Of a stretch of 64,000 nt of DNA, positions 1 through 64,000 are shown piece by piece (positions within the stretch are counted from its first letter, which is position 1; every line of letters begins with the position of its first letter). The translations under genes and the position numbers were made by a program. Origin of the DNA: Spirochaetota bacterium (GTDB lineage: Bacteria; Spirochaetota; UBA4802; UBA5550). Below the pieces are notes generated by a model, which did not search any database, had not been told where the DNA came from, and worked only from the letters and a program-made list of their open reading frames with translations. The stretch spans positions 32,001-96,000 of the forward strand of contig JBNKTL010000009.1 of the NCBI GenBank assembly GCA_050298055.1, written 5' to 3'.

Positions 1-704
1 TTCGGGATCAGGGCTATTCCCCTTTTTTTACTCCCGTAATGGTGTATGTGCGGTTCCTCGTGAAATTTAAGGCCAACCCCGTGGCCGCCATAGTCTCTTA
101 CCACCGAGTATCCGAATTGTGACGCATGGGCTTCAATGACATTCCCAATTTCACTTAAATCATTTCCCGGCTTCACCTGTTCGATACCCCTGTAGAGACA
201 TTCCCTGGCGACCTTTACCAGCCTGGCCGCGTTATCAGGTGCTTTCCCCACCATATACATACGTCCGGAATCTCCATAATAGCCGTTAAGAATTGTTGTG
301 ACATCAACATTTAAGATGTCCCCGTTTTTCAGAACGGTTTTATCAGGAATACCGTGACATATGACTTCATTCAGGGAAGTGCAGCAGCTTTTGGGGAATC
401 CGTTATAGTTGAGAGTTGCCGGGACAGCGCCATGACTGACAATATAATTGTGGACAAAATCGTTGATGTCATCGGTGGTGATACCGGGTTCAATAACATC
501 GTTTACCTTATCAAGTATTTCTCTTGTCAGAGCTGAGCTTTTCCTTATGCCGTCTATCTGCTCATCGGTTTTTATAATGATCCCATGTAAAGGTAAGAGT
601 GATTTTCTGCTTCCTTCACCGTTTTTCAGGTCCTCTTCCAGATGGCATTTTTTATACTTTTTGCCGCTGCCACACCAGCAGAGACTGTTACGTGTTAACT
701 TCAT
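1..704 (-). CDS. map: Type I methionine aminopeptidase with N-terminal SEC-C zinc motif (3' end runs off the window)
   Basis: Not in the ORF track; translated by hand from ATG at 704: MKLTRNSLCWCGSGKKYKKCH...GFPKSCCTSLNEVICHGIP...GDILNVDVT...GYYGDSGRM...GHGVGLKFHEEP. GAGGA RBS upstream. Confidence 0.95.
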   Translation of the reverse strand, partial: MKLTRNSLCWCGSGKKYKKCHLEEDLKNGEGSRKSLLPLHGIIIKTDEQIDGIRKSSALTREILDKVNDVIEPGITTDDINDFVHNYIVSHGAVPATLNYNGFPKSCCTSLNEVICHGIPDKTVLKNGDILNVDVTTILNGYYGDSGRMYMVGKAPDNAARLVKVARECLYRGIEQVKPGNDLSEIGNVIEAHASQFGYSVVRDYGGHGVGLKFHEEPHIHHYGSKKRGIALIP

Positions 705-849
705 ATAATGTACACTTCCTCAATTACGCGAATCATGCGATAAAACAATATTTGACATTCTCATAAAAGACATTAATTACAGCCGTCTAGCTGAGCCGTT
801 ACCAATATTTTTACTACATATGTTCAGTGTCAAGCAATACCTGTTAAAG

Positions 850-983
850 GATTACTCCCCAGGCCTGCTTTAAAATCATTATCCAGATAAAACTGTCTTT
901 CCCCCGCTGACGAAGGGAGCGGGGGAAAACTGTTAATCCTTTCATCGTTATAAATATTCTCAACCATTCGGATAAGCCATTAC
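850..983. mobile_element. Degenerate copy E of ~135 bp palindromic MITE-like repeat
   Basis: Hairpin tttcccccgct-N9-agcgggggaaa (898-928) preceded by aatcat...aactg and followed by aaccat...attac, as in the copy at 56206; ATTAC at both ends. Confidence 0.5.
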
Positions 984-1058
984 ATCAAATGTTACAAAGA
1001 ACCGCTCTGCATAAAGAATATAAAGAAAAAAACAGGGAGAAGCAAGGGAATTAAAGTT

Positions 1059-1394
1059 CTATTCTTTAATTTCAAGCATGGCGGATTCCGCGTAGGAGAC
1101 AATGTTTTTCAGGTGAATATAGCTGTCCAACTCCATCTCTTTAAACTTAATCCCGGCACCCTGACCTGATTTCCGTTCAACCACGCCATTAATCCTGAAA
1201 GAAATATCCGTTGTTGAACCGCTGAGATGCAGCTCGACTGTAACATCCGAATCTACATCAACGTCCATGTCAGTAAAAATGAATATTCCCTTGAGACTCA
1301 GGTCCTTTATGGGTCCCAGGGATGACTTGCCATTAACGATAATCCTGGCTTCCGCTTCATATATGACACGCTGATTTTCTCGTTTATTATCCAT
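1059..1394 (-). CDS. Stand-alone PilZ domain protein (c-di-GMP receptor)
   Basis: RxxxR (RENQR) and DxSxxG (DLSLKG) motifs; GAGIKF. Confidence 0.9.
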   Translation of the reverse strand: MDNKRENQRVIYEAEARIIVNGKSSLGPIKDLSLKGIFIFTDMDVDVDSDVTVELHLSGSTTDISFRINGVVERKSGQGAGIKFKEMELDSYIHLKNIVSYAESAMLEIKE

Positions 1395-1408
1395 AAGATA
1401 ATGAGTAT

Positions 1409-1570
1409 TTATCCCTTTTTAACTTTCCGGTAAACAAATCCGCCAAATACGATTGCCAGGACAACTCCCAGGAGAGTTTCAATGACGTGCGGATTACCCA
1501 CCAGTTTCATCCAGACAATAAAAAGGGCAACTCCCGCTCCGATTCCGATTATTTCATCAAGTTTTTTCAT
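1409..1570 (-). CDS. Small 53 aa two-TM membrane protein (below ORF-track cutoff)
   Basis: MKKLDEIIGIGAGVALFIVWMKLVGNPHVIETLLGVVLAIVFGGFVYRKVKKG; two hydrophobic segments and a basic tail; ends 14 bp before the PilZ start. Confidence 0.7.
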   Translation of the reverse strand: MKKLDEIIGIGAGVALFIVWMKLVGNPHVIETLLGVVLAIVFGGFVYRKVKKG

Positions 1571-1706
1571 ACTAAAAGTATAAATATCGGCAAAAATAAT
1601 ACAAGGAATTTTTCATTTAGTGCCGTGAAAAAGCCGGGAATAAGGCAATGAAAAAAATCTTGACTCTTGTATTTTTACGGTTAATAATAAGGCACCGGGT
1701 GAAGAA

Positions 1707-2282
1707 ATGGGAAAGAACGACGGTTCATTAGTTTTCTTAAAAAAACTCCAGATGGCGGAAAAGTTCTGCAACGGCAACACGGAGAAAGCCAAAAAGCTCC
1801 TCAATGGAGAGTTTGATGATATCCTCATCATAAAGGGCCGTTTGAGTGATGAAGAAGAGGAGGTCTTTGGATTGTTTCTTCTTTTTATCAGCCGTGTTTT
1901 TTACAGGGTTGTTGTAAATTTTTTTATTCTGACAAACTATACTGTTGCCCTTCAGTGTAAACCGGCACTGGACTGGAAGACCTTTCTCAACAGGATTGAG
2001 AAGGAGACGCAGAATCCTGAATTTGACTTAAAACTTAACCAGAAGGTAAATGACAGGCTGAAGGAATTGTTAACGATTAAAGAGATTTTCCCCCTGCTCG
2101 AATGGATGGAGAATAACAAGATCCGGGAAATAAAGGAAAAGTTTGAATTGTTGCTGGAAAAGGCCGTCAGGAAGCAAAAAATCGAAGTGGACCTCGAATT
2201 TGAAGATACGACTTCTTTTGTCCTTTACGATAAATGGAAAATAAAACCCCCCGAACCGGAAAAGAAGAATGAGGAGCAGTAA
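1707..2282 (+). CDS. Hypothetical protein
   Basis: 191 aa ORF with normal composition; TTGACT-N17-AATAAT promoter-like sequence upstream; no motif recognised. Confidence 0.75.
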   Translation: MGKNDGSLVFLKKLQMAEKFCNGNTEKAKKLLNGEFDDILIIKGRLSDEEEEVFGLFLLFISRVFYRVVVNFFILTNYTVALQCKPALDWKTFLNRIEKETQNPEFDLKLNQKVNDRLKELLTIKEIFPLLEWMENNKIREIKEKFELLLEKAVRKQKIEVDLEFEDTTSFVLYDKWKIKPPEPEKKNEEQ

Positions 2283-2392
2283 TTAAGTAACAGATTATTT
2301 GTCCTGAAAAACTAATCCTTTTTGCCGCAGAAATTAATACTTTTGGGTAACGAAGATTAGTACCCAAAGAAACATCCAAAATCCCGGTATTA

Positions 2393-2421
2393 TTGACATA
2401 ACTTTTCTTCTATGCTATCAT
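2393..2421 (+). promoter_or_regulatory. Sigma70-type promoter of the signalling cluster
   Basis: TTGACA (2393-2398), 17 bp spacer, TATCAT (2416-2421) with a TGn extended -10. Confidence 0.7.
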
Positions 2422-2500
2422 CAATTGTGTGGGTGTTTAACACAGAGTGTGGATATAAATATTTCTTTATTCATCTTGATCATCTTCCCGTGCAGGAGGT

Positions 2501-3601
2501 TTGCGGATGAAGAGGTTTATTGTTCTCATTTCAATCATTTACTCAATGAGCATGTTGGGATGCGGCCTTCTCAATTCGGGTAAAGAGCCGGTAAAAATTG
2601 CCGCAATCATCAACATGTCAGGGCCCGCGGGGCATATGAAACAGACCGGGGACGGTATCGATCTCGCGGTTGATGAGATCAACAGTACCGGGGGGTTAAA
2701 CGGCCATCCCCTTAAGATCATCTACAGGGACAATAAGAGTAATCCACGGGAAGCAGTGAAGCAGTTCAATGCAGTAGAAAAAGAAGAGAGGCCGCTCTTC
2801 TACATATCCTCATCAAGCTCATGTTCCACGGCCCTGGCCGAATATGCCGAGAAGAACAAGGTCATCGTTGTGGGCCTCATGACATCATCGGATGAATTCC
2901 CCAAACTGAGCCGGTGGGTGGTGAGATATTATTTTACATCAGAATATGAAGCAAAAGCGGCCATGAAGATTATGAAAATGCTGAAAATAAAAACAGTGGG
3001 GTTCTTATACCAGGACGATGAATTTGGCAGGTCCGTGTACAAAGTCTTTTTACAGCAGAAAGATGCCGGGAAACTGAAAATCTATCCTGAACCTTTCAGC
3101 AGCAAAAGTCCTTCACTGACAAAAAATGTAAAGAAGCTCCTCAAAACAGAAGCTCTTTATATAATAACTTTCGGGAAGCGGTACAAGACCCTGATCCCCG
3201 AAATACGCAGACTCAAATACAAAGGCCGAATCATAACCCACTCCGGCGCATCAACTCAACGCATATTGGAGATACCTGAAGCTGAAAAGGTCTATGTAGC
3301 TGCTCCCCTTATTTACAACCCGCATTACTTCTTTGCAAATGAATTCAGCAAGTCTCTTAAAAAGAAATTAAACAGAAAGGTATCCCATTACAACGGGATT
3401 GGTTATGACATCGTCAAATTAGTCATGAACCTGATGACCGGCAGGGAACTGACAAGAATAAATGTGCAAAACAGGCTTACCTCCGGTTTCATCCATCCGG
3501 GTATCTTCGGAGATATCAGGGCAGAAAAAGGAAGCAATGATATCGGGCTTCCTCTCTACCCCGCGCAGATAAACGGGGGCAAATTGCATTATTTAAAATA
3601 A
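2501..3601 (+). CDS. Branched-chain amino acid (LivJ/K-like) periplasmic binding lipoprotein
   Basis: Lipobox MLGC; SGPAG...GIDLAVDEINSTGGLNGHPLKIIYRDNKSNP; YQDDEFG; no ABC permease or ATPase adjacent. Confidence 0.85.
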   Translation: MRMKRFIVLISIIYSMSMLGCGLLNSGKEPVKIAAIINMSGPAGHMKQTGDGIDLAVDEINSTGGLNGHPLKIIYRDNKSNPREAVKQFNAVEKEERPLFYISSSSSCSTALAEYAEKNKVIVVGLMTSSDEFPKLSRWVVRYYFTSEYEAKAAMKIMKMLKIKTVGFLYQDDEFGRSVYKVFLQQKDAGKLKIYPEPFSSKSPSLTKNVKKLLKTEALYIITFGKRYKTLIPEIRRLKYKGRIITHSGASTQRILEIPEAEKVYVAAPLIYNPHYFFANEFSKSLKKKLNRKVSHYNGIGYDIVKLVMNLMTGRELTRINVQNRLTSGFIHPGIFGDIRAEKGSNDIGLPLYPAQINGGKLHYLK

Positions 3602-3606
3602 CGATT

Positions 3607-5535
3607 ATGGAACTTTCAATTCGAAAAAAAATGATCCTGGGATTTTTCATTATTGTGTTCTTTTTTGCAATCATTGTTATCTATTTGCTGAACCAGAGTG
3701 AGAGATCGATAAAAGAATCAATAGGGAATTCCACTGTTGTGATCGCCGAATCCAGGCTCCTGGGTATTATCTCATCAATTTGCAATATCAGCCTTGTGAT
3801 CAAATCAAACAGCAACTGGAAATCCATTAAAGACTTAATAAAAAAATCGAATTTCAAATTTTCACAGATAAAAGACGTACCCGGGTATATGGAGAGAATT
3901 GAAAAGAAACTTCGTTCCGGGGACCCGGCAATCACTTCACTGGTAAAAAAAACGGCACTCAATGAGATCACACGTCACTTCAACAATGAAATTGTTGAAT
4001 ACTATGAAAACAATCACGGTTATAAAACCGTCAGTGATATCCTCATTACAAACAGGTATGGGGCAACTATTGCGGCAACCGGTAAATTGACTGAATACAA
4101 CCATGCTGATGACCCCTGGTGGTCAAATAATAAAGGCAGTGACCTGGCCCTGGCAAAATACGAATATGATTTTCATACCAGTCAATTTGGAATAAACATT
4201 ATTGTTCATATAAAAGATGAAAAGGGCCGCTTTATAGGTGCTTTGAAATCCCAGATTGACATAAGCGGTATAATCAGGGAAACCGACCTGGCTAATAAAA
4301 AATACAGAAGTACATACACCAGCCTTTTGTCAGAAAAGGGAAAACTTATATATTCCACAAGGACTTTCAAACCTGACGAGGACTATACGAAGAAAGATCT
4401 TTACAAATCATTTACTGCCCGGAAGGGTTTTTTTACTCTTAAAGAAGGAAACGTAAGCCGGCTCATCTCGTATGTTAAGGCTGTTGAGAAAGGACATGAG
4501 ATCGGGAACGGGTGGATCATCTTTGTATCACACAATATTGATGAAGTCCTCGAGCCGGTTTTGCTGTTTAAAAAACAGTTTTCCGTGTTATTAATTATTT
4601 TCCTGGTAACGGGAATCGGCATTGCTTTATGGAACATGCGGAGTATCACAAAGCCCCTTGCCAACCTGGTAAAAGACATCGATATCATCAGCAGGGGCAA
4701 CCTCGATCACAGGGTCAAAATCGAATCAAAGAATGAATTCTCCTACCTGGGTGAGAGGTTTAATAATATGCTGATAAACCTGAAAAAAACCGTGCAGGCG
4801 CTGAAAAGTTCAAACAGGGACCTGGAACACTTCGCCTATGTTGCGTCCCACGATCTCCAGGAGCCCTTGCGGATGGTTTCAAGCTATCTTGAACTGATCA
4901 AGAAAAGATATTCCCATGAGCTGGATGATGACGCGGACGAGTTCATTGGATATGCCATTGACGGGGCAAAGAGGATGAAGGTATTGATCAATGACCTTCT
5001 TGTCTACTCCCGGCTTACAACCCGGGGGAAGGATTTTCGTTACTCTGACCTCAACGAGCTCTTTATTGTGGTCTTAAACAACCTGAAATTTTCTCTTACT
5101 GAAAATAACGCTGATATAAGCTGTAATGAACTGCCGAAGATGCACGTTGATGATACACAGTTTATCCAGCTCATGCAGAACCTTATCAGCAATGCCATAA
5201 AATTCAGGAGCGATACAGATCCGGTTATTCACATATCCGCCCGTGAAAAGGAAGATGAATGGGAATTTTCAGTAGAGGACAACGGGATAGGTATCCACAG
5301 GCAGTTTTCCGACAAAATATTTATTATCTTTCAGAGGCTCCATACACGAAATGAGTATCCGGGGACCGGGATCGGTCTTGCCATATGTAAAAAAATCGTG
5401 GAGAGGCACCGGGGAAGGATCTGGTTTGATTCAGTTCCCGGAGAAGGCACAACTTTCTTTTTTACCATAAATAAATATCTCAACTTAACTGATCGTCCGG
5501 GAGGGAGAAATGGAGAAAATAATACTCCTCATTGA
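3607..5535 (+). CDS. Membrane sensor histidine kinase (Cache-like, HAMP, phytochrome-type HisKA/HATPase)
   Basis: Two TMs, HAMP, LEHFAYVASHDLQEPLRMV H-box, NLISNAIKF, DNGIGI, YPGTGIGLAICKKIV. Confidence 0.93.
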   Translation: MELSIRKKMILGFFIIVFFFAIIVIYLLNQSERSIKESIGNSTVVIAESRLLGIISSICNISLVIKSNSNWKSIKDLIKKSNFKFSQIKDVPGYMERIEKKLRSGDPAITSLVKKTALNEITRHFNNEIVEYYENNHGYKTVSDILITNRYGATIAATGKLTEYNHADDPWWSNNKGSDLALAKYEYDFHTSQFGINIIVHIKDEKGRFIGALKSQIDISGIIRETDLANKKYRSTYTSLLSEKGKLIYSTRTFKPDEDYTKKDLYKSFTARKGFFTLKEGNVSRLISYVKAVEKGHEIGNGWIIFVSHNIDEVLEPVLLFKKQFSVLLIIFLVTGIGIALWNMRSITKPLANLVKDIDIISRGNLDHRVKIESKNEFSYLGERFNNMLINLKKTVQALKSSNRDLEHFAYVASHDLQEPLRMVSSYLELIKKRYSHELDDDADEFIGYAIDGAKRMKVLINDLLVYSRLTTRGKDFRYSDLNELFIVVLNNLKFSLTENNADISCNELPKMHVDDTQFIQLMQNLISNAIKFRSDTDPVIHISAREKEDEWEFSVEDNGIGIHRQFSDKIFIIFQRLHTRNEYPGTGIGLAICKKIVERHRGRIWFDSVPGEGTTFFFTINKYLNLTDRPGGRNGENNTPH

Positions 5536-5923
5536 AGACAATCCCACAGACGCCGCACATGTTAAAGAAGCCCTGAAAGATTGCGGGCTCTCATACAGAT
5601 TGTATACGGTTACGAACGGTGAAGACGCGTTATCAAAATTAAACTCAAAAGACTTTATCAGGCCCTCCCTGATCATCCTGGACCTTTTCCTGCCCGGGTT
5701 AGACGGCTGGAAAATACTGGAGTGCCTGAAGTCCGATTCTTCCCTGAGAACGATTCCCGTATCAATATTGACTGTGTCCGGAGAGCAGTCTGATATAATC
5801 AGAGCATATAAAAATATGGCAAACTGTTACATCGTGAAGCCGCCGGATCCCGGCCAATACAGGGATATATTGCAATCTCTCTGCCGTTTTTGGTTTGAGA
5901 CGGCCAGGCTGCCTGAATTCTGA
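5510..5923 (+). CDS. Single-domain response regulator (Rcp1-like)
   Basis: LIEDNPTD, LDLFLPGLDG, ANCYIVKP, FWF C-terminal motif. Confidence 0.9.
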   Translation: MEKIILLIEDNPTDAAHVKEALKDCGLSYRLYTVTNGEDALSKLNSKDFIRPSLIILDLFLPGLDGWKILECLKSDSSLRTIPVSILTVSGEQSDIIRAYKNMANCYIVKPPDPGQYRDILQSLCRFWFETARLPEF

Positions 5924-5941
5924 TGATTAAAGGAGAAGTCT

Positions 5942-6352
5942 ATGGAACCGATCAACATTTTACTGGTGGAAGACAACCCGGGGGATATCAGGCTGACCCA
6001 GGAAGCACTCCTGGACAGCAAGATCAGGAACAACCTTGAAATTGCCATGGACGGGGAGCAGGCATTGAAAAAACTGCAGGAGGAGGGCTACAGGCCCGAT
6101 GTTATCTTCCTGGACCTGAACATGCCCCGGGTGAGCGGACGGGAGGTCCTGGTGGACATCAAATCCGATCCCGAACTGAAAAAGATCCCCGTTGTTATAC
6201 TGACAACGTCTCAGAATGAGGAGGATATCCTTCACTCATACAATAACTACTGTAACTGCTATATTACGAAACCCATAGACCTGGAGCAGTTTATCAAACT
6301 GGTACAATCCATTGATAATTTCTGGTTCTCTATTGTTAAGCTGCCCACATAG
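5942..6352 (+). CDS. Single-domain response regulator (Rcp1-like)
   Basis: LVEDNPGD, LDLNMP, IPVVILTTS, YITKP, FWFSIVKLP. Confidence 0.93.
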   Translation: MEPINILLVEDNPGDIRLTQEALLDSKIRNNLEIAMDGEQALKKLQEEGYRPDVIFLDLNMPRVSGREVLVDIKSDPELKKIPVVILTTSQNEEDILHSYNNYCNCYITKPIDLEQFIKLVQSIDNFWFSIVKLPT

Positions 6353-6360
6353 AAAAGGAC

Positions 6361-7713
6361 ATGGGAAAGACAAAAGTTGAAATACTCATTATCGAAGACA
6401 ACCCGGGGGACGCCCGGCTGATAAGCCTGCTCCTGGAAGAGTGTTTTGGGAATATCTGCGAAGTCATTCAGTGTGAAAAACTGGGTGACGGGATCAGTAA
6501 GTTAGTCGCTCATAAGCATGACCTGGTCCTTCTCGACCTGAATCTCCCTGACAGTAACGGGCTTAACACCCTGAAAAAATGCCTGGAACCCGGATTTAAC
6601 GTACCTGTAATTATCCTTACGGGCCTTGATGATTATAAAATTGGATCGGAAGCCATAAAGATGGGGGCTGAAGATTTTCTGGTCAAGGACAACCTGAATC
6701 ACCAGATCATACAGAAATCCATATTCTATTCCATAGAACGGTTCAAAATTAAGAATGAACTGAAGATTAAATCCGATGAAGTGGAACAAAAAAGAAAGCA
6801 GCTGGACCTGATCCTCAACAAGATGTTTGATGCTGTTCTCATAATTGATGACAAGGGGATAATCCGGTATCTCAACAATTCGGCCGTAAAGCTTTTCGGG
6901 CATGATACTGCTGACCTTCTCAATACGAAGTTTCCCTCCTTTGACAATTCCCGGGGGTTGAGTGAGATCCGCATCCAGAACGGAAATAATTCCACCGGTG
7001 AAATGCATATCTCCGAAATAAGGTGGGAAGGGGAAACCATGTCTATCGCCACTATCAGGGACATTACCAAGCGTAAAAAGTCCGAAGAACTGATCAAATC
7101 ATCACTGAGAGAAAAAGAGATCCTCCTGAAAGAAATCCATCACAGGGTGAAGAACAATATGCAGATCATCTCAAGCATGCTCTGGCTCCAGCAGAGGAAC
7201 ATTATCAATGAACAGGACAGGATGTATTTTAATGACAGCAGGCACAGGATCAAGGCCATGGCCATTATCTATGAAAAGCTCTACCAGTCGGATAATTTTG
7301 CCGAGATTAACTTCTTTGGATTTATTGAGGTCCTGATAAATGAACTCAGGGCATCCTATAATCTGGGGAAAAATATTGAATTTGATTTGAATTCCGGTAA
7401 AGTCCTTATTGATCTGAATATTGCCATACCCCTCAGCCAGATCGTAACCGAACTTATTACCAATTCAATCAAGTATGCCTTTCCCGGTAACAGAAAAGGT
7501 GTAATAAAAATTGAATTCAGAGAAAACGGTCATGAATACTACCTGCATATCGGTGACAACGGTATCGGGCTTCCCGAAGGTTTTCAATACCCGGGGACGG
7601 AATCAATCGGTCTGACCCTTGTTGACGCGTTAATTCAACAGATCCACGGAAATTTGGATTATAAAAGTGAGAATGGGACTCAGTATGAGATAACTTTTGT
7701 AAATGGGAAATAA
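6361..7713 (+). CDS. Hybrid receiver-PAS-HisKA_2 histidine kinase
   Basis: N-terminal REC, PAS, EIHHRVKNNMQ, ELITNSIKYAF, DNGIG. Confidence 0.92.
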   Translation: MGKTKVEILIIEDNPGDARLISLLLEECFGNICEVIQCEKLGDGISKLVAHKHDLVLLDLNLPDSNGLNTLKKCLEPGFNVPVIILTGLDDYKIGSEAIKMGAEDFLVKDNLNHQIIQKSIFYSIERFKIKNELKIKSDEVEQKRKQLDLILNKMFDAVLIIDDKGIIRYLNNSAVKLFGHDTADLLNTKFPSFDNSRGLSEIRIQNGNNSTGEMHISEIRWEGETMSIATIRDITKRKKSEELIKSSLREKEILLKEIHHRVKNNMQIISSMLWLQQRNIINEQDRMYFNDSRHRIKAMAIIYEKLYQSDNFAEINFFGFIEVLINELRASYNLGKNIEFDLNSGKVLIDLNIAIPLSQIVTELITNSIKYAFPGNRKGVIKIEFRENGHEYYLHIGDNGIGLPEGFQYPGTESIGLTLVDALIQQIHGNLDYKSENGTQYEITFVNGK

Positions 7714-7716
7714 AAT

Positions 7717-7864
7717 GTTACGACTCATTTCTCTGGGTAACAATAATGTATTTATAAAAAATATCAATACTATGCCCCCGCCGCCTTGGCGGCGGGGGCA
7801 TATCAGTTTTGTTTTTTAATGAATATGATCTTTTATATAAAGCAGGAACAATAAACTGAGTTAT
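7717..7864. mobile_element. Copy A of ~135 bp palindromic MITE-like repeat
   Basis: gttacgactca ... tatgcccccgccgcc-tt-ggcggcgggggcata (7771-7802) ... tcagttttgttttttaatgaatatgat ... aactgagttat; aligns with copies at 13653 and (reverse) 56206. Confidence 0.8.
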
Positions 7865-9212
7865 GGCTGATAAAAAAAAGGTGCTCATTGTTGAAGATTC
7901 ACAGGTTGTGGTGCTTGAGCTCATGGAGAGACTGAAGAGTAAGGATTATGAGATTGTCGGTTCTGCCGCCACCGGGGAAAGAGCCATTGAACTTGCCCGT
8001 GAAAAGGGCCCTGATCTTATCCTTATGGATATCATGCTTGAAGATGATGTAAGCGGTATAGAAGCAGCCGGTGAGATCCAGAAATTCTCCGATGTGCCGG
8101 TCATATATACAACGGCTTATTCCGACGATGAGACCCTGAACGATCTGGAAAAAACCAATCCCTACGCGTATCTCAAGAAACCGTATGATGACAGGGAGCT
8201 CTCAACGGCCATCACCCTGGCCCTTGACCGGTACGAAAACGCGAAAAAACTCAAGGCAAGTGAACAGAAGTACAGGTCGCTCTTTGATAACTCCAGAGAC
8301 GCAATCTATATTACGGATAAAAATGGCAGGCTCCTCAATACGAACAGGTCATTTACCGAGCTTTTCGGTATCAATTCGGGGAATCCCGGGGAACAACAGA
8401 TCTCGGATATTTTCCATAATACGGATGATATGCTGAACCAGCAGCTGGACATGGATGAGCAGGGATTTTCACAGGACCAGATCTTTGAGATGATCGCCGG
8501 GGACAAAAATCTCATCCAGTGCCAGGTAACGTCATCAAAGCTGTTTAATGAGGAAAATGAACATACAGGTTACCAGGGAATTATCAGGGACGTAACGTAT
8601 ATCAGCAACTTTATTAAAAGCCAGCATGATATGATCCTGAAAATGGTTGAGGCCCTTGCTCATGTTGTGGAAGCCAGGGACCCTTATACTGCGGGCCACC
8701 AGAGACGTGTAGCGGCCATTTCAAAGATGATCGCCAGAGAGCTGGATTTCCCCGACGACAGAATTGAGAAGCTTGAAATGGCCGCCATGATACATGACCT
8801 GGGGAAAATCCGGGTTCCCGCGGAAATACTGACGAAACCCACCCGGCTTGATCACAATGAATACCAGATAATACAGATGCATCCCCGGGTTGGCTACGAT
8901 ATCATCAAGGAGATTGATTTTAACTTCCCCCTTGCTGATATCATCCTCCAGCACCATGAGAGATGTGACGGTTCCGGGTACCCCGGCGGATTGAAGAAAA
9001 ATGAAATATTAATGGAAGCAAGAATTATTACCGTTGCCGATGTGGTTGAAGCAATGGCATCGCACAGGCCTTACAGGGCGTCCCTGGGTCCCGGTAAAGC
9101 AAGGGAGGAGATAAAATCCAAGGGGGGGAGACTCTATGATCCGGATGTGGTCGGGGCCTTTTTCCGTGTATTTTATTCGGATGAAGAACTGGTAGAAATC
9201 TTAGAGTTATGA
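7863..9212 (+). CDS. Receiver-PAS-HD-GYP cyclic dinucleotide phosphodiesterase
   Basis: REC, PAS, RDPYTAGHQRRV, HDLGK, HHERCDGSGYP, SHRPYR; all motifs intact. Confidence 0.93.
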   Translation: MADKKKVLIVEDSQVVVLELMERLKSKDYEIVGSAATGERAIELAREKGPDLILMDIMLEDDVSGIEAAGEIQKFSDVPVIYTTAYSDDETLNDLEKTNPYAYLKKPYDDRELSTAITLALDRYENAKKLKASEQKYRSLFDNSRDAIYITDKNGRLLNTNRSFTELFGINSGNPGEQQISDIFHNTDDMLNQQLDMDEQGFSQDQIFEMIAGDKNLIQCQVTSSKLFNEENEHTGYQGIIRDVTYISNFIKSQHDMILKMVEALAHVVEARDPYTAGHQRRVAAISKMIARELDFPDDRIEKLEMAAMIHDLGKIRVPAEILTKPTRLDHNEYQIIQMHPRVGYDIIKEIDFNFPLADIILQHHERCDGSGYPGGLKKNEILMEARIITVADVVEAMASHRPYRASLGPGKAREEIKSKGGRLYDPDVVGAFFRVFYSDEELVEILEL

Positions 9213-11608
9213 CAGATCAAAAAAGTAATAATATAATGAATATAAAACAGAGTATTCTCATTGTTGAGGACTCCTATTCAACATACCTCTTTTTAAAGGT
9301 CCTGCTGGAAGAAAATAACTATCATGTCTTTAAGTGCGTAAGCGCCGGTGAAGACGTCTACGATTTTGTAAAGGAGAACCGGCCCGATTATATCCTCATG
9401 GATATTCTTCTTGAGAAGAAAATGGACGGTATCACTGCCGCCCGGCTGGTCCTGAAGGATTATGACATACCTGTTATATTTGTCACGGCAAATACCGATG
9501 ATACAAACCTGAACAATGCCGTATTGACTGCCCCATACGGTTTTATCGTAAAACCGATCAATGAGAAAGAACTCCTTACGGTTATCAAGACGGCGGAATA
9601 CAGGTTCAAAATTAAAAGAGAGCTTATTGAAAAGGAGAGAAAGTACCGGTCCCTCTTTGAAAACATGTATGATGCCTTTATTTACCTGAAACTTGAGAGG
9701 AGTGAGTCACACGGCGAGAATGATTTTATTATCCTGGAAGTTAACGAGGCCTTTAAAAAGATGTTTCAGATCAAATCGGCCGATGTTCTTGGCCATAATG
9801 TCAGAGAAATCTATCCTGAAATAGAGACTCTTTATCCGGACTGGAGAAATGTTCTTTCAAAGATAGCAATAAACAATGAGTCATTAAAAACGAGCGCCTA
9901 TATAGACGGTCTGAGCAGGTGGTTTAACTTCTCACTCTATTGTCCGAAACAGGATTTTATCTCAATTATATTCGAAGATATTACGGAAAGAGTATTGATT
10001 GAGAATTCCCTGAAAGAAAATGAAGAGAAATTCCGGTCAATTACCACAACAGCAAATGATGCCATTGTTATGATGGATGATGAAGGCCGGGTAAGGTTCT
10101 GGAACAGATCGGCGGAGAAGATATTCGGATATACGGAGGGTGAAGTCATGGGCAGGAGCCTGCATGACGTCATTATTTTCGGTAAAAATATTCAGGGACA
10201 TCTTGACGGCTTGGATAAATGGAGGACTTCAGGCAAAGGTGAAAATATTGGGAAAACCGTAACGATGCCGGCCGTCAGGAAGGACGGTAGGGACCTCTAT
10301 GTGGAACTCTCTTTATCATCTGTTATGCTGAAAAAGAGATGGAACGCCATGGCAATTATCCGTGACATTACCGAGAGGAAGGAAACAGAGGAGAAGCTGA
10401 GTAAAGCCCATAACGAGATTAAAAGCCTGCTCCGATCGATAGATTCCCTGATCATCGGGGTTTCGTTGAATGACAGGATAACACACTGGAACAAGGTGGC
10501 TGAAAAGCTGTTTGACCTGAAAAGTGAAAAAACTATTGGATTAAAAATGTCCGAAATTCCCATTAATTGGGACTGGGACAGGATTTTCGAAGGCATCAGC
10601 AGCAGTATTGTTTATAATAAACCGGTGATGGCAGCCGATATTAAATATGAATCCCGGGATAAAACCAGCAGGTACCTCGATATTTCTATTAATCCCACAA
10701 AGGACCCCGACGGAATTTTTAACGGGTTCATCCTTTACGGCAATGATATTACCGAAAGAAAAACAATGAACATGCAGCTCCTGCAGGACCAGAAGCTCAA
10801 ATCTATCGGTGAACTTGCCGCCGGGATTGCCCATGAAATAAAGACTCCCACCCAGTATCTCAATGACAATATGATATTTCTCAATGAAGCGCTCAGTAAA
10901 TTGAAATGCTTCTATGATGAAACCAGGGATGTGATCGAAAAATCAAAAAAGAACAACCCGGGTTTCGGGGAACTGCGGGAACTGTTAAAACTGGAAAATA
11001 TCATTAAAGAAAACGACCTGGACTATTTGATGGATGAAGCTCCCGTTGCCATTAACCAGTCAATGGAGGGGATAAAAAGGATTTCAAAAATTGTGAATTC
11101 AATGAAGAGCTTCTCTCATCCCGGTATTGAGAATAAGGTCCCCCAGGACCTGAACAAGGCCATTAATGATACTATCATAATATCCAGGAATGAATGGAAG
11201 TATCATTCGGACATTGAAACCGACCTTGATGAGCGGATCAATGAGATATACTGCTATCCCGCGGAACTGAACCAGGTCCTGCTGAATATTATTGTCAACG
11301 CGTCACAGGCCATCGGTGAGGCAATTGAAAATCAGAGCATTGAGAGGGGTAAAATAAATATTTCCACAAAGAAGATAAACGGGAGAATTGAGATTATAAT
11401 CAAAGACAACGGTCCCGGTATACCCGAGGAGATAAAAGAGAAGATCTTTACGCCTTTTTTTACCACGAAAGAGATTGGCAAAGGAACGGGACAGGGCCTT
11501 GCTATTGCCCATTCGGTTATTGTCAATAAGCATAACGGGAAAATCAACGTAAAGTCAGAACCGGGGAAATGGACCGAATTCATTATCTCACTTCCGGCCG
11601 GGAAATAA
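9209..11608 (+). CDS. Receiver-triple PAS histidine kinase (NtrB-like)
   Basis: REC, three PAS repeats, GELAAGIAHEIKTP, PFFTTKEIGKGTGQGL. Confidence 0.92.
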   Translation: MTDQKSNNIMNIKQSILIVEDSYSTYLFLKVLLEENNYHVFKCVSAGEDVYDFVKENRPDYILMDILLEKKMDGITAARLVLKDYDIPVIFVTANTDDTNLNNAVLTAPYGFIVKPINEKELLTVIKTAEYRFKIKRELIEKERKYRSLFENMYDAFIYLKLERSESHGENDFIILEVNEAFKKMFQIKSADVLGHNVREIYPEIETLYPDWRNVLSKIAINNESLKTSAYIDGLSRWFNFSLYCPKQDFISIIFEDITERVLIENSLKENEEKFRSITTTANDAIVMMDDEGRVRFWNRSAEKIFGYTEGEVMGRSLHDVIIFGKNIQGHLDGLDKWRTSGKGENIGKTVTMPAVRKDGRDLYVELSLSSVMLKKRWNAMAIIRDITERKETEEKLSKAHNEIKSLLRSIDSLIIGVSLNDRITHWNKVAEKLFDLKSEKTIGLKMSEIPINWDWDRIFEGISSSIVYNKPVMAADIKYESRDKTSRYLDISINPTKDPDGIFNGFILYGNDITERKTMNMQLLQDQKLKSIGELAAGIAHEIKTPTQYLNDNMIFLNEALSKLKCFYDETRDVIEKSKKNNPGFGELRELLKLENIIKENDLDYLMDEAPVAINQSMEGIKRISKIVNSMKSFSHPGIENKVPQDLNKAINDTIIISRNEWKYHSDIETDLDERINEIYCYPAELNQVLLNIIVNASQAIGEAIENQSIERGKINISTKKINGRIEIIIKDNGPGIPEEIKEKIFTPFFTTKEIGKGTGQGLAIAHSVIVNKHNGKINVKSEPGKWTEFIISLPAGK

Positions 11609-11611
11609 AAT

Positions 11612-13033
11612 ATGGAAATAAAAAGTCTTCGCAAAAGAATTTATCTGCCGGTTTTATTTCTTTCCCTTGTCCTGATTAGTGTCTCAACAATAAGTATAAA
11701 TTTCATTTCCGGCTATCCGTCAAACGGAGTTAAAGCAACGTATATTCTCCTGATTGTTCTTGTGTCGGCTTTCCTGCTTCTGTTCTTCTGGAAATATTGC
11801 GGGAAGATCGAAAATGAAATATACGGCACACAGGGCATGAATGAATCAATTTTATCCGCAGTAACAAACCCGATGATGCTTATTGATGTTGATTATATGG
11901 TCATGAACTTCAACAGGTATGCTGAAGAATTGTTAGAAACGGGACCCGCAGGTATCAATGAGAAAAACCTGTTTGAAAGGGATATTCCCTGGGATGCCGG
12001 GAAAGTCCATGAGATTCTCGAAGCAACAAAAAAATCTCACAAACCCTTAAAGGGCCATGAGATTGTTTTCAGTAAAGACAGAACCATGGGGATATCGGTC
12101 TATCCCATTAATGATTCTCAGGGAAAGATATCAGGTTTCATATTAATGGGTTCGGATATTACCGAGAAGAAAAAATATGAAAACAAGAAAAATATTGAAC
12201 AAAAACTTGTCTCCCTGGGAGAACTCTCCGCGGGAGTGGCCCATGAGATCAACACACCGTCCCAGTATATCATCAGCAACCTCGATTTTCTTAAAAGATC
12301 CATGGAAGATGTCCGGGACCTCTATAAAAAACTGGTGACTTTCCTCAACTGCTATAAATCCGGGAATATCCTGAAAAAAAAACAGCTGAATGGTCTTTCC
12401 GAATATATCAGTACAAAAGAAATTGATTATCTCTTCAGTGAAATTCCGGGGGCCATAAACCAGTCCCTTGAAGGGATGGACCGCATAACAAAAATCGTAA
12501 AATCCATGAAAAGCCTTGCCCGGCATGACGGGGGGGAAAAAATTCAGGTCAATATAAATGAGATGATTGAAGATGTCATCACAATATCGAGGAACGAATG
12601 GAAATATTCCGCCCAATTAAAATCTGACCTGGATTATAATCTTCAGGAAATAGTCTGCAATCCCGTAGAGATAAACCAGGTCATATTGGAACTGATAATG
12701 AATTCAACTTACGCCATATCGCAAAAAATAAAAACCGGGACTTATGAGAAGGGTGTGATTGAGATCTCCACTTGCAGGGAAGACGGCATGGCAATGATAA
12801 CGGTCAAGGATGACGGGACGGGAATACCGGATGAGGTAAAAAACAGGGTCTTTGATCCCTTTTTTACAACAAGGGATGTAGGAGAAGGAACAGGCAGCGG
12901 TCTTTCATATGTCTATACAGCTGTCGTGAGAAGTCATGGAGGATCAATTGACATCAATTCCGGTGAAAAGGGCGGAACTGAATTTATAATAAGACTGCCT
13001 GTGTCAGGAGAAATTAAAGATAATGAGCAATGA
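11612..13033 (+). CDS. Membrane-anchored PAS histidine kinase (NtrB-like)
   Basis: Two closely spaced TMs, PAS, GELSAGVAHEINTP, PFFTTRDVGEGTGSGL. Confidence 0.9.
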   Translation: MEIKSLRKRIYLPVLFLSLVLISVSTISINFISGYPSNGVKATYILLIVLVSAFLLLFFWKYCGKIENEIYGTQGMNESILSAVTNPMMLIDVDYMVMNFNRYAEELLETGPAGINEKNLFERDIPWDAGKVHEILEATKKSHKPLKGHEIVFSKDRTMGISVYPINDSQGKISGFILMGSDITEKKKYENKKNIEQKLVSLGELSAGVAHEINTPSQYIISNLDFLKRSMEDVRDLYKKLVTFLNCYKSGNILKKKQLNGLSEYISTKEIDYLFSEIPGAINQSLEGMDRITKIVKSMKSLARHDGGEKIQVNINEMIEDVITISRNEWKYSAQLKSDLDYNLQEIVCNPVEINQVILELIMNSTYAISQKIKTGTYEKGVIEISTCREDGMAMITVKDDGTGIPDEVKNRVFDPFFTTRDVGEGTGSGLSYVYTAVVRSHGGSIDINSGEKGGTEFIIRLPVSGEIKDNEQ

Positions 13034-13149
13034 TTATTGTTCGGACAGTTCCGGTGTTTTATTTATTTTCGGTGAGCAAAACCCAAATATCGTTCATCCC
13101 CCGTCGATGGTGGCGGGGCCGGTTATAATAATTATTATTCAGAGAGGGC

Positions 13150-13260
13150 TAATATTTTATTTATTTCTGGGAAGCAATGTATAAATATCTTTCTTCCCCC
13201 GCCTTCGGCGGGGGAAGAACCCATTATTTGAATTATTATTCGGGAAAAAATTAATTAATA
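13150..13260. repeat. Short-palindrome intergenic repeat (type 2), copy 1
   Basis: ttcttcccccgcc-ttc-ggcgggggaagaa (13191-13219) with AT-rich flanks (aatatt...aatgt; ttattc...aaattaattaat) resembling 49948-50052. Confidence 0.55.
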
Positions 13261-13296
13261 CTTGTTGTTACTAAAAATATCCGTAAAATATTAATT

Positions 13297-13650
13297 ATGA
13301 AAAAGAAAATATTATTTGTGGATGACGAAAGAAACCTTCTGGACAGCTTAAAGAGGAGCCTGAGGAGCTTCGCAGGTGAATGGTCCATGGAATTTACAGA
13401 CTCCGGTGAGAAGGCAATGAACCTCATGGAGAGGGAAAAGTTCGATATAATCGTATCGGATTACAAGATGCCCGGGATGGACGGACTTGAACTACTGAAA
13501 ATCGTAAAGGAAAACCATCCGGGCACAAAGAGAATTCTGCTTACAGGACAGTCGGATTCTGAAATTTATGACATATCAAAGGAAATCGTAGATCAGTATT
13601 TATCCAAACCCTGTGATCATGATGAACTGGTTTCTTTATTAAAAGAATAA
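13297..13650 (+). CDS. Single-domain response regulator
   Basis: FVDDE, SDYKMPGMDG, RILLTG, LSKPC. Confidence 0.9.
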   Translation: MKKKILFVDDERNLLDSLKRSLRSFAGEWSMEFTDSGEKAMNLMEREKFDIIVSDYKMPGMDGLELLKIVKENHPGTKRILLTGQSDSEIYDISKEIVDQYLSKPCDHDELVSLLKE

Positions 13651-13652
13651 AT

Positions 13653-13784
13653 GTAACTACTTAGCTGTATGGATAAAAAAACCTGTTTACTAAAATATCA
13701 GCAAGATGTCCCCGCCGCTTTCGGCGGCGGGGACATCTCAGTTCTGTTTTTTAATGAATATGATTATCCTTACACATACTGGAG
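13653..13784. mobile_element. Copy B of ~135 bp palindromic MITE-like repeat
   Basis: gtaactacttagctgtatgg ... agatgtccccgccgc-tttcg-gcggcggggacatct (13704-13738) ... cagttctgttttttaatgaatatgattat; colinear with the reverse complement of 56206-56342. Confidence 0.85.
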
Positions 13785-13802
13785 AATAAAAGGGGAACAT
13801 CC

Positions 13803-14957
13803 ATGACTGACAAGATCTTAATTGTTGATGACGAAGAAAACATTCTCTCAAGTATCAGAAGGCAGTTACGGGGGAAATATGATCTGACTACGGCAGTGTC
13901 CGGCAGGGCCGCGTTAAAAATTCTGGATGCTTCAAAAAAATTTTCCGTTGTCATGTCAGACTACAAGATGCCGGAGATGAACGGCGCCCAGCTGCTGGCT
14001 GAAGTAAAGACAAGGGCTCCCGATACCGTGAGGATGATGCTCACCGGCCAGGCGGATATGGAAGCCGTGGTAAATGTCATTAATGAAGGGAGTATCTTCA
14101 GGTTTCTTACAAAGCCCTGTCCATCGGAACTCCTGGTAAAGAACATCGATGAAGGCATCAGGCAGTTTAAACTCATCAACGCGGAAAAGGAGCTCCTTTC
14201 AAAAACACTGAGCGGGAGCCTCCAGGTCATGACGGATATCCTGGTGCTGGCAAAACCGCAGGCCTTTAACAGAAGTCTCCGGGTGAAGGAAATTGCGAAA
14301 AAAATGTTAAAACAGATGAAAATTGAAGCGGCATGGCAGATAGAGATAGCCGCGATGATCTCACAGATAGGATGTGTCACGGTACCGGACTCTATCCTCA
14401 ACAAGGTTTACAAGGACCTCAACATTTCCCATGAGGACAGGGTCATGTACCAGCTCCATACCCAGACAAGCAGCGAGATCATTTCAAAGATCCCGAGAAT
14501 GGAGAATGTGGCGCAGATAATAGCCTACCAGGAAAAATATTATAACGGGACCGGTTTCCCCAGCGACGGGGTCAGGGGAGAGGACCTTCCCCTGGGATCA
14601 CGGATACTCAGGATAGCCATGGACTATGACAACCTTATGCAAGCCAACATAAGCAGTGAAGAAGCCATTGAAAAAATCAAGGAGAGAAACGGGTGGTACG
14701 ACAGAAAACTTGTGGAGGTCCTGGAAAAATCACTTACAAAGACCGGCAGCAGGAAGAAATTTTCGATCATGGATATTTCGCTGAAAGAGTTGACCGAAGA
14801 GATGTACCTTTCAGAGGAAATTGTAACCGCATCGGGAGTCATTCTGGGGGGCAGAAACCAGAGAGTCACAAAAACCATGATCGTAACACTGGATAACTAT
14901 CACAAAAACGGAGAGATAACGGACAGGGTAAGTGTTTTGAAATATGTTGATGAATAA
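13803..14957 (+). CDS. Response regulator with degenerate HD-GYP-like (HD_5) output domain
   Basis: REC (VDDE, SDYKMP, RMMLTG, FLTKPC); SQIGC in place of HDIGK; YQEKYYNGTGFP in place of HHExxDGxGYP. Confidence 0.88.
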   Translation: MTDKILIVDDEENILSSIRRQLRGKYDLTTAVSGRAALKILDASKKFSVVMSDYKMPEMNGAQLLAEVKTRAPDTVRMMLTGQADMEAVVNVINEGSIFRFLTKPCPSELLVKNIDEGIRQFKLINAEKELLSKTLSGSLQVMTDILVLAKPQAFNRSLRVKEIAKKMLKQMKIEAAWQIEIAAMISQIGCVTVPDSILNKVYKDLNISHEDRVMYQLHTQTSSEIISKIPRMENVAQIIAYQEKYYNGTGFPSDGVRGEDLPLGSRILRIAMDYDNLMQANISSEEAIEKIKERNGWYDRKLVEVLEKSLTKTGSRKKFSIMDISLKELTEEMYLSEEIVTASGVILGGRNQRVTKTMIVTLDNYHKNGEITDRVSVLKYVDE

Positions 14958-14970
14958 ATTTAAAAGAGAG

Positions 14971-15011
14971 AAATATAATAGCCCCGGGTTTAACCCGGGG
15001 CTATTATATTT
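14971..15011. terminator. Bidirectional intrinsic terminator between the signalling cluster and the tRNA pair
   Basis: Perfect inverted repeat aaatataatagccccgggtt-t-aacccggggctattatattt between convergent genes. Confidence 0.8.
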
Positions 15012-15017
15012 ACGATG

Positions 15018-15090
<73 letters not shown>

Positions 15091-15119
15091 AAACAAGAAA
15101 GGATGTCTGGCATCCTTAT

Positions 15120-15192
15120 TGAGCCGCCTGGGACTCGAACCCAGGGCCCACGGCTTAAAAGGCCGTTGCTCTACCAACTGAGCTAGCGGCTC
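15120..15192 (-). tRNA. tRNA-Lys(TTT), CCA not encoded
   Basis: GAGCCGCTAGCTCAGTTGGTAGAGCAACGGCCTTTTAAGCCGTGGGCCCTGGGTTCGAGTCCCAGGCGGCTCA; anticodon TTT. Confidence 0.96.
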
Positions 15193-15289
15193 ACATATTT
15201 CTTAAAAAGAGTATTCACTCCCGTCTCAAAATATGGAATTACCAATTACTGAAAGGTCGCCGGACTGTCAATAAAAATACTGAAAAAAC

Positions 15290-16603
<1,314 letters not shown>

Positions 16604-16825
16604 TTAAAATAACAAGCTTTTTTCTCCAAATATCAATGGGATACACGACATAATGAAAGAAATTAATTTTTCACCGGCTAAATTGTCAAGAGAGTGAAAC
16701 CGATATGTAGATTAAGGGTATTTTCAGCTTTTTTTTAAGGGAGCTTCTCAATCTGTTTAAAGCTCCTGTGAGGAGAGGGACAGATGTCCTCTCAGATAAA
16801 TAAAAAACCTGGTAAGTCATAATTA

Positions 16826-17686
16826 ATGAATGTAAGAGAAAAAAAAACATTTTTGGCGCTCATTTTCCTTCTTCTTGTTTTTTCCGGGGAACTGAGAGGA
16901 GAAGAGGGAACAGGAACTGTTTCCCGGAGGGACCGTTTGGCCTATCGTTCTGCGCATTCAAAGGGACACAGGACCTCTTACAGAAGCTACGAAGATTACA
17001 TACCAGAAAGAAGAAAGAGGAATAATAAAAAGTATAAAGATACCGGTAAGTCCCGTAAAAGGGGGCATGCGGTTGTCAAAAAAACTGGAAGACCCGCAGG
17101 GAACCGGAACTATGAACACTACCGTGTAAAAAGAGGCGATACCCTCTACAGAATATCAAGAAAATTCAGTGTCCCGGTAAAGGAGATCAGTAAAGCGAAC
17201 GGGCTGAAAAGCAGGAACAGCATCAGGAGAGGCATGGTCCTGAAAATCCCTGTTTGTACCAAATCACGGGAAAACAGAATATCCGAAAAAACAGGAAACA
17301 GAAAAAAAGACAGGAGGCCCGGGGCGCCTGCCTTTAAATGGCCGTTGAACAGGATCACAAATTATTCCCGGGACGGTAAAAACGGAGTAAAATCCATAGG
17401 GATCCTCATAAAGAGCAGGCCCGGCTCAAAGGTTGTTTCATCCGCGGGAGGGATTGTAAAGAGAATCGGAAAGATGAGAGGATACGGGACCTATGTTGTG
17501 GTCATGCATAAGAACAGGTATGTAACCGTCTATTCCAAGCTGGGCAGTGTCAGTGTGCATGAAGGAAAAAATATCAAAAAAGGCGATATTATCGGGTATC
17601 TTGACGGAAACCGGACCCTGCATTTCCAGATCAGCCAGGAGGGGAAGTCTTTGAATCCGCTTAAATACCTGAACAACAGGTCTTAA
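16826..17686 (+). CDS. LysM + M23-family (NlpD-like) peptidoglycan hydrolase activator
   Basis: Signal peptide, YRVKRGDTLYRIS LysM, FKWP...GYGTYVVVMH...LHFQI; the HxxxD zinc motif is degenerate. Confidence 0.85.
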   Translation: MNVREKKTFLALIFLLLVFSGELRGEEGTGTVSRRDRLAYRSAHSKGHRTSYRSYEDYIPERRKRNNKKYKDTGKSRKRGHAVVKKTGRPAGNRNYEHYRVKRGDTLYRISRKFSVPVKEISKANGLKSRNSIRRGMVLKIPVCTKSRENRISEKTGNRKKDRRPGAPAFKWPLNRITNYSRDGKNGVKSIGILIKSRPGSKVVSSAGGIVKRIGKMRGYGTYVVVMHKNRYVTVYSKLGSVSVHEGKNIKKGDIIGYLDGNRTLHFQISQEGKSLNPLKYLNNRS

Positions 17687-17869
17687 GGATCAGCAAAAGA
17701 ACATTATTATATCCTAAAATACTAAATTTAAGTAACTCCTTTCATATTCCCGGTACATAAAAAAGTATTGATTTTCTGTTGATAAAATAATCACCTGCTG
17801 AATGCTGCAAAGGGTCAGAGCAAAGATAAAAACTCAGAAGATCAGCTCCATTACGTAAGAAGAGAGAGT

Positions 17870-19765
17870 TTGATGAAAATAAAAACAACCGGTTCAATTA
17901 TCCTTATCGTTTCACTCATATCAGCTTCGGCATGTTCTGATAATAAAAACAATGTCTACAGGGTCACTCCCCTGAAAAAAGAGATTAAAGCAGTACCCGG
18001 CAGCAGTTCCTTTGCGGTGCTTAAACTGGCCGTTCCGGAAAAATATCATGTTTATGGAAATCCCAAGGGTCCGGGTATCGGAAAGGCCACAAGTGTAATC
18101 GTAGAGTCAGACAAAAGCATCATTTTCCAGGACGCGCGGTATCTTCCGCCGGTGAAACACAGGGCAGAGGGTGATAAAGACTTTACCTGGGTCTATGAGA
18201 AGGATACAACAATCTTTCTCCCTTTTGCCGTCCGGAAAAATATACGGAAAGGGAACTATCCTGTAAATGCCAGGGTGGATGCGCTTCTCTGCGACAGCAA
18301 CTCATGTTTGCCCAGAGTCATTGATGTTAAGTTCACTATTGTGATTACATCTGAAAACAGTTCCTATTCCTCCGAAACAAACAGCCTCTATAAACTCTCC
18401 CGGGCACCGGGAGGGAACAGGCGGGACATGCGTCCGTCAGAGGCCGGGCCTCTCCCCGGGTTGAAGAGCGGGGAGACCTTCAGGGGGACCGTTTTTACTC
18501 CCGAAATTATTGAATCAACCAGTGTCGCGGGGATACTACAGGCTGTAATCTTTGGCCTCATCGCGGGATTCATCCTGAACTTTATGCCCTGCGTGCTTCC
18601 TGTTGTGAGCCTGAAAATCATGGGTTTTGTCCAGCACGCGGGAAAGGAGAGGAAAGAACTTACCCGGCTGGGGCTCCTCTTCGCGCTGGGAATTCTTGTG
18701 AGCTTCGCGGTCCTTGCGGCCCTTGCGGCGTTTCTCGGGTATAGCTGGGGGGACCTCTTTCAGCACGAGCTGTTTATTGTAGCCCTGACGGCAATCGTTT
18801 TTGCCCTGGCCCTCTCAATGTTCGATATCTTTACCATTCATCCCCCTTCATTCCTGGGAAAAGCCGGTTCCGGAATGAAGAACCAGTACACTGACGCTTT
18901 CACCAAGGGGCTTCTTGCCACGCTCCTTGCAACACCCTGCAGCGGCCCCTTTCTGGGCGGGACCCTTGCCTGGGCGCTGAGTCAGCCCCCGCTGACCATT
19001 TTCCTGATATTCATTAGTGTGGGGACAGGAATGGCCCTTCCCTACCTGGCGCTTTCGCTCAATCCCGCTTTTATCAGGTTTATCCCAAAACCGGGTGAGT
19101 GGACCAGGACTTTTGAGAACGTTATGGGGTTCTTTCTCATTTTTACCGTTGTTTACCTCCTTAACATTCTGAAACCGGAATCGTTCATGCCCATGATAAC
19201 ATTTCTTGCCTTCATTGCCCTGGGCTTCTGGCAGTACGGGAGGTACGGTTCCCTTGATAAAAAAAAGCCGGTGAGAAGATTCTCGTTCCTTCTCCTCCTG
19301 GTCCTTCTTGTTACCGGGTACCTGTTTTCATTTAAATATATCTTTTCCGAACCGGTTGAAAAACTGGTTAATTACAATATTTTCAGCATTCACGATCTGA
19401 AAAAGAACAGGGACGCGGGCAGGATATCAATGGTAAAATTTACCGCCGACTGGTGTCCCAACTGCAAACTCGTGGAAAAGGTCTCCCTGGAAACGGGAAA
19501 GGTGGCGGAGAAAATCAGCAGCTACAATATCGATCTCATGGCTGCCGATATTACCCACAGCAATCCCCCGGCGAAGGAGCTGCTCTTAAAGTTGAAAAGC
19601 CGTTCCATTCCCTTTCTTGCTGTTTTTCCGGGAGGGAAGGGGTTCTCCAGCCCGGTCTGTCTCCGGGATATCTACTCGGAGGATGATGTCCTGAAGGCAA
19701 TTGAAAAAGCCCGGGAAAAAACATCCGGAGGGGTCAGAGCAAAATTCAGGATAAAAAACAATTAA
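17870..19765 (+). CDS. dsbD: Thiol:disulfide interchange protein DsbD (alpha-beta-gamma)
   Basis: LCDSNSCLP (alpha), NFMPCVLPV and ATPCSGPFLG (TM beta), FTADWCPNC (thioredoxin gamma). Confidence 0.9.
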   Translation: MMKIKTTGSIILIVSLISASACSDNKNNVYRVTPLKKEIKAVPGSSSFAVLKLAVPEKYHVYGNPKGPGIGKATSVIVESDKSIIFQDARYLPPVKHRAEGDKDFTWVYEKDTTIFLPFAVRKNIRKGNYPVNARVDALLCDSNSCLPRVIDVKFTIVITSENSSYSSETNSLYKLSRAPGGNRRDMRPSEAGPLPGLKSGETFRGTVFTPEIIESTSVAGILQAVIFGLIAGFILNFMPCVLPVVSLKIMGFVQHAGKERKELTRLGLLFALGILVSFAVLAALAAFLGYSWGDLFQHELFIVALTAIVFALALSMFDIFTIHPPSFLGKAGSGMKNQYTDAFTKGLLATLLATPCSGPFLGGTLAWALSQPPLTIFLIFISVGTGMALPYLALSLNPAFIRFIPKPGEWTRTFENVMGFFLIFTVVYLLNILKPESFMPMITFLAFIALGFWQYGRYGSLDKKKPVRRFSFLLLLVLLVTGYLFSFKYIFSEPVEKLVNYNIFSIHDLKKNRDAGRISMVKFTADWCPNCKLVEKVSLETGKVAEKISSYNIDLMAADITHSNPPAKELLLKLKSRSIPFLAVFPGGKGFSSPVCLRDIYSEDDVLKAIEKAREKTSGGVRAKFRIKNN

Positions 19766-19854
19766 AGTTCTTGCAAAATTATGTTTTCTCCTGTTTATAA
19801 GCAGGTAAGAGAAAAACTGAATAATTTGATTCAACAAAAGCGGAGGTTTTCCCT

Positions 19855-20013
19855 ATGGACAAATACATCTGTAACGTTTGCGGGTATATCTATGATCCCG
19901 AAGTCGGCGACCCCGACGGGGGCATCGCGGCGGGGACAAAGTTTGAGGATATCCCCGACGACTGGTCCTGCCCCGTATGCGGCGCATCAAAGGGCGATTT
20001 TGAAAAGATGTAA
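19855..20013 (+). CDS. Rubredoxin (52 aa; below ORF-track cutoff)
   Basis: [52 protein letters not shown]; two CxxCG motifs; GGAGG RBS. Confidence 0.97.
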
Positions 20014-20019
20014 TACCGC

Positions 20020-20904
20020 CTAGAACATATAGAGAGCGCTGATAAACACACCGTAGATATAGTCGTTCAGCGGCTTGTCCGGGGTCAGTTCATTCCCCCC
20101 TGGATTGAATTTGTCGACAAAATCCGTTTTCATCCACTGGAAGCGGAAACCCAGGGTAACGATCATGTCATCAAGGATTTTTGCTCCTACAGTGGGCTCG
20201 AAGTTCATCCCGTACTGTTTTGTCTTAAAGGAACCTAAATTTTGGGTGTCAGGTGTGGAGATCAGGCTTGTACCACTCGGTTCATAGCGGTCCTCTTGAA
20301 AGCTGGAAAATTTCCATTTTCCCCACATGTAGACAAATGTGAGGTTTACGGCGGCAAAATACGTATCACTAAAGGCATGGGAATAACCTGCACCCACCGC
20401 CGGCCCGTGGGCGGGAAACTCCAGGGTCTCCTGTAAATGGTTGGCTTCATCCGAATCAATGTCTATATAGGTGGCAACCAGGTCCATATCAACTACCTGG
20501 TACTTATATCCCGCGATGAGCTTGACCCCCTTCATGAGCCTGTAGCTCAGGGCCGTATCGATGTCCGTTCTATTAATTTCAACATTGTATGTCCCCGTAA
20601 AAGTTGAATATGAACCTTTCCAGAGCTTATATTCATTATGCTCTGAAAAGTACTTTGTCTGTTTCCCGGTAAGGAGCGAGAGGGAGAGTGAAAACTCATC
20701 ATTTATCATCAGGGACGCAACAGGGCCGTAAAGGAGACCGTCGCCCCTGTCAACCTGTTCCAGGCCGCCCCCTTTAAGCTCCGAAAACATGGGCTCCCAG
20801 ACATAGTAACCGGACTTGGCGCCTGCCATAAAGTTCATGGAGTAGAGATTAATTGTAAAAAACCAGCTAAAAAATATTAACAACAGGCAGAGTCTTTTTT
20901 TCAT
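20020..20904 (-). CDS. Outer-membrane beta-barrel protein
   Basis: Signal peptide, alternating amphipathic beta strands, C-terminal Phe (ISALYMF). Confidence 0.75.
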   Translation of the reverse strand: MKKRLCLLLIFFSWFFTINLYSMNFMAGAKSGYYVWEPMFSELKGGGLEQVDRGDGLLYGPVASLMINDEFSLSLSLLTGKQTKYFSEHNEYKLWKGSYSTFTGTYNVEINRTDIDTALSYRLMKGVKLIAGYKYQVVDMDLVATYIDIDSDEANHLQETLEFPAHGPAVGAGYSHAFSDTYFAAVNLTFVYMWGKWKFSSFQEDRYEPSGTSLISTPDTQNLGSFKTKQYGMNFEPTVGAKILDDMIVTLGFRFQWMKTDFVDKFNPGGNELTPDKPLNDYIYGVFISALYMF

Positions 20905-21056
20905 TTTTTTCTCCTTTTATTACATGTCATTATATATTTCCTTCACGGAAATCCGGCTAATATCATTTAGTGAAATATGTTTTTTTCTTGCCGCTTGGCA
21001 CCAAGCATGAATTACTAACACGAAAATGTCAAGGTATTATAAGCTTTAGGAAAATC

Positions 21057-23033
21057 ATGGAAGACCCTATTCACAGGATATTTGCAGGTAACGGAATTCT
21101 CAGGGATGAAATTCCCGGGTACGAGTTCAGGAAGGAGCAGCACCAGATGGCGGACTTCATCTCTGAAAGGCTGTATGAATCGGAGAACGGGCTCATAGAA
21201 GCGGGGACCGGCACCGGGAAGACACTGGCCTACCTGGTCCCTTCCATTATCTACGCCATTGAAAATGAAAAGAAGGTCACCGTGACCACAGAGACAAAGG
21301 CCCTGCAAAAACAGCTTATTGAGAAAGACCTTCCCCTTGTGAAGAAAATCCTGAAAAAAAATTTCAGCCTGGATTTTACCTCCTCACTCTGCCTGGGAAG
21401 CGGTAACTATCCCTGCAGGAGAAGATTCGAATCAGCGGTAAAAAAGGGCCAGTTTGCGCAGAAAGACCTCTCCGGGGTGGAGATCCTCAACGAGTTCTTT
21501 GGAAAGAAGAAAATTTTCACACGTTTTGATCTCCCGGTATCCGCCTCCCTCTGGACCCGGGTCGCCCGGGAACCCGACGCGTGCATATCCTTTAAGTGCG
21601 TTTTCGCGAAGATGTGTCCCTACCAGCTCGCGAAAAAAGAATGGGCGGCATCCCACGTCCTTATCATGAACCACTATCTTTATTTTACCAATATCAGCAT
21701 GGGGCGGACATATCTTCCCGTGACAGATATTACCCTGTTCGACGAGGCCCATTCGGTTGAAGATATCGCCTCGGCACAGCTGGGCTTCAGTCTCGGGTAC
21801 AGCCAGTTCCTTGAAATTACGGAACGCTTTTATCACGGCAGAAAGAGAAACCGGCTGGTTCAGAATATCAGCAACCCTGTTTTAAAGAAAAAAATTATTG
21901 ATACGATAAAAGAGCTCCAGGCCGGGACCAGCCGGTTCTTCGAAGAGGTGAGGTCATTCTTTCCCGGAAACGCCGTCCAGCTGCGCCTGAAGGAAAAGAG
22001 AGAGTATTCGGCAAACCCCGCCGGTTTACTCAGGGAACTTCTTGCTCTCATGGGTGAAGCGGAGGACGAGTTCGATGATGATTTCCTGAGGATGGAGTAC
22101 GATATCGCCATGGGGCGGCTCTTCCAGTTTTCGGAAAACCTCGCCGGGTTTATCTCCATGAACGATGAAAATTCCGTTTACTGGATAGAGAGGAGTGACC
22201 GGGAATTGATCGGCGATGTCTTCCTGAAAGGGCAGCCTGTTTCCGTAGCGAAAATCATGGAAGAAGATGTCCTCCCCCACAACTCATCGTCCCTCTTTGT
22301 ATCGGCCACTCTCTCCGCAGGAGGGGACTTCAGGTACATCACGGAGAGGCTCGGTCTCAGGAGAGAGAAGTCCCTTGTCCTGGAATCGTCCTTCAACTTC
22401 AGGGAGCAGGCGGTGATCTACCTGGAATCGGGTCCCGGCAATCCCAATGATCCCGGCTTTATTGAAAAATCCGCAGAGACCGCTTCAAAGATCATCAAAC
22501 ACCTTGGAGGGAACTGCCTGTTGCTCCTGACCTCATACAGGTCCCTTGAAATAATGAAGGAAAAGATAAGGGAGCTCACAGACTACCCTGTCTTTTCCCA
22601 GGATGAATATACCTCCTCCCGGGCGGTGGAGATGTACAGGGACCATGACAACTCCATTCTCATGGGAACACACTCCTTCTGGCAGGGGATAGACCTCCCC
22701 GGTGATCTTCTCAGGGGGGTGATAATGATGAGACTCCCTTTCTCTGTCCCCGATTCACCGGTGGTGGAGGCAAAGATGGAGAGGCTCGCTGAACAGGGAA
22801 AGAACCCCTTCCTCTCGTTCCAGGTCCCCGATGCCATTATCAGGTTCAGGCAGGGGTTCGGAAGGCTCATACGAAGCAGGAGTGACAGGGGGATTGTTGC
22901 CGTCATGGACCCGCGGATCGTGACAAAGCCCTACGGCAGGCATTTCCTGAGTTCTGTTCCCGGGTGCGATATCGTCTATACCGTCAATGAGCTGGTTGAG
23001 AGATTCAGCCCGGATTATAATTCAAAGGTGTAA
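21057..23033 (+). CDS. dinG: DinG/YoaA-family ATP-dependent Fe-S DNA helicase
   Basis: Q motif RKEQ, EAGTGTGKTLAYL, four Fe-S Cys, DEAH, SATL, FWQGIDLPG, QGFGRLIRS; start placed at ATG 21057. Confidence 0.92.
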   Translation: MEDPIHRIFAGNGILRDEIPGYEFRKEQHQMADFISERLYESENGLIEAGTGTGKTLAYLVPSIIYAIENEKKVTVTTETKALQKQLIEKDLPLVKKILKKNFSLDFTSSLCLGSGNYPCRRRFESAVKKGQFAQKDLSGVEILNEFFGKKKIFTRFDLPVSASLWTRVAREPDACISFKCVFAKMCPYQLAKKEWAASHVLIMNHYLYFTNISMGRTYLPVTDITLFDEAHSVEDIASAQLGFSLGYSQFLEITERFYHGRKRNRLVQNISNPVLKKKIIDTIKELQAGTSRFFEEVRSFFPGNAVQLRLKEKREYSANPAGLLRELLALMGEAEDEFDDDFLRMEYDIAMGRLFQFSENLAGFISMNDENSVYWIERSDRELIGDVFLKGQPVSVAKIMEEDVLPHNSSSLFVSATLSAGGDFRYITERLGLRREKSLVLESSFNFREQAVIYLESGPGNPNDPGFIEKSAETASKIIKHLGGNCLLLLTSYRSLEIMKEKIRELTDYPVFSQDEYTSSRAVEMYRDHDNSILMGTHSFWQGIDLPGDLLRGVIMMRLPFSVPDSPVVEAKMERLAEQGKNPFLSFQVPDAIIRFRQGFGRLIRSRSDRGIVAVMDPRIVTKPYGRHFLSSVPGCDIVYTVNELVERFSPDYNSKV

Positions 23034-23857
23034 GCCACAACCCTGTTGTCAAAGAATGTGGGAACAATGAGCATCTTCAGGGAGGGAACAACCTCAATAT
23101 CCGCGGCGTTGATTTTCCGGTTCGTGGTATCCGAGATCACCATCTTCTCCCTGTTGTTCACAAGCTGTATCTTCCCCGCCCAGTCGCTGATGACGTAGAG
23201 ACCCTCGTCAAGGGCCTCAAGCCCGTCAATGGGACCGGTCTCCGGGACCAGGGGGGTGATCTCTTTTTTCTTTAGATCAATTTTAACAATACTGTTTTCT
23301 GTTCCCGCAAGGAGATAGTCGTTTTCAAAGAAAAGTCCGTTGACCCGTTTCAGCTTCTCCGAGTTGAGAAAAAGAGAAACTGTTCCGCCTTTAAGAAGAT
23401 AAATTGTATTTGTGGACATATCGGAAATGTAAACAGACCCGTCATTGCCCACTGTTATATCATTGAGAAAAACAGCATCCTTGACGTGAAAGATACCGGC
23501 AATGATCCCGGAAGAAGTGTTGAGGGACACGATCCTGTCTATGTCGGTAACATAAAGCTTTTCGTTTGAGAGACCCATACCCTTGGGAGCGTTAAACCCG
23601 GTGGACCAGTTGAGTTTAATAACTCTTCCTTCAAGACTGAGCTGCGAGATAAAGCCGTTCCCGTCCTTTTCAAGGGGCTTACCGTTGATGTTTGATACAT
23701 AGAGGACCTTTTTCTTCGGGTCATAAAGGACCGATTCCGGTGTTTTTAATTCCTTCCCGGTTGCCCATACCTGTTTCAGCTTGATTTTTTTCATAATACA
23801 GGAAGTCATCATCAAAAAGGAGAGACCGATGGATAATAAGATAAGATTCTTTTTCAT
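23015..23857 (-). CDS. SMP-30/gluconolactonase-like beta-propeller lipoprotein
   Basis: Lipobox MTSC, PESVLYD, YVSNING, DGNGFIS, NAPKGM, FLNDI, NGL, DGL, AADI; start at 23857 (GGAGG RBS). Confidence 0.82.
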   Translation of the reverse strand: MKKNLILLSIGLSFLMMTSCIMKKIKLKQVWATGKELKTPESVLYDPKKKVLYVSNINGKPLEKDGNGFISQLSLEGRVIKLNWSTGFNAPKGMGLSNEKLYVTDIDRIVSLNTSSGIIAGIFHVKDAVFLNDITVGNDGSVYISDMSTNTIYLLKGGTVSLFLNSEKLKRVNGLFFENDYLLAGTENSIVKIDLKKKEITPLVPETGPIDGLEALDEGLYVISDWAGKIQLVNNREKMVISDTTNRKINAADIEVVPSLKMLIVPTFFDNRVVAYTFEL

Positions 23858-23995
23858 GGTTATACCTCCCAGAAATGTGAAGAAGGTATTCTCTCTTAAC
23901 TGAATTGTCAAACTCTTTATGAGTTATCAGGCCCTGTACAGGGGTGATTTTTGCCATTTATACATTAATTTCAGTTGACATTATAGAACTTTGAA

Positions 23996-24040
23996 TTGTG
24001 ATAGGCACAAATATCTGGGGATTTGTACATAAATTCACAG
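23996..24040. promoter_or_regulatory. Palindromic operators upstream of the oxidoreductase (one Rex-box-like)
   Basis: TTGTG-ATAGG-CACAA (23996-24010) and TTGTACATAAATTCACAG (24023-24040; Rex consensus TTGTGAANNNNTTCACAA). Confidence 0.4.
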
Positions 24041-24083
24041 GTTTCTGCTTTAAAAAATAAAATAACTCGGACTGCATCAGCCT

Positions 24084-26201
24084 ATGAAAATCGTAGATTC
24101 ATACAATCTGGCACCTACTGATATTACCAGGGAATTTTACTTTAATGTTGGCGGAGTTGGCGGTTTTATGAGATGGGGAATTTATATCTTCATGTTCATT
24201 GCTGTCGGCTATCTTCTCTTTACCCTTACCCGCAGAATAAAGGTCTGGAAGCTTGGAAAGGGGAAGATCAATACAGACAGGCCCTTTAAGAGGCTCATTG
24301 CCGTAATAAAATATGTTTTTTTCCAGAAGAAGATATTACGGGAAGGATACGCGGGAATAATGCATGCCTCAATCTTCTTCGGTTTTCTCGGCCTGTTCGT
24401 GGTAACCATGATAATAGTTGTCCAGGAAGACCTGACGGCACTCTTTTTCCATTATCATTTCATTCATGGGTCCTTTTATCTTATCTGGTCCCTAGCCGGC
24501 GACCTTTTCGGGCTGATCGTTATCATCGGCCTCCTCCTGGCAATAAAGAGAAGATATCTTACAAAGCCCACACGACTGGACACAAAGCCCACAGATACCT
24601 TTGCGCTTTTCATAGTGGTCATTATTGTCATAACCGGTTTTCTTAACGAGGCAATGAGGATAGCAATTACCGGGTTTCCCGCATTTGAAGTGTGGTCACC
24701 GGTGGGATGGGTGGTGGCGAAGCTTTTTGTTTCCGCCAATGTGCCTGTTCTTGAGAAGGTCCACTACGCGAACTGGTGGTTTCATATGATCGCGGCATTC
24801 TCCTTTGTGGGACTTATTGCAACGGAGAAGCTGGGTCATATCGTTATTTCCACAATGAACATCTTTACAATGAACCTGGATAATGAAAATCCTGAAACCA
24901 GGTATACACTGCCCCTGATCAAACCGGAAGAGTTTGAGACCGAAGAATCGTGGGGAGTCCTTAACATGGAGGAGCTCAGGAGGAATGACCTTCTTGACAG
25001 TGAAGCCTGTACCCGGTGCGGCCGGTGCCAGGACCAGTGCCCGGCATATCTTACCGAAAAGCCCCTGTCGCCCAAAAAGATGATAAATGACATCAGGGAC
25101 AACATGAATGAAAGGGCCCCCCTTCTTCTGAAAGCCGGGAGCCCCGGGTCCGTGGAATCAACACCCCTGACAAACGGTGCCGTCACCAGGGACGAGTACT
25201 GGTCATGCACCAACTGCGCGGCCTGTATGGAGGCATGCCCGGTAAATATTGAACATGTTCCAAAGATGACTGATATGAGAAGATATACTGTTCTCATGGA
25301 AGCGGGACAGACAGGCGAGCTCCAGCAGGCTTTTGTTAATATGGAGAACCAGTTCAATCCCTACGGGTTCGGTTTTGCCGCCAGGGGTGACTGGCTCCCT
25401 GAAGATCTCGGTGTTAAGATGATCTCCGATGACCGGGAAGTTGATTACTGTTACTTTGTGGGGTGTGCCGCTTCTTTCGATAAAAGGAACCAGAAGGTCG
25501 CCGAGGCATTCCTGAGGATAATGAAAAAGGCCGGTTTAAAAGTCGGGATACTGGGGCCCGAAGAGGTCTGCTGCGGTGATGCTGCCATGAGGGCCGGGAA
25601 CGAATACCTCTTTCATATGCTGGTGACCCAGAACCTTGAGACATTCAAAAACTACGGGATTAAGAAAATTGTTACAACCTGTCCCCATGGTTACAATGTG
25701 TTAAAGAAGGAGTACAAAGAATTTGCGGGAGTGGGACTTGACTCGGAGGGAAAAGCCCTTGAGTATAACTTTGAGGTATTCCATCATTCCGATATTATCT
25801 TTGACCTTATTAAAAACGGTAAGATTAAACTCAATGAATCCCTTGAAAACAGAATAACCTATCATGATTCATGTTTTCTGGGAAGATATAATGATAAATA
25901 TGACAAGCCGAGAGAGATTATAAAATCCATCCCCGGGACCCAGATGGTTGAGATGAGCAGGAACCAGGAAAGGAGTTTCTGCTGCGGAGCCGGAGGCGCG
26001 CGGATGTTTATAGAGGAACATCTCGGTACACGGATCAACCAGTTCAGAACAAAGGACGCTCAGTCGTCAGGTGCCGAAAAGATCTGTACCGCGTGCCCCT
26101 TTTGCATGACAATGCTCACAGACGGCGCAACAGAACTGGATATTTCAAACCTGGAGACGTTTGACCTGGCGGAACTGGTCTACAATTCCATGGAAAAATA
26201 A
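24084..26201 (+). CDS. Membrane-bound heterodisulfide-reductase-related Fe-S oxidoreductase (HdrF/FadF-like; NarI-like TM domain, 2x[4Fe-4S], 2 CCG domains)
   Basis: TM His residues (MHASIF, WWFHM, LGHI), CTRCGRCQDQCP, CTNCAACMEACP, EVCCG, TTCPHG, YHDSCFLGR, CCGAGG, TACPFC. Confidence 0.92.
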   Translation: MKIVDSYNLAPTDITREFYFNVGGVGGFMRWGIYIFMFIAVGYLLFTLTRRIKVWKLGKGKINTDRPFKRLIAVIKYVFFQKKILREGYAGIMHASIFFGFLGLFVVTMIIVVQEDLTALFFHYHFIHGSFYLIWSLAGDLFGLIVIIGLLLAIKRRYLTKPTRLDTKPTDTFALFIVVIIVITGFLNEAMRIAITGFPAFEVWSPVGWVVAKLFVSANVPVLEKVHYANWWFHMIAAFSFVGLIATEKLGHIVISTMNIFTMNLDNENPETRYTLPLIKPEEFETEESWGVLNMEELRRNDLLDSEACTRCGRCQDQCPAYLTEKPLSPKKMINDIRDNMNERAPLLLKAGSPGSVESTPLTNGAVTRDEYWSCTNCAACMEACPVNIEHVPKMTDMRRYTVLMEAGQTGELQQAFVNMENQFNPYGFGFAARGDWLPEDLGVKMISDDREVDYCYFVGCAASFDKRNQKVAEAFLRIMKKAGLKVGILGPEEVCCGDAAMRAGNEYLFHMLVTQNLETFKNYGIKKIVTTCPHGYNVLKKEYKEFAGVGLDSEGKALEYNFEVFHHSDIIFDLIKNGKIKLNESLENRITYHDSCFLGRYNDKYDKPREIIKSIPGTQMVEMSRNQERSFCCGAGGARMFIEEHLGTRINQFRTKDAQSSGAEKICTACPFCMTMLTDGATELDISNLETFDLAELVYNSMEK

Positions 26202-26254
26202 GCGGGCACTTAATTATAATTACATAATATCAAAAAAACAAGGAGTATGTTTTT

Positions 26255-28615
26255 ATGGAGAATTTGTTTTATGTTGCGCCAATCGGCTCAATTGTTGCTC
26301 TTCTCTTTGCCTGGGTTTTTTATAAGAGCATGATGAGTGCTGATCCTGGCAGTGAAACAATGGTTGAGATTGCCGGTCATGTAAAGCAGGGCGCAAAGGC
26401 TTATCTCAATAGACAGTACAAGGTTGTTACAATAGTTTTTATTGTTCTTCTGGTTATCCTGACTATCCTGTCATTTCTGGGCGTACAGAATCCCTTCGTT
26501 CCCTTTGCCTTCCTTACCGGAGGTTTCTTTTCGGGATTATGCGGATATCTCGGTATGATGACCGCGACCAACGCGTCAAACCGGACTGCCCAGGGTGCTT
26601 CACAGTCGTTGAATGCCGGTCTTAAAGTCGCGTTCAGGTCAGGAGCTGTTATGGGGCTGGTTGTTGTCGGATTCGGTCTGCTTGATATATCAATCTGGTA
26701 TCTTGCTCTCAACGCGATTTATGACAATAATATATTCGGACTTGGTGAGCATATCCTCAAGAGTCTTCCGGAAGACGTGGGTGCCGGAACAACTTTCTCA
26801 GCATCTGTTTTAACAAACACTGCATGGGTCAAGATCAAAATGAGTGAGATCACAACTACCATGCTTACATTTGGTATGGGCGCGTCCACACAGGCACTCT
26901 TTGCCCGTGTTGGCGGCGGTATCTTTACCAAAGCTGCCGATGTGGGTGCTGACCTCGTCGGTAAGGTTGAAGCGGGAATTCCTGAAGATGATCCGCGGAA
27001 CCCCGCGACAATAGCGGACAACGTCGGAGATAATGTTGGTGATGTTGCAGGAATGGGCGCTGACCTTTATGAATCTTACTGCGGTTCCATCCTTGCGACT
27101 GCAGCGCTGGGTGCTGCCCTTCCCCTTGCAGAGGGTGCTACAATTATCGATATCATCAAACCGATCATTGCGCCAATGGTTGTGGGCGGACTGGGTATCA
27201 TGTTCTCTGTTATTGGAATATTCGCGGTCAGGACAAAGGAAGACTCTTCCATGAAGAACCTTCTCAAGTCACTGAATGTAGGTGTCTGGGGAAGTTCATT
27301 CCTTATCCTCGCGGCGCTTGCGGTTATGGCTTCACAGGGGATCATCACCTGGGGTATTTTCGGTGCTGTTATTGTGGGTCTCATAGCCGGTCTGATCATC
27401 GGGCAGGCAACCGAATACTATACCTCTGATGAATATAAGCCCACACAGCAGATTGCCGCGCAGACCCAAATGGGTCATGCCACAACGATTATCGAAGGTA
27501 TCGGCGTGGGGATGTTCTCCGCGGGGATACCTGTTGTGACCATCGTTATCGGCATTCTTCTTGCTTTTGGCGTGTCCGGGGGATTTACAAACATGAACGC
27601 GGGACTCTATGGAATCGGTTTTGCCGCTGTAGGAATGCTCTCCACTCTCGGTATCACGCTTGCCACAGACGCGTACGGGCCCATTGCTGACAACGCAGGC
27701 GGTAACGCCGAGATGAGCGGTCTTGATCCCAAGGTTCGTGAAAGAACAGACGCCCTTGATATGCTGGGCAATACAACTGCCGCTACAGGTAAGGGTTTTG
27801 CTATCGGTTCCGCAGCTCTCACAGCCATGGCTCTTCTTTCCGCTTATCTTGAAGAGATCAAGATCTGGCTCGGCAAGCTTGGCGGAAAAGAGGGTTTTCA
27901 GGTTGGAGGATATAAGTTTTACGCAGTGCTCCCCGATGCCGATACAATTGCGAAGGCAAAAGAGCAGGGAGTCATAATAATGAAATCTTCTGCTGCCGCA
28001 ATATCTGATTTTGTGGCCGCTTATGACTTAAGCCTCATGAATCCCATGGTGCTTTCCGGTATATTTATCGGTGCCATGATGGCTTTCGTTTTCAGCGCAA
28101 TGACAATGAAGGCTGTTGGAAGGGCCGCAGGGGACATGGTCAACGAAGTGAGAAGGCAGTTCAGGGAAATCCCAGGCATTATGGATGGAAAGGGAAAGCC
28201 CGACTATGCAAGCTGTGTTGCCATTTCTACCGCAGGAGCACAAAAAGAGATGATCGTTCCTTCGCTTATGGCTATTATCGTTCCTGTTGTTACAGGGATT
28301 TTCCTCGGAGTCGGCGGGGTCCTGGGACTTCTTGTGGGCGGACTGACCGCGGGTTTCTCTCTTGCATGCCTCCTGAATAACTCCGGCGGCGCGTGGGACA
28401 ATGCCAAGAAGTTTATCGAGAAGGGAAATTTCGGCGGCAAGGGGTCCGATTCTCACAAGGCCGGTGTTACCGGTGATACGGTTGGTGATCCTTTTAAGGA
28501 CACATCAGGTCCTGCGCTGAACATCCTGATAAAACTTATGTCAATGGTATCGGTTGTATTTGCCGGTGTTGTTGTCAAGTATTCAAAATACTTTTCAGAT
28601 TTTATTGGTCTGTAA
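26255..28615 (+). CDS. hppA: K+-dependent membrane pyrophosphatase, Na+ (probably Na+,H+) translocating
   Basis: GGGIFTKAADVGADLVGKVEAGIPEDDPRNP, DNVGDNVGD, GNTTAA (Ala means K+-dependent), GDTVGDPFKDTSGP. Confidence 0.96.
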   Translation: MENLFYVAPIGSIVALLFAWVFYKSMMSADPGSETMVEIAGHVKQGAKAYLNRQYKVVTIVFIVLLVILTILSFLGVQNPFVPFAFLTGGFFSGLCGYLGMMTATNASNRTAQGASQSLNAGLKVAFRSGAVMGLVVVGFGLLDISIWYLALNAIYDNNIFGLGEHILKSLPEDVGAGTTFSASVLTNTAWVKIKMSEITTTMLTFGMGASTQALFARVGGGIFTKAADVGADLVGKVEAGIPEDDPRNPATIADNVGDNVGDVAGMGADLYESYCGSILATAALGAALPLAEGATIIDIIKPIIAPMVVGGLGIMFSVIGIFAVRTKEDSSMKNLLKSLNVGVWGSSFLILAALAVMASQGIITWGIFGAVIVGLIAGLIIGQATEYYTSDEYKPTQQIAAQTQMGHATTIIEGIGVGMFSAGIPVVTIVIGILLAFGVSGGFTNMNAGLYGIGFAAVGMLSTLGITLATDAYGPIADNAGGNAEMSGLDPKVRERTDALDMLGNTTAATGKGFAIGSAALTAMALLSAYLEEIKIWLGKLGGKEGFQVGGYKFYAVLPDADTIAKAKEQGVIIMKSSAAAISDFVAAYDLSLMNPMVLSGIFIGAMMAFVFSAMTMKAVGRAAGDMVNEVRRQFREIPGIMDGKGKPDYASCVAISTAGAQKEMIVPSLMAIIVPVVTGIFLGVGGVLGLLVGGLTAGFSLACLLNNSGGAWDNAKKFIEKGNFGGKGSDSHKAGVTGDTVGDPFKDTSGPALNILIKLMSMVSVVFAGVVVKYSKYFSDFIGL

Positions 28616-28638
28616 AAACTTTTTAATAATTGATAGAG

Positions 28639-28669
28639 AAAAAAGGGGTCCGGAAGGGCCCCTTTTTTT
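28639..28669 (+). terminator. Intrinsic terminator of hppA
   Basis: aaaaaaggggtcc-ggaa-gggcccc-ttttttt. Confidence 0.88.
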
Positions 28670-28670
28670 G

Positions 28671-28705
28671 GTGCGCCCGGTATGGACGAATGCTGACAGG
28701 TGTGA
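28671..28705 (+). mobile_element. 5' stub of a group IIC intron
   Basis: GTGCGCCCGGTATGGACGAATGCTGACAGGTGTGA begins right after the terminator U-tract; it matches the GTGCGCCCGGCATGG 5' end and the terminator targeting typical of IIC introns; no RT ORF follows. Confidence 0.7.
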
Positions 28706-28747
28706 TAATAAATCTTACTATAATAAGGTCATATGCGCATATTTCCC

Positions 28748-28777
28748 TTGACAGGAATTTTTTTTCAGACGTACAAT
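28748..28777 (+). promoter_or_regulatory. Sigma70-type promoter for the Cys-rich peptide gene
   Basis: TTGACA-N18-TACAAT. Confidence 0.55.
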
Positions 28778-28857
28778 TAACTGTTTTGAGTTCAAAAAGA
28801 AATTGAGCTTGAGATGAAAGGGTTCAGAAAAAATTTATTGGCATCAGGAGGCATCTT

Positions 28858-29139
28858 TTGGCTAGATTAATTGTATCTTTAAGTTTAATAGGAAGTTTTC
28901 TCGTGGTTTTACCGGTTGAGTCCCGGGCCAGGGACAAGTGCTGGCTTCTCAGCAGCAGAAGTGTGGGAAGAATGAAGTGCAAGTATACCTGGAAGAAGAA
29001 AAGAAGCAAGTTGCACAGTTGGGCCACAAACTGGTGCCGGAACACGGGAATTGGAAATAAATTGAAGAACACTCAATACTTCTCATGTAATAAAAAAGGA
29101 ACGAAGTGCAGGGAGATTAATGCTACCTGCTACAAGTAA
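28858..29139 (+). CDS. Small secreted, highly cationic 6-Cys protein
   Basis: AGGAGG RBS with TTG start; signal peptide ending ..ESRA; mature ~69 aa with 6 Cys, 19 K/R and 2 D/E. Confidence 0.75.
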   Translation: MARLIVSLSLIGSFLVVLPVESRARDKCWLLSSRSVGRMKCKYTWKKKRSKLHSWATNWCRNTGIGNKLKNTQYFSCNKKGTKCREINATCYK

Positions 29140-29313
29140 CGAAAAGAGACCAACTGGAGAGAAAGCATTTATACATTCAACAATCACGCTTTTTTAAAAA
29201 TTAACAATTTTTTTATATTACAGGGGTTTTCATTTTAAAATAATTAGTTATATTTAAGAAAAGAAATTATAGATAATTCTAAAATTCTTAATATTTTCAA
29301 CTAATTATTTTAA

Positions 29314-30594
29314 ATGAAAACCCGGACTTCTTCAAAGACAATAAATGATCTCAATGCCATCCTTGATATTGAACAAAACCTCACAGGAAAAAGCTACCTT
29401 AAGGCGCTGATAAAAAATACGGCCCGGATATTAAATATTAAATATGTTCTGGTCGGCAAATCAACAGGACCTGACAACAGGCAGGTAAAAACAGAAATTG
29501 TCTGGGCGGATACGGACTTTGGGGATAACTTTGTCTATGATTTAAAAGGGACCCCCTGTGATAATGTTCTCAGCGGAAACCGGGTCTGTGTCTTTCCCAA
29601 TGAAGTGGCAAGTCAGTTCCCCGAAGATACTTTATTAAAGGAGATGGGAGTCTCGTCTTATATCGGGGCTCCAATTATTACTCCCGAAGAAGAACTCTCC
29701 AGCCTTCTGGTCTTACTGGATGACAAACCGATCATTAATGTGGATTATTTTAAATCGATAATTGATTTTCTGGCCATGCGGGCTTCCACGGAAATGGAAA
29801 GATATAAGATTGAAGAGAGCCTTAAGCAGCGGGTCAGTGAACAGACTGTTGAACTTGAGACGGCCAATGAAAAGCTTCAAAATGTATTAGAGGATCTGGA
29901 GGAGAGTATAGCCGCCAAGAACAGGTTTTTTTCAATTATTGCCCATGACCTGAGAAGTCCCTTTATCGGGCTTATCGGTTTTACGGAAATGGTCATGAAT
30001 AATTTTGAAAATTTTTCAAAAGATGATTTAAAAGGAATTTTTAAAGAAATTAATTCTTCAGGAAACATACTCTATAACCTGCTGGAAAATCTTCTTCACT
30101 GGTCCATGACACAGACCGGCTCACTCCCGTTCAATCCGAAAAGGTATAACCTGAATAAGCTGGTAAATGAAGTTCTCCTCATTCTGGAACAGAATGCCCG
30201 GGTAAAAGATATCGAACTGGAAGTAGTGGTCTCTGAAGGGGTCTATGCTGAATTTGACATTGATATGCTTAAATCTGCTTTAAGAAACCTGTTATCCAAT
30301 GCCATAAAATATTCTCATCCCGGAAGCCGGGTAACCCTGGAAGTCATAAAGGAGAATGACTTTACTCATGTTTCGGTCATTGACAGGGGAAAAGGAATAA
30401 AACCGGAAGATCTTGAAAAAATTTTTCAGATTGAGAACATACACTCCACCCAGGGGACTGCCGGTGAATCCGGGACCGGCCTGGGGTTGATTCTCGCGAA
30501 AGAGTATGTGGAAAAAAACGGAGGTCAGATCCGGGTTGAGAGTGAACCGGGAAAGGGCAGCCGGTTCAGCTTTGCCATTCCGGTGGTTTTATAA
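29314..30594 (+). CDS. Cytoplasmic GAF sensor histidine kinase
   Basis: YDLKGTPCDNV...SYIGAPI GAF; FSIIAHDLRSPF; NLLSNAIKYS; GESGTGLGL. Confidence 0.92.
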   Translation: MKTRTSSKTINDLNAILDIEQNLTGKSYLKALIKNTARILNIKYVLVGKSTGPDNRQVKTEIVWADTDFGDNFVYDLKGTPCDNVLSGNRVCVFPNEVASQFPEDTLLKEMGVSSYIGAPIITPEEELSSLLVLLDDKPIINVDYFKSIIDFLAMRASTEMERYKIEESLKQRVSEQTVELETANEKLQNVLEDLEESIAAKNRFFSIIAHDLRSPFIGLIGFTEMVMNNFENFSKDDLKGIFKEINSSGNILYNLLENLLHWSMTQTGSLPFNPKRYNLNKLVNEVLLILEQNARVKDIELEVVVSEGVYAEFDIDMLKSALRNLLSNAIKYSHPGSRVTLEVIKENDFTHVSVIDRGKGIKPEDLEKIFQIENIHSTQGTAGESGTGLGLILAKEYVEKNGGQIRVESEPGKGSRFSFAIPVVL

Positions 30595-30614
30595 AACTCT
30601 CTTTTGCCAGCCGA

Positions 30615-31247
30615 TTATTTACCTGTGGGTTTATATATATTAAAGGATTGGTGCTTTAAAACAGGATAACTTTCTGTGACAATAAATCCGGCCTTTTTTA
30701 GCTCTCTTTTTATTGTCTCCTCTTTAATAGCGTGACCAAAAAGCTTTCTGAAAAACCCGAGTTTCTTCGGATCATAATCAATTACTGCCAGTCTTCCCTT
30801 TTCTTTTAAGACAGATCTGAGTTGAGAAAAATATTCTACCCGGTTCTGGAAATCGTGATAGGCGTTTCTGATAAAGATCAGGTCTATTGAGTTTTTTTCC
30901 AGTTTTGAATCATCGTATTCAGCAAAAACAACAATAATATTTGAAATACCTTTCTCCCTGATTTTTTCCCGGATAAAGTCAACGCTCTTTTTGCTGATAT
31001 CCACTGAGTAGACTTTACCTTCCTCTCCAACAGCTTTAGAAAGCTTGAATGAGAAATATCCTCCTCCTGCTCCCAGATCAGCTACCGTGTTTCCCTTTTT
31101 CAATTTCAGGTATGGGATCACATCAATGGAATCGCGTTCCTCCCTTTCAGCCTGATCATTAAAATGCTGCGGGCTGCTGCATTCCATGAGACTTATGGCA
31201 AAAGTGATAACTATTACGGATTTGATTATATTAATTGTTTTTTTCAT
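30615..31247 (-). CDS. Class I SAM-dependent methyltransferase (exported/lipoprotein-like N-terminus)
   Basis: VADLGAGGGYF, VYSVDI, DLIF...YHD. Confidence 0.85.
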   Translation of the reverse strand: MKKTINIIKSVIVITFAISLMECSSPQHFNDQAEREERDSIDVIPYLKLKKGNTVADLGAGGGYFSFKLSKAVGEEGKVYSVDISKKSVDFIREKIREKGISNIIVVFAEYDDSKLEKNSIDLIFIRNAYHDFQNRVEYFSQLRSVLKEKGRLAVIDYDPKKLGFFRKLFGHAIKEETIKRELKKAGFIVTESYPVLKHQSFNIYKPTGK

Positions 31248-31306
31248 TTTTCTCTCCTTGTTAAATGATTAACATACTATTAAATGAATCCATAAAGTGT
31301 TTAATG

Positions 31307-31990
31307 TCAAGTGTCAGATATATTTTTTATTTGCCGATTTCCTGTTTCGGAGAAATAGATTTTCACCCTGTTAAATTCATCAGACTCCCCCATATCGGGG
31401 AATGTTGTTTCCCTTAGTTCGTCCATGAGCCTGTAGTCCCGGTTGGGGAATTCCTTTATCCGGCTGTCTGCAATAATGACCAGGGAAGCCAGCTGAGTGA
31501 ACTCCTCCAGCAGGGGATAGTTGTTCCTGTCATAGAGGATGTCCGCGGCAAGCAGAACGTCAAAGGGGAGATCAAGTCCCTCCAGTGTTGTAACAGCTTT
31601 CAGGTCAATCCTGTTCAGAACGGCATTTTCTTCCGCGGCTGTGATGGCATGGGGGTCCATATCCAGGGCGACAACCTCACGGGCCCCGGCCTGCTTCGCC
31701 GCAATGGCCGTAACTCCGCTGCCGCAGCCAAAATCGAGGACACGCTTCCCCTGAACATGGCCGGGTCGTTCTAATATCCATCTGGCAAGGGCCTGTCCGC
31801 TTGCCCAGCAGAAGGTCCAGTAGGGGGGATCTTCCATGAGCGAATGCATTATTTCTCCGGAAAGTTTTCCTCCCGGGAAATCTTTGCTGACCAGGTATAA
31901 GCGGATTTCCTGCACATGGGGAAGGTCCTGGGGCTCAATCCTTGCGGAGGGTATGCGGGTATCTACGATTTTCTGTAATATTTTGCTCAT
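31307..31990 (-). CDS. Protein lysine methyltransferase (ETFB-KMT/PrmA-like)
   Basis: PPYWTFCWASGQALARW, VLDFGCGSG, AADILYD. Confidence 0.85.
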   Translation of the reverse strand: MSKILQKIVDTRIPSARIEPQDLPHVQEIRLYLVSKDFPGGKLSGEIMHSLMEDPPYWTFCWASGQALARWILERPGHVQGKRVLDFGCGSGVTAIAAKQAGAREVVALDMDPHAITAAEENAVLNRIDLKAVTTLEGLDLPFDVLLAADILYDRNNYPLLEEFTQLASLVIIADSRIKEFPNRDYRLMDELRETTFPDMGESDEFNRVKIYFSETGNRQIKNISDT

Positions 31991-32079
31991 GGTTTCAGTA
32001 TTGGATAAAATACCGATGTTTTCTTTTCAATAAAAAAAGTTTTACGGTGTGGCCTTAATGGTCCATTACTTAAAAAATC

Positions 32080-32107
32080 GAACAAGGGGGCAGAGCCCCC
32101 CTTGTTC
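32080..32107. terminator. Hairpin (terminator or REP-like) downstream of the FGE lipoprotein gene
   Basis: gaacaagggggc-aga-gccccccttgttc, followed by a T-run on the minus strand. Confidence 0.55.
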
Positions 32108-32202
32108 TTCCCATTGTAAGAGGTAAAGATGTAAAAATCCGCTGAACAGGATGTTTAAATGCCGCCCCTGTCCGGGATAAGCGAAAATGGGGCGGCTAAA
32201 AA

Positions 32203-33306
32203 TTACTGGGTCCTCGCAAAGCGAAAGCCCAGGATGTAGATATCGTAAGATGGAGATTCGCCGTCCAAAGTGCCAATATTCAGACCAGTATTGCTGTTCC
32301 AGGCACCGCCCCGGGCCACGCGATAAGTCCCCCCATTCGCAGTAAAACACCACTCCCATACATTTCCGCTCATATCGTAAAGACCCAGAGTATTGGGCGC
32401 TTTTGTTTTCACTGCCGCTACCTCTGTTACACCGGTTGAGACCCATGAACTGCCATTATAATAGTAACCATACACCGCTACCCGGTCATTGGCCTCCTTG
32501 CCGTCTACAACACTGCTTGTATCCGTATCTGATGTGTCATCGTAATAGGTCGTGGCGCCGCTGGCTGAATTGCCTTTAGTAAAACAGGGATCTGTATATC
32601 CTGATACTATATTAGTTGAATCGCTGCCCCTGTACCGTGCGGCGTACTCCCACTCATCACTTGTGGGAAGGCGGTAACCGGTCTTCGCGGTATCTTCAAC
32701 AGTATCCGCATGGTCCCAGCTGCTGCTTATTCCGGAATATGCTGCATTACCGGTATTTCCGTCACGCATCTCCGTAAGCCAGTTGCAGAACATTATGGCG
32801 CCGTACCAGCTCACGTACACTACGGGATGGTCCTCATAGCCCGGGGCCACGGAAAAGGTGTCCGTGCTCTCGTCATAGCTTATCTTCATATAGAATGAAG
32901 AGGCGTCAAGATCAATGAGCTCCTGTGCCCCATACATCACTGTTGAAGCGCTTACCTCATTATGCTCTCCCCCGGTCTCCACGATTTTACCATTGTCAAG
33001 GGCCCACTGCAATACTTTGGCGAACAAGCCGTTGGTCACCTCTGTCTCACTGAGAAAGAACTTTGTGGTTATAGTTGCTGTCCCGCTGTCATCTGCATTA
33101 GTAGGAAAGGTAATGCTTGCCTGGTTGTTGGCGTAAATCATTGCAGCGGTTTCCGAACCAACGGAAATGTCCACTGACTGCCCGGGTGTATCGGCTGAAT
33201 CAAAGGTTACAGGTATACTCCCTCCGCCACCGCCGTCATCGCCGCAGGCAGTAATAAGTGATGCCGCAAACATCAGCACAAATAGTAGATAAATTTTTCT
33301 ACTCAT
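32203..33306 (-). CDS. FGE-sulfatase (SUMF1/CLec-fold) domain lipoprotein
   Basis: Lipobox ITAC; ETEVT, HPVVYVSWY, GYRLPTSDEWEYAAR, PNTLGLYDMSGNVWEW, RGGAW, LGFRFARTQ; start at ATG 33306. Confidence 0.9.
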   Translation of the reverse strand: MSRKIYLLFVLMFAASLITACGDDGGGGGSIPVTFDSADTPGQSVDISVGSETAAMIYANNQASITFPTNADDSGTATITTKFFLSETEVTNGLFAKVLQWALDNGKIVETGGEHNEVSASTVMYGAQELIDLDASSFYMKISYDESTDTFSVAPGYEDHPVVYVSWYGAIMFCNWLTEMRDGNTGNAAYSGISSSWDHADTVEDTAKTGYRLPTSDEWEYAARYRGSDSTNIVSGYTDPCFTKGNSASGATTYYDDTSDTDTSSVVDGKEANDRVAVYGYYYNGSSWVSTGVTEVAAVKTKAPNTLGLYDMSGNVWEWCFTANGGTYRVARGGAWNSNTGLNIGTLDGESPSYDIYILGFRFARTQ

Positions 33307-33319
33307 TATTCTTCCTCTC

Positions 33320-34096
33320 TTAATGGAGCTTCCAGGAGATCTTTTTCTTATCAAATTGATAAAAGATCACCTCTTTTGTTTTACCGGTTATAAGCCCGTT
33401 GTTTTTAAAACATGCCCTGTCGGTCTGTTCCCATATAGTGTATGTAACACCGTCTCCGGGTATGCAGCGGGTTTTGTAAACCAGGTCGCTTGATTTTGTT
33501 GTTTTACCCGCGGTTTTTCTCTTTTCGGTTCCAACTGAGATATCCATCCGTCCCATTTTTCTTTTTGCCTGGTAGGGGCGGGTTTTTGAGTAGTTTTTGA
33601 TCTCAACGCAGATTTCCCTGCCGGTAACGGAGATTGAGACATTGTTATCTAGGTGTTGAACCGGTTTGTCGCACTGGTTGTTCCGGAATCCGCTTATGCT
33701 GGGTTCCGCCCAGCGGGATTTCAGCGGTTTGCGGCTTCTCAGGGGATTTTTCGCGGGGATATTATAGAATTTCCTGGCATAGGAGGATTTCATCCTTCCG
33801 GACAGATCCTCAGAGGCCTTCTTATATCCTGCAATACACGGTTCAAGCTCTGTGAAAAGTCCTTTGTTCTTTTCGCCGGGGCATTGTCTTTGAAGGTTTT
33901 CAAACTCATATTTAACGGTCTGGTACATCCTGCCGTTTGGAGAGATGTTATCACACCTGCTCTGTCTAAAGTATGAGGCCCCCGCCTTGCATTCGGGGCT
34001 TGGCCCTCCTGCCGCCACGGGCATGCTGAAGCATGAACTTAAAAGCGCCGCAGAGAAAGCGGAACCCAGAGCTGCTAATACGATCTGTTTTTTCAT
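33320..34096 (-). CDS. Cys-rich lipoprotein, hypothetical
   Basis: Lipobox LSSC; N-terminal C-x11-C-x23-C-x14-C module plus four more Cys; start overlaps the stop of the upstream gene. Confidence 0.78.
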   Translation of the reverse strand: MKKQIVLAALGSAFSAALLSSCFSMPVAAGGPSPECKAGASYFRQSRCDNISPNGRMYQTVKYEFENLQRQCPGEKNKGLFTELEPCIAGYKKASEDLSGRMKSSYARKFYNIPAKNPLRSRKPLKSRWAEPSISGFRNNQCDKPVQHLDNNVSISVTGREICVEIKNYSKTRPYQAKRKMGRMDISVGTEKRKTAGKTTKSSDLVYKTRCIPGDGVTYTIWEQTDRACFKNNGLITGKTKEVIFYQFDKKKISWKLH

Positions 34097-34404
34097 CTTT
34101 CCCTGCTCCTGAGATCCTCAATACATTTATCGATTTTTTTCAGCTCTTTCTGGCTTGCGGCGTCTTTACAGTTCAGGGAAATGCTGTTCCGTGTCCGCTG
34201 AACATTATCGCTGTATCCCGCCGGCACACTTTTCGGCTTTTTCGCGCAGTAGTTCTTATAGACATCATTAATTGTTTTTATGCAGTTTCCACTGCCCGCC
34301 TGCCTCTCCTTCTGGATTGCAGAGTTGAAATCGGGCGTCATTGCGCACGAAACAACCGTAAGAAATGATGCGGCAACAAATGCTGTGATTAATAGTGATT
34401 TCAT
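34093..34404 (-). CDS. Small Cys-rich lipoprotein, hypothetical
   Basis: AAGGAG RBS; lipobox VVSC; C-x11-C-x25-C-x14-C. Confidence 0.8.
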   Translation of the reverse strand: MKSLLITAFVAASFLTVVSCAMTPDFNSAIQKERQAGSGNCIKTINDVYKNYCAKKPKSVPAGYSDNVQRTRNSISLNCKDAASQKELKKIDKCIEDLRSRER

Positions 34405-34654
34405 TTTTTTATTCTCCTTGTTTTAAAAATGTTTTAATAAAAAATAAGATGATAAAAATATTCATTAAGGTAAATCAAAAAAGATGAGGCGAATGTGAAT
34501 CGCTACTCATACGGTGTAAACGACATGCTGACCTGCAAAAAGTCATTTTCATCGGTCAAATAATTTTGTATTATAGAAGGGGATGAGGTTAACGGACTCT
34601 TTCTTTGAAAGGGTATTATATATTCCCGTCCCGAATTATTGTGAAAGAAGGAAA

Positions 34655-35386
34655 TTGAAATTGTATCATATACTGATTGTGGAAGATGATAAACATGCAT
34701 GCCAGTACCTGCTTCAATTGTTGAAGGATGAACCTGACATTGAATCGGTCCGGTCGGCTTCATCGGGTTCCGAGGCATTGCCTTTTTTGCAAAATGACAC
34801 GGCGGACCTTGTTTTCCTTGATATCCACCTCCCCGATATTACCGGGATGGAACTGCTGGAAAAGCTGGAAAGGGTCCCCTATATTATTTTCATGACCGTT
34901 GATGAAAAGTATGCCCGGAAGGCCTTTGATGTGGGCGCGGTGGATTTCCTCTTGAAGCCTTTCAGCCGGGAACGGCTGAAAAAATCCCTGGAACGGTTCC
35001 GTGTTTTTTTTCAGTCCTCGGAAAAGGAGACTCTTTCTTCACCCCTGCTTCAGCTGGGGCTTACCCTGCAGGTGAGGGACAAACACTATTTTCTGCCGTA
35101 TAATAAAGTGGTCTACCTTTCCGCCCACAATAAAAAAACCATTATTCATTTGAAGGATTCGGAGGTTGAGATTAACAGGTACCTGGGAGATATCCAGGCA
35201 GAGCTTCCCGAATCGTTTTTTTCCAGAATACACAAGCAGTTCATCATCAACAATACCTTTTTTTCCCATTACCAGTATTTCTCCGGGGGCCGTTACATGG
35301 TCTACCTGGACGATGATGAAGAGACAGTGCTGCCCATTGGCCGCAAATATTTTCCGGAATTTAAAAACAGGTACCGGGGAAAATGA
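34655..35386 (+). CDS. LytTR-family response regulator
   Basis: ILIVEDD, FLDIHLP, DFLLKPF, FSRIHKQFIIN, LPIGRKY; TTG start at 34655 or 34661 inferred. Confidence 0.9.
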   Translation: MKLYHILIVEDDKHACQYLLQLLKDEPDIESVRSASSGSEALPFLQNDTADLVFLDIHLPDITGMELLEKLERVPYIIFMTVDEKYARKAFDVGAVDFLLKPFSRERLKKSLERFRVFFQSSEKETLSSPLLQLGLTLQVRDKHYFLPYNKVVYLSAHNKKTIIHLKDSEVEINRYLGDIQAELPESFFSRIHKQFIINNTFFSHYQYFSGGRYMVYLDDDEETVLPIGRKYFPEFKNRYRGK

Positions 35387-37788
35387 TGGACTCTTTTACC
35401 GGGACACCGGGCTGTTTTTTTTTACAAATACAACGTCTGTTCAGAAGGAATAAATATCCGCTCCTTCCCGCCGTTACTTTTTTCCTGCTGATTTTTCAAA
35501 TGGGAGCAGTTCTTTACGCCGGGGAAAAGATTCATACGGGGGTTATTGAATTATCGGAAAAAACAGACCGTTTTTATATTGGCCTGAAGGGAGAGTATCT
35601 TGAGGACAGATCGGGGGGACTGTCGTTTGAACAGGTCATCTCCTCCGAATATGCCCGAAGGTTTATGCCAATTAATCAAAAGATCATGAATATCGGGTAT
35701 ACCGGTTCTGTTTACTGGGTCCGGTTTCAGGTCAAAAACAGGGACAGTCAGAAAAACCGGTGGTGGCTGAATATCCAGCAGGTCTGGGCACGAAAGATTG
35801 ATATCTACATCAGGTATCATGATCATACCGTTCACAGAGAGGCAGGTGTGAATTTTCCTTTCCCTCAGAGGGAAGTAAAAATTAATGATTTTGTTTTTCC
35901 CCTGGTGCTCAGTGAGAATAAACCGGTCCGGGTCTATATCCGGATCTCTTCATCTTCTCTGCAGATGAATATCTCCCTCTGGTCCCCGGCGAGATACATG
36001 GAAGAATACAGTCTCCGGGAGCTTTTCAACGGTTTCTATTACGGGTTGATCTTTGTCATGGCAATTTATACCTTTATGATCTTCCTGTCAGTCCTTGACA
36101 GGAGTTATCTCTATTATGCCCTCTACCTGACCTTCATGGGGCTTTTTCTGCTCTCCAACAGCGGGTACGCCTTTAGTTACATCTGGCCCCATATGGCAGA
36201 AACGGGGATTTCCGTATATTTTATCTTTGTCTCTCTCCTGCTTATTGTAGGGATATTTCTGTCGGTACATTTCCTTGATATGAGAAAGAACTTTCCGAAG
36301 GTGTACAGGTTTATGATGATCCTGACCGCCGCGCCGGTGAGTATAGCGGTTCTTTTTTTCTTTCCCCGGGTTCGGGAAAGCGTCTACCTGAGACCTTTTA
36401 CGGTACTTACCGGCAGTGTGATCATTCTTATGAGTTTTATCATCTCTTTTATCTCCTTCAGGAGGGGATTCCGTCCCGCCCGCTATTATATGCTCGCCTG
36501 GATTTTCCTTCTGGGAGGAGTAACGGTCTTCATGCTGAAACAGTTCGGAGTAATTCCCGAAAGTGTTTTTTTCGAATATGGGATACATATCGGTAACACC
36601 CTGGAGGTGGCTTTTATCTCTCTCGCCCTCACCCACAGGATTCGTCTTATCAGGAGGGAGAAAGAGAACGCCCAGTTAAATGCCCTTGAAGCCCAGCGGG
36701 TTCTTGCCGAAGAGCTTGAGGAAAAGGTCCGTGAACGGACGAACAGTCTCCAGCAGAGCGAGGCCCGGTTCCGCGCACTGGCGGATGCCACTTTCGAAGG
36801 GATCATCATCTGCCGGCAGAGGCGGATCATCGACTGCAATTATATCATTATGGATATGTCCGGGTACACGGCCCTTGAGATGGATGGGAAAACCGTCACC
36901 GGCCTTTTCCTTTCCAGGGACAATGACCTCTTCAGGAAGATATTCCGTTCCGGTCTCAATCATCCCGTTGAAATTCTCATGAAAACAAAAAAGGGCACGT
37001 TTATCCCCGTGGAGATACTGGGGAAGAACATCTCCCAGGGGGGAAAAAAAATCCTCATCATTGCCGTTCGCGATATCCGGGAGAGGAAGAAAACCCGGCG
37101 GATGAAGGAAAATATTGAAAGGATGATACGGCATGATCTGAAAACTCCTCTTTCGGCAATCATTGAATTTTCCAACCTCATGGCTTCCGGGACCGGACCA
37201 CCCCGATACCGGAAATTTGCCGGGATCATACGGGAAAACAGCCTGCAGATGAATGAAATGCTGGGTCAATCCCTGGACCTCTTTAAGATAGAGGAGGGCA
37301 TTTACCATATTTTTCCGGCGGAATTTGATATGCTGTCTCTCTTAAAACGGATAGACAGGAATTTTTCCGGACTTAAAAGGTCTTTCGGGGTGCAGGTCCT
37401 AATGAGGCTTGATAACAGGGAAATAAGCGAAACAGCGGAATATCCCATTGTTGGGGACGAGAACCAGTTATATAACCTCTTTGCCAATCTTATTAAAAAT
37501 GCCATCGAAGCGTCCCAACCGGAGGGATGTGTCAGCATTTCTTTATCCCGGGGGAAGTCATACCACCAGGTACGGATACACAATGAGGGTGAAATTCCCG
37601 AAGAAATAAAATCGCGGATTTTCGAAGCTTACGTTACCGGCGGGAAAACCGGCGGAATGGGACTGGGTATTTACAGTGCCCGGATTATTGCTGCTTCGCA
37701 CCGGGGGGATATTTCATTTAAAACATCAAAAAATGGGGGAACAACATTTTCGGTTAAACTTCCCTTTAAATTACCGGAGAGAAAATGA
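35383..37788 (+). CDS. 7TM-DISM (DISMED2 + 7TMR) PAS histidine kinase, paralog 1
   Basis: YLED...NIGYTGSVYWVRF, 7 TMs (YYG, PARYYMLAW), PAS, RHDLKTPLS, NLIKNAIEAS, GMGLG. Confidence 0.9.
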   Translation: MMDSFTGTPGCFFLQIQRLFRRNKYPLLPAVTFFLLIFQMGAVLYAGEKIHTGVIELSEKTDRFYIGLKGEYLEDRSGGLSFEQVISSEYARRFMPINQKIMNIGYTGSVYWVRFQVKNRDSQKNRWWLNIQQVWARKIDIYIRYHDHTVHREAGVNFPFPQREVKINDFVFPLVLSENKPVRVYIRISSSSLQMNISLWSPARYMEEYSLRELFNGFYYGLIFVMAIYTFMIFLSVLDRSYLYYALYLTFMGLFLLSNSGYAFSYIWPHMAETGISVYFIFVSLLLIVGIFLSVHFLDMRKNFPKVYRFMMILTAAPVSIAVLFFFPRVRESVYLRPFTVLTGSVIILMSFIISFISFRRGFRPARYYMLAWIFLLGGVTVFMLKQFGVIPESVFFEYGIHIGNTLEVAFISLALTHRIRLIRREKENAQLNALEAQRVLAEELEEKVRERTNSLQQSEARFRALADATFEGIIICRQRRIIDCNYIIMDMSGYTALEMDGKTVTGLFLSRDNDLFRKIFRSGLNHPVEILMKTKKGTFIPVEILGKNISQGGKKILIIAVRDIRERKKTRRMKENIERMIRHDLKTPLSAIIEFSNLMASGTGPPRYRKFAGIIRENSLQMNEMLGQSLDLFKIEEGIYHIFPAEFDMLSLLKRIDRNFSGLKRSFGVQVLMRLDNREISETAEYPIVGDENQLYNLFANLIKNAIEASQPEGCVSISLSRGKSYHQVRIHNEGEIPEEIKSRIFEAYVTGGKTGGMGLGIYSARIIAASHRGDISFKTSKNGGTTFSVKLPFKLPERK
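36949..37061 (+). repeat. 113 bp tract identical to 39343-39455
   Basis: Base-by-base identity read by eye inside the PAS-coding region of the two kinase paralogs. Confidence 0.85.
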
Positions 37789-37809
37789 CTTTTAAAGCTG
37801 CCCGGTATC

Positions 37810-40179
37810 ATGTTAAATTTTCCTATGAGCTTTTTTGATCTATTAAAAAAATTTCTGCCGGTGGTCCTGTTTCTGGCCCTTCATCTTGTTCCGGCAGAGG
37901 TTTTTGCCTCTTTTCCCGGCAGGGCCGGTTTCGTGCCCCTGGAGCTGAAAAAAGGCCAGGACCGTTCCTTTGCGGGACTGTACGCGGAATACCTGGAGGA
38001 CAGCTCCCGGTCATTGACCATTGATACGATTTTGTCCCGCCGGTCTGACGCGAAATTTCAACCCCTGGGAAGCAAAGTAAAAAATATCGGGTATACCGAT
38101 TCCGCCTACTGGATAAGGTTCCCGGTCAGGAACAGTGAAGGGGAAAAAACAGAATGGTGGCTCAATACTTTACCGGTCTGGATCAATGTCATCGATATTT
38201 ATATCATTCATAAAAAGCATATTGTTCATAAGCGGGGAGGAGTCAATTTTCCCTTCTCGCACAGGGAGATCAAAGTCAATGATTTAATTTTCCCTTTATA
38301 TTTGGATGCCCGGGAAACTGTATGGATCTACATCAGGGTCTTTACCGTTTCATCACAGCTTAATATCTCCGTCTGGTCTCCGGAAAGGTACCTGGAAAAC
38401 TACTATTTATACCAGGTCCTGAACGGGCTCTATTTCGGTCTTATTTTTGTCATGGCTGTCTATAATTTCATGATCTTTCTCTCTATCCGGGACAGGAGCT
38501 ATCTCTACTACACCATCTATCTTGTTGCCATGGGGCTTTTCCTTATGTCCATGACCGGTTACGGTTTCGCCTATCTCTGGCCCAATCTGACAGAGATCGG
38601 GATCACGATCAGCCGCATCTTCTCTTCTCTCTACCTGATAGCGGCAATTTTACAGGCCATCAATTTTCTTCAGCTGAAGCGGAATTTTTACAGGTCCTAT
38701 ATCTTTCTCCTGGTTTTGATCGCGGCCCCCCTCTGCGTGATCATTCTGTTTTTTATCCCCTCTGTGAGGGCGCGGGCTTTTCTCCCCGCCTGGTCGGCGG
38801 TCAACGCGACAGTGATCACATCCGTTATCTTTATCCTATCCCTGCGGGCTTTTATAAGAGGCTATCGACCGGCACGGTATTATACCCTGGCCTGGATCTT
38901 CCCGCTTATAGGGATCGTGGTGTTTGTATTGAAGCAGTTTGCTGTTATTCCGGAAAGTATTCTTGTAGAGTACAGTATTCATGTGGGCACAACATTTGAG
39001 GTAGCCTTTATCTCTCTGGCCCTCACCCACAGGATCCGCCTCCTCAGGAAGGAGAAGGAAGCCGCCCAGAAAAATGCCCTGGATGCCCAGCGGGTTTTAA
39101 TGGAAGAGCTGGAAGAAAAGGTCCGGGAACGGACGGAGAGTCTTCAGCAGAGCGAGACCCGTTTCCGTGCCCTTGCGGACGCCACCTTTGAAGGGATCAT
39201 CATCTGCCGGCAGAGGAAGATCATCGACTGTAATTTTACCCTCCTGGACCTGTCCGGGCACACGTGGCAGGAACTGGCGGGTAAAACCGTCACCGGCCTT
39301 TTCCTTGCCAGGGACAATGACCTTTTCAGAAAGATATTCCGGTCCGGTCTCAATCATCCCGTTGAAATTCTCATGAAAACAAAAAAGGGCACGTTTATCC
39401 CCGTGGAGATACTGGGGAAGAACATCTCCCAGGGGGGAAAAAAAATCCTCATCATCGCCGTCCGGGATATCCGGGAAAGAAAGAAAACCCTGAGGATGAA
39501 AGAGAACGTGGAAAGGGTGATCAGGCATGATTTAAAGACACCCCTCTCCTCAATCATTGAATTTTCAAACCTCCTGATCTCCCGGGAAAATAAATTGAGT
39601 GATAAAAAGCAGAAAAATTTTTCCCGGATCATTCTGGAAAACAGCCTGCGTATGAACGAAATGCTTAACCAGTCCCTTGACTTCTTTAAAATGGAGGAGG
39701 GAATATATAACATATCCCCCCGGGAGGTTGATCTGGGGGCCCTTCTCAGGCGAATTGACAGGAGTTTTTCCCGTCTCAAAAAGATTTTTTGTGTTGAGAT
39801 GGAAATATTTATTGAAGGGGAAAAATTGACCGGGGCCGGGAAATACTTGGTCATGGGAGAGGAAAACAAGCTCTATAACCTCTTTTCAAATCTTATAAAG
39901 AACGCCATAGAGGCTTCCCCGCCGGGTGAGAAGGTGACGGTGTACCTTTCCCGGGGAAGGTCTTTTCACAATATCCGTATCCATAACCGGGGGAAAATTC
40001 CCGGGGAGATAAAGGGGAGACTTTTTGAACCCTACGTAACGGGAGGAAAACCCGGCGGGACAGGACTGGGTATTTACAGCGCACGGATGATTGCCGTTTC
40101 ACACAAGGGGGAGATAACCTTTACTTCTTCAAAAAAAAGAGGGACCGCTTTTACGGTAAAGCTTCCGGTGAGGTTTTAA
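37810..40179 (+). CDS. 7TM-DISM PAS histidine kinase, paralog 2
   Basis: Same architecture as 35383-37788; RHDLKTPLS, NLIKNAIEAS, GTGLG. Confidence 0.9.
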   Translation: MLNFPMSFFDLLKKFLPVVLFLALHLVPAEVFASFPGRAGFVPLELKKGQDRSFAGLYAEYLEDSSRSLTIDTILSRRSDAKFQPLGSKVKNIGYTDSAYWIRFPVRNSEGEKTEWWLNTLPVWINVIDIYIIHKKHIVHKRGGVNFPFSHREIKVNDLIFPLYLDARETVWIYIRVFTVSSQLNISVWSPERYLENYYLYQVLNGLYFGLIFVMAVYNFMIFLSIRDRSYLYYTIYLVAMGLFLMSMTGYGFAYLWPNLTEIGITISRIFSSLYLIAAILQAINFLQLKRNFYRSYIFLLVLIAAPLCVIILFFIPSVRARAFLPAWSAVNATVITSVIFILSLRAFIRGYRPARYYTLAWIFPLIGIVVFVLKQFAVIPESILVEYSIHVGTTFEVAFISLALTHRIRLLRKEKEAAQKNALDAQRVLMEELEEKVRERTESLQQSETRFRALADATFEGIIICRQRKIIDCNFTLLDLSGHTWQELAGKTVTGLFLARDNDLFRKIFRSGLNHPVEILMKTKKGTFIPVEILGKNISQGGKKILIIAVRDIRERKKTLRMKENVERVIRHDLKTPLSSIIEFSNLLISRENKLSDKKQKNFSRIILENSLRMNEMLNQSLDFFKMEEGIYNISPREVDLGALLRRIDRSFSRLKKIFCVEMEIFIEGEKLTGAGKYLVMGEENKLYNLFSNLIKNAIEASPPGEKVTVYLSRGRSFHNIRIHNRGKIPGEIKGRLFEPYVTGGKPGGTGLGIYSARMIAVSHKGEITFTSSKKRGTAFTVKLPVRF

Positions 40180-40250
40180 ATGGAAGATTAGGGGGAACAA
40201 TGACCGGAGAGATATTCTTTCTCTTTATTAATTATTAATACAAAAAATAC

Positions 40251-40346
40251 TTGAACAAAAACTTAACTATTCTATTATGACATTAGAATTAGTAAACTTT
40301 TTATGGATTTCATAAAAAGGAGAGTGGGTTGCCGCTCTCCTTTTTT
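40251..40346 (+). promoter_or_regulatory. Promoter and rimP-leader attenuator hairpin
   Basis: TTGAAC-N16-TATTAT, then aaaaaggagagtgg-gttg-ccgctctcc-tttttt (40314-40346), the GAGTGGG-type terminator known upstream of rimP-nusA-infB. Confidence 0.7.
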
Positions 40347-40381
40347 CATATAATTGTAGAGAGTGAGCGGTTTTTCAGCTG

Positions 40382-40819
40382 ATGTTAAAGGATGAAATAA
40401 ACAGAATTATCGAAGAGACAGCTGAAGAACTGGGTTACTTGATCTATGAAAAATCTGCACTCCTGAGGGGTGAAGATTCGAAAATTGTAGTAAAGCTGGA
40501 CAGTCTTGATGGAATTTCGCATCAGGATTGCGAAAAGTTCAGTAAAAGACTTGATTACAGGCTCGAGGAATCTGAACTTATACCAAATTATACACTGGAA
40601 GTTTCATCACCCGGTTTAAAGAGAAAGCTCAGAAACCTGGAAGAGATTGAGAGGTTTAAAGATTCACCTGTGAAGATTATATATCAGGATGAAAATAACC
40701 GGGTTGTTTATCAGGGGATAGTCACGGGTTTGGAGAATGAACGTATTAAAATCAGGTCCGAGAAAAAGGATATTATTTTAGAGTACGGAAATGTTGTTGA
40801 AGCATTCTTAGATTATTAG
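40382..40819 (+). CDS. rimP: Ribosome maturation factor RimP
   Basis: GISHQDCEKFS, YTLEVSSPGLKRKL; first gene of the nusA operon. Confidence 0.95.
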   Translation: MLKDEINRIIEETAEELGYLIYEKSALLRGEDSKIVVKLDSLDGISHQDCEKFSKRLDYRLEESELIPNYTLEVSSPGLKRKLRNLEEIERFKDSPVKIIYQDENNRVVYQGIVTGLENERIKIRSEKKDIILEYGNVVEAFLDY

Positions 40820-40954
40820 TAATTATTCAGCTATGTATAAAAATATTTTTTAAAAGAAAACAACTGATTATCTCCCCGCCGCCTTCGGCGGCGGGGAGAT
40901 AATATTTATTTTTTTTATTTAATATATATTTTGAACATATAGCTGAGTACTTAC
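40819..40954. mobile_element. Copy C of ~135 bp palindromic MITE-like repeat
   Basis: Terminal IRs gtaattattcagctatgt / acatatagctgagtacttac; central attatctccccgccgcc-ttc-ggcggcggggagataat (40867-40903). Confidence 0.85.
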
Positions 40955-40974
40955 ATGTATTAAAGGTAGTCATA

Positions 40975-42306
40975 ATGAGCAATAATTTTTTTGAAGCACT
41001 TCACCAGATTGCTGTTGATAAGGGAATATCGAGGCAGGAGATTGAAGATATTGTAGAATCTGCAATGCTGTCCGCCTTTAAGAAGCAGTATGGTGTTGTA
41101 GAAAATGTTAATGTGGTTTTTGACAGGGACAACAATACTGTTAATGTTGTCTCAAAACGGATGGTCGTTAACAGGCCGTCAAATCTTGCAGAAGAGATAT
41201 CATTGAGCAATGCGCTAAAGATCGATCCTGACGTGAGTCTTGGTGATGAGATCATGGTTGAGGAGAATCCCCTGGAATCCTTCGGAAGGATAGCCGCACA
41301 GACCGCAAAACAGGTCATCATACAGAAGATAAAGGAAGCAGAGAAAAATCTTATCTACAATGAATTCAAGGACAAGGAGGGTGAGCTGATAAACGGTTTT
41401 CTCCAGAGGAAGTCCAGAGACGCGCTTTTTATTGAGCTGGGACGGACAGAAGGGATTCTTCCGGCCAGGGAGCAGTCTCCCCTGGAACATTTTAAGACCG
41501 GTGACAGGGTGAAAGCGCTTATCATCAATGTGGACAAGAACACCAAGGGGCCGAGTATTGTTCTCTCCAGGGCCCATCCGAAGTTTATTGAAAAGCTGTT
41601 TGAAATGGAGATCCCCGAGATCTATGACGGTGTGGTAAAGATCGTTAACGTTGTGCGTGAACCGGGCGTAAGGACAAAGGTTGCCGTAACGAGCGAAAGA
41701 GATGATATAGATTCTGTGGGCGCATGTGTGGGTATGAGGGGTATCAGGATACAGTCAATTGTGCGGGAGCTTGAAGGTGAGAAGATCGACGTGGTCGAAT
41801 ATTTTACGGAAAAAAGTATCATGGCTGCTAACGCCCTGACACCGGCAAAGGTCAAGGAGATTGTTGAGCTGGAGAGCGGCGGTGTGATTGCAGTAGTTGA
41901 AAACGATCACTATTCATTTGCAGTGGGAAGAGGCGGACATAATGTAAAGCTTGCTTCAAAGCTCTGTGGTTTTGATATCGATATAAAGACAGAGGACCAG
42001 TACAGGGATTTCCTTGCTTCAAGTGATTCCCGGGCCATTGTTGAACAGCTGTTTTCACAGTCTGAAGAAGAAGAAACATCCCTTGAAGAACTGCCCGGAC
42101 TTGATGAAAGGACAATTAAACTTCTGGAAGCCGGGGGAGTTTTTTCTGTTGAGGACCTCGTGGAATGTTCACATGAAGATCTTTTGAAAATAGATGGAAT
42201 TGGTAAAGTCTCTGCCGAGAAGATTCTGGATATTATCCGTGAATTTGTTGAAATTGAGGATGAGGATGAAGAATATGATGAGGAAGCCGAGGACGACACC
42301 GAATAA
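40975..42306 (+). CDS. nusA: Transcription termination/antitermination factor NusA
   Basis: FGRIAAQTAKQVI, S1 and KH domains (EIPEI, REPGVRTKVAV, VGACVGMRG), C-terminal HhH. Confidence 0.98.
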   Translation: MSNNFFEALHQIAVDKGISRQEIEDIVESAMLSAFKKQYGVVENVNVVFDRDNNTVNVVSKRMVVNRPSNLAEEISLSNALKIDPDVSLGDEIMVEENPLESFGRIAAQTAKQVIIQKIKEAEKNLIYNEFKDKEGELINGFLQRKSRDALFIELGRTEGILPAREQSPLEHFKTGDRVKALIINVDKNTKGPSIVLSRAHPKFIEKLFEMEIPEIYDGVVKIVNVVREPGVRTKVAVTSERDDIDSVGACVGMRGIRIQSIVRELEGEKIDVVEYFTEKSIMAANALTPAKVKEIVELESGGVIAVVENDHYSFAVGRGGHNVKLASKLCGFDIDIKTEDQYRDFLASSDSRAIVEQLFSQSEEEETSLEELPGLDERTIKLLEAGGVFSVEDLVECSHEDLLKIDGIGKVSAEKILDIIREFVEIEDEDEEYDEEAEDDTE

Positions 42307-42345
42307 TTAAAATAACGAGAAAATTAAGGAAACCTGAATATTTAA

Positions 42346-44685
42346 ATGAAAGCCAGCGAAATTGCATCAAAGAACCATATTACAATTGAAGACCTGTTTG
42401 AAGTCTGCAAGGATCTTGGTATTGATTGTGACACTGATAGTTCAGAACTGTCTGATCAGGATCTTTTCCTTGTAGAGAAGAAGATTGAAGTCATAAAGAA
42501 CAAAAAGTCCAGGCAGATTGAAAAGAAAATTGCCGGTAAAAAAATCAAACTGAAAAGGAAAGTTAAGGTTTCAACGGCAGTCAAAAAAAAGAAATCGGCA
42601 GATGAAAAAACTCAAAAAGAGAAACCGGATGTAAAAAAGAAAAAAACCGCGGATAAACCCGAAAAGAAAAAAGTTGTCAGAAAGGCCGGTGATCATGCGG
42701 CCGCTAAGCGAGAAAAGAAACCTGTTGAAGAGAAAAGGCCGTCTCTCGATAAAGGGAAAAAAGATGCATCTCCTGCTGACGCGATAAAAAAATCCGATAC
42801 TTCAAAAAAGAAGAAAAAGGCAAAAGATAAAGAGAAAGAGAAAAAGTACACAAAAGAAAAATATGCTGAAAAATCATTTTCAGTTAAAAAGAAACTGCAT
42901 GTACCTCAGAAAAAAGAAGCCGTAACGCCGGAAGAAATAACCATAATAGAAGGTGTAACAGTTGGTGAACTGGCAAAGAAACTTAATGTAAAAGCAAATG
43001 ACCTTATCTCCCGCCTCATGAAGCTCGGAGAAATGGCCACAATTAACCAGGCCCTGGATCTTGATACGGTGGTCATTCTTGCGGAAGAATTCGGGACCGA
43101 GGTCAAGGTCGTATCCCTCTTTGATGAAACAGTCATAAAACAGGTGGAGGTCGATAATCCCGAAGATTACATTGATGCTCCTCCTGTTGTAACAGTTATG
43201 GGCCATGTTGACCATGGAAAGACAAAGCTTCTCGACACAATACGGATGACCAATGTGACCGAGCAGGAACATGGGGGAATTACGCAGCACATCGGCGCGT
43301 ACATGGTAAATGTCAACAACAAGAAGATCACTTTTCTTGATACACCCGGCCACTCCGCCTTTACCACAATGAGGGCAAGGGGCGCCAGTGTTACCGATAT
43401 CGTTATTCTTGTTGTGGCGGCAAATGATGGGGTTATGCCTCAGACAATCGAGGCCATTGACCACGCGAAGGAGGCGAATGTTCCCATTATCGTTGCTATC
43501 AACAAGATTGATCTTGAGGACGCTAACCAGGCGAAAGTGAAACAGGAACTCTCCAATTATGACCTGGTGCCCGAAGAGTGGGGAGGACAGACACTCTATG
43601 CGGAAATCAGCGCAAAGAAGAAGATAAATATTGAAGACCTCCTTGAACTTATTCTTATCCAGACAGAGATGCTTGAACTAAAGGCAAACCCGAAGCAGAG
43701 AGCCCGGGGGACTGTTCTTGAATCCAAGCTGGATGTGGGAAGAGGCGCGGTAACAACAATACTTGTCCAGAATGGGACCCTGAAGGTCGGGGACCCCTTT
43801 GTGGTCGGTGTCTATAACGGGAAAGTAAGGGCAATGTTCAATGACCAGGGCGAACATATAAAGGAAGCCGGGCCGTCAACTCCCGTTGAAGTTCTCGGGA
43901 TCTCCGGTGTTCCCGAGGCCGGAGACCCCTTTGAGGGAGTTGAATCGGAGAAATTTGCGAAGCAGATATCTCAAAAAAGGCTTGAGTATAAGCGTATTGA
44001 ATCTGCTAAAAAGATCAAAAAGGTTACCCTTGAATCTCTTAACGAGCTTATCAGGGACGGTGAAATCCAGGACCTCAGAATTATTGTAAAAGCGGATGTG
44101 GACGGTTCTGCCCAGGCGCTGAAAAAGGAACTTGAAGATCTCAGTAATGACGATGTCAGGGTAAAGGTCATTCACCACGGTACCGGGGGAATTAATGAAT
44201 CCGATGTTATGCTCGCATCGGCTTCCAATGCCATAATTATCGGTTTTCATGTGAGACCAACAGGCAGGGTTGCCGAACTTGCGGAAAAGGAGAATGTGTC
44301 TCTCAAATACTATAACATAATCTTTGAAGCCACCGATGACATCAAGGCCGCAATGCGGGGTATGCTCAAGCCGGTCATAAAGGAAGTTGTCCAGGGAAGC
44401 GGTGAAATAAGGCAGGTTTTCAAAATATCAAAAGTTGGAACTGCGGGTGGATCAATTCTGGCAGCAGGGACATTTACCCGGAAGTGCAGGGTGAGGATCA
44501 TACGGGACGGTGTTGTTATTTATGAAGGTGATCTTAAATCACTGAAGAGATATAAAGATGATGTAAGCGAAGTTCAGGCGGGACAGGAATTTGGATTTGT
44601 TCTTGAAGATTTTAATGATCTGAAAGAAGGAGACGCGTTTGAAGCATATATTCTTAAAGAAATTGCCAGAGAATCCGCCGAGTAA
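42346..44685 (+). CDS. infB: Translation initiation factor IF-2
   Basis: [22 protein letters not shown]; Lys-rich N-terminus. Confidence 0.98.
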
Positions 44686-44711
44686 GTGAAAATGGATATG
44701 GGTTCAAAAAA

Positions 44712-45080
44712 ATGGCATATAGAAAAGAAAAGCTTGAAGAACAGATCAAGAGGCTTATTTCAGAGCTTATTATCAAGGAGATCAAAGACCCGAGGATCGG
44801 GTTTGTGAGCCTTACCGGGGTAAACCTGAGTAATGATAAAAAATCGGCAAGAGTGGGTATATCTGTTATCGGCTCCAACAAAGAGCGTCGGAGTGCTTTT
44901 GAAGGTCTTAAATCGGCAACAGGGTTTATCCAGTACCGCGTTGGTAAAGCCATTAAACTCAGGAATACCCCGAAGATTACTTTCTTCCTTGATAATTCCA
45001 TATCGGATGGCGTGGATATGGTAGATTTTCTTGAAAACCTGGTGAATGAAAATGATCCCGGGAATGATGAAGAGAAATAA
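44712..45080 (+). CDS. rbfA: Ribosome-binding factor A
   Basis: IKDPRIGFVSLT, LKSATGFI, LRNTPKITF; synteny. Confidence 0.95.
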   Translation: MAYRKEKLEEQIKRLISELIIKEIKDPRIGFVSLTGVNLSNDKKSARVGISVIGSNKERRSAFEGLKSATGFIQYRVGKAIKLRNTPKITFFLDNSISDGVDMVDFLENLVNENDPGNDEEK

Positions 45081-45097
45081 TTCGTTCTTTGTAAACA

Positions 45098-46036
45098 ATG
45101 TATTCGAATAATCTGAAGATGGTAAATAATTCAGTTATTCTTGTTGATAAACCGTGTGGAATAACTTCTTCCGGAACGCTCAACAGGTTAAAAAAAATCA
45201 CAGGTGTAAGGAAGGCAGGACATTCGGGAACACTTGATAAGTTCGCCAGCGGTCTTCTTGTGATATGTACCGGTTTTGTGACCAGGCTCACAAGGTTTTT
45301 CCTTGAAAGCGACAAGAGATATACCGGAAAGATCAGGTTCGGAATAACAACCGATACCCATGATCCTGAAGGAGAAGTTATTGACAGCAAACCGGTTGAT
45401 AACCTCACTCTGGATGATATATCGGGTATATTGAAAAAATATACCGGTGAGATAATTCAGCTTCCCCCGGTCTATTCCTCACTGAAGATCGGCGGCAAAA
45501 GGGCTTCTGACCTTGCCAGGGAGGGAAAGGAAGTCAGTCTTGAAGGGAGGCCGGTAACCATAAAAGAGATCACTCTCCTCGGTTACAAACCGGAGGAGGC
45601 GAGCATTACCCTGGACATTAAATGTTCCAAGGGGACATATATAAGGTCACTTGCACGGGATATCGGGAATGACCTTGGCTGCGGCGCATATCTTGAATCC
45701 CTGAGAAGAACAGAATCAGGAAGGTTTAGCCTGGGATCGGCCGCGACAATTGAGGAGATTGAGCGCTTTTTAAAGGGAGGGGGTATTGATAAGGAGTTTA
45801 TTATCAGGCCCTCGGATGCTCTTGCTGATTTCAACAGGGTCGTGGTAAACGAGAATGGGCGCAGAAGGGCGGTAAACGGAGCGCAGTTTGATTATTCGGA
45901 TGTCATTGAGACAAATGATAAAGGCAGCAGTCTGTTTATTATTGAAGACGAAAAAGATAATCTTATCGGGGTTGCGGAAATCGACACTGACAGGTGGAAT
46001 ATAAAGTATTTGAATATATTTAATCAGGTAGACTGA
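45098..46036 (+). CDS. truB: tRNA pseudouridine(55) synthase
   Basis: [43 protein letters not shown]. Confidence 0.96.
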
Positions 46037-46082
46037 TAAAAGTTATAGAGAATTACAAAGTTTAGGAGGACTATATAAAGTC

Positions 46083-46340
46083 ATGATTGACAAAAAGGAG
46101 ACAATCGAAAAGTACAGGACAAAGGACAATGATACCGGCTCACCTGAGGTACAGGTTGCACTTCTTACGGAAAGGATTAACCATTTAACAGAGCATTTCA
46201 AGGTACACAAGAAGGACCACCACTCACGGAGGGGACTTCTGAAAATGGTAGGCCAGAGAAGAAGGATTCTCGGTTATCTGAAGAAAAAGGATATTGAAAG
46301 ATACAGGAAGCTTATTCAGTCTCTCGGATTGAGAAGATAG
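46083..46340 (+). CDS. rpsO: 30S ribosomal protein S15
   Basis: [29 protein letters not shown]. Confidence 0.98.
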
Positions 46341-46562
46341 ATATTGCGTACTCTTAAATTTCATCACTCCGGTCAAATGCCGGCCTGCTGCACATTTTTT
46401 TGCTTAGGGATCACCATTTGACTGAAAAGATGTTTTTATAAAGACCATCCTGTCATGATCCAGATTTTGATAATGAACAGTGATTTTAAAAATAATGAAA
46501 ATGCTCAATGATTTTTACATGCAGCTGAGAAGCTGCGGAATAATATAACAGAGGTGAACTGA

Positions 46563-48653
46563 ATGAGTGCTGATTTTAGCATGAATATTGGAAACGAAAC
46601 GTTGAATTTTAATACAGGATATTTGGCAAAGCAGGCCGACGGGTCTGTTTTGGTAACATACGGCGAAACCGTTGTCTTTGCATCGGCAGTAGCATCACGA
46701 TCAGTGAGGGAGGGACAGGACTTTTTCCCTCTCACTGTTGAATACCGGGAAATGTCTTTTGCGGGCGGTAAGATCCCGGGAGGATTCATCAAGCGTGAAT
46801 CACGGCCAAGCGACAGGGAGATCCTTACCTGCCGTATTACCGACAGGCCCCTGAGACCGCTTTTTCCCAAAGACTTTGTGAACGAAGTACAGATTATTCT
46901 CTATGTCTGGTCCGCGGACAAGGAGAACCAGCAGGATGTTGTAGCAATAAATGCGGCATCGGCTGCGGTCAGCATATCGGGTCTTCCTTTCAAGGGCCCG
47001 GTGGGTGCCGTCAGAGTGGGAAGGGTGGACGGTCAGTGGATCATAAACCCGAAATTCTCAGAATCTGAAAAGAGCGATATTGATATCGTGGTGGCCGGGA
47101 CAAAAAAGGCCGTAACCATGATAGAGGGTTCCTCAAAAAATGTCAGTGAAGATGACATGATCGAAGCGGTTGACTTCGCTCATAAACATATCATTGAAAT
47201 ATGTAATACCCAGGAAGAGCTGATAAAGGCAGCGGCCAAACCGGAAATCGAGTATACGCCCCGGGAATCTCAGGATGAACTTAAAGAAATTTTAAAAAAC
47301 CGGTATTATTCGGAGATTGAAGGGCTTGAAAAGTTCCTGATCAAGAAGGAACGGGAAGACCGGTTCAATGCAATCATAGAGAAAGCTGTGGAAGAGCTTG
47401 AAGAGGAATATCCCGATTCAAAGGGCATTATCGGTGAGATCCTGGACAAGTTTGACGGTGAGGTTGTGAGGAAGAGGATCCTTGAAGAGGGGAAACGCGC
47501 CGACGGCAGGGGGCTCACGGATATCCGTCCTATAGATATTAAAATAGGACTTTTACCCAGAACACATGGTTCGGCAGTATTTACACGGGGAGAGACCCAG
47601 AGTCTTGGAGTAACAACCCTGGGAACCGTGGATGATGCCCAGAGGATGGATAATATTGAAGGTGAGTCAAGAAAGAGGTTCATGCTTCACTACAGTTTTC
47701 CTCCCTTTTCTGTGGGTGAAACGGGACGTTTCGGCGGGACCGGGAGGAGAGAGATCGGTCACGGTATGCTGGCCGAAAGGTCCCTTGAGTATGTGCTGCC
47801 TGATAAGGATACCTTTCCTTATACAATACGGCAGATATCGGAGATCCTTGAATCCAACGGTTCTTCGTCAATGGCATCGGTCTGTTCCGGTTCACTTGCC
47901 ATGTTTAACGCGGGTGTGCCCCTTAAGTCTGCGGTGGCGGGAATTGCCATGGGACTTGTTATGGAAGAGGACAGGTATTCGGTCCTCAGTGATATCATGG
48001 GACTGGAAGACCACCTCGGGGACATGGATTTCAAGGTTTCGGGAACCGAGACAGGGATTACCGCCTTTCAGCTTGATATTAAGATCGAGGGGATCACACT
48101 TGAGATCATGAGAAAAGCCCTTTACCAGGCCAGGGAGGGAAGGCTCCATATCCTCGGAAAAATGAAGGAAGCCATATCGGAACCTGCGGAAAATATCTCA
48201 AAGTATGCTCCGAAAATCAAGACCATAATGGTTAACCAGGACAAGATTGGCGAGATTATCGGTCCGGGGGGCAAGGTCATTAAGAAGATCATAGAGGAGA
48301 CCGGGGCATCGATTAACATCGATGATGACGGCAGGGTTACTATCGCATCGGAAGACCAGGATGCCATTGACTCTGCGGTAAAGAAGATCAACTCTATTGT
48401 GGAAGAAATCGAGGTAGGAAATTTCTATGAGGGGACTGTGAAAAAGATCATGGAATTTGGCGCCTTTGTGGAGATTGCTCCCGGGAAAGAGGGGCTTATC
48501 CATATTTCCAACCTCGATCATACCCGTGTCAGGAAAGTTACGGATATTCTCAATGCGGGAGACAAGGTCAAGGTCAAAGTCATCAATATTGACAAACAGG
48601 GACGGATTGACCTCAGTAGAAAAGAAGCCTTAAAGAAGAAAGAGCAGGATTGA
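46563..48653 (+). CDS. pnp: Polyribonucleotide nucleotidyltransferase
   Basis: FFPLTV, DRPLRPLFP, FTRGETQ, ESNGSSSMASVC, DHLGDMDFKV; KH and S1 domains. Confidence 0.98.
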   Translation: MSADFSMNIGNETLNFNTGYLAKQADGSVLVTYGETVVFASAVASRSVREGQDFFPLTVEYREMSFAGGKIPGGFIKRESRPSDREILTCRITDRPLRPLFPKDFVNEVQIILYVWSADKENQQDVVAINAASAAVSISGLPFKGPVGAVRVGRVDGQWIINPKFSESEKSDIDIVVAGTKKAVTMIEGSSKNVSEDDMIEAVDFAHKHIIEICNTQEELIKAAAKPEIEYTPRESQDELKEILKNRYYSEIEGLEKFLIKKEREDRFNAIIEKAVEELEEEYPDSKGIIGEILDKFDGEVVRKRILEEGKRADGRGLTDIRPIDIKIGLLPRTHGSAVFTRGETQSLGVTTLGTVDDAQRMDNIEGESRKRFMLHYSFPPFSVGETGRFGGTGRREIGHGMLAERSLEYVLPDKDTFPYTIRQISEILESNGSSSMASVCSGSLAMFNAGVPLKSAVAGIAMGLVMEEDRYSVLSDIMGLEDHLGDMDFKVSGTETGITAFQLDIKIEGITLEIMRKALYQAREGRLHILGKMKEAISEPAENISKYAPKIKTIMVNQDKIGEIIGPGGKVIKKIIEETGASINIDDDGRVTIASEDQDAIDSAVKKINSIVEEIEVGNFYEGTVKKIMEFGAFVEIAPGKEGLIHISNLDHTRVRKVTDILNAGDKVKVKVINIDKQGRIDLSRKEALKKKEQD

Positions 48654-48681
48654 TCTTTTCTCGGAGAATCTCTCACGCGGG

Positions 48682-49950
48682 TTGATAATGACGACACAGT
48701 ACAAGAGTGAAAGCGGATTAACTGTTCTCCTGGAACCGGTCAATGATGTGGCTTCGATTTCTGCGGGCCTCTGGATCAAGTCCGGTTCCAGAAATGAAAA
48801 CCTGTCCCAGTACGGATATGCCCACTTTGTGGAGCATATGCTCTTCAAGGGAACATCAAACCATACCGCTCTTGACATAGCCAAGGAGATAGACAGGGTC
48901 GGCGGTCAGCACAATGCCGCAACCAACAGGGAATATACCTGTTATTATATAAATGTGGTATCTGATTACCTGGAACTGGCAATCAGGATGCTGGCAGATA
49001 TGTACCATAATTCTCTTTTCGATAAAAAAGAACTCGATAAGGAGAAGAATGTCATTATTGAAGAGATAAGGATGTATGAGGATACGCCTGATGAATTTAT
49101 CCATGATATTTTCATTGAAAACATGTTTACCGGCCATCCTCTCAGCCATCCTATCCTTGGGACCATAGAAGGTATAGATCGTTCAACAAGAGACCTTGTC
49201 TATGGCTTCTATGATCAGCATTACAGGGATGATAACTCTATTTTTGTTATCGCAGGGAGTTTTGATGAGCCCCGGGCAAGGGAGCTTGTTGATACGTATT
49301 TTACAAAAGGAGTAAGAAACGGCAAGCCCTTGGCTGCGTCTGAACCGACCCCGCCTGAGAGAATTTCTGTAAACCATATAGAAAAGAACCTTGAACAGGT
49401 CCACTTTTGTCTCGGCACGGAGGGGATCAAAAGAAGTGACAGCAGGAGGTGGGCCCTCTATTCATTGAGTACCATACTCGGGGGAAATATGTCTTCACGG
49501 CTGTTCCAGAATGTCAGGGAGAATAAAGGAATCTGCTATTCCATTTACTCCTTCCATTCTTCGTACAGTGATTATGGCATATTCGGTATCTACTGCGCGA
49601 CTTCGCCCGATAAGTTTGAAAAAGCAGTGGAACTGATCGTTGATGAGTGCCGGGATGTACTGGAAAAAGGTATTTCGGAGGATGAGCTCCAGGATGCAAA
49701 GACATTCATGAAGGGGAGCCTTGCTCTCAGTTATGAAAGTATTGAAGTGAGAATGGGGCAGCTTGCAAAGAACGAGATGACACATAACAGGATCATAACA
49801 TTTAACGATATGGTCAACGAGATAAGTAAAATAACCCCGGATGATATAAGGGAAATAACAGGGCATATCCTGGAGGATAAGCAGCTGTCAATGGTATCGG
49901 TGGGAAAGTTAAACGGTCTCAACACGGAGAAGCTGAAACTGAGCATATAA
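48682..49950 (+). CDS. M16-family zinc peptidase
   Basis: GSRNE, HFVEHMLFKGT (HxxEH), NAATNRE, LGGNMSSRLFQNVRE. Confidence 0.93.
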   Translation: MIMTTQYKSESGLTVLLEPVNDVASISAGLWIKSGSRNENLSQYGYAHFVEHMLFKGTSNHTALDIAKEIDRVGGQHNAATNREYTCYYINVVSDYLELAIRMLADMYHNSLFDKKELDKEKNVIIEEIRMYEDTPDEFIHDIFIENMFTGHPLSHPILGTIEGIDRSTRDLVYGFYDQHYRDDNSIFVIAGSFDEPRARELVDTYFTKGVRNGKPLAASEPTPPERISVNHIEKNLEQVHFCLGTEGIKRSDSRRWALYSLSTILGGNMSSRLFQNVRENKGICYSIYSFHSSYSDYGIFGIYCATSPDKFEKAVELIVDECRDVLEKGISEDELQDAKTFMKGSLALSYESIEVRMGQLAKNEMTHNRIITFNDMVNEISKITPDDIREITGHILEDKQLSMVSVGKLNGLNTEKLKLSI

Positions 49951-50052
49951 ATATTATTTTTTTCATGAAAAAATGTCAGTAAAGTTTTTTTTCCGCCGAA
50001 GGCGGGAAAAACAGGACAAAAAACTGTTTATTCCCGCAAATTAATTAATTAT
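49948..50052. repeat. Short-palindrome intergenic repeat (type 2), copy 2; may act as terminator
   Basis: ttttttccgcc-gaa-ggcgggaaaaa core (about 49985-50011) with flanks resembling 13150-13260. Confidence 0.5.
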
Positions 50053-50112
50053 TTTCTTCTTGAAATTTTTAAGGGTAATAGAGATAAAAGCATTCTACGA
50101 AGAGGTATTAAT

Positions 50113-50517
50113 ATGGCCAACAAGGCAGAAAATATTAACAGTACCATTGGTGCAGGGTCATCTTTCGAAGGAAAATTCTATATTCATGGTTCTCTCAGAA
50201 TAGATGGAAAATTCGAAGGAGAGATTAAAACCGAAAATGAACTTGTTGTAGGCGAAACCGGCAGGGTAAAGACTGATATTTTCGCGCGGTCAGTGGTAAT
50301 TGCGGGGACTGTCATTGGAAATATCAATGCAGTTGAAGAGGTTCGTTTGCTTGAAACGGCAAAGGTGCTTGGCGATATCAATACCCCCATTCTGACTATA
50401 CAGAACGGTGTTGTTGCAAAAGGAACCATCAACCTCACCGGAAAGCAGGGAAAAGACGCTGAAAGGGTAATAGAGGATTCATATAGCGGTGTGCAGGCAA
50501 AACAGCAAAAGCAGTAG
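50113..50517 (+). CDS. Bactofilin (polymer-forming cytoskeletal protein)
   Basis: STIGAG..FEG, LRIDGKFEGEI, VVIAGTVIGNI, VLGDI. Confidence 0.92.
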   Translation: MANKAENINSTIGAGSSFEGKFYIHGSLRIDGKFEGEIKTENELVVGETGRVKTDIFARSVVIAGTVIGNINAVEEVRLLETAKVLGDINTPILTIQNGVVAKGTINLTGKQGKDAERVIEDSYSGVQAKQQKQ

Positions 50518-50635
50518 ATAGATTTCATCAATTAAACCGGTATTAATTTTATTGATTAATACCATTCTAAAAGCCGAAAGATTAAAAAAAGAGGCCCCGG
50601 CCTTAATAATAGTGTGAGCAGAAGATGATATCTTA

Positions 50636-51697
50636 ATGAAGAACAGGTTTTCTAACAACTTTAGTCTGGGTAAACTCAATGTTACACTCTTCCCGGGTGA
50701 AATAATAGTTGTCTATTCGGGCAAGAAGAGGGTTTTCGTTAAGTCGATTCCGCGAAAATTAACCCCTGGCAGGAAAAAACCTCTCTTTGCAGCTGCGATA
50801 ATTCTCCTTTCACTTGTCATTTTCAAATCGATTCCCTCCTCCAGTTCATCTGCTGATGCCCGGAAGATATCAACTGAAGAGAATTCCGAAAAGGAAACAG
50901 AGACTGATTCGGATGAGGAGATGAAGAACAGGCTCCTTTCTTCCCGGGATACGGATTATTCCGAAGAGAAGGAATCCAATGAATTCACGGTTTATGAACA
51001 CAGGGTCATGAAGGGTGAAGTCCTGAGCGAAATAGCCAAGAAATACGGTGTTTCCATGGACACCATCTGCGGAAGTAACAGCCTCCAGTCATACGACCTG
51101 ATAAATGAAGGAGCACTTCTGAAAATTCCCAGCAGGGATGGAATTCTCTACAGGATGAAAAAGGGTAAAGACATTGCCTCAATTGCCAAAAAATACAAGG
51201 TTGAACTTGGAAAAATCCTTACGGCAAATTATCTGAAAAATCCCGATTTCATCCCCGTGGGAACTACGGTCTTTATTCCGGATGCGCGCCCGCAGAATAT
51301 TTTTCCCGGATTTCTCTGGCCTACGGTTGCCCGGGTGATCACATGCGGTTACGGGTGGAGAAGGAATCCCTTCAACAGGAAGCGGAGAGAGTTTCACCAG
51401 GGGATGGATATCAGGGCACGGTATGAGCGTGTGAGGTCAACAAAATTCGGAAAAATAACCTATGCCGGCTGGCTCGGCGGTTACGGGAAGGTTATCATTG
51501 TTGCCCATCCCGGGAGAATAAAGTCCCTCTACGCGCACCTCTCGAAGATATATGTGAGAAGAGGCCAGTATGTGAAACAGGGACAGTTTATCGGCAGGAC
51601 CGGCAACACAGGAAGGTCAACGGGCGCCCACCTTCATCTTGAGATCATCAGGAACGGAAGACCGATAAATCCCTTTATCTACCTGAGAAGAAGATAA
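50636..51697 (+). CDS. Double-LysM M23 metallopeptidase
   Basis: Two LysM domains, FHQGMDI (HxxxD), YAHL, STGAHLHLE; follows bactofilin. Confidence 0.92.
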   Translation: MKNRFSNNFSLGKLNVTLFPGEIIVVYSGKKRVFVKSIPRKLTPGRKKPLFAAAIILLSLVIFKSIPSSSSSADARKISTEENSEKETETDSDEEMKNRLLSSRDTDYSEEKESNEFTVYEHRVMKGEVLSEIAKKYGVSMDTICGSNSLQSYDLINEGALLKIPSRDGILYRMKKGKDIASIAKKYKVELGKILTANYLKNPDFIPVGTTVFIPDARPQNIFPGFLWPTVARVITCGYGWRRNPFNRKRREFHQGMDIRARYERVRSTKFGKITYAGWLGGYGKVIIVAHPGRIKSLYAHLSKIYVRRGQYVKQGQFIGRTGNTGRSTGAHLHLEIIRNGRPINPFIYLRRR

Positions 51698-51821
51698 AAG
51701 AGTATCCCCTAAACCCCCCTCAATATGTTTTAAAAAAATGTATTGACTCAGATCCATTCTGAAAATATTACCCAAAGGGTAATCAGATATAATTATCTTT
51801 TGCTGATACCTGGAGAACGAG

Positions 51822-53900
51822 ATGATCAAAGATGCGAACTTTTTATGTGAAATAGGCACCGAGGAGATCCCTGCCGGTTATATTCCCCCGGCCATGAGTG
51901 CTATTAAGGATATCCTGAGCAGCAAATTAAAGGAAAGCCGTATTGAATATGCCGATATTGAATTGTTTGCAACACCCAGAAGAATCGCGATCTTCATCTC
52001 TCATCTCTCTGACAGGCAGCTGGAAGAAGAGGTCGAGATCAAAGGACCTTCGGTAAAGGCGGCATATGACACAGATAAAAAACCGACCAGGGCGTTAGAG
52101 GGGTTCCTTAAGGGGAACAGTGTTGATTTAAAGGACACCTTTACCGTTGACACTGATAAGGGTGAGTATGTCTACGCCAGGAAAAAACTGGAATCCAGCG
52201 ATACAATTGATATTATTCCGGAGCTGATTGATCATGTGGTAAAGGAGATCCCCTTTCCCAAGCAGATGAAGTGGAGCAATAAGGGGATACTCTTCCCCCG
52301 GCCCATAAGATATTTTCTGGTTCTTTTTAATGACAGGGTTGTGGAATACGAGATGGATGGGATAAAGGCATCCGACAAGACCCGGGGCCACTATATCCAG
52401 CATGATGAGATGCTGGATATAAAAAAGATCTCTGATTATGAAAAGATACTGGAGAAGAACGGTGTCATTATCGATCAGAAAAAGAGGAAAGAACTTATAT
52501 CCGGTGAACTGAAGAAGGCTGCCGAGGGTGTTGGAGGAGTACTCATTGAGGACGAAGAACTCCTTGATACGGTCACCTTTCTTGTTGAAAATCCCCACAT
52601 CGCGGTCTGTGAGTTCAACAGCGATTTCCTCAGGATACCTGATATCGTCCTTATCGCCGAAATGAAGGAACATCAGAAGTACTTCTCTGTTGCCGATAAG
52701 AACGGCAAACTGACCAGGTACTTCCTTGTGACATCCAATAATCCTGTTAATGAAAATGTAAAGACGGGAAATGTGCGGGTCATAACCGCCCGGTTCAATG
52801 ACGCGGGCTTTTTCTATGACGAAGACAGTAAACTGAAGCTTGAGGAAAGGGTTGAGTCCCTTAAAAGTGTCCTGTTTCACAAGGACCTTGGTTCAATATA
52901 CGATAAGGTTATCCGGATGCAGGAAGTCGCGGGGGCCATTATCCATGAACTTGGACTTGATGCGGATAAGGCCGGAAAAATTGAACGGGCCATTCTCCTT
53001 TCAAAAACAGATCTTGTAACATCAATGGTTATTGAGTTTCCTTCCCTGCAGGGGAAGGTTGGCAGGATATACGCCCTCAATGACGGCGAGGAGAGCGAGG
53101 TTGCCGGGGCAATAAATGAACACTATAAACCGAGATCCCAGGACGATGAGAATCCCACCAGTATGGTCTCCATTGTTGTTTCCCTCTCTGAGAAGATCGA
53201 TAACATCTTCGGGTCGTTTTCCGTGGGGAACATTCCAAAGGGTTCACAGGACCCCTATGCCCTGAGAAGGCAGGCCAATGCAATTGCGGATATTCTCATA
53301 AGCGGTAATATCAATCTTGAACTGAAGCAGGTCCTTGAAAAAGTCGCGGAAAAATATAAAAACGGTCCCGGCCTTGTTGATCAGATCATCGATTTTCTTT
53401 CCGCAAGGGTAAAGACGATATTCGCGGACCGCGGTCTCCGGTATGACGAGATCGATGCCTGCCTCTCAACAGAGAGTACCGATTATACGGAGTTATTCAG
53501 GGTTGCGAAGAGCCTTAACGAATTCAGAAAGAAAGAAAAGTTTTCTGAAATGCTTCTCGGTTTTAAACGAATGAACAATATTGTTACCCAGTTCAGGAAG
53601 AAGAATGATAATTACAGCCTGAAATTTGATGAATCAAAGCTTGTGGAGAAAGAGGAGAAAGATCTCTATGCCTTCTTCAGGGAAAGAAGGAGTGATATTG
53701 ACAGCTATATCAGCAGGAGCAGCTATATTGAACTCTTCAATTTTATTATTGAAGGGAAGAACCTCATTGACAGTTTCTTTGACAAGGTGCTTGTTATGGA
53801 TAAGGATACGGCCATCAGGGACAACAGGATCTCCCTGATTGAGGATATCCTGGGGAATTTTACCGGTATTATGGACTTTTCAAAGATATCGGACAGTTGA
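51822..53900 (+). CDS. glyS: Glycine-tRNA ligase beta subunit
   Basis: EIGTEEIP, TPRR, FPRPIR, EFPSLQG, GSQDPYALRR, FFDKVLVM, NRI. Confidence 0.95.
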   Translation: MIKDANFLCEIGTEEIPAGYIPPAMSAIKDILSSKLKESRIEYADIELFATPRRIAIFISHLSDRQLEEEVEIKGPSVKAAYDTDKKPTRALEGFLKGNSVDLKDTFTVDTDKGEYVYARKKLESSDTIDIIPELIDHVVKEIPFPKQMKWSNKGILFPRPIRYFLVLFNDRVVEYEMDGIKASDKTRGHYIQHDEMLDIKKISDYEKILEKNGVIIDQKKRKELISGELKKAAEGVGGVLIEDEELLDTVTFLVENPHIAVCEFNSDFLRIPDIVLIAEMKEHQKYFSVADKNGKLTRYFLVTSNNPVNENVKTGNVRVITARFNDAGFFYDEDSKLKLEERVESLKSVLFHKDLGSIYDKVIRMQEVAGAIIHELGLDADKAGKIERAILLSKTDLVTSMVIEFPSLQGKVGRIYALNDGEESEVAGAINEHYKPRSQDDENPTSMVSIVVSLSEKIDNIFGSFSVGNIPKGSQDPYALRRQANAIADILISGNINLELKQVLEKVAEKYKNGPGLVDQIIDFLSARVKTIFADRGLRYDEIDACLSTESTDYTELFRVAKSLNEFRKKEKFSEMLLGFKRMNNIVTQFRKKNDNYSLKFDESKLVEKEEKDLYAFFRERRSDIDSYISRSSYIELFNFIIEGKNLIDSFFDKVLVMDKDTAIRDNRISLIEDILGNFTGIMDFSKISDS

Positions 53901-53924
53901 TATTTTTTCCTGTTAAAACAGGGA

Positions 53925-54698
53925 TCATTTCTTTTTTAGCGGTTTCTTTTTCTTTGCAGGAGGGTTTTTCCCCGGTTTGGAAGTCCCGGCTTTAGCCGTT
54001 GATTTCTTACTCCCGGCAGGTTTTTTCCGGGAGAACATTTCCATTGCTCCATCTTCAATCCTGTACGCTCTGTCAGAAATTTCCACAAGGTGGGTCTCAT
54101 GGGTAGCCAGCACCGTTGTTATCCCCCTCTCCTCTTTTAAGCGAATAAAAAGATCAATAATATCTTTCGTAGTCTCATCATCCAGGTTACCGGTGGGTTC
54201 GTCCGCAAGTATGAGAAGGGGATTGTTTATGATTGCCCGTGCAATGGCAACTCTCTGCCTTTCTCCGCCGGAGAGGGTTGCGGGATACTGGTTGATGATG
54301 TTCCCGATTTTAAGAAAATCAACAAGTTCAGCAATTTCACCGTTAATGTTTTTTGAAGTAAACGGGTTCAGGATTGCCGGGTAGAGGATATTCTCATAGG
54401 CTGTGAGTTCGGGAAAAAGACTGAAAAACTGGAACACAAAACCCATCTTCCTGTTCCTGAAACGGGACCTTTTCATATCTCCCCACCTGAATATATTCTG
54501 GCCCTGGAAACGGACACTGCCGTCATCCGGTTTCAGGAGTCCCGATATGATACCGAGCAGGGTGGATTTCCCGGTGCCCGATTTTCCGGTTATGGCGACA
54601 ATTTTACCCGGTTCTATATCAAGGTTTATTCCGTGAAGAATGTTCCTGTCTCCGAATGAGACACGGATGTTTTCAAGTTGTACAAGAGGTTTATTCAT
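53925..54698 (-). CDS. LolD/MacB-type ABC transporter ATP-binding protein
   Basis: [37 protein letters not shown]. Confidence 0.93.
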
Positions 54699-54709
54699 TG
54701 TTTCACTTC

Positions 54710-56005
54710 TCAGCTTGTCTTTTTTACCGCCTTGAAGAGGCTCATGTTTGACGCAAAGAGAGCGGGAATAAATGCCGAAAGCGATGAAATCGAAACAGAG
54801 AGAAGAACGGCTTTGAGCAGAAGGTCGATTCCCGCGGGTTTGAATGTAAGGCCTTTAAGAACGGGTATCCACGATGAGAGGTTCCCGGTCATATAGCCCG
54901 TGAGATAGTTCCCCGCATAGAATCCTATAACGCCGTACAGGGCCCCGATCAGGGCTGCTTCCAGAATGAAGAGAAAGACAATCCTTATTTTTGAAACTCC
55001 GATGACCCTTTTAAGAGAAAATCCGTAACTCCTGTTATGCACGATTATCAGGTATGAGTTGAATATGGCGATAACCGTTAAGAGAAGGACCACTGCGACG
55101 ATCAAGAGGGAGAGGCCGTCGACGATTTCCAGAGCCCTGTTGGTCTTTCTTGAAATGTCCGCCTGGGACTCAATCTTCAGGTTCATCTTTTTTAATTTTG
55201 CTGTCAGAGAAGGAAGCAGTTTGATATCCTTTACCCGGGCAAAAAGCCGGACATAGGAGTACCCCTTTTTATATTTTCCCGTGTCCTGGCTGTGCGCCCG
55301 GGTAAATTTTGAAATAAAGGTATTGGGAACAAGGATCCCTGTAAAATTTAGAGCTGAAGTAAAGGAGTGAAGTTTGGCAGGGAGTACGTATTTCTTCTCC
55401 ACATCGGAATAATAATTGGTTGTGACAATCTGCAGTTTTCCGGGAAACCCTATCAACATCTTTTCATTAAACTGCGGCAGGCCCCTTACCGAGGTAAACT
55501 GGTTCAGAATAGCCAGTGACATCCGGGGAAGAATCACGGGAAGCACCGGAGTGTTCCTGAATTCTTTCCATCTTCTTTCCTTTCCCCTGAAAAATCCCGT
55601 ATCGATTCCAAAAACAGGAACATGCTGTTTTTTCTTCTTTCCCAGGAATTCAGCCTTGACTTTGACCTCATAGTTAAGCCGGGTAAGACCGTAAACATGG
55701 GAAAATTCCTTTAATTTTCGGATCATGACCACTTTCCAGGGAGGAATGGCGTTGCTTTTACTTGCTATTGTGGAGAATGTTTCACTCCCACTTTGTGTCC
55801 GGGGATAGATTGTTATCTCATTAATTGCCATTGTTCCGAAAAGTTTCTTTCCGATATATTCCTTCACGGAACTTCTCAGGGAGAGATAGAGAACAAGAAA
55901 CGAGATAAGAAAGAGTATCCCGAAGCTTGAAACCAGTGCCTTCAGGATATTCTTGGACATATCTTTTAAGGTGAATTTGAGATTACGGGTAAAGTATCTA
56001 AACAT
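54710..56005 (-). CDS. FtsX/MacB-like ABC permease
   Basis: One N-terminal TM, large periplasmic loop, three C-terminal TMs, FILEAALIG. Confidence 0.85.
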   Translation of the reverse strand: MFRYFTRNLKFTLKDMSKNILKALVSSFGILFLISFLVLYLSLRSSVKEYIGKKLFGTMAINEITIYPRTQSGSETFSTIASKSNAIPPWKVVMIRKLKEFSHVYGLTRLNYEVKVKAEFLGKKKKQHVPVFGIDTGFFRGKERRWKEFRNTPVLPVILPRMSLAILNQFTSVRGLPQFNEKMLIGFPGKLQIVTTNYYSDVEKKYVLPAKLHSFTSALNFTGILVPNTFISKFTRAHSQDTGKYKKGYSYVRLFARVKDIKLLPSLTAKLKKMNLKIESQADISRKTNRALEIVDGLSLLIVAVVLLLTVIAIFNSYLIIVHNRSYGFSLKRVIGVSKIRIVFLFILEAALIGALYGVIGFYAGNYLTGYMTGNLSSWIPVLKGLTFKPAGIDLLLKAVLLSVSISSLSAFIPALFASNMSLFKAVKKTS

Positions 56006-56205
56006 ATCGCGTTATTTTACAGATTTTAATAATGAACTCCCGATTATAATAATTAATGGTATATTTACAATAAGGTTCTTTACGTCAACAAATTGTTTTA
56101 ATAATGTCTTCCTACAATAGGTTACATATATTTTATAGAGGAATGATATTAATTACCAGTACATTTTGTAACTGCTGAGTTTGAGAAGAAATATGACTAC
56201 TCTTC

Positions 56206-56342
56206 GTAACTCAGTTATATATAAGAATAATCATATTCAATAAAAAAGATAACTGATATGTCCCCGCCGCGGTCGGCGGCGGGGACATATTCTTGATATT
56301 ATAGTAAATAGGTTGATTATAACCATATAGCTGAATAGTAAC
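56206..56342. mobile_element. Copy D of ~135 bp palindromic MITE-like repeat
   Basis: gtaactcagttatat ... atatgtccccgccgc-ggtcg-gcggcggggacatat (56256-56290) ... atatagctgaatagtaac; GTAAC at both ends. Confidence 0.85.
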
Positions 56343-56486
56343 TATTCTCAAATTAAGCCGGAGTGGTTACTAATTTTTTAACTTTTTTAATTCTCTGTTG
56401 TCGGTATATTCAAAAAGGGAACTGTTTTTCTTCTTTAATAAAGTAAAAGGTAAAAGGAGTCATCTTTTACATATGAGGGAAGTAAC

Positions 56487-57380
56487 ATGAAAATATGTAA
56501 TACAATAATATTATTTTTTTTAATTTTATTACCTGCTGAAAAGATTAAAGATCTCACTGCCGCGGAGGGGACCTCTGAAGAGAGTGTTGAACTGAAATGG
56601 ATACCTGGTAAGGATAGGAGAGAAATTGCTGTTTACCGGTCAACTTTAAAAGAAGGCCCCTATGAAGAACTGGGTATTACCGACGGGAATGTATACATCG
56701 ACAGATCTGCAATTCCCGGCATCGTCTACTGGTACAGGATTCTCCCCCTGGATGAAGGATCTCCACTGGAATTGAGTCCCCCGGTATCGGGGTATCGGAA
56801 AACCCTCCCTGTTAAAGGTGAGAAGCTTGAGAGCATCCTGAAAAAAAAAGTGAGAAAACATCCTGTGGTTCGCGACAAAAAGGAGAAGGCACTTATTGCA
56901 AAATTCAATAAACTCCTGTTGAAATTTTATACAAATAATGTAAAGCTCTCTATTATCATGGCCGTTGGGAAACACTATATTAAAAAGGGAGATCTCATCC
57001 TGTTAAATGATTTTGATGAATATATTTTCGATTATCCCGAAAGAATGTCCTATTTTATAAAAAAGGGAAAGTACAGGGTCAAATACTACTCGAAAAAGTT
57101 TTCGAAACTGATGCTGCATAGCAGAAGGCTGGACCCCGCTAAGAACAGGCTCTCTCAAAGGCTCTTTAAAAACAGCCTTGTTTTCTGCATCGATACCGGT
57201 GAGACGAAAGTCATGGATGAAGATGATGTTGAAAGAGTTGTGAAAACATACGAAGCTGTGGGAGTATCAACAGAGTATTACCGCGATAGTCATGACTGGC
57301 GTTTCAGGACAATTCTCACAGGTTCAAGTAACAATAAAATTAAAAAGATGATGAAGGACGCGCAGAAAAGGAAAAGGTGA
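56487..57380 (+). CDS. Exported hypothetical protein with N-terminal FN3-like domain
   Basis: Signal peptide; VELKW..VYRS..GPY..YID..PG..YWYRI pattern. Confidence 0.7.
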   Translation: MKICNTIILFFLILLPAEKIKDLTAAEGTSEESVELKWIPGKDRREIAVYRSTLKEGPYEELGITDGNVYIDRSAIPGIVYWYRILPLDEGSPLELSPPVSGYRKTLPVKGEKLESILKKKVRKHPVVRDKKEKALIAKFNKLLLKFYTNNVKLSIIMAVGKHYIKKGDLILLNDFDEYIFDYPERMSYFIKKGKYRVKYYSKKFSKLMLHSRRLDPAKNRLSQRLFKNSLVFCIDTGETKVMDEDDVERVVKTYEAVGVSTEYYRDSHDWRFRTILTGSSNNKIKKMMKDAQKRKR

Positions 57381-58442
57381 ATGAAGACTCAAATAAAATT
57401 TATTCTCTCTGTGATGCTGGTTGCTGTTTTCACAACCGGGTGCAGCTATCTCCAGAAGAGTATCGACAGGGCCGGCATCAGGGATATTTCCGAAAAGATC
57501 ATGAATGATTTTCATCCCGGAAAGCCCCGGGAATTGCAGGAGCTGGTTGAATCCCTGGATATATCCTCTTACACTCAACCTGAAAAAAATGTAAAATTCA
57601 AACGTACACCCCTGAAAAAGTGGAGCATGAACCCCGGTCCGGGCAGAGAAATAATCGAGGAAAAGATCGAGTTCCCCGCGTATGTTACGATTAAGGGGAG
57701 TAACAGTAACGCGGTATTCTATATCTACAGGAGGAAGAGTTTAAAGAACAGGAATGTCATACTCTGGATCCCGGGAATGGGTGTATCGGATTTTGCTTTC
57801 AGGTTTATAAAAAAGTTCTTTAAAGAGGAACTCTCAAGAGATTATGATATTGTTTTCTATAATATTCCCTATCACCTTGAGAGAAAAAAACCGGGCGGGG
57901 GAAACGGAGACGGATTTATGACCTCCGATAATTCAAGGAATATCAGGCTCTTCATTAACAGTGTCAGGGAAGTGAGAACGGCTGTTCGTTATCTTAAAAA
58001 TGAGGGAGTAAAATCCATAGGAGGATGGGGGGGGTCCATAGGAGCAACGATACTTCTCCTCTCGTCAACGGTTGAAAAATATGATCATCTCACGGTTATG
58101 ATCCCGGTACTTGATCTCAATCTCCTGGCCCTGGATAACCGTTATATGCAGAATGTCGTACGCAGGATGAAAAAGAGCGGATACAGTGAAAATGAGATGA
58201 GAAAGGCCTACAGGATTGTAAGCCCTGTTAATTATCCCCTTAGTGTTGCTCCTGAAAGGGTGCTGATCCTCTATGCGGAATATGACCAGTTTACACCTCC
58301 TGACCTTATCAGGGAATACGCGCGGAATAATAAAGTCAAAAAAATCCTGGGTTACAGAAGGAGCCATTCGACAATTCTGCTGACATCGGATATGTACAGT
58401 GATTACGGACGGTTTCTCGACTCCTTAAACAGCAATCAGTAG
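57381..58442 (+). CDS. Alpha/beta-hydrolase lipoprotein
   Basis: Lipobox TTGC, WIPG, GGSIG nucleophile elbow, YDQF Asp, RSH His. Confidence 0.8.
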   Translation: MKTQIKFILSVMLVAVFTTGCSYLQKSIDRAGIRDISEKIMNDFHPGKPRELQELVESLDISSYTQPEKNVKFKRTPLKKWSMNPGPGREIIEEKIEFPAYVTIKGSNSNAVFYIYRRKSLKNRNVILWIPGMGVSDFAFRFIKKFFKEELSRDYDIVFYNIPYHLERKKPGGGNGDGFMTSDNSRNIRLFINSVREVRTAVRYLKNEGVKSIGGWGGSIGATILLLSSTVEKYDHLTVMIPVLDLNLLALDNRYMQNVVRRMKKSGYSENEMRKAYRIVSPVNYPLSVAPERVLILYAEYDQFTPPDLIREYARNNKVKKILGYRRSHSTILLTSDMYSDYGRFLDSLNSNQ

Positions 58443-59653
58443 CTGAACATACCTTTTTCATAGAGGAGCATATTTTTGCCGTTTTTCAGCAGGGCCGTTA
58501 CCACTTTCTCCTCGGTATTTACCAGGTCCCAGTGGAGCGCGGAATCGTTAAAGCCGAGGTCTTTCTTCATCTTTGGAGTAAGTTTTGAAGTATCACCCCT
58601 GTATGTATCGGAGTAGGAGGTCCCGATGGCTATGTGGCTGTTCCCGTTTTTTCCCCCGAAGTTCTCATCGAACAATGTGTCTGCCATAAAACGGTCAATC
58701 TTTGAAAACCGCCTGTCGGTAAGGGAAAACTCACCTATTCTTCCTGAACCGGTGTCCATCTTTACCATCTGGTTGAGAAATTTATCTCCTTTACCCGCAC
58801 GGGCCCTTACCACATTTCCTTTCTCAAACTCAAGCTTAACATCGGTTACATAGTTGCCGCTTCTGAAGGAGGGGAGGTTCGCGTAATAGACCCCTTCGGT
58901 GCCCCTCCAGTCGGGAGATGTGAAGATTTCAAATGACGGTATGTTGTGGCCGGAAACTCCCATGAACCGTCTCTTTTCACCCAGGGTGATGGTGAGGTCG
59001 CAGGAATCGGACTCAAGGTATATCTTTTTTATGGGGAGGCTGTTAAGCCATTTTTTTATCTCGCTGCTGTTTTTATAGATCTCCGTCCATTTGGCCACGG
59101 GGTCCTTCGCGTTCAGGTAACAGGCCTTGATTATCTGCTTTGAGTATTCTTTCAGGGATATCTTTGCCTGGGATGCCAGTTCTTCCGTGGGGTAGGTGCA
59201 GAGGGTCCAGCTGAACTTTCCCGTCTCCTCCCTCTTCTCAAGTATCTTCCTCAGTGTCTTTCGTGTTATTGCCACTTCGTTGATCTTTTTCGGGTCTGTG
59301 TTTTTCAGGTGGGTCAGGGAGGCGGGGGCCGATAAGAAGATGTTCCCGTTGAGGCTCTCCATATAGGTATTTTCCCAGTTGCCGATAAATGTCCGCTGTT
59401 TTTTATCGGAGTATGAAAAAAAGTCCTGCTCCATGACCGGTGTTGAAAGTCCTCTCATAATCGGGATCAATTTTCTTTTGATCAGTTTCCTGTGGAGGGT
59501 CTCCGCAAGGGGAAGGGCGTCAATATCGAACCTCACATTGATAATATCGTAAGGCTTATATTTTTTTGTGCGCCCGGTATCAAGGCCCCAGATGAGGATA
59601 TCGGCGTATTTTTCAAGTTCCGTTTTCGATAGTGGCATCTTATTTTCTCCCAT
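58436..59653 (-). CDS. M29-family aminopeptidase (AmpS/PepS-like)
   Basis: NIPSFEIFTSP, IGEFSL, LFDENFG, HIAIG, NDSALHWD. Confidence 0.92.
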   Translation of the reverse strand: MGENKMPLSKTELEKYADILIWGLDTGRTKKYKPYDIINVRFDIDALPLAETLHRKLIKRKLIPIMRGLSTPVMEQDFFSYSDKKQRTFIGNWENTYMESLNGNIFLSAPASLTHLKNTDPKKINEVAITRKTLRKILEKREETGKFSWTLCTYPTEELASQAKISLKEYSKQIIKACYLNAKDPVAKWTEIYKNSSEIKKWLNSLPIKKIYLESDSCDLTITLGEKRRFMGVSGHNIPSFEIFTSPDWRGTEGVYYANLPSFRSGNYVTDVKLEFEKGNVVRARAGKGDKFLNQMVKMDTGSGRIGEFSLTDRRFSKIDRFMADTLFDENFGGKNGNSHIAIGTSYSDTYRGDTSKLTPKMKKDLGFNDSALHWDLVNTEEKVVTALLKNGKNMLLYEKGMFSY

Positions 59654-59943
59654 TGTTTTTCTTCAGCTGATCCTGTGAGGGTACATTTATTGCAGCAGAT
59701 AAAATTTATTCAATCTTAAAATTTTAAAAATAAGATTTCTCATTCCCTGCAGAAGATCACGGTCTCCAGATTTAATAACAGGGAAGAAGGCGTACTCATG
59801 GAGGACGATTTCTGGAAATCAATGGAACTCTCTGATTATCCGAAAAGAGTAAATAAATTATACTTGAAAACAAATAAATCCGAAAGAGAGTGTACAAGCT
59901 GTTATATCGGAAATAAAATAATTATTCCTTAAAGGAGTTTTTC

Positions 59944-60489
59944 ATGACTGATGATTTAAGAGACCTTTTAATATTTTTTGATGAGTTTGCTGAAACCGAA
60001 TATACGACGACATTGATGCGGTCAGATCTTAATCTTTCTAACAGTGAATATGAACCACAAAGGGAAAAATTCATGAAATATTTTCATTCACAATTAAAAC
60101 GTGGAGCGAATGATATTTCAGGTTTCTGGGAGAGAACTTCAAATTGGTGTGAGTCAGAAGTTATCAGAGACAGTATCAAGGAAGCCGAGGGGAAACATAT
60201 AAAAAGAGAATTGAAACAGGTGGAAAAATACAAAAATCCTCAATGGGGAAAGGTTTACAGGGCTCTCAAGGCCGATGAACTCTATGTCTGTGCCGTAACG
60301 ACTGTTCTCAAACCTGTTCCTGATGATGGTTTTCATCGACTTTTTCTTATCAAAACAAAAAAGGGTGAATTTCAAATAGTCTGCTATGATACCCGTTTAA
60401 GGGAACGTGATGAGACAGATATTGGTTATGATATGGATGATCTCTTTATTTCTCTGGGAGAAAAAATTTTCACTGAAAGAATAGAATGA
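59944..60489 (+). CDS. Hypothetical protein
   Basis: AAGGAG RBS; 181 aa; no motif recognised. Confidence 0.75.
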   Translation: MTDDLRDLLIFFDEFAETEYTTTLMRSDLNLSNSEYEPQREKFMKYFHSQLKRGANDISGFWERTSNWCESEVIRDSIKEAEGKHIKRELKQVEKYKNPQWGKVYRALKADELYVCAVTTVLKPVPDDGFHRLFLIKTKKGEFQIVCYDTRLRERDETDIGYDMDDLFISLGEKIFTERIE

Positions 60490-60539
60490 TTAACCTGAAT
60501 AATTTACATAAAAAAAGGGTCTCTAGTGCAGGGGGCATT

Positions 60540-61469
60540 ATGAAAAAACAAAAAGGCTGGGAATTGGATTATTTACAGGACATTTTTGAGCTACAGGATG
60601 TTCTTGAAAATGAACCCGGAAAATTACTTGAATATTGCAATGAAAACCGGTTGTGCGCTGTACATCCGAATCGAAGAAAACTGGTGATTGTCCGAAGATA
60701 TCATTTTAGTATGGACGGTGATTTGATTGAACTTTATGCAGGTGAACCTTTCGGAGACAAAGGGCATTGGGGCATTCAACTGATTGACCTGGATAGGGAA
60801 GCAGTGCTTTCTTTGAGTGAGCCTCTTCCTGATAACTTAACCTACAGGCATGTTGAATTTCAGGGGGACTCTGTCTTAATTGTTTCGGAAGAAAAACAAT
60901 TTCTTACCAACTGGAATGAGTTAGAACGGAAATTCCCTTTCTTAAGCAGTTTCACGGAAAAAGAGATAGGTGAAATTTATGATTCACTAAAAAATGATTT
61001 CATCATTAAAGAAAAAGTTATCCGTAAGAAACCGAAAAAAGCGAAAGTGGAAACCGATTTTATCGGTACCTTAAAGGTAGACAAATCTAAAACATCTTTT
61101 TTTGGCAGGGGAAAGTGGAGGAATAAAACAGTAAAACTGGATTTTCTGGTTGATAATAACGGCGAAATAGAGCGGGGACTTATAACCGCCAAAGAGTTGT
61201 GGAGCGCTCAAGCTGATTGGGATGCCAGGGTTAAAATGTTTGCAGCCAATGAATTGTTGGAGTTGAAAAATGAAGACTGGTTGGGTAAAGATGAAAAGAA
61301 ACTGAACTTAACACAATTCAAGAGCAGAATGTCACTGGAATCCATTACATTTAATGATGAGGGAAGTTTTGAGTTCTTTTTTGATGACGGAGATCTCTTT
61401 TGGGGGCATCTTATTCAGGTTTCAGGAAATATTGATGATGGATTAACTCAAGCGATGTTTCAGGGTTAG
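60540..61469 (+). CDS. Hypothetical protein with C-terminal DUF2262-like domain
   Basis: C-terminus LELKNEDWL...FKSRMSLESI...FFFDDGDLFWGHLIQV..G; start placed at ATG 60540 (ORF open from 60486). Confidence 0.7.
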   Translation: MKKQKGWELDYLQDIFELQDVLENEPGKLLEYCNENRLCAVHPNRRKLVIVRRYHFSMDGDLIELYAGEPFGDKGHWGIQLIDLDREAVLSLSEPLPDNLTYRHVEFQGDSVLIVSEEKQFLTNWNELERKFPFLSSFTEKEIGEIYDSLKNDFIIKEKVIRKKPKKAKVETDFIGTLKVDKSKTSFFGRGKWRNKTVKLDFLVDNNGEIERGLITAKELWSAQADWDARVKMFAANELLELKNEDWLGKDEKKLNLTQFKSRMSLESITFNDEGSFEFFFDDGDLFWGHLIQVSGNIDDGLTQAMFQG

Positions 61470-61471
61470 GT

Positions 61472-62608
61472 ATGATAGAGATTCTGGACAGACTGGCAAT
61501 CTTCATTACTGTTTTCGGAGCGGCGTTTTGTTTCCTTCTGGCCATTGGACAGCTCCTGATCATTCCCCGAAGGACCAACCAGTTTGTTCTGGCGGCATTC
61601 CTCGTTATGGTGAGTCTTCTTCTTTTAAACCTGGGGTTGACGAGAGATTACATCCTCAGGCATATTCACTGGATTCATGCCCTCCATGTTCCTTTTTATT
61701 ATCTGGCTTTCCCTCTTTTTTCCTCGTATATATCCTCTGTGGTACAGGAGAGGGAATTTGATGAAAAGGAGAGGCTCCTTGTCTCTCCCGGTTATATTAC
61801 CTTTTTACCCTTTACGGTGGCTCTTCTTGTTTATATACCTTACTATGTTCAGTCCGGAAAATGGAAGATCTTTTTTTTCAATCATTATCACGAGTATCCA
61901 TACCTGGAAGTTTACCGGTATGTACAGTTAGCTGTGATTTTCGGGGGGCTTTTGAGCACCCTGTATCATATTCTCAAAGCCCTTGTAAAAATCAATGCCC
62001 TGGCGCTTATAAAGGGAAGTGACCAGAGTGTGGTGTTATGGCACCTTCGAGGGGCCCTTATCTGGTTTTTTCTCCTTATGCCCTATGGTATTCTGATAAC
62101 CTATTTTGACAGCCAGCTTCTGAAGCGTTACGGGTCCGCCACTGTGTCCATGGCTTTTATCTGGCTCTATCTTCTGGATTACCGATATCCCGGGTTTTTT
62201 ATCCGGTTGGATAGGGAGATCCGTTCCTTTCAGAGGTATTGCAAGTACGAGAAGTCAAAAATCCTGGGGATCAATATTCCTAAAACTATTGAGCGGCTGG
62301 AACATATTGTCAAGGAAGAAAGGCTCTTTATCCATGAGGACATCACCCTGGAAAAGATGGCCAGTGTTATGAACCTGACGTCAGCTCAGCTTTCGGAGCT
62401 TCTGAATAACGTAATGGAGATCGATTTTCGCTCCTACATCAACCGTCACCGGATAGCCGAAGCAAAACGAATGCTCCTCGATGAACCGGACCGGACCATT
62501 CTGAGCATTGCCTACGCCGTGGGATTCAATTCCAAAAGCTCTTTTAACAGAAACTTCAGGTCCGTTGCTGGTAAGACACCTGCCGAATTCCGCAGTAAAG
62601 CTGTTTAA
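61472..62608 (+). CDS. Membrane-anchored AraC-family regulator
   Basis: About 7 N-terminal TMs; LSELLN..DFRSYINRHRIAEAK..ILSIAYAVGFNSKSSFNRNF..GKTPAEFR. Confidence 0.92.
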   Translation: MIEILDRLAIFITVFGAAFCFLLAIGQLLIIPRRTNQFVLAAFLVMVSLLLLNLGLTRDYILRHIHWIHALHVPFYYLAFPLFSSYISSVVQEREFDEKERLLVSPGYITFLPFTVALLVYIPYYVQSGKWKIFFFNHYHEYPYLEVYRYVQLAVIFGGLLSTLYHILKALVKINALALIKGSDQSVVLWHLRGALIWFFLLMPYGILITYFDSQLLKRYGSATVSMAFIWLYLLDYRYPGFFIRLDREIRSFQRYCKYEKSKILGINIPKTIERLEHIVKEERLFIHEDITLEKMASVMNLTSAQLSELLNNVMEIDFRSYINRHRIAEAKRMLLDEPDRTILSIAYAVGFNSKSSFNRNFRSVAGKTPAEFRSKAV

Positions 62609-62748
62609 AAAACTTCCTCAAAACAAGAAATCGTGGTGGCAATATATATATTGCGACGACCGGACCATTGATGTTGTGTAAATTAAATGGTGAATAAGCC
62701 GTGAGATATTGAAAATATATCGATAGATTCAGAAACCGGAGAAAATGG

Positions 62749-64000
62749 ATGAGAAAAATTTTGTTATTATTGCTGCTCCCCGGGTTTTTCATTTCTTCTG
62801 CCTTCTGTAACAGAGAACCCATATTATTGTACCAGGAGACACTGGACTCGGATATTGCGCAAATAGATGTATCATATATAATCTTTGCCGGAACCGATAC
62901 CCGGAACAGCGTCACCAGGGACTTTACTCTCCTTACAACCAGTGCCAGTAGTAATCCCATAACATGGACAAGCAGTGATGACAGCAGGGTGATGATTTCA
63001 GGTGACACAGCCACAGTCACACGGCCCCCATACGGCAGTGGAGACACTACCGTAATCCTGACAGCAACTGTCACCAGGGGAGGGGAGAGCGGAACCAAGA
63101 CCTTTATTCTAACCGTTCTGGAGAAAGATCCCAAGGCGGGGGACAAGGTCACCTATACGGACGGCACTGTGAGCTTCAGGATGGCCTATGTTCCCGGAGG
63201 GATAACCTTCCCCTCCGGAAAACTGGCTACAGGTTGGACCATGGATGATGCGCATGCAACCGTTGATGATCCTTACCTGATCGCTGAGACAGAGGTGACT
63301 TATGAGCTCTGGTCTAAGGTTTACAACTGGGCAACCTCCAATGGCTATACCTTTGCTAATGCAGGCCGTCAGGGCGGAGATGCAGATAATTGCGCAGGCG
63401 CCGCGGTGGGAACCGACCAGCATCCCGTGACTTGCATCAACTGGCGGGACGCCATGGTATGGGCCAATGCGCTTACAGAGTACTACAACTACATGAATAA
63501 CACCTCACTGGAGCCAGTCTACTATTTTGATGCGGGGTATACTTCTCCTGTTCGGGACGTCGTGGATGATGATAGTCATACAACTGAGCTTGGGGGAGAT
63601 TATACCTCTGCTGTTAATCCCAATCCCGGAGGCTTTGATGATCCCTATGTCAAGGCCACGGCCACCGGTTTTCGCCTGCCCACGGCAGTGGAGTGGGAGA
63701 TGGCTGCCCGCTGGTTTGGTACCACTGCACCCGGCACGGGAGGTGCCCTGGATAGCGAGTATGTGACCCTGGATCTTCGCGATGACGGGACCTCATCTCT
63801 TACCCCTAACTACTACTGGACACCGGGGGACTACGCAAGCGGCGCAACAGCCTATTATTACGATGATCCGGCTACCAGCAATGTGGCGGTCTGGTACTCA
63901 AGTCTTACCACTGCTCCCGTGAAAAGCAAGGCAGACAATGCCCTGGGCATCTATGATATGAGCGGTAATGTGTGGGAGTGGAATTATAGCTGGTACTCAG
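62749..64000 (+). CDS. Lipoprotein with Ig-like (atrophied Big-type) domain and FGE-sulfatase/CLec domain (3' end runs off the window)
   Basis: Not in the ORF track; hand translation MRKILLLLLLPGFFISSAFC...ITWTSSDD..VTRP..TVILTATVT...ETEVTYELW...HPVTCINW...GFRLPTAVEWEMAAR...NALGIYDMSGNVWEW. Confidence 0.88.
   Translation, partial: MRKILLLLLLPGFFISSAFCNREPILLYQETLDSDIAQIDVSYIIFAGTDTRNSVTRDFTLLTTSASSNPITWTSSDDSRVMISGDTATVTRPPYGSGDTTVILTATVTRGGESGTKTFILTVLEKDPKAGDKVTYTDGTVSFRMAYVPGGITFPSGKLATGWTMDDAHATVDDPYLIAETEVTYELWSKVYNWATSNGYTFANAGRQGGDADNCAGAAVGTDQHPVTCINWRDAMVWANALTEYYNYMNNTSLEPVYYFDAGYTSPVRDVVDDDSHTTELGGDYTSAVNPNPGGFDDPYVKATATGFRLPTAVEWEMAARWFGTTAPGTGGALDSEYVTLDLRDDGTSSLTPNYYWTPGDYASGATAYYYDDPATSNVAVWYSSLTTAPVKSKADNALGIYDMSGNVWEWNYSWYS

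Follow-up and report, generated by a model that had tools for sequence, protein, structure and literature searches.

The stretch of DNA analysed here, called the window, comprises 64,000 nucleotides from a Spirochaetota bacterium (GenBank assembly GCA_050298055.1, contig JBNKTL010000009.1, positions 32,001 to 96,000 of the forward strand). A short repeat with a central hairpin recurs between its genes, and an HMM search recovers all five copies at the positions given by an initial annotation of this DNA, listed here together with a lone terminal repeat:

7717..7864, plus strand: MITE copy, shell A (HMM match 7716-7843, E 2e-24; hairpin 7771-7802)
13653..13784, plus strand: MITE copy (HMM match 13652-13783, E 2e-34; hairpin 13704-13738)
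40819..40954, minus strand: MITE copy in the rimP/nusA gap (HMM match 40823-40955, E 3e-20; hairpin 40867-40903)
56206..56342, minus strand: MITE copy between divergently oriented genes (HMM match 56209-56343, E 5e-38; hairpin 56256-56290)
850..983, minus strand: decayed copy with a shortened hairpin (HMM match 854-983, E 8e-4)
789..802, minus strand: lone terminal repeat with 2 mismatches and no recognisable body

The copy at 7717-7864 begins 3 bp past the stop of a response-regulator/histidine-kinase gene, that at 13653-13784 is flanked by two response-regulator genes, and the decayed copy lies in a gap next to a PilZ gene. In the rimP/nusA gap, the element and the rimP stop codon TAG overlap by one base, the first G of the former being the final G of the latter. 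The intergenic placement and the two orientations are as first described, as are, exactly, the stems and loops of the four main copies, which have DNA-fold z-scores of -6.1 to -10.0 (-1.95 in the decayed copy). The four window stems are paired end to end as stated, but genome-wide 257 of the 2140 core pairs scored are disrupted by a one-sided change. The terminal repeat spans 16 bp and not GTWAC alone; and whereas the ends were said to be common to all window copies, only 40819-40954 has both terminal repeats well kept, with a degenerate 8-bp duplication (last 5/8 match). The others are partly decayed: the left end of 7717-7864 is decayed and its right end degenerate or decayed, 13653-13784 has a nearly intact left repeat and a lost or decayed right one, and one end of 56206-56342 is decayed. 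The lone end at 789-802 had been missed by the initial annotation. The 7717-7864 copy lies, with 0 differences, within a 10.7-kb unitig of sequencing run X1, possibly the source sample.

Across the whole genome, the HMM search finds 393 loci at E<1e-3 and 333 at E<1e-10, with 0 in a reversed-genome control, in line with the earlier extrapolation to hundreds of copies. The family occupies ~1% of the genome, and its copies have a mean identity of 83%. The element is ~140 bp long and non-coding, with 16-bp terminal inverted repeats GTAACTACTCAGCTAT. An exact 8-bp target duplication flanks 9/54 copies vs 0.1 in shuffled sequence, and one with at most one mismatch 26/54 vs 0.6; these duplications are 89% AT. 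By a home-made gene caller, 374 of the 393 loci lie in gaps and 1 is centred in a called gene, the remainder falling outside the gene-call frame. The gaps are divergent for 164 copies, co-directional for 198 and convergent for 12, with divergent and convergent gaps making up 32% and 9% of gap bases. A search of plasmids for the MITE gave no copy. Insertion at a set distance from the -35 box was considered and rejected, with no peak across 216 flanks. Arm exchange between inverted copies was also rejected, since 158 elements of this genome (G000) were typed as left-right and 0 as left-left or right-right (188 were incompletely typed).

The search for an autonomous element with matching ends, proposed earlier, was successful: the 16-bp MITE ends are identical to those of a single-ORF IS66 element of the ISBst12 type. 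In this genome the IS66 is in pieces, with 3 left and 2 right ends at contig edges. One left end (C74) is followed by an ORF containing DUF6444 and zf-IS66 domains, a right end (C43) comes after a PF03050 match, and the left flank of C75 equals the right flank of C43 over 8 bp. The open pieces encode 136 aa and 162 aa at contig ends; the middle is unassembled. Relatives carry whole 1.5-kb elements with the same ends and 471-482-aa ORFs above the NF033517 cut-off; for example, the ORFs of L132 and L133 score 305 and 299 bits (cut-off 180) and contain PF03050, zf-IS66 and DUF6444. The partner has GTAA-type ends like ISDge4 and an 8-bp repeat, and L132 has an exact 8-bp duplication, the sole one seen by inspection among whole or near-whole relative elements. 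A loose IS66-end pattern gave false calls and was left out of these results, and a viral search with the IS66 piece returned 4 weak matches only. Beyond the 16 bp, the MITE arms show no similarity to the present IS66 ends (p 0.5-1.0), so the MITE does not appear to be an internal-deletion derivative of the present IS66; such an origin is not required of all MITEs.

Comparison of orthologous loci, a check proposed in the initial annotation, yields an empty site. The rimP-nusA spacer, 155 bp here, lacks the element in 29/29 relatives from other genera; it measures 12-24 bp in 28 of these and is a different spacer of 114 bp in the 29th. This is the single site checked. The element sits here within the rimP-nusA-infB operon. 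At strain level, no empty site was found in window positions 1-16000 or C54:1-20000 (36 kb) with runs X1-X3, which belong to one study. Given the 393 loci, the 16-bp ends common to IS66, the 8-bp duplications and the empty rimP-nusA site, the repeat is an IS66 MITE. The non-autonomous mobile element proposed earlier thus stands, with its family now named, and the IS66 in this genome likely moved it.

The hairpin raises a separate question, since its matched stem changes could be read as the mark of a functional RNA. Over the outer six pairs of 220 copies, we count 75 double changes vs 15.0 expected, which confirms the reported covariation, and 34 vs 4.8 remain after removal of the one subfamily-inherited pair. 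The terminal repeats, used as a control, show little excess (66 vs 54.1). The covariation is concentrated in the short-loop stem, and most copies carry 0 or 1 double change (two in 8/220), so multi-base events are few. Stems extend by at least 6 bp in 127/218 copies vs 38.9 for shuffled arm pairs, and by at least 9 bp in 5 vs 0.14. The loop reads GAA in 53 copies and TTC in 41, and its orientation is independent of arm kinship (52/94 vs 47.3 expected, p 0.22; positive control for the kinship test 164/193 vs 127.7). Loop orientation that does not follow relatedness is a signature at the DNA level. The view that structure rather than sequence is maintained is not supported: the inner 23 bp are conserved in sequence between genera, and no hairpin can be recognised in 45/262 of the copies located by their arms alone. 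GC sites are kept at 88.6% in the core, 82.8% in the terminal repeat and 66.4% in the arms.

Template switching homogenises hairpin arms and inverts spacers (PMC8604942, PMC8794818). The random loop inversion, the 45/262 hairpin-less copies and the avoidance of convergent gaps fit template switching and not RNA selection, and the matched stem changes likely stem from DNA copying errors rather than RNA function. Because mean divergence is not reduced by arm-to-arm copying alone, the stem may additionally be under selection or be protected.

The exact hairpin is present in 40/122 genomes of the class. Its flanks, where read in relatives, are mostly IS4-type ends with 9-bp duplications or a third end type, and among the loci read IS4-type ends are the commoner carrier. 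The same 23-bp core thus occurs in three shells, with IS66, IS4-type and third-type ends, and is central in each (arms of 58/59, 46/52 and 37/39 bp). The same ends are also found without the core or with other hairpins, including CGTC-type REP dimers. In IS4-type shells the loop has mostly one orientation (57 GAA vs 5 TTC). The shell B partner is an IS4-family element, L402, found in metagenomes; it is absent from 24 PF01609 matches in 5 genomes and from 55 viral loci, and a shell C partner was not found in 30 loci. Two hybrid IS66/IS4 elements (L508, L516) occur in G012, a draft that breaks at the core, and are possibly misjoins. Within shell A the two inner arms resemble each other only weakly (p 0.04; 0.014 in G094, 8 sets tested, uncorrected). 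A fold-back origin, in which each element began as an ancient mirrored copy of a single IS end, was not adopted because this match is weak and the shell B arms fit the two different IS4 ends better.

Taken together, we are fairly confident that this is a 140-bp element with IS66 (ISBst12-type) ends, likely spread by the IS66 transposase, and that the hairpin is a separate module likely kept paired by arm copying during replication. The transposase would act in trans on the ends and insert into AT-rich DNA, selection would remove copies landing in genes, and the spread was likely an old burst. Once the element is in place, template switching by the polymerase at the hairpin would copy arm onto arm, giving double changes and stem extension, and would also invert the loop and sometimes delete the hairpin. 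The core may have passed between shells, in either direction, when the palindrome they have in common was recombined or repaired, or it may have been captured independently. Against this explanation count the lack of an assembled complete IS66 copy here, arms unlike IS66 beyond 16 bp, core GC sites being the best kept, the few two-change copies, the single exact IS66 duplication and the failure to find a strain-level empty site in 36 kb over three runs. We further offer, as a tentative idea that is less likely than not, that the 23-bp hairpin travels between IS66, IS4 and third ends as a second-order parasite or a portable aid to transposition, and that IS ends are the missing vehicle spreading transposase-less REP families such as CGTC. 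If true, hairpins and ends are paired many-to-many throughout this class of spirochaetes.

The same MITE could instead have its hairpin selected as DNA, as a protein-bound or extruded central kink that would help any transposase to bring together two ends separated by only 100-140 bp. Such a role would account for the central hairpin in all the unrelated shells, and agrees with the exact core in 40/122 genomes, its better-kept GC sites and its commonest loop, C-GAA-G, the extra-stable DNA triloop. We regard it as rather unlikely, given that the same ends occur coreless or with other hairpins, that the loop variants CAA and AAA break GNA and that the binding protein is hypothetical; it is compatible with our explanation. 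Insertion of the core into pre-existing MITEs as an independent REP-like element, by RAYT/HUH or another nuclease, is improbable. The three shells would suit it, as would two planctomycete records (L257, L268) with the core inside a different GC palindrome and no IS ends, and the genome has 7 Y1_Tnp genes. However, 0/7 of these lie within 1.5 kb of a core, allowing up to 3 substitutions, contrary to the suggested HUH/RAYT gene flanked by the palindrome; all 232 cores in this genome lie within family matches and 184/231 have an IS66 end within 170 bp vs 6.5% of random gaps; core position is fixed within each shell; and no unpaired GTAG/CGTC tag flanks the core.

A domesticated RNA hairpin, acting as a terminator or mRNA stabiliser under RNA-structure selection, as had also been envisaged, is very improbable despite the strong predicted stem, the excess of double changes and the 23 element edges within 5 nt of a stop codon. 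Copies are scarce in convergent gaps (12/374) and frequent in divergent ones (164/374), the opposite of the pattern given for REPs acting as RNA in PMC3733652. Orientation is random relative to transcription (103/95) and so is the loop on the mRNA strand (36/34). The consensus has no T-run after the stem, and Rfam 15 matches only two tRNAs in the window, with four element loci reaching at best 21.8-28.8 bits, far below cut-offs. Assembly errors at the palindrome as the source of the loop inversions and stem variants are scarcely credible: contigs and unitigs commonly end at the core and the two G012 hybrids may be misjoins, but copies are on average 83% identical and therefore not collapsed, single copies are recovered in unitigs with no differences, a left arm with a GAA loop is seen in unitigs beside the window's TTC copy, and a single-contig genome has both orientations (24 GAA, 3 TTC).

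As an IS66 MITE the element is ordinary, although it fills ~1% of the genome and has entered the rimP-nusA-infB operon. It resembles the ISBst12 group, and in particular ISDge4 of Deinococcus geothermalis, in its ends GTAACTRCTCAGC and 8-bp target duplication; in PMC12898284, ISDge4 is described as having almost the same ends, an 8-bp repeat and one ORF, like the single transposase ORF of the partner IS. Unlike that group, it has no ORF, has only the 16-bp ends in common with its partner and carries a central hairpin. Judging from the available parts of PMC3184786 and PMC3733652, it is like the bacterial MITEs RUP, NEMIS/Correia, ERIC, Nezha, Chunjie and P. fluorescens R0/R2 in being a folding, high-copy intergenic element within 70-300 bp that has a target duplication and short terminal repeats shared with an IS; those parts mention no IS66-type MITE. 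MITEs are usually defined by their ends; here, conversely, it is the interior that is common to unrelated end types, and a literature search gave no description of such core/shell MITEs. The MITE of L402, shell B of relatives, likewise has the 23-bp core at its centre, together with AT-rich arms and an outer stem that covaries, and differs in its ends CAGTAWTTATTCCTAAA, 9-bp duplication (38/75), length of ~121 bp, a short arm that matches the IS4 right end past the repeat, and a loop mostly in one orientation.

With REPs of the GTAG and CGTC superfamilies and REPINs, as portrayed in PMC3733652 and PMC6006769, the core shares a GC-rich 20-40-bp hairpin, intergenic placement and hundreds of copies. 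It differs in having no unpaired tag at the stem foot (by the definition in PMC3733652), in flanking no RAYT, in being enclosed by DDE-type ends with target duplications and in avoiding convergent gaps, whereas REPs and REPINs lie mostly in unidirectional and convergent ones. The second cargo of the shells does fit CGTC-1 as outlined there, with a TGTC tag, an 8-bp stem starting AT, a 4-nt loop and dimers. The elements provide a measured case in which stem covariation, usually taken as proof of functional RNA, goes with loops inverted at random and with a long-range control that shows little excess; such repeats should therefore not be filed as RNAs. Di Nocera et al. (PMC3733652) identified no transposase dedicated to CGTC repeats and suggested that many transposases may act on them; this idea can be tested directly on the present elements, in which one hairpin rides in three unrelated end types and the ends also harbour CGTC-type REP dimers.

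The window, positions 32001-96000 of contig C9, carries five copies of a non-coding repeat of about 140 bp, in which AT-rich arms flank a central 23-bp GC hairpin (the core). Their positions, stems and loops are as the initial annotation had described them:

850-983, decayed copy
7717-7864, main copy
13653-13784, main copy
40819-40954, main copy
56206-56342, main copy

A dense cluster of sensor kinase, response regulator and HD-GYP genes (2501-14957) contains two of them. A family HMM built from the four main copies, with two rounds of iteration, bore out the predicted hundreds of copies per genome: in the source assembly G000 (4.71 Mb, 199 contigs) it picks up 393 loci at E<1e-3, of which 333 reach E<1e-10, and none in the reversed genome. 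The family totals 45,458 bp, or 0.97% of the assembly. Its copies are old: on average they are 82% identical to the consensus, and nearest-neighbour identity, taken over the 205 of 211 long copies that have a match, has a median of 83% and a maximum of 95.6%. Rfam yields two tRNAs and nothing else in the window, and no score near cut-off at four element loci. Several of the small contigs C95-C199 carry apparently foreign sequence, such as pieces of plant-like retroelements and a mixture of rRNA fragments, and the bin therefore contains some contamination; CRISPR-like repeats are present on C99, C144 and C168.

The consensus both starts and ends with GTAACTACTCAGCTAT. Among 54 copies with both ends, 8-bp flanking repeats are exact in 9 and within one mismatch in 26 (0.1 and 0.6 expected from shuffled flank pairs), and every other length between 4 and 12 bp gave at most one exact match. 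These target duplications are 89% AT. The same end is found at contig edges in G000: on C74 it runs on into an open piece of 136 aa that has DUF6444 and zf-IS66 domains, and the first 77 bp of this IS66 element recur on C75 and C91; on C43 a PF03050 piece is followed by the same end, and the last 77 bp of the element are common to C73. The flanks on C75 and C43 together form one 8-bp duplication. The autonomous element with MITE-like ends that the initial annotation proposed to seek is an IS66 element, assembled in G000 as end pieces at contig edges, with the middle portion not in the assembly, and whole in several relatives (1.5 kb, single ORF of 471-487 aa, same ends). The related elements L132 and L133 score above the IS66 cut-off of NCBIfam, and the IS66 piece is matched in 17 of 122 genomes of the class. 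Past 16 bp, the MITE arms show no resemblance to present-day IS66 ends. Two further, classical IS66 transposases on C87 and C91 have different ends. The repeat is a real MITE of a known kind and well assigned; its modular interior is unusual and well supported. A 180-bp internal-deletion derivative of IS66 (C6:102524-102705) joins a left end and decayed transposase start to a MITE-like right end. Another IS66-type mini-element in the relative G011 (L122:3284-3503, L117:2909-2993) has GTAACTGYTCATAAA ends and a related hairpin, and is once nested in an IS4-type MITE.

Intergenic placement holds for 374 of 393 copies (simple gene caller, 3902 genes). Of these copies, 198 lie in co-directional, 164 in divergent and 12 in convergent gaps; the three classes hold 59%, 32% and 9% of gap bases, or 56%, 36% and 7% when weighted by AT-rich 8-mers, so that target preference accounts for part of the bias. 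The copies keep no set spacing from a -35 box. The proposed comparison of orthologous loci gave an empty site: the rimP-nusA spacer is 155 bp in G000, with a MITE copy whose first G completes the rimP stop codon, and lacks the MITE in all 29 relatives with retrieved loci (from 60 with a rimP match), measuring 12-24 bp in 28 and holding a different 114-bp sequence in one. No strain-level empty site was found in 36 kb compared with three sequencing runs of one study, as expected for an old transposition burst. In run X2, 120 bp at 13009-13130, at the end of a kinase gene (11612-13033), are replaced by 19 other letters, a strain difference unrelated to the MITE.

Covariation in the outer stem exceeds chance. 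In 220 copies with core and typed arms, the six outer stem pairs have changed on both sides, with Watson-Crick pairing kept, 75 times, where column frequencies predict 15.0; without one subfamily-inherited pair the figures are 34 and 4.8, and the 34 do not cluster by arm kinship. Ten core pairs show 26 double changes (7.6 expected) and 257 one-sided breaks, and the terminal repeats, equally complementary and 110 bp apart, serve as control (66 against 54.1). Of 218 copies, 127 have a stem that runs 6 bp or more past the core and 5 have one that runs 9 bp or more; shuffled arm pairs give 38.9 and 0.14. The asymmetric loop occurs in both orientations relative to the arms (GAA 53, TTC 41), nearest neighbours agreeing at chance level (52/94, 47.3 expected) in a test that does pick up the subfamily-inherited stem pair, and rarer loops likewise occur as complementary pairs. 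Homogenised arms together with an inverted spacer are what polymerase template switching is known to produce (PMC8604942 and PMC8794818). An arm-only search finds 262 elements (0 in the control), with the core within 2 edits in 163 and no core in 45, many by clean deletion. GC sites are kept at 88.6% in the core, 82.8% in the terminal repeats and 66.4% in the arms, which counts against a purely mutational account of the stem; some selection or physical protection may act alongside mutation.

The core is not confined to IS66-type shells. Its exact pattern is present in 40 of the 122 class genomes, among them 30 of 63 other members of the family, at up to 126 copies, while the reversed control gives 0-1. 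Most titled records sharing it are Spirochaetota or Leptospirales, which points to an uncultured spirochaete as the host. In the relatives G011, G013, G004, G113, G035 and G095 the core lies within a different element of about 121 bp with CAGTAWTTATTCCTAAA ends. Among the matches listed by a genome-wide scan (80 loci), 68 of 82 cores have such an end on at least one side; a 9-bp duplication flanks 38 of 75 of these elements. Their partner is the IS4-family L402 (1241 bp, 370 aa, NF033592 181 bits against a cut-off of 115); of its relatives in the same family, one is 96% identical and another is complete and flanked by a 9-bp duplication. The short arm of the MITE resembles the IS4 right end past the repeat (p<0.001 and 0.0035). 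Loops here are mostly in a single orientation (57 GAA, 5 TTC). A third shell of about 99 bp, with AGACTTGTTGCAWAAC ends, holds the core in G094, G095 and G007; no partner IS was found at the loci examined. Two further genomes, G012 and G094, have core-bearing IS66-type shells, and a single end was seen in G037; G012 has IS4-type shells as well, plus two hybrids that may be misjoins. We infer that the core reached three shells by recombination or repair at the common palindrome, or by repeated capture. At L108:1351-1520 (G013) the end of an IS4-family transposase gene abuts a core copy, as if inserted into the stem; L059 and L016 (G001) have head-to-tail repeats of core plus one arm adjoining assembly gaps; and a Bacteroidaceae-titled contig, probably misbinned, shares flanks and a gene with a spirochaete locus (L239, L284).

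Most likely, and with good confidence, an IS66 transposase spread the passenger long ago, followed by decay with template switching at the hairpin. The transposase would have copied the 140-bp passenger into AT-rich intergenic DNA; each copy would then decay independently, template switching re-pairing, extending, inverting or deleting its hairpin. That the hairpin helps short elements transpose is possible, if doubtful, and compatible with this.

The other readings fit worse than spread by IS66 and later decay. A RAYT-driven REP origin of the core is unlikely. An RNA terminator or stabiliser is improbable; orientation relative to transcription is 103/95. Least credible is an assembly artefact.

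The shells also hold hairpins other than the core. Of 33 CGTC-1-like REP clusters in G000, several of them apparent chance matches in genes, 16 lie no more than 170 bp from an IS66 end, compared with 6.5% for randomly placed gap positions; such dimers also lie within IS4-type (L452) and third-type ends (L561, L567). A different type of hairpin is enclosed by third-type ends at L554, L556 and L559, and by IS66 ends at one site, C18:42392. CGTC repeats are reported to lack a dedicated transposase, and many may move them (Di Nocera et al., PMC3733652). Two more hairpin families in G000, GCCGCAGAT... (25 clusters) and GCCACAGAG... (43 clusters; examples of the two at C41:29962, C7:10762, C24:57673, C8:112484), adjoin decayed IS4-type ends in 6/25 and 14/43 (7.9% random). 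In G011, nine near-identical IS50/Tn5-like IS4 copies of 463 aa (L113, L117, L120, L122, L124, L126, L128-L130) mostly lie within or adjoin a CTCCCCC...GGGGGAGA palindromic repeat, which suggests target-specific insertion.

In the openly available full-text literature we found neither an IS66-type MITE described in spirochaetes nor a single core common to unrelated IS ends. A set of 1.4 million candidate MITEs (PMC11602168), whose available text does not mention IS66, may contain this family unnamed. Among the published systems compared (PMC3184786 and PMC6006769, alongside PMC12898284 and PMC3733652), one close likeness is to ISDge4, an ISBst12-group IS66 element with one ORF and an 8-bp repeat: its ends are nearly identical to those of the partner IS66, which likewise has a single ORF and an 8-bp repeat (PMC12898284).
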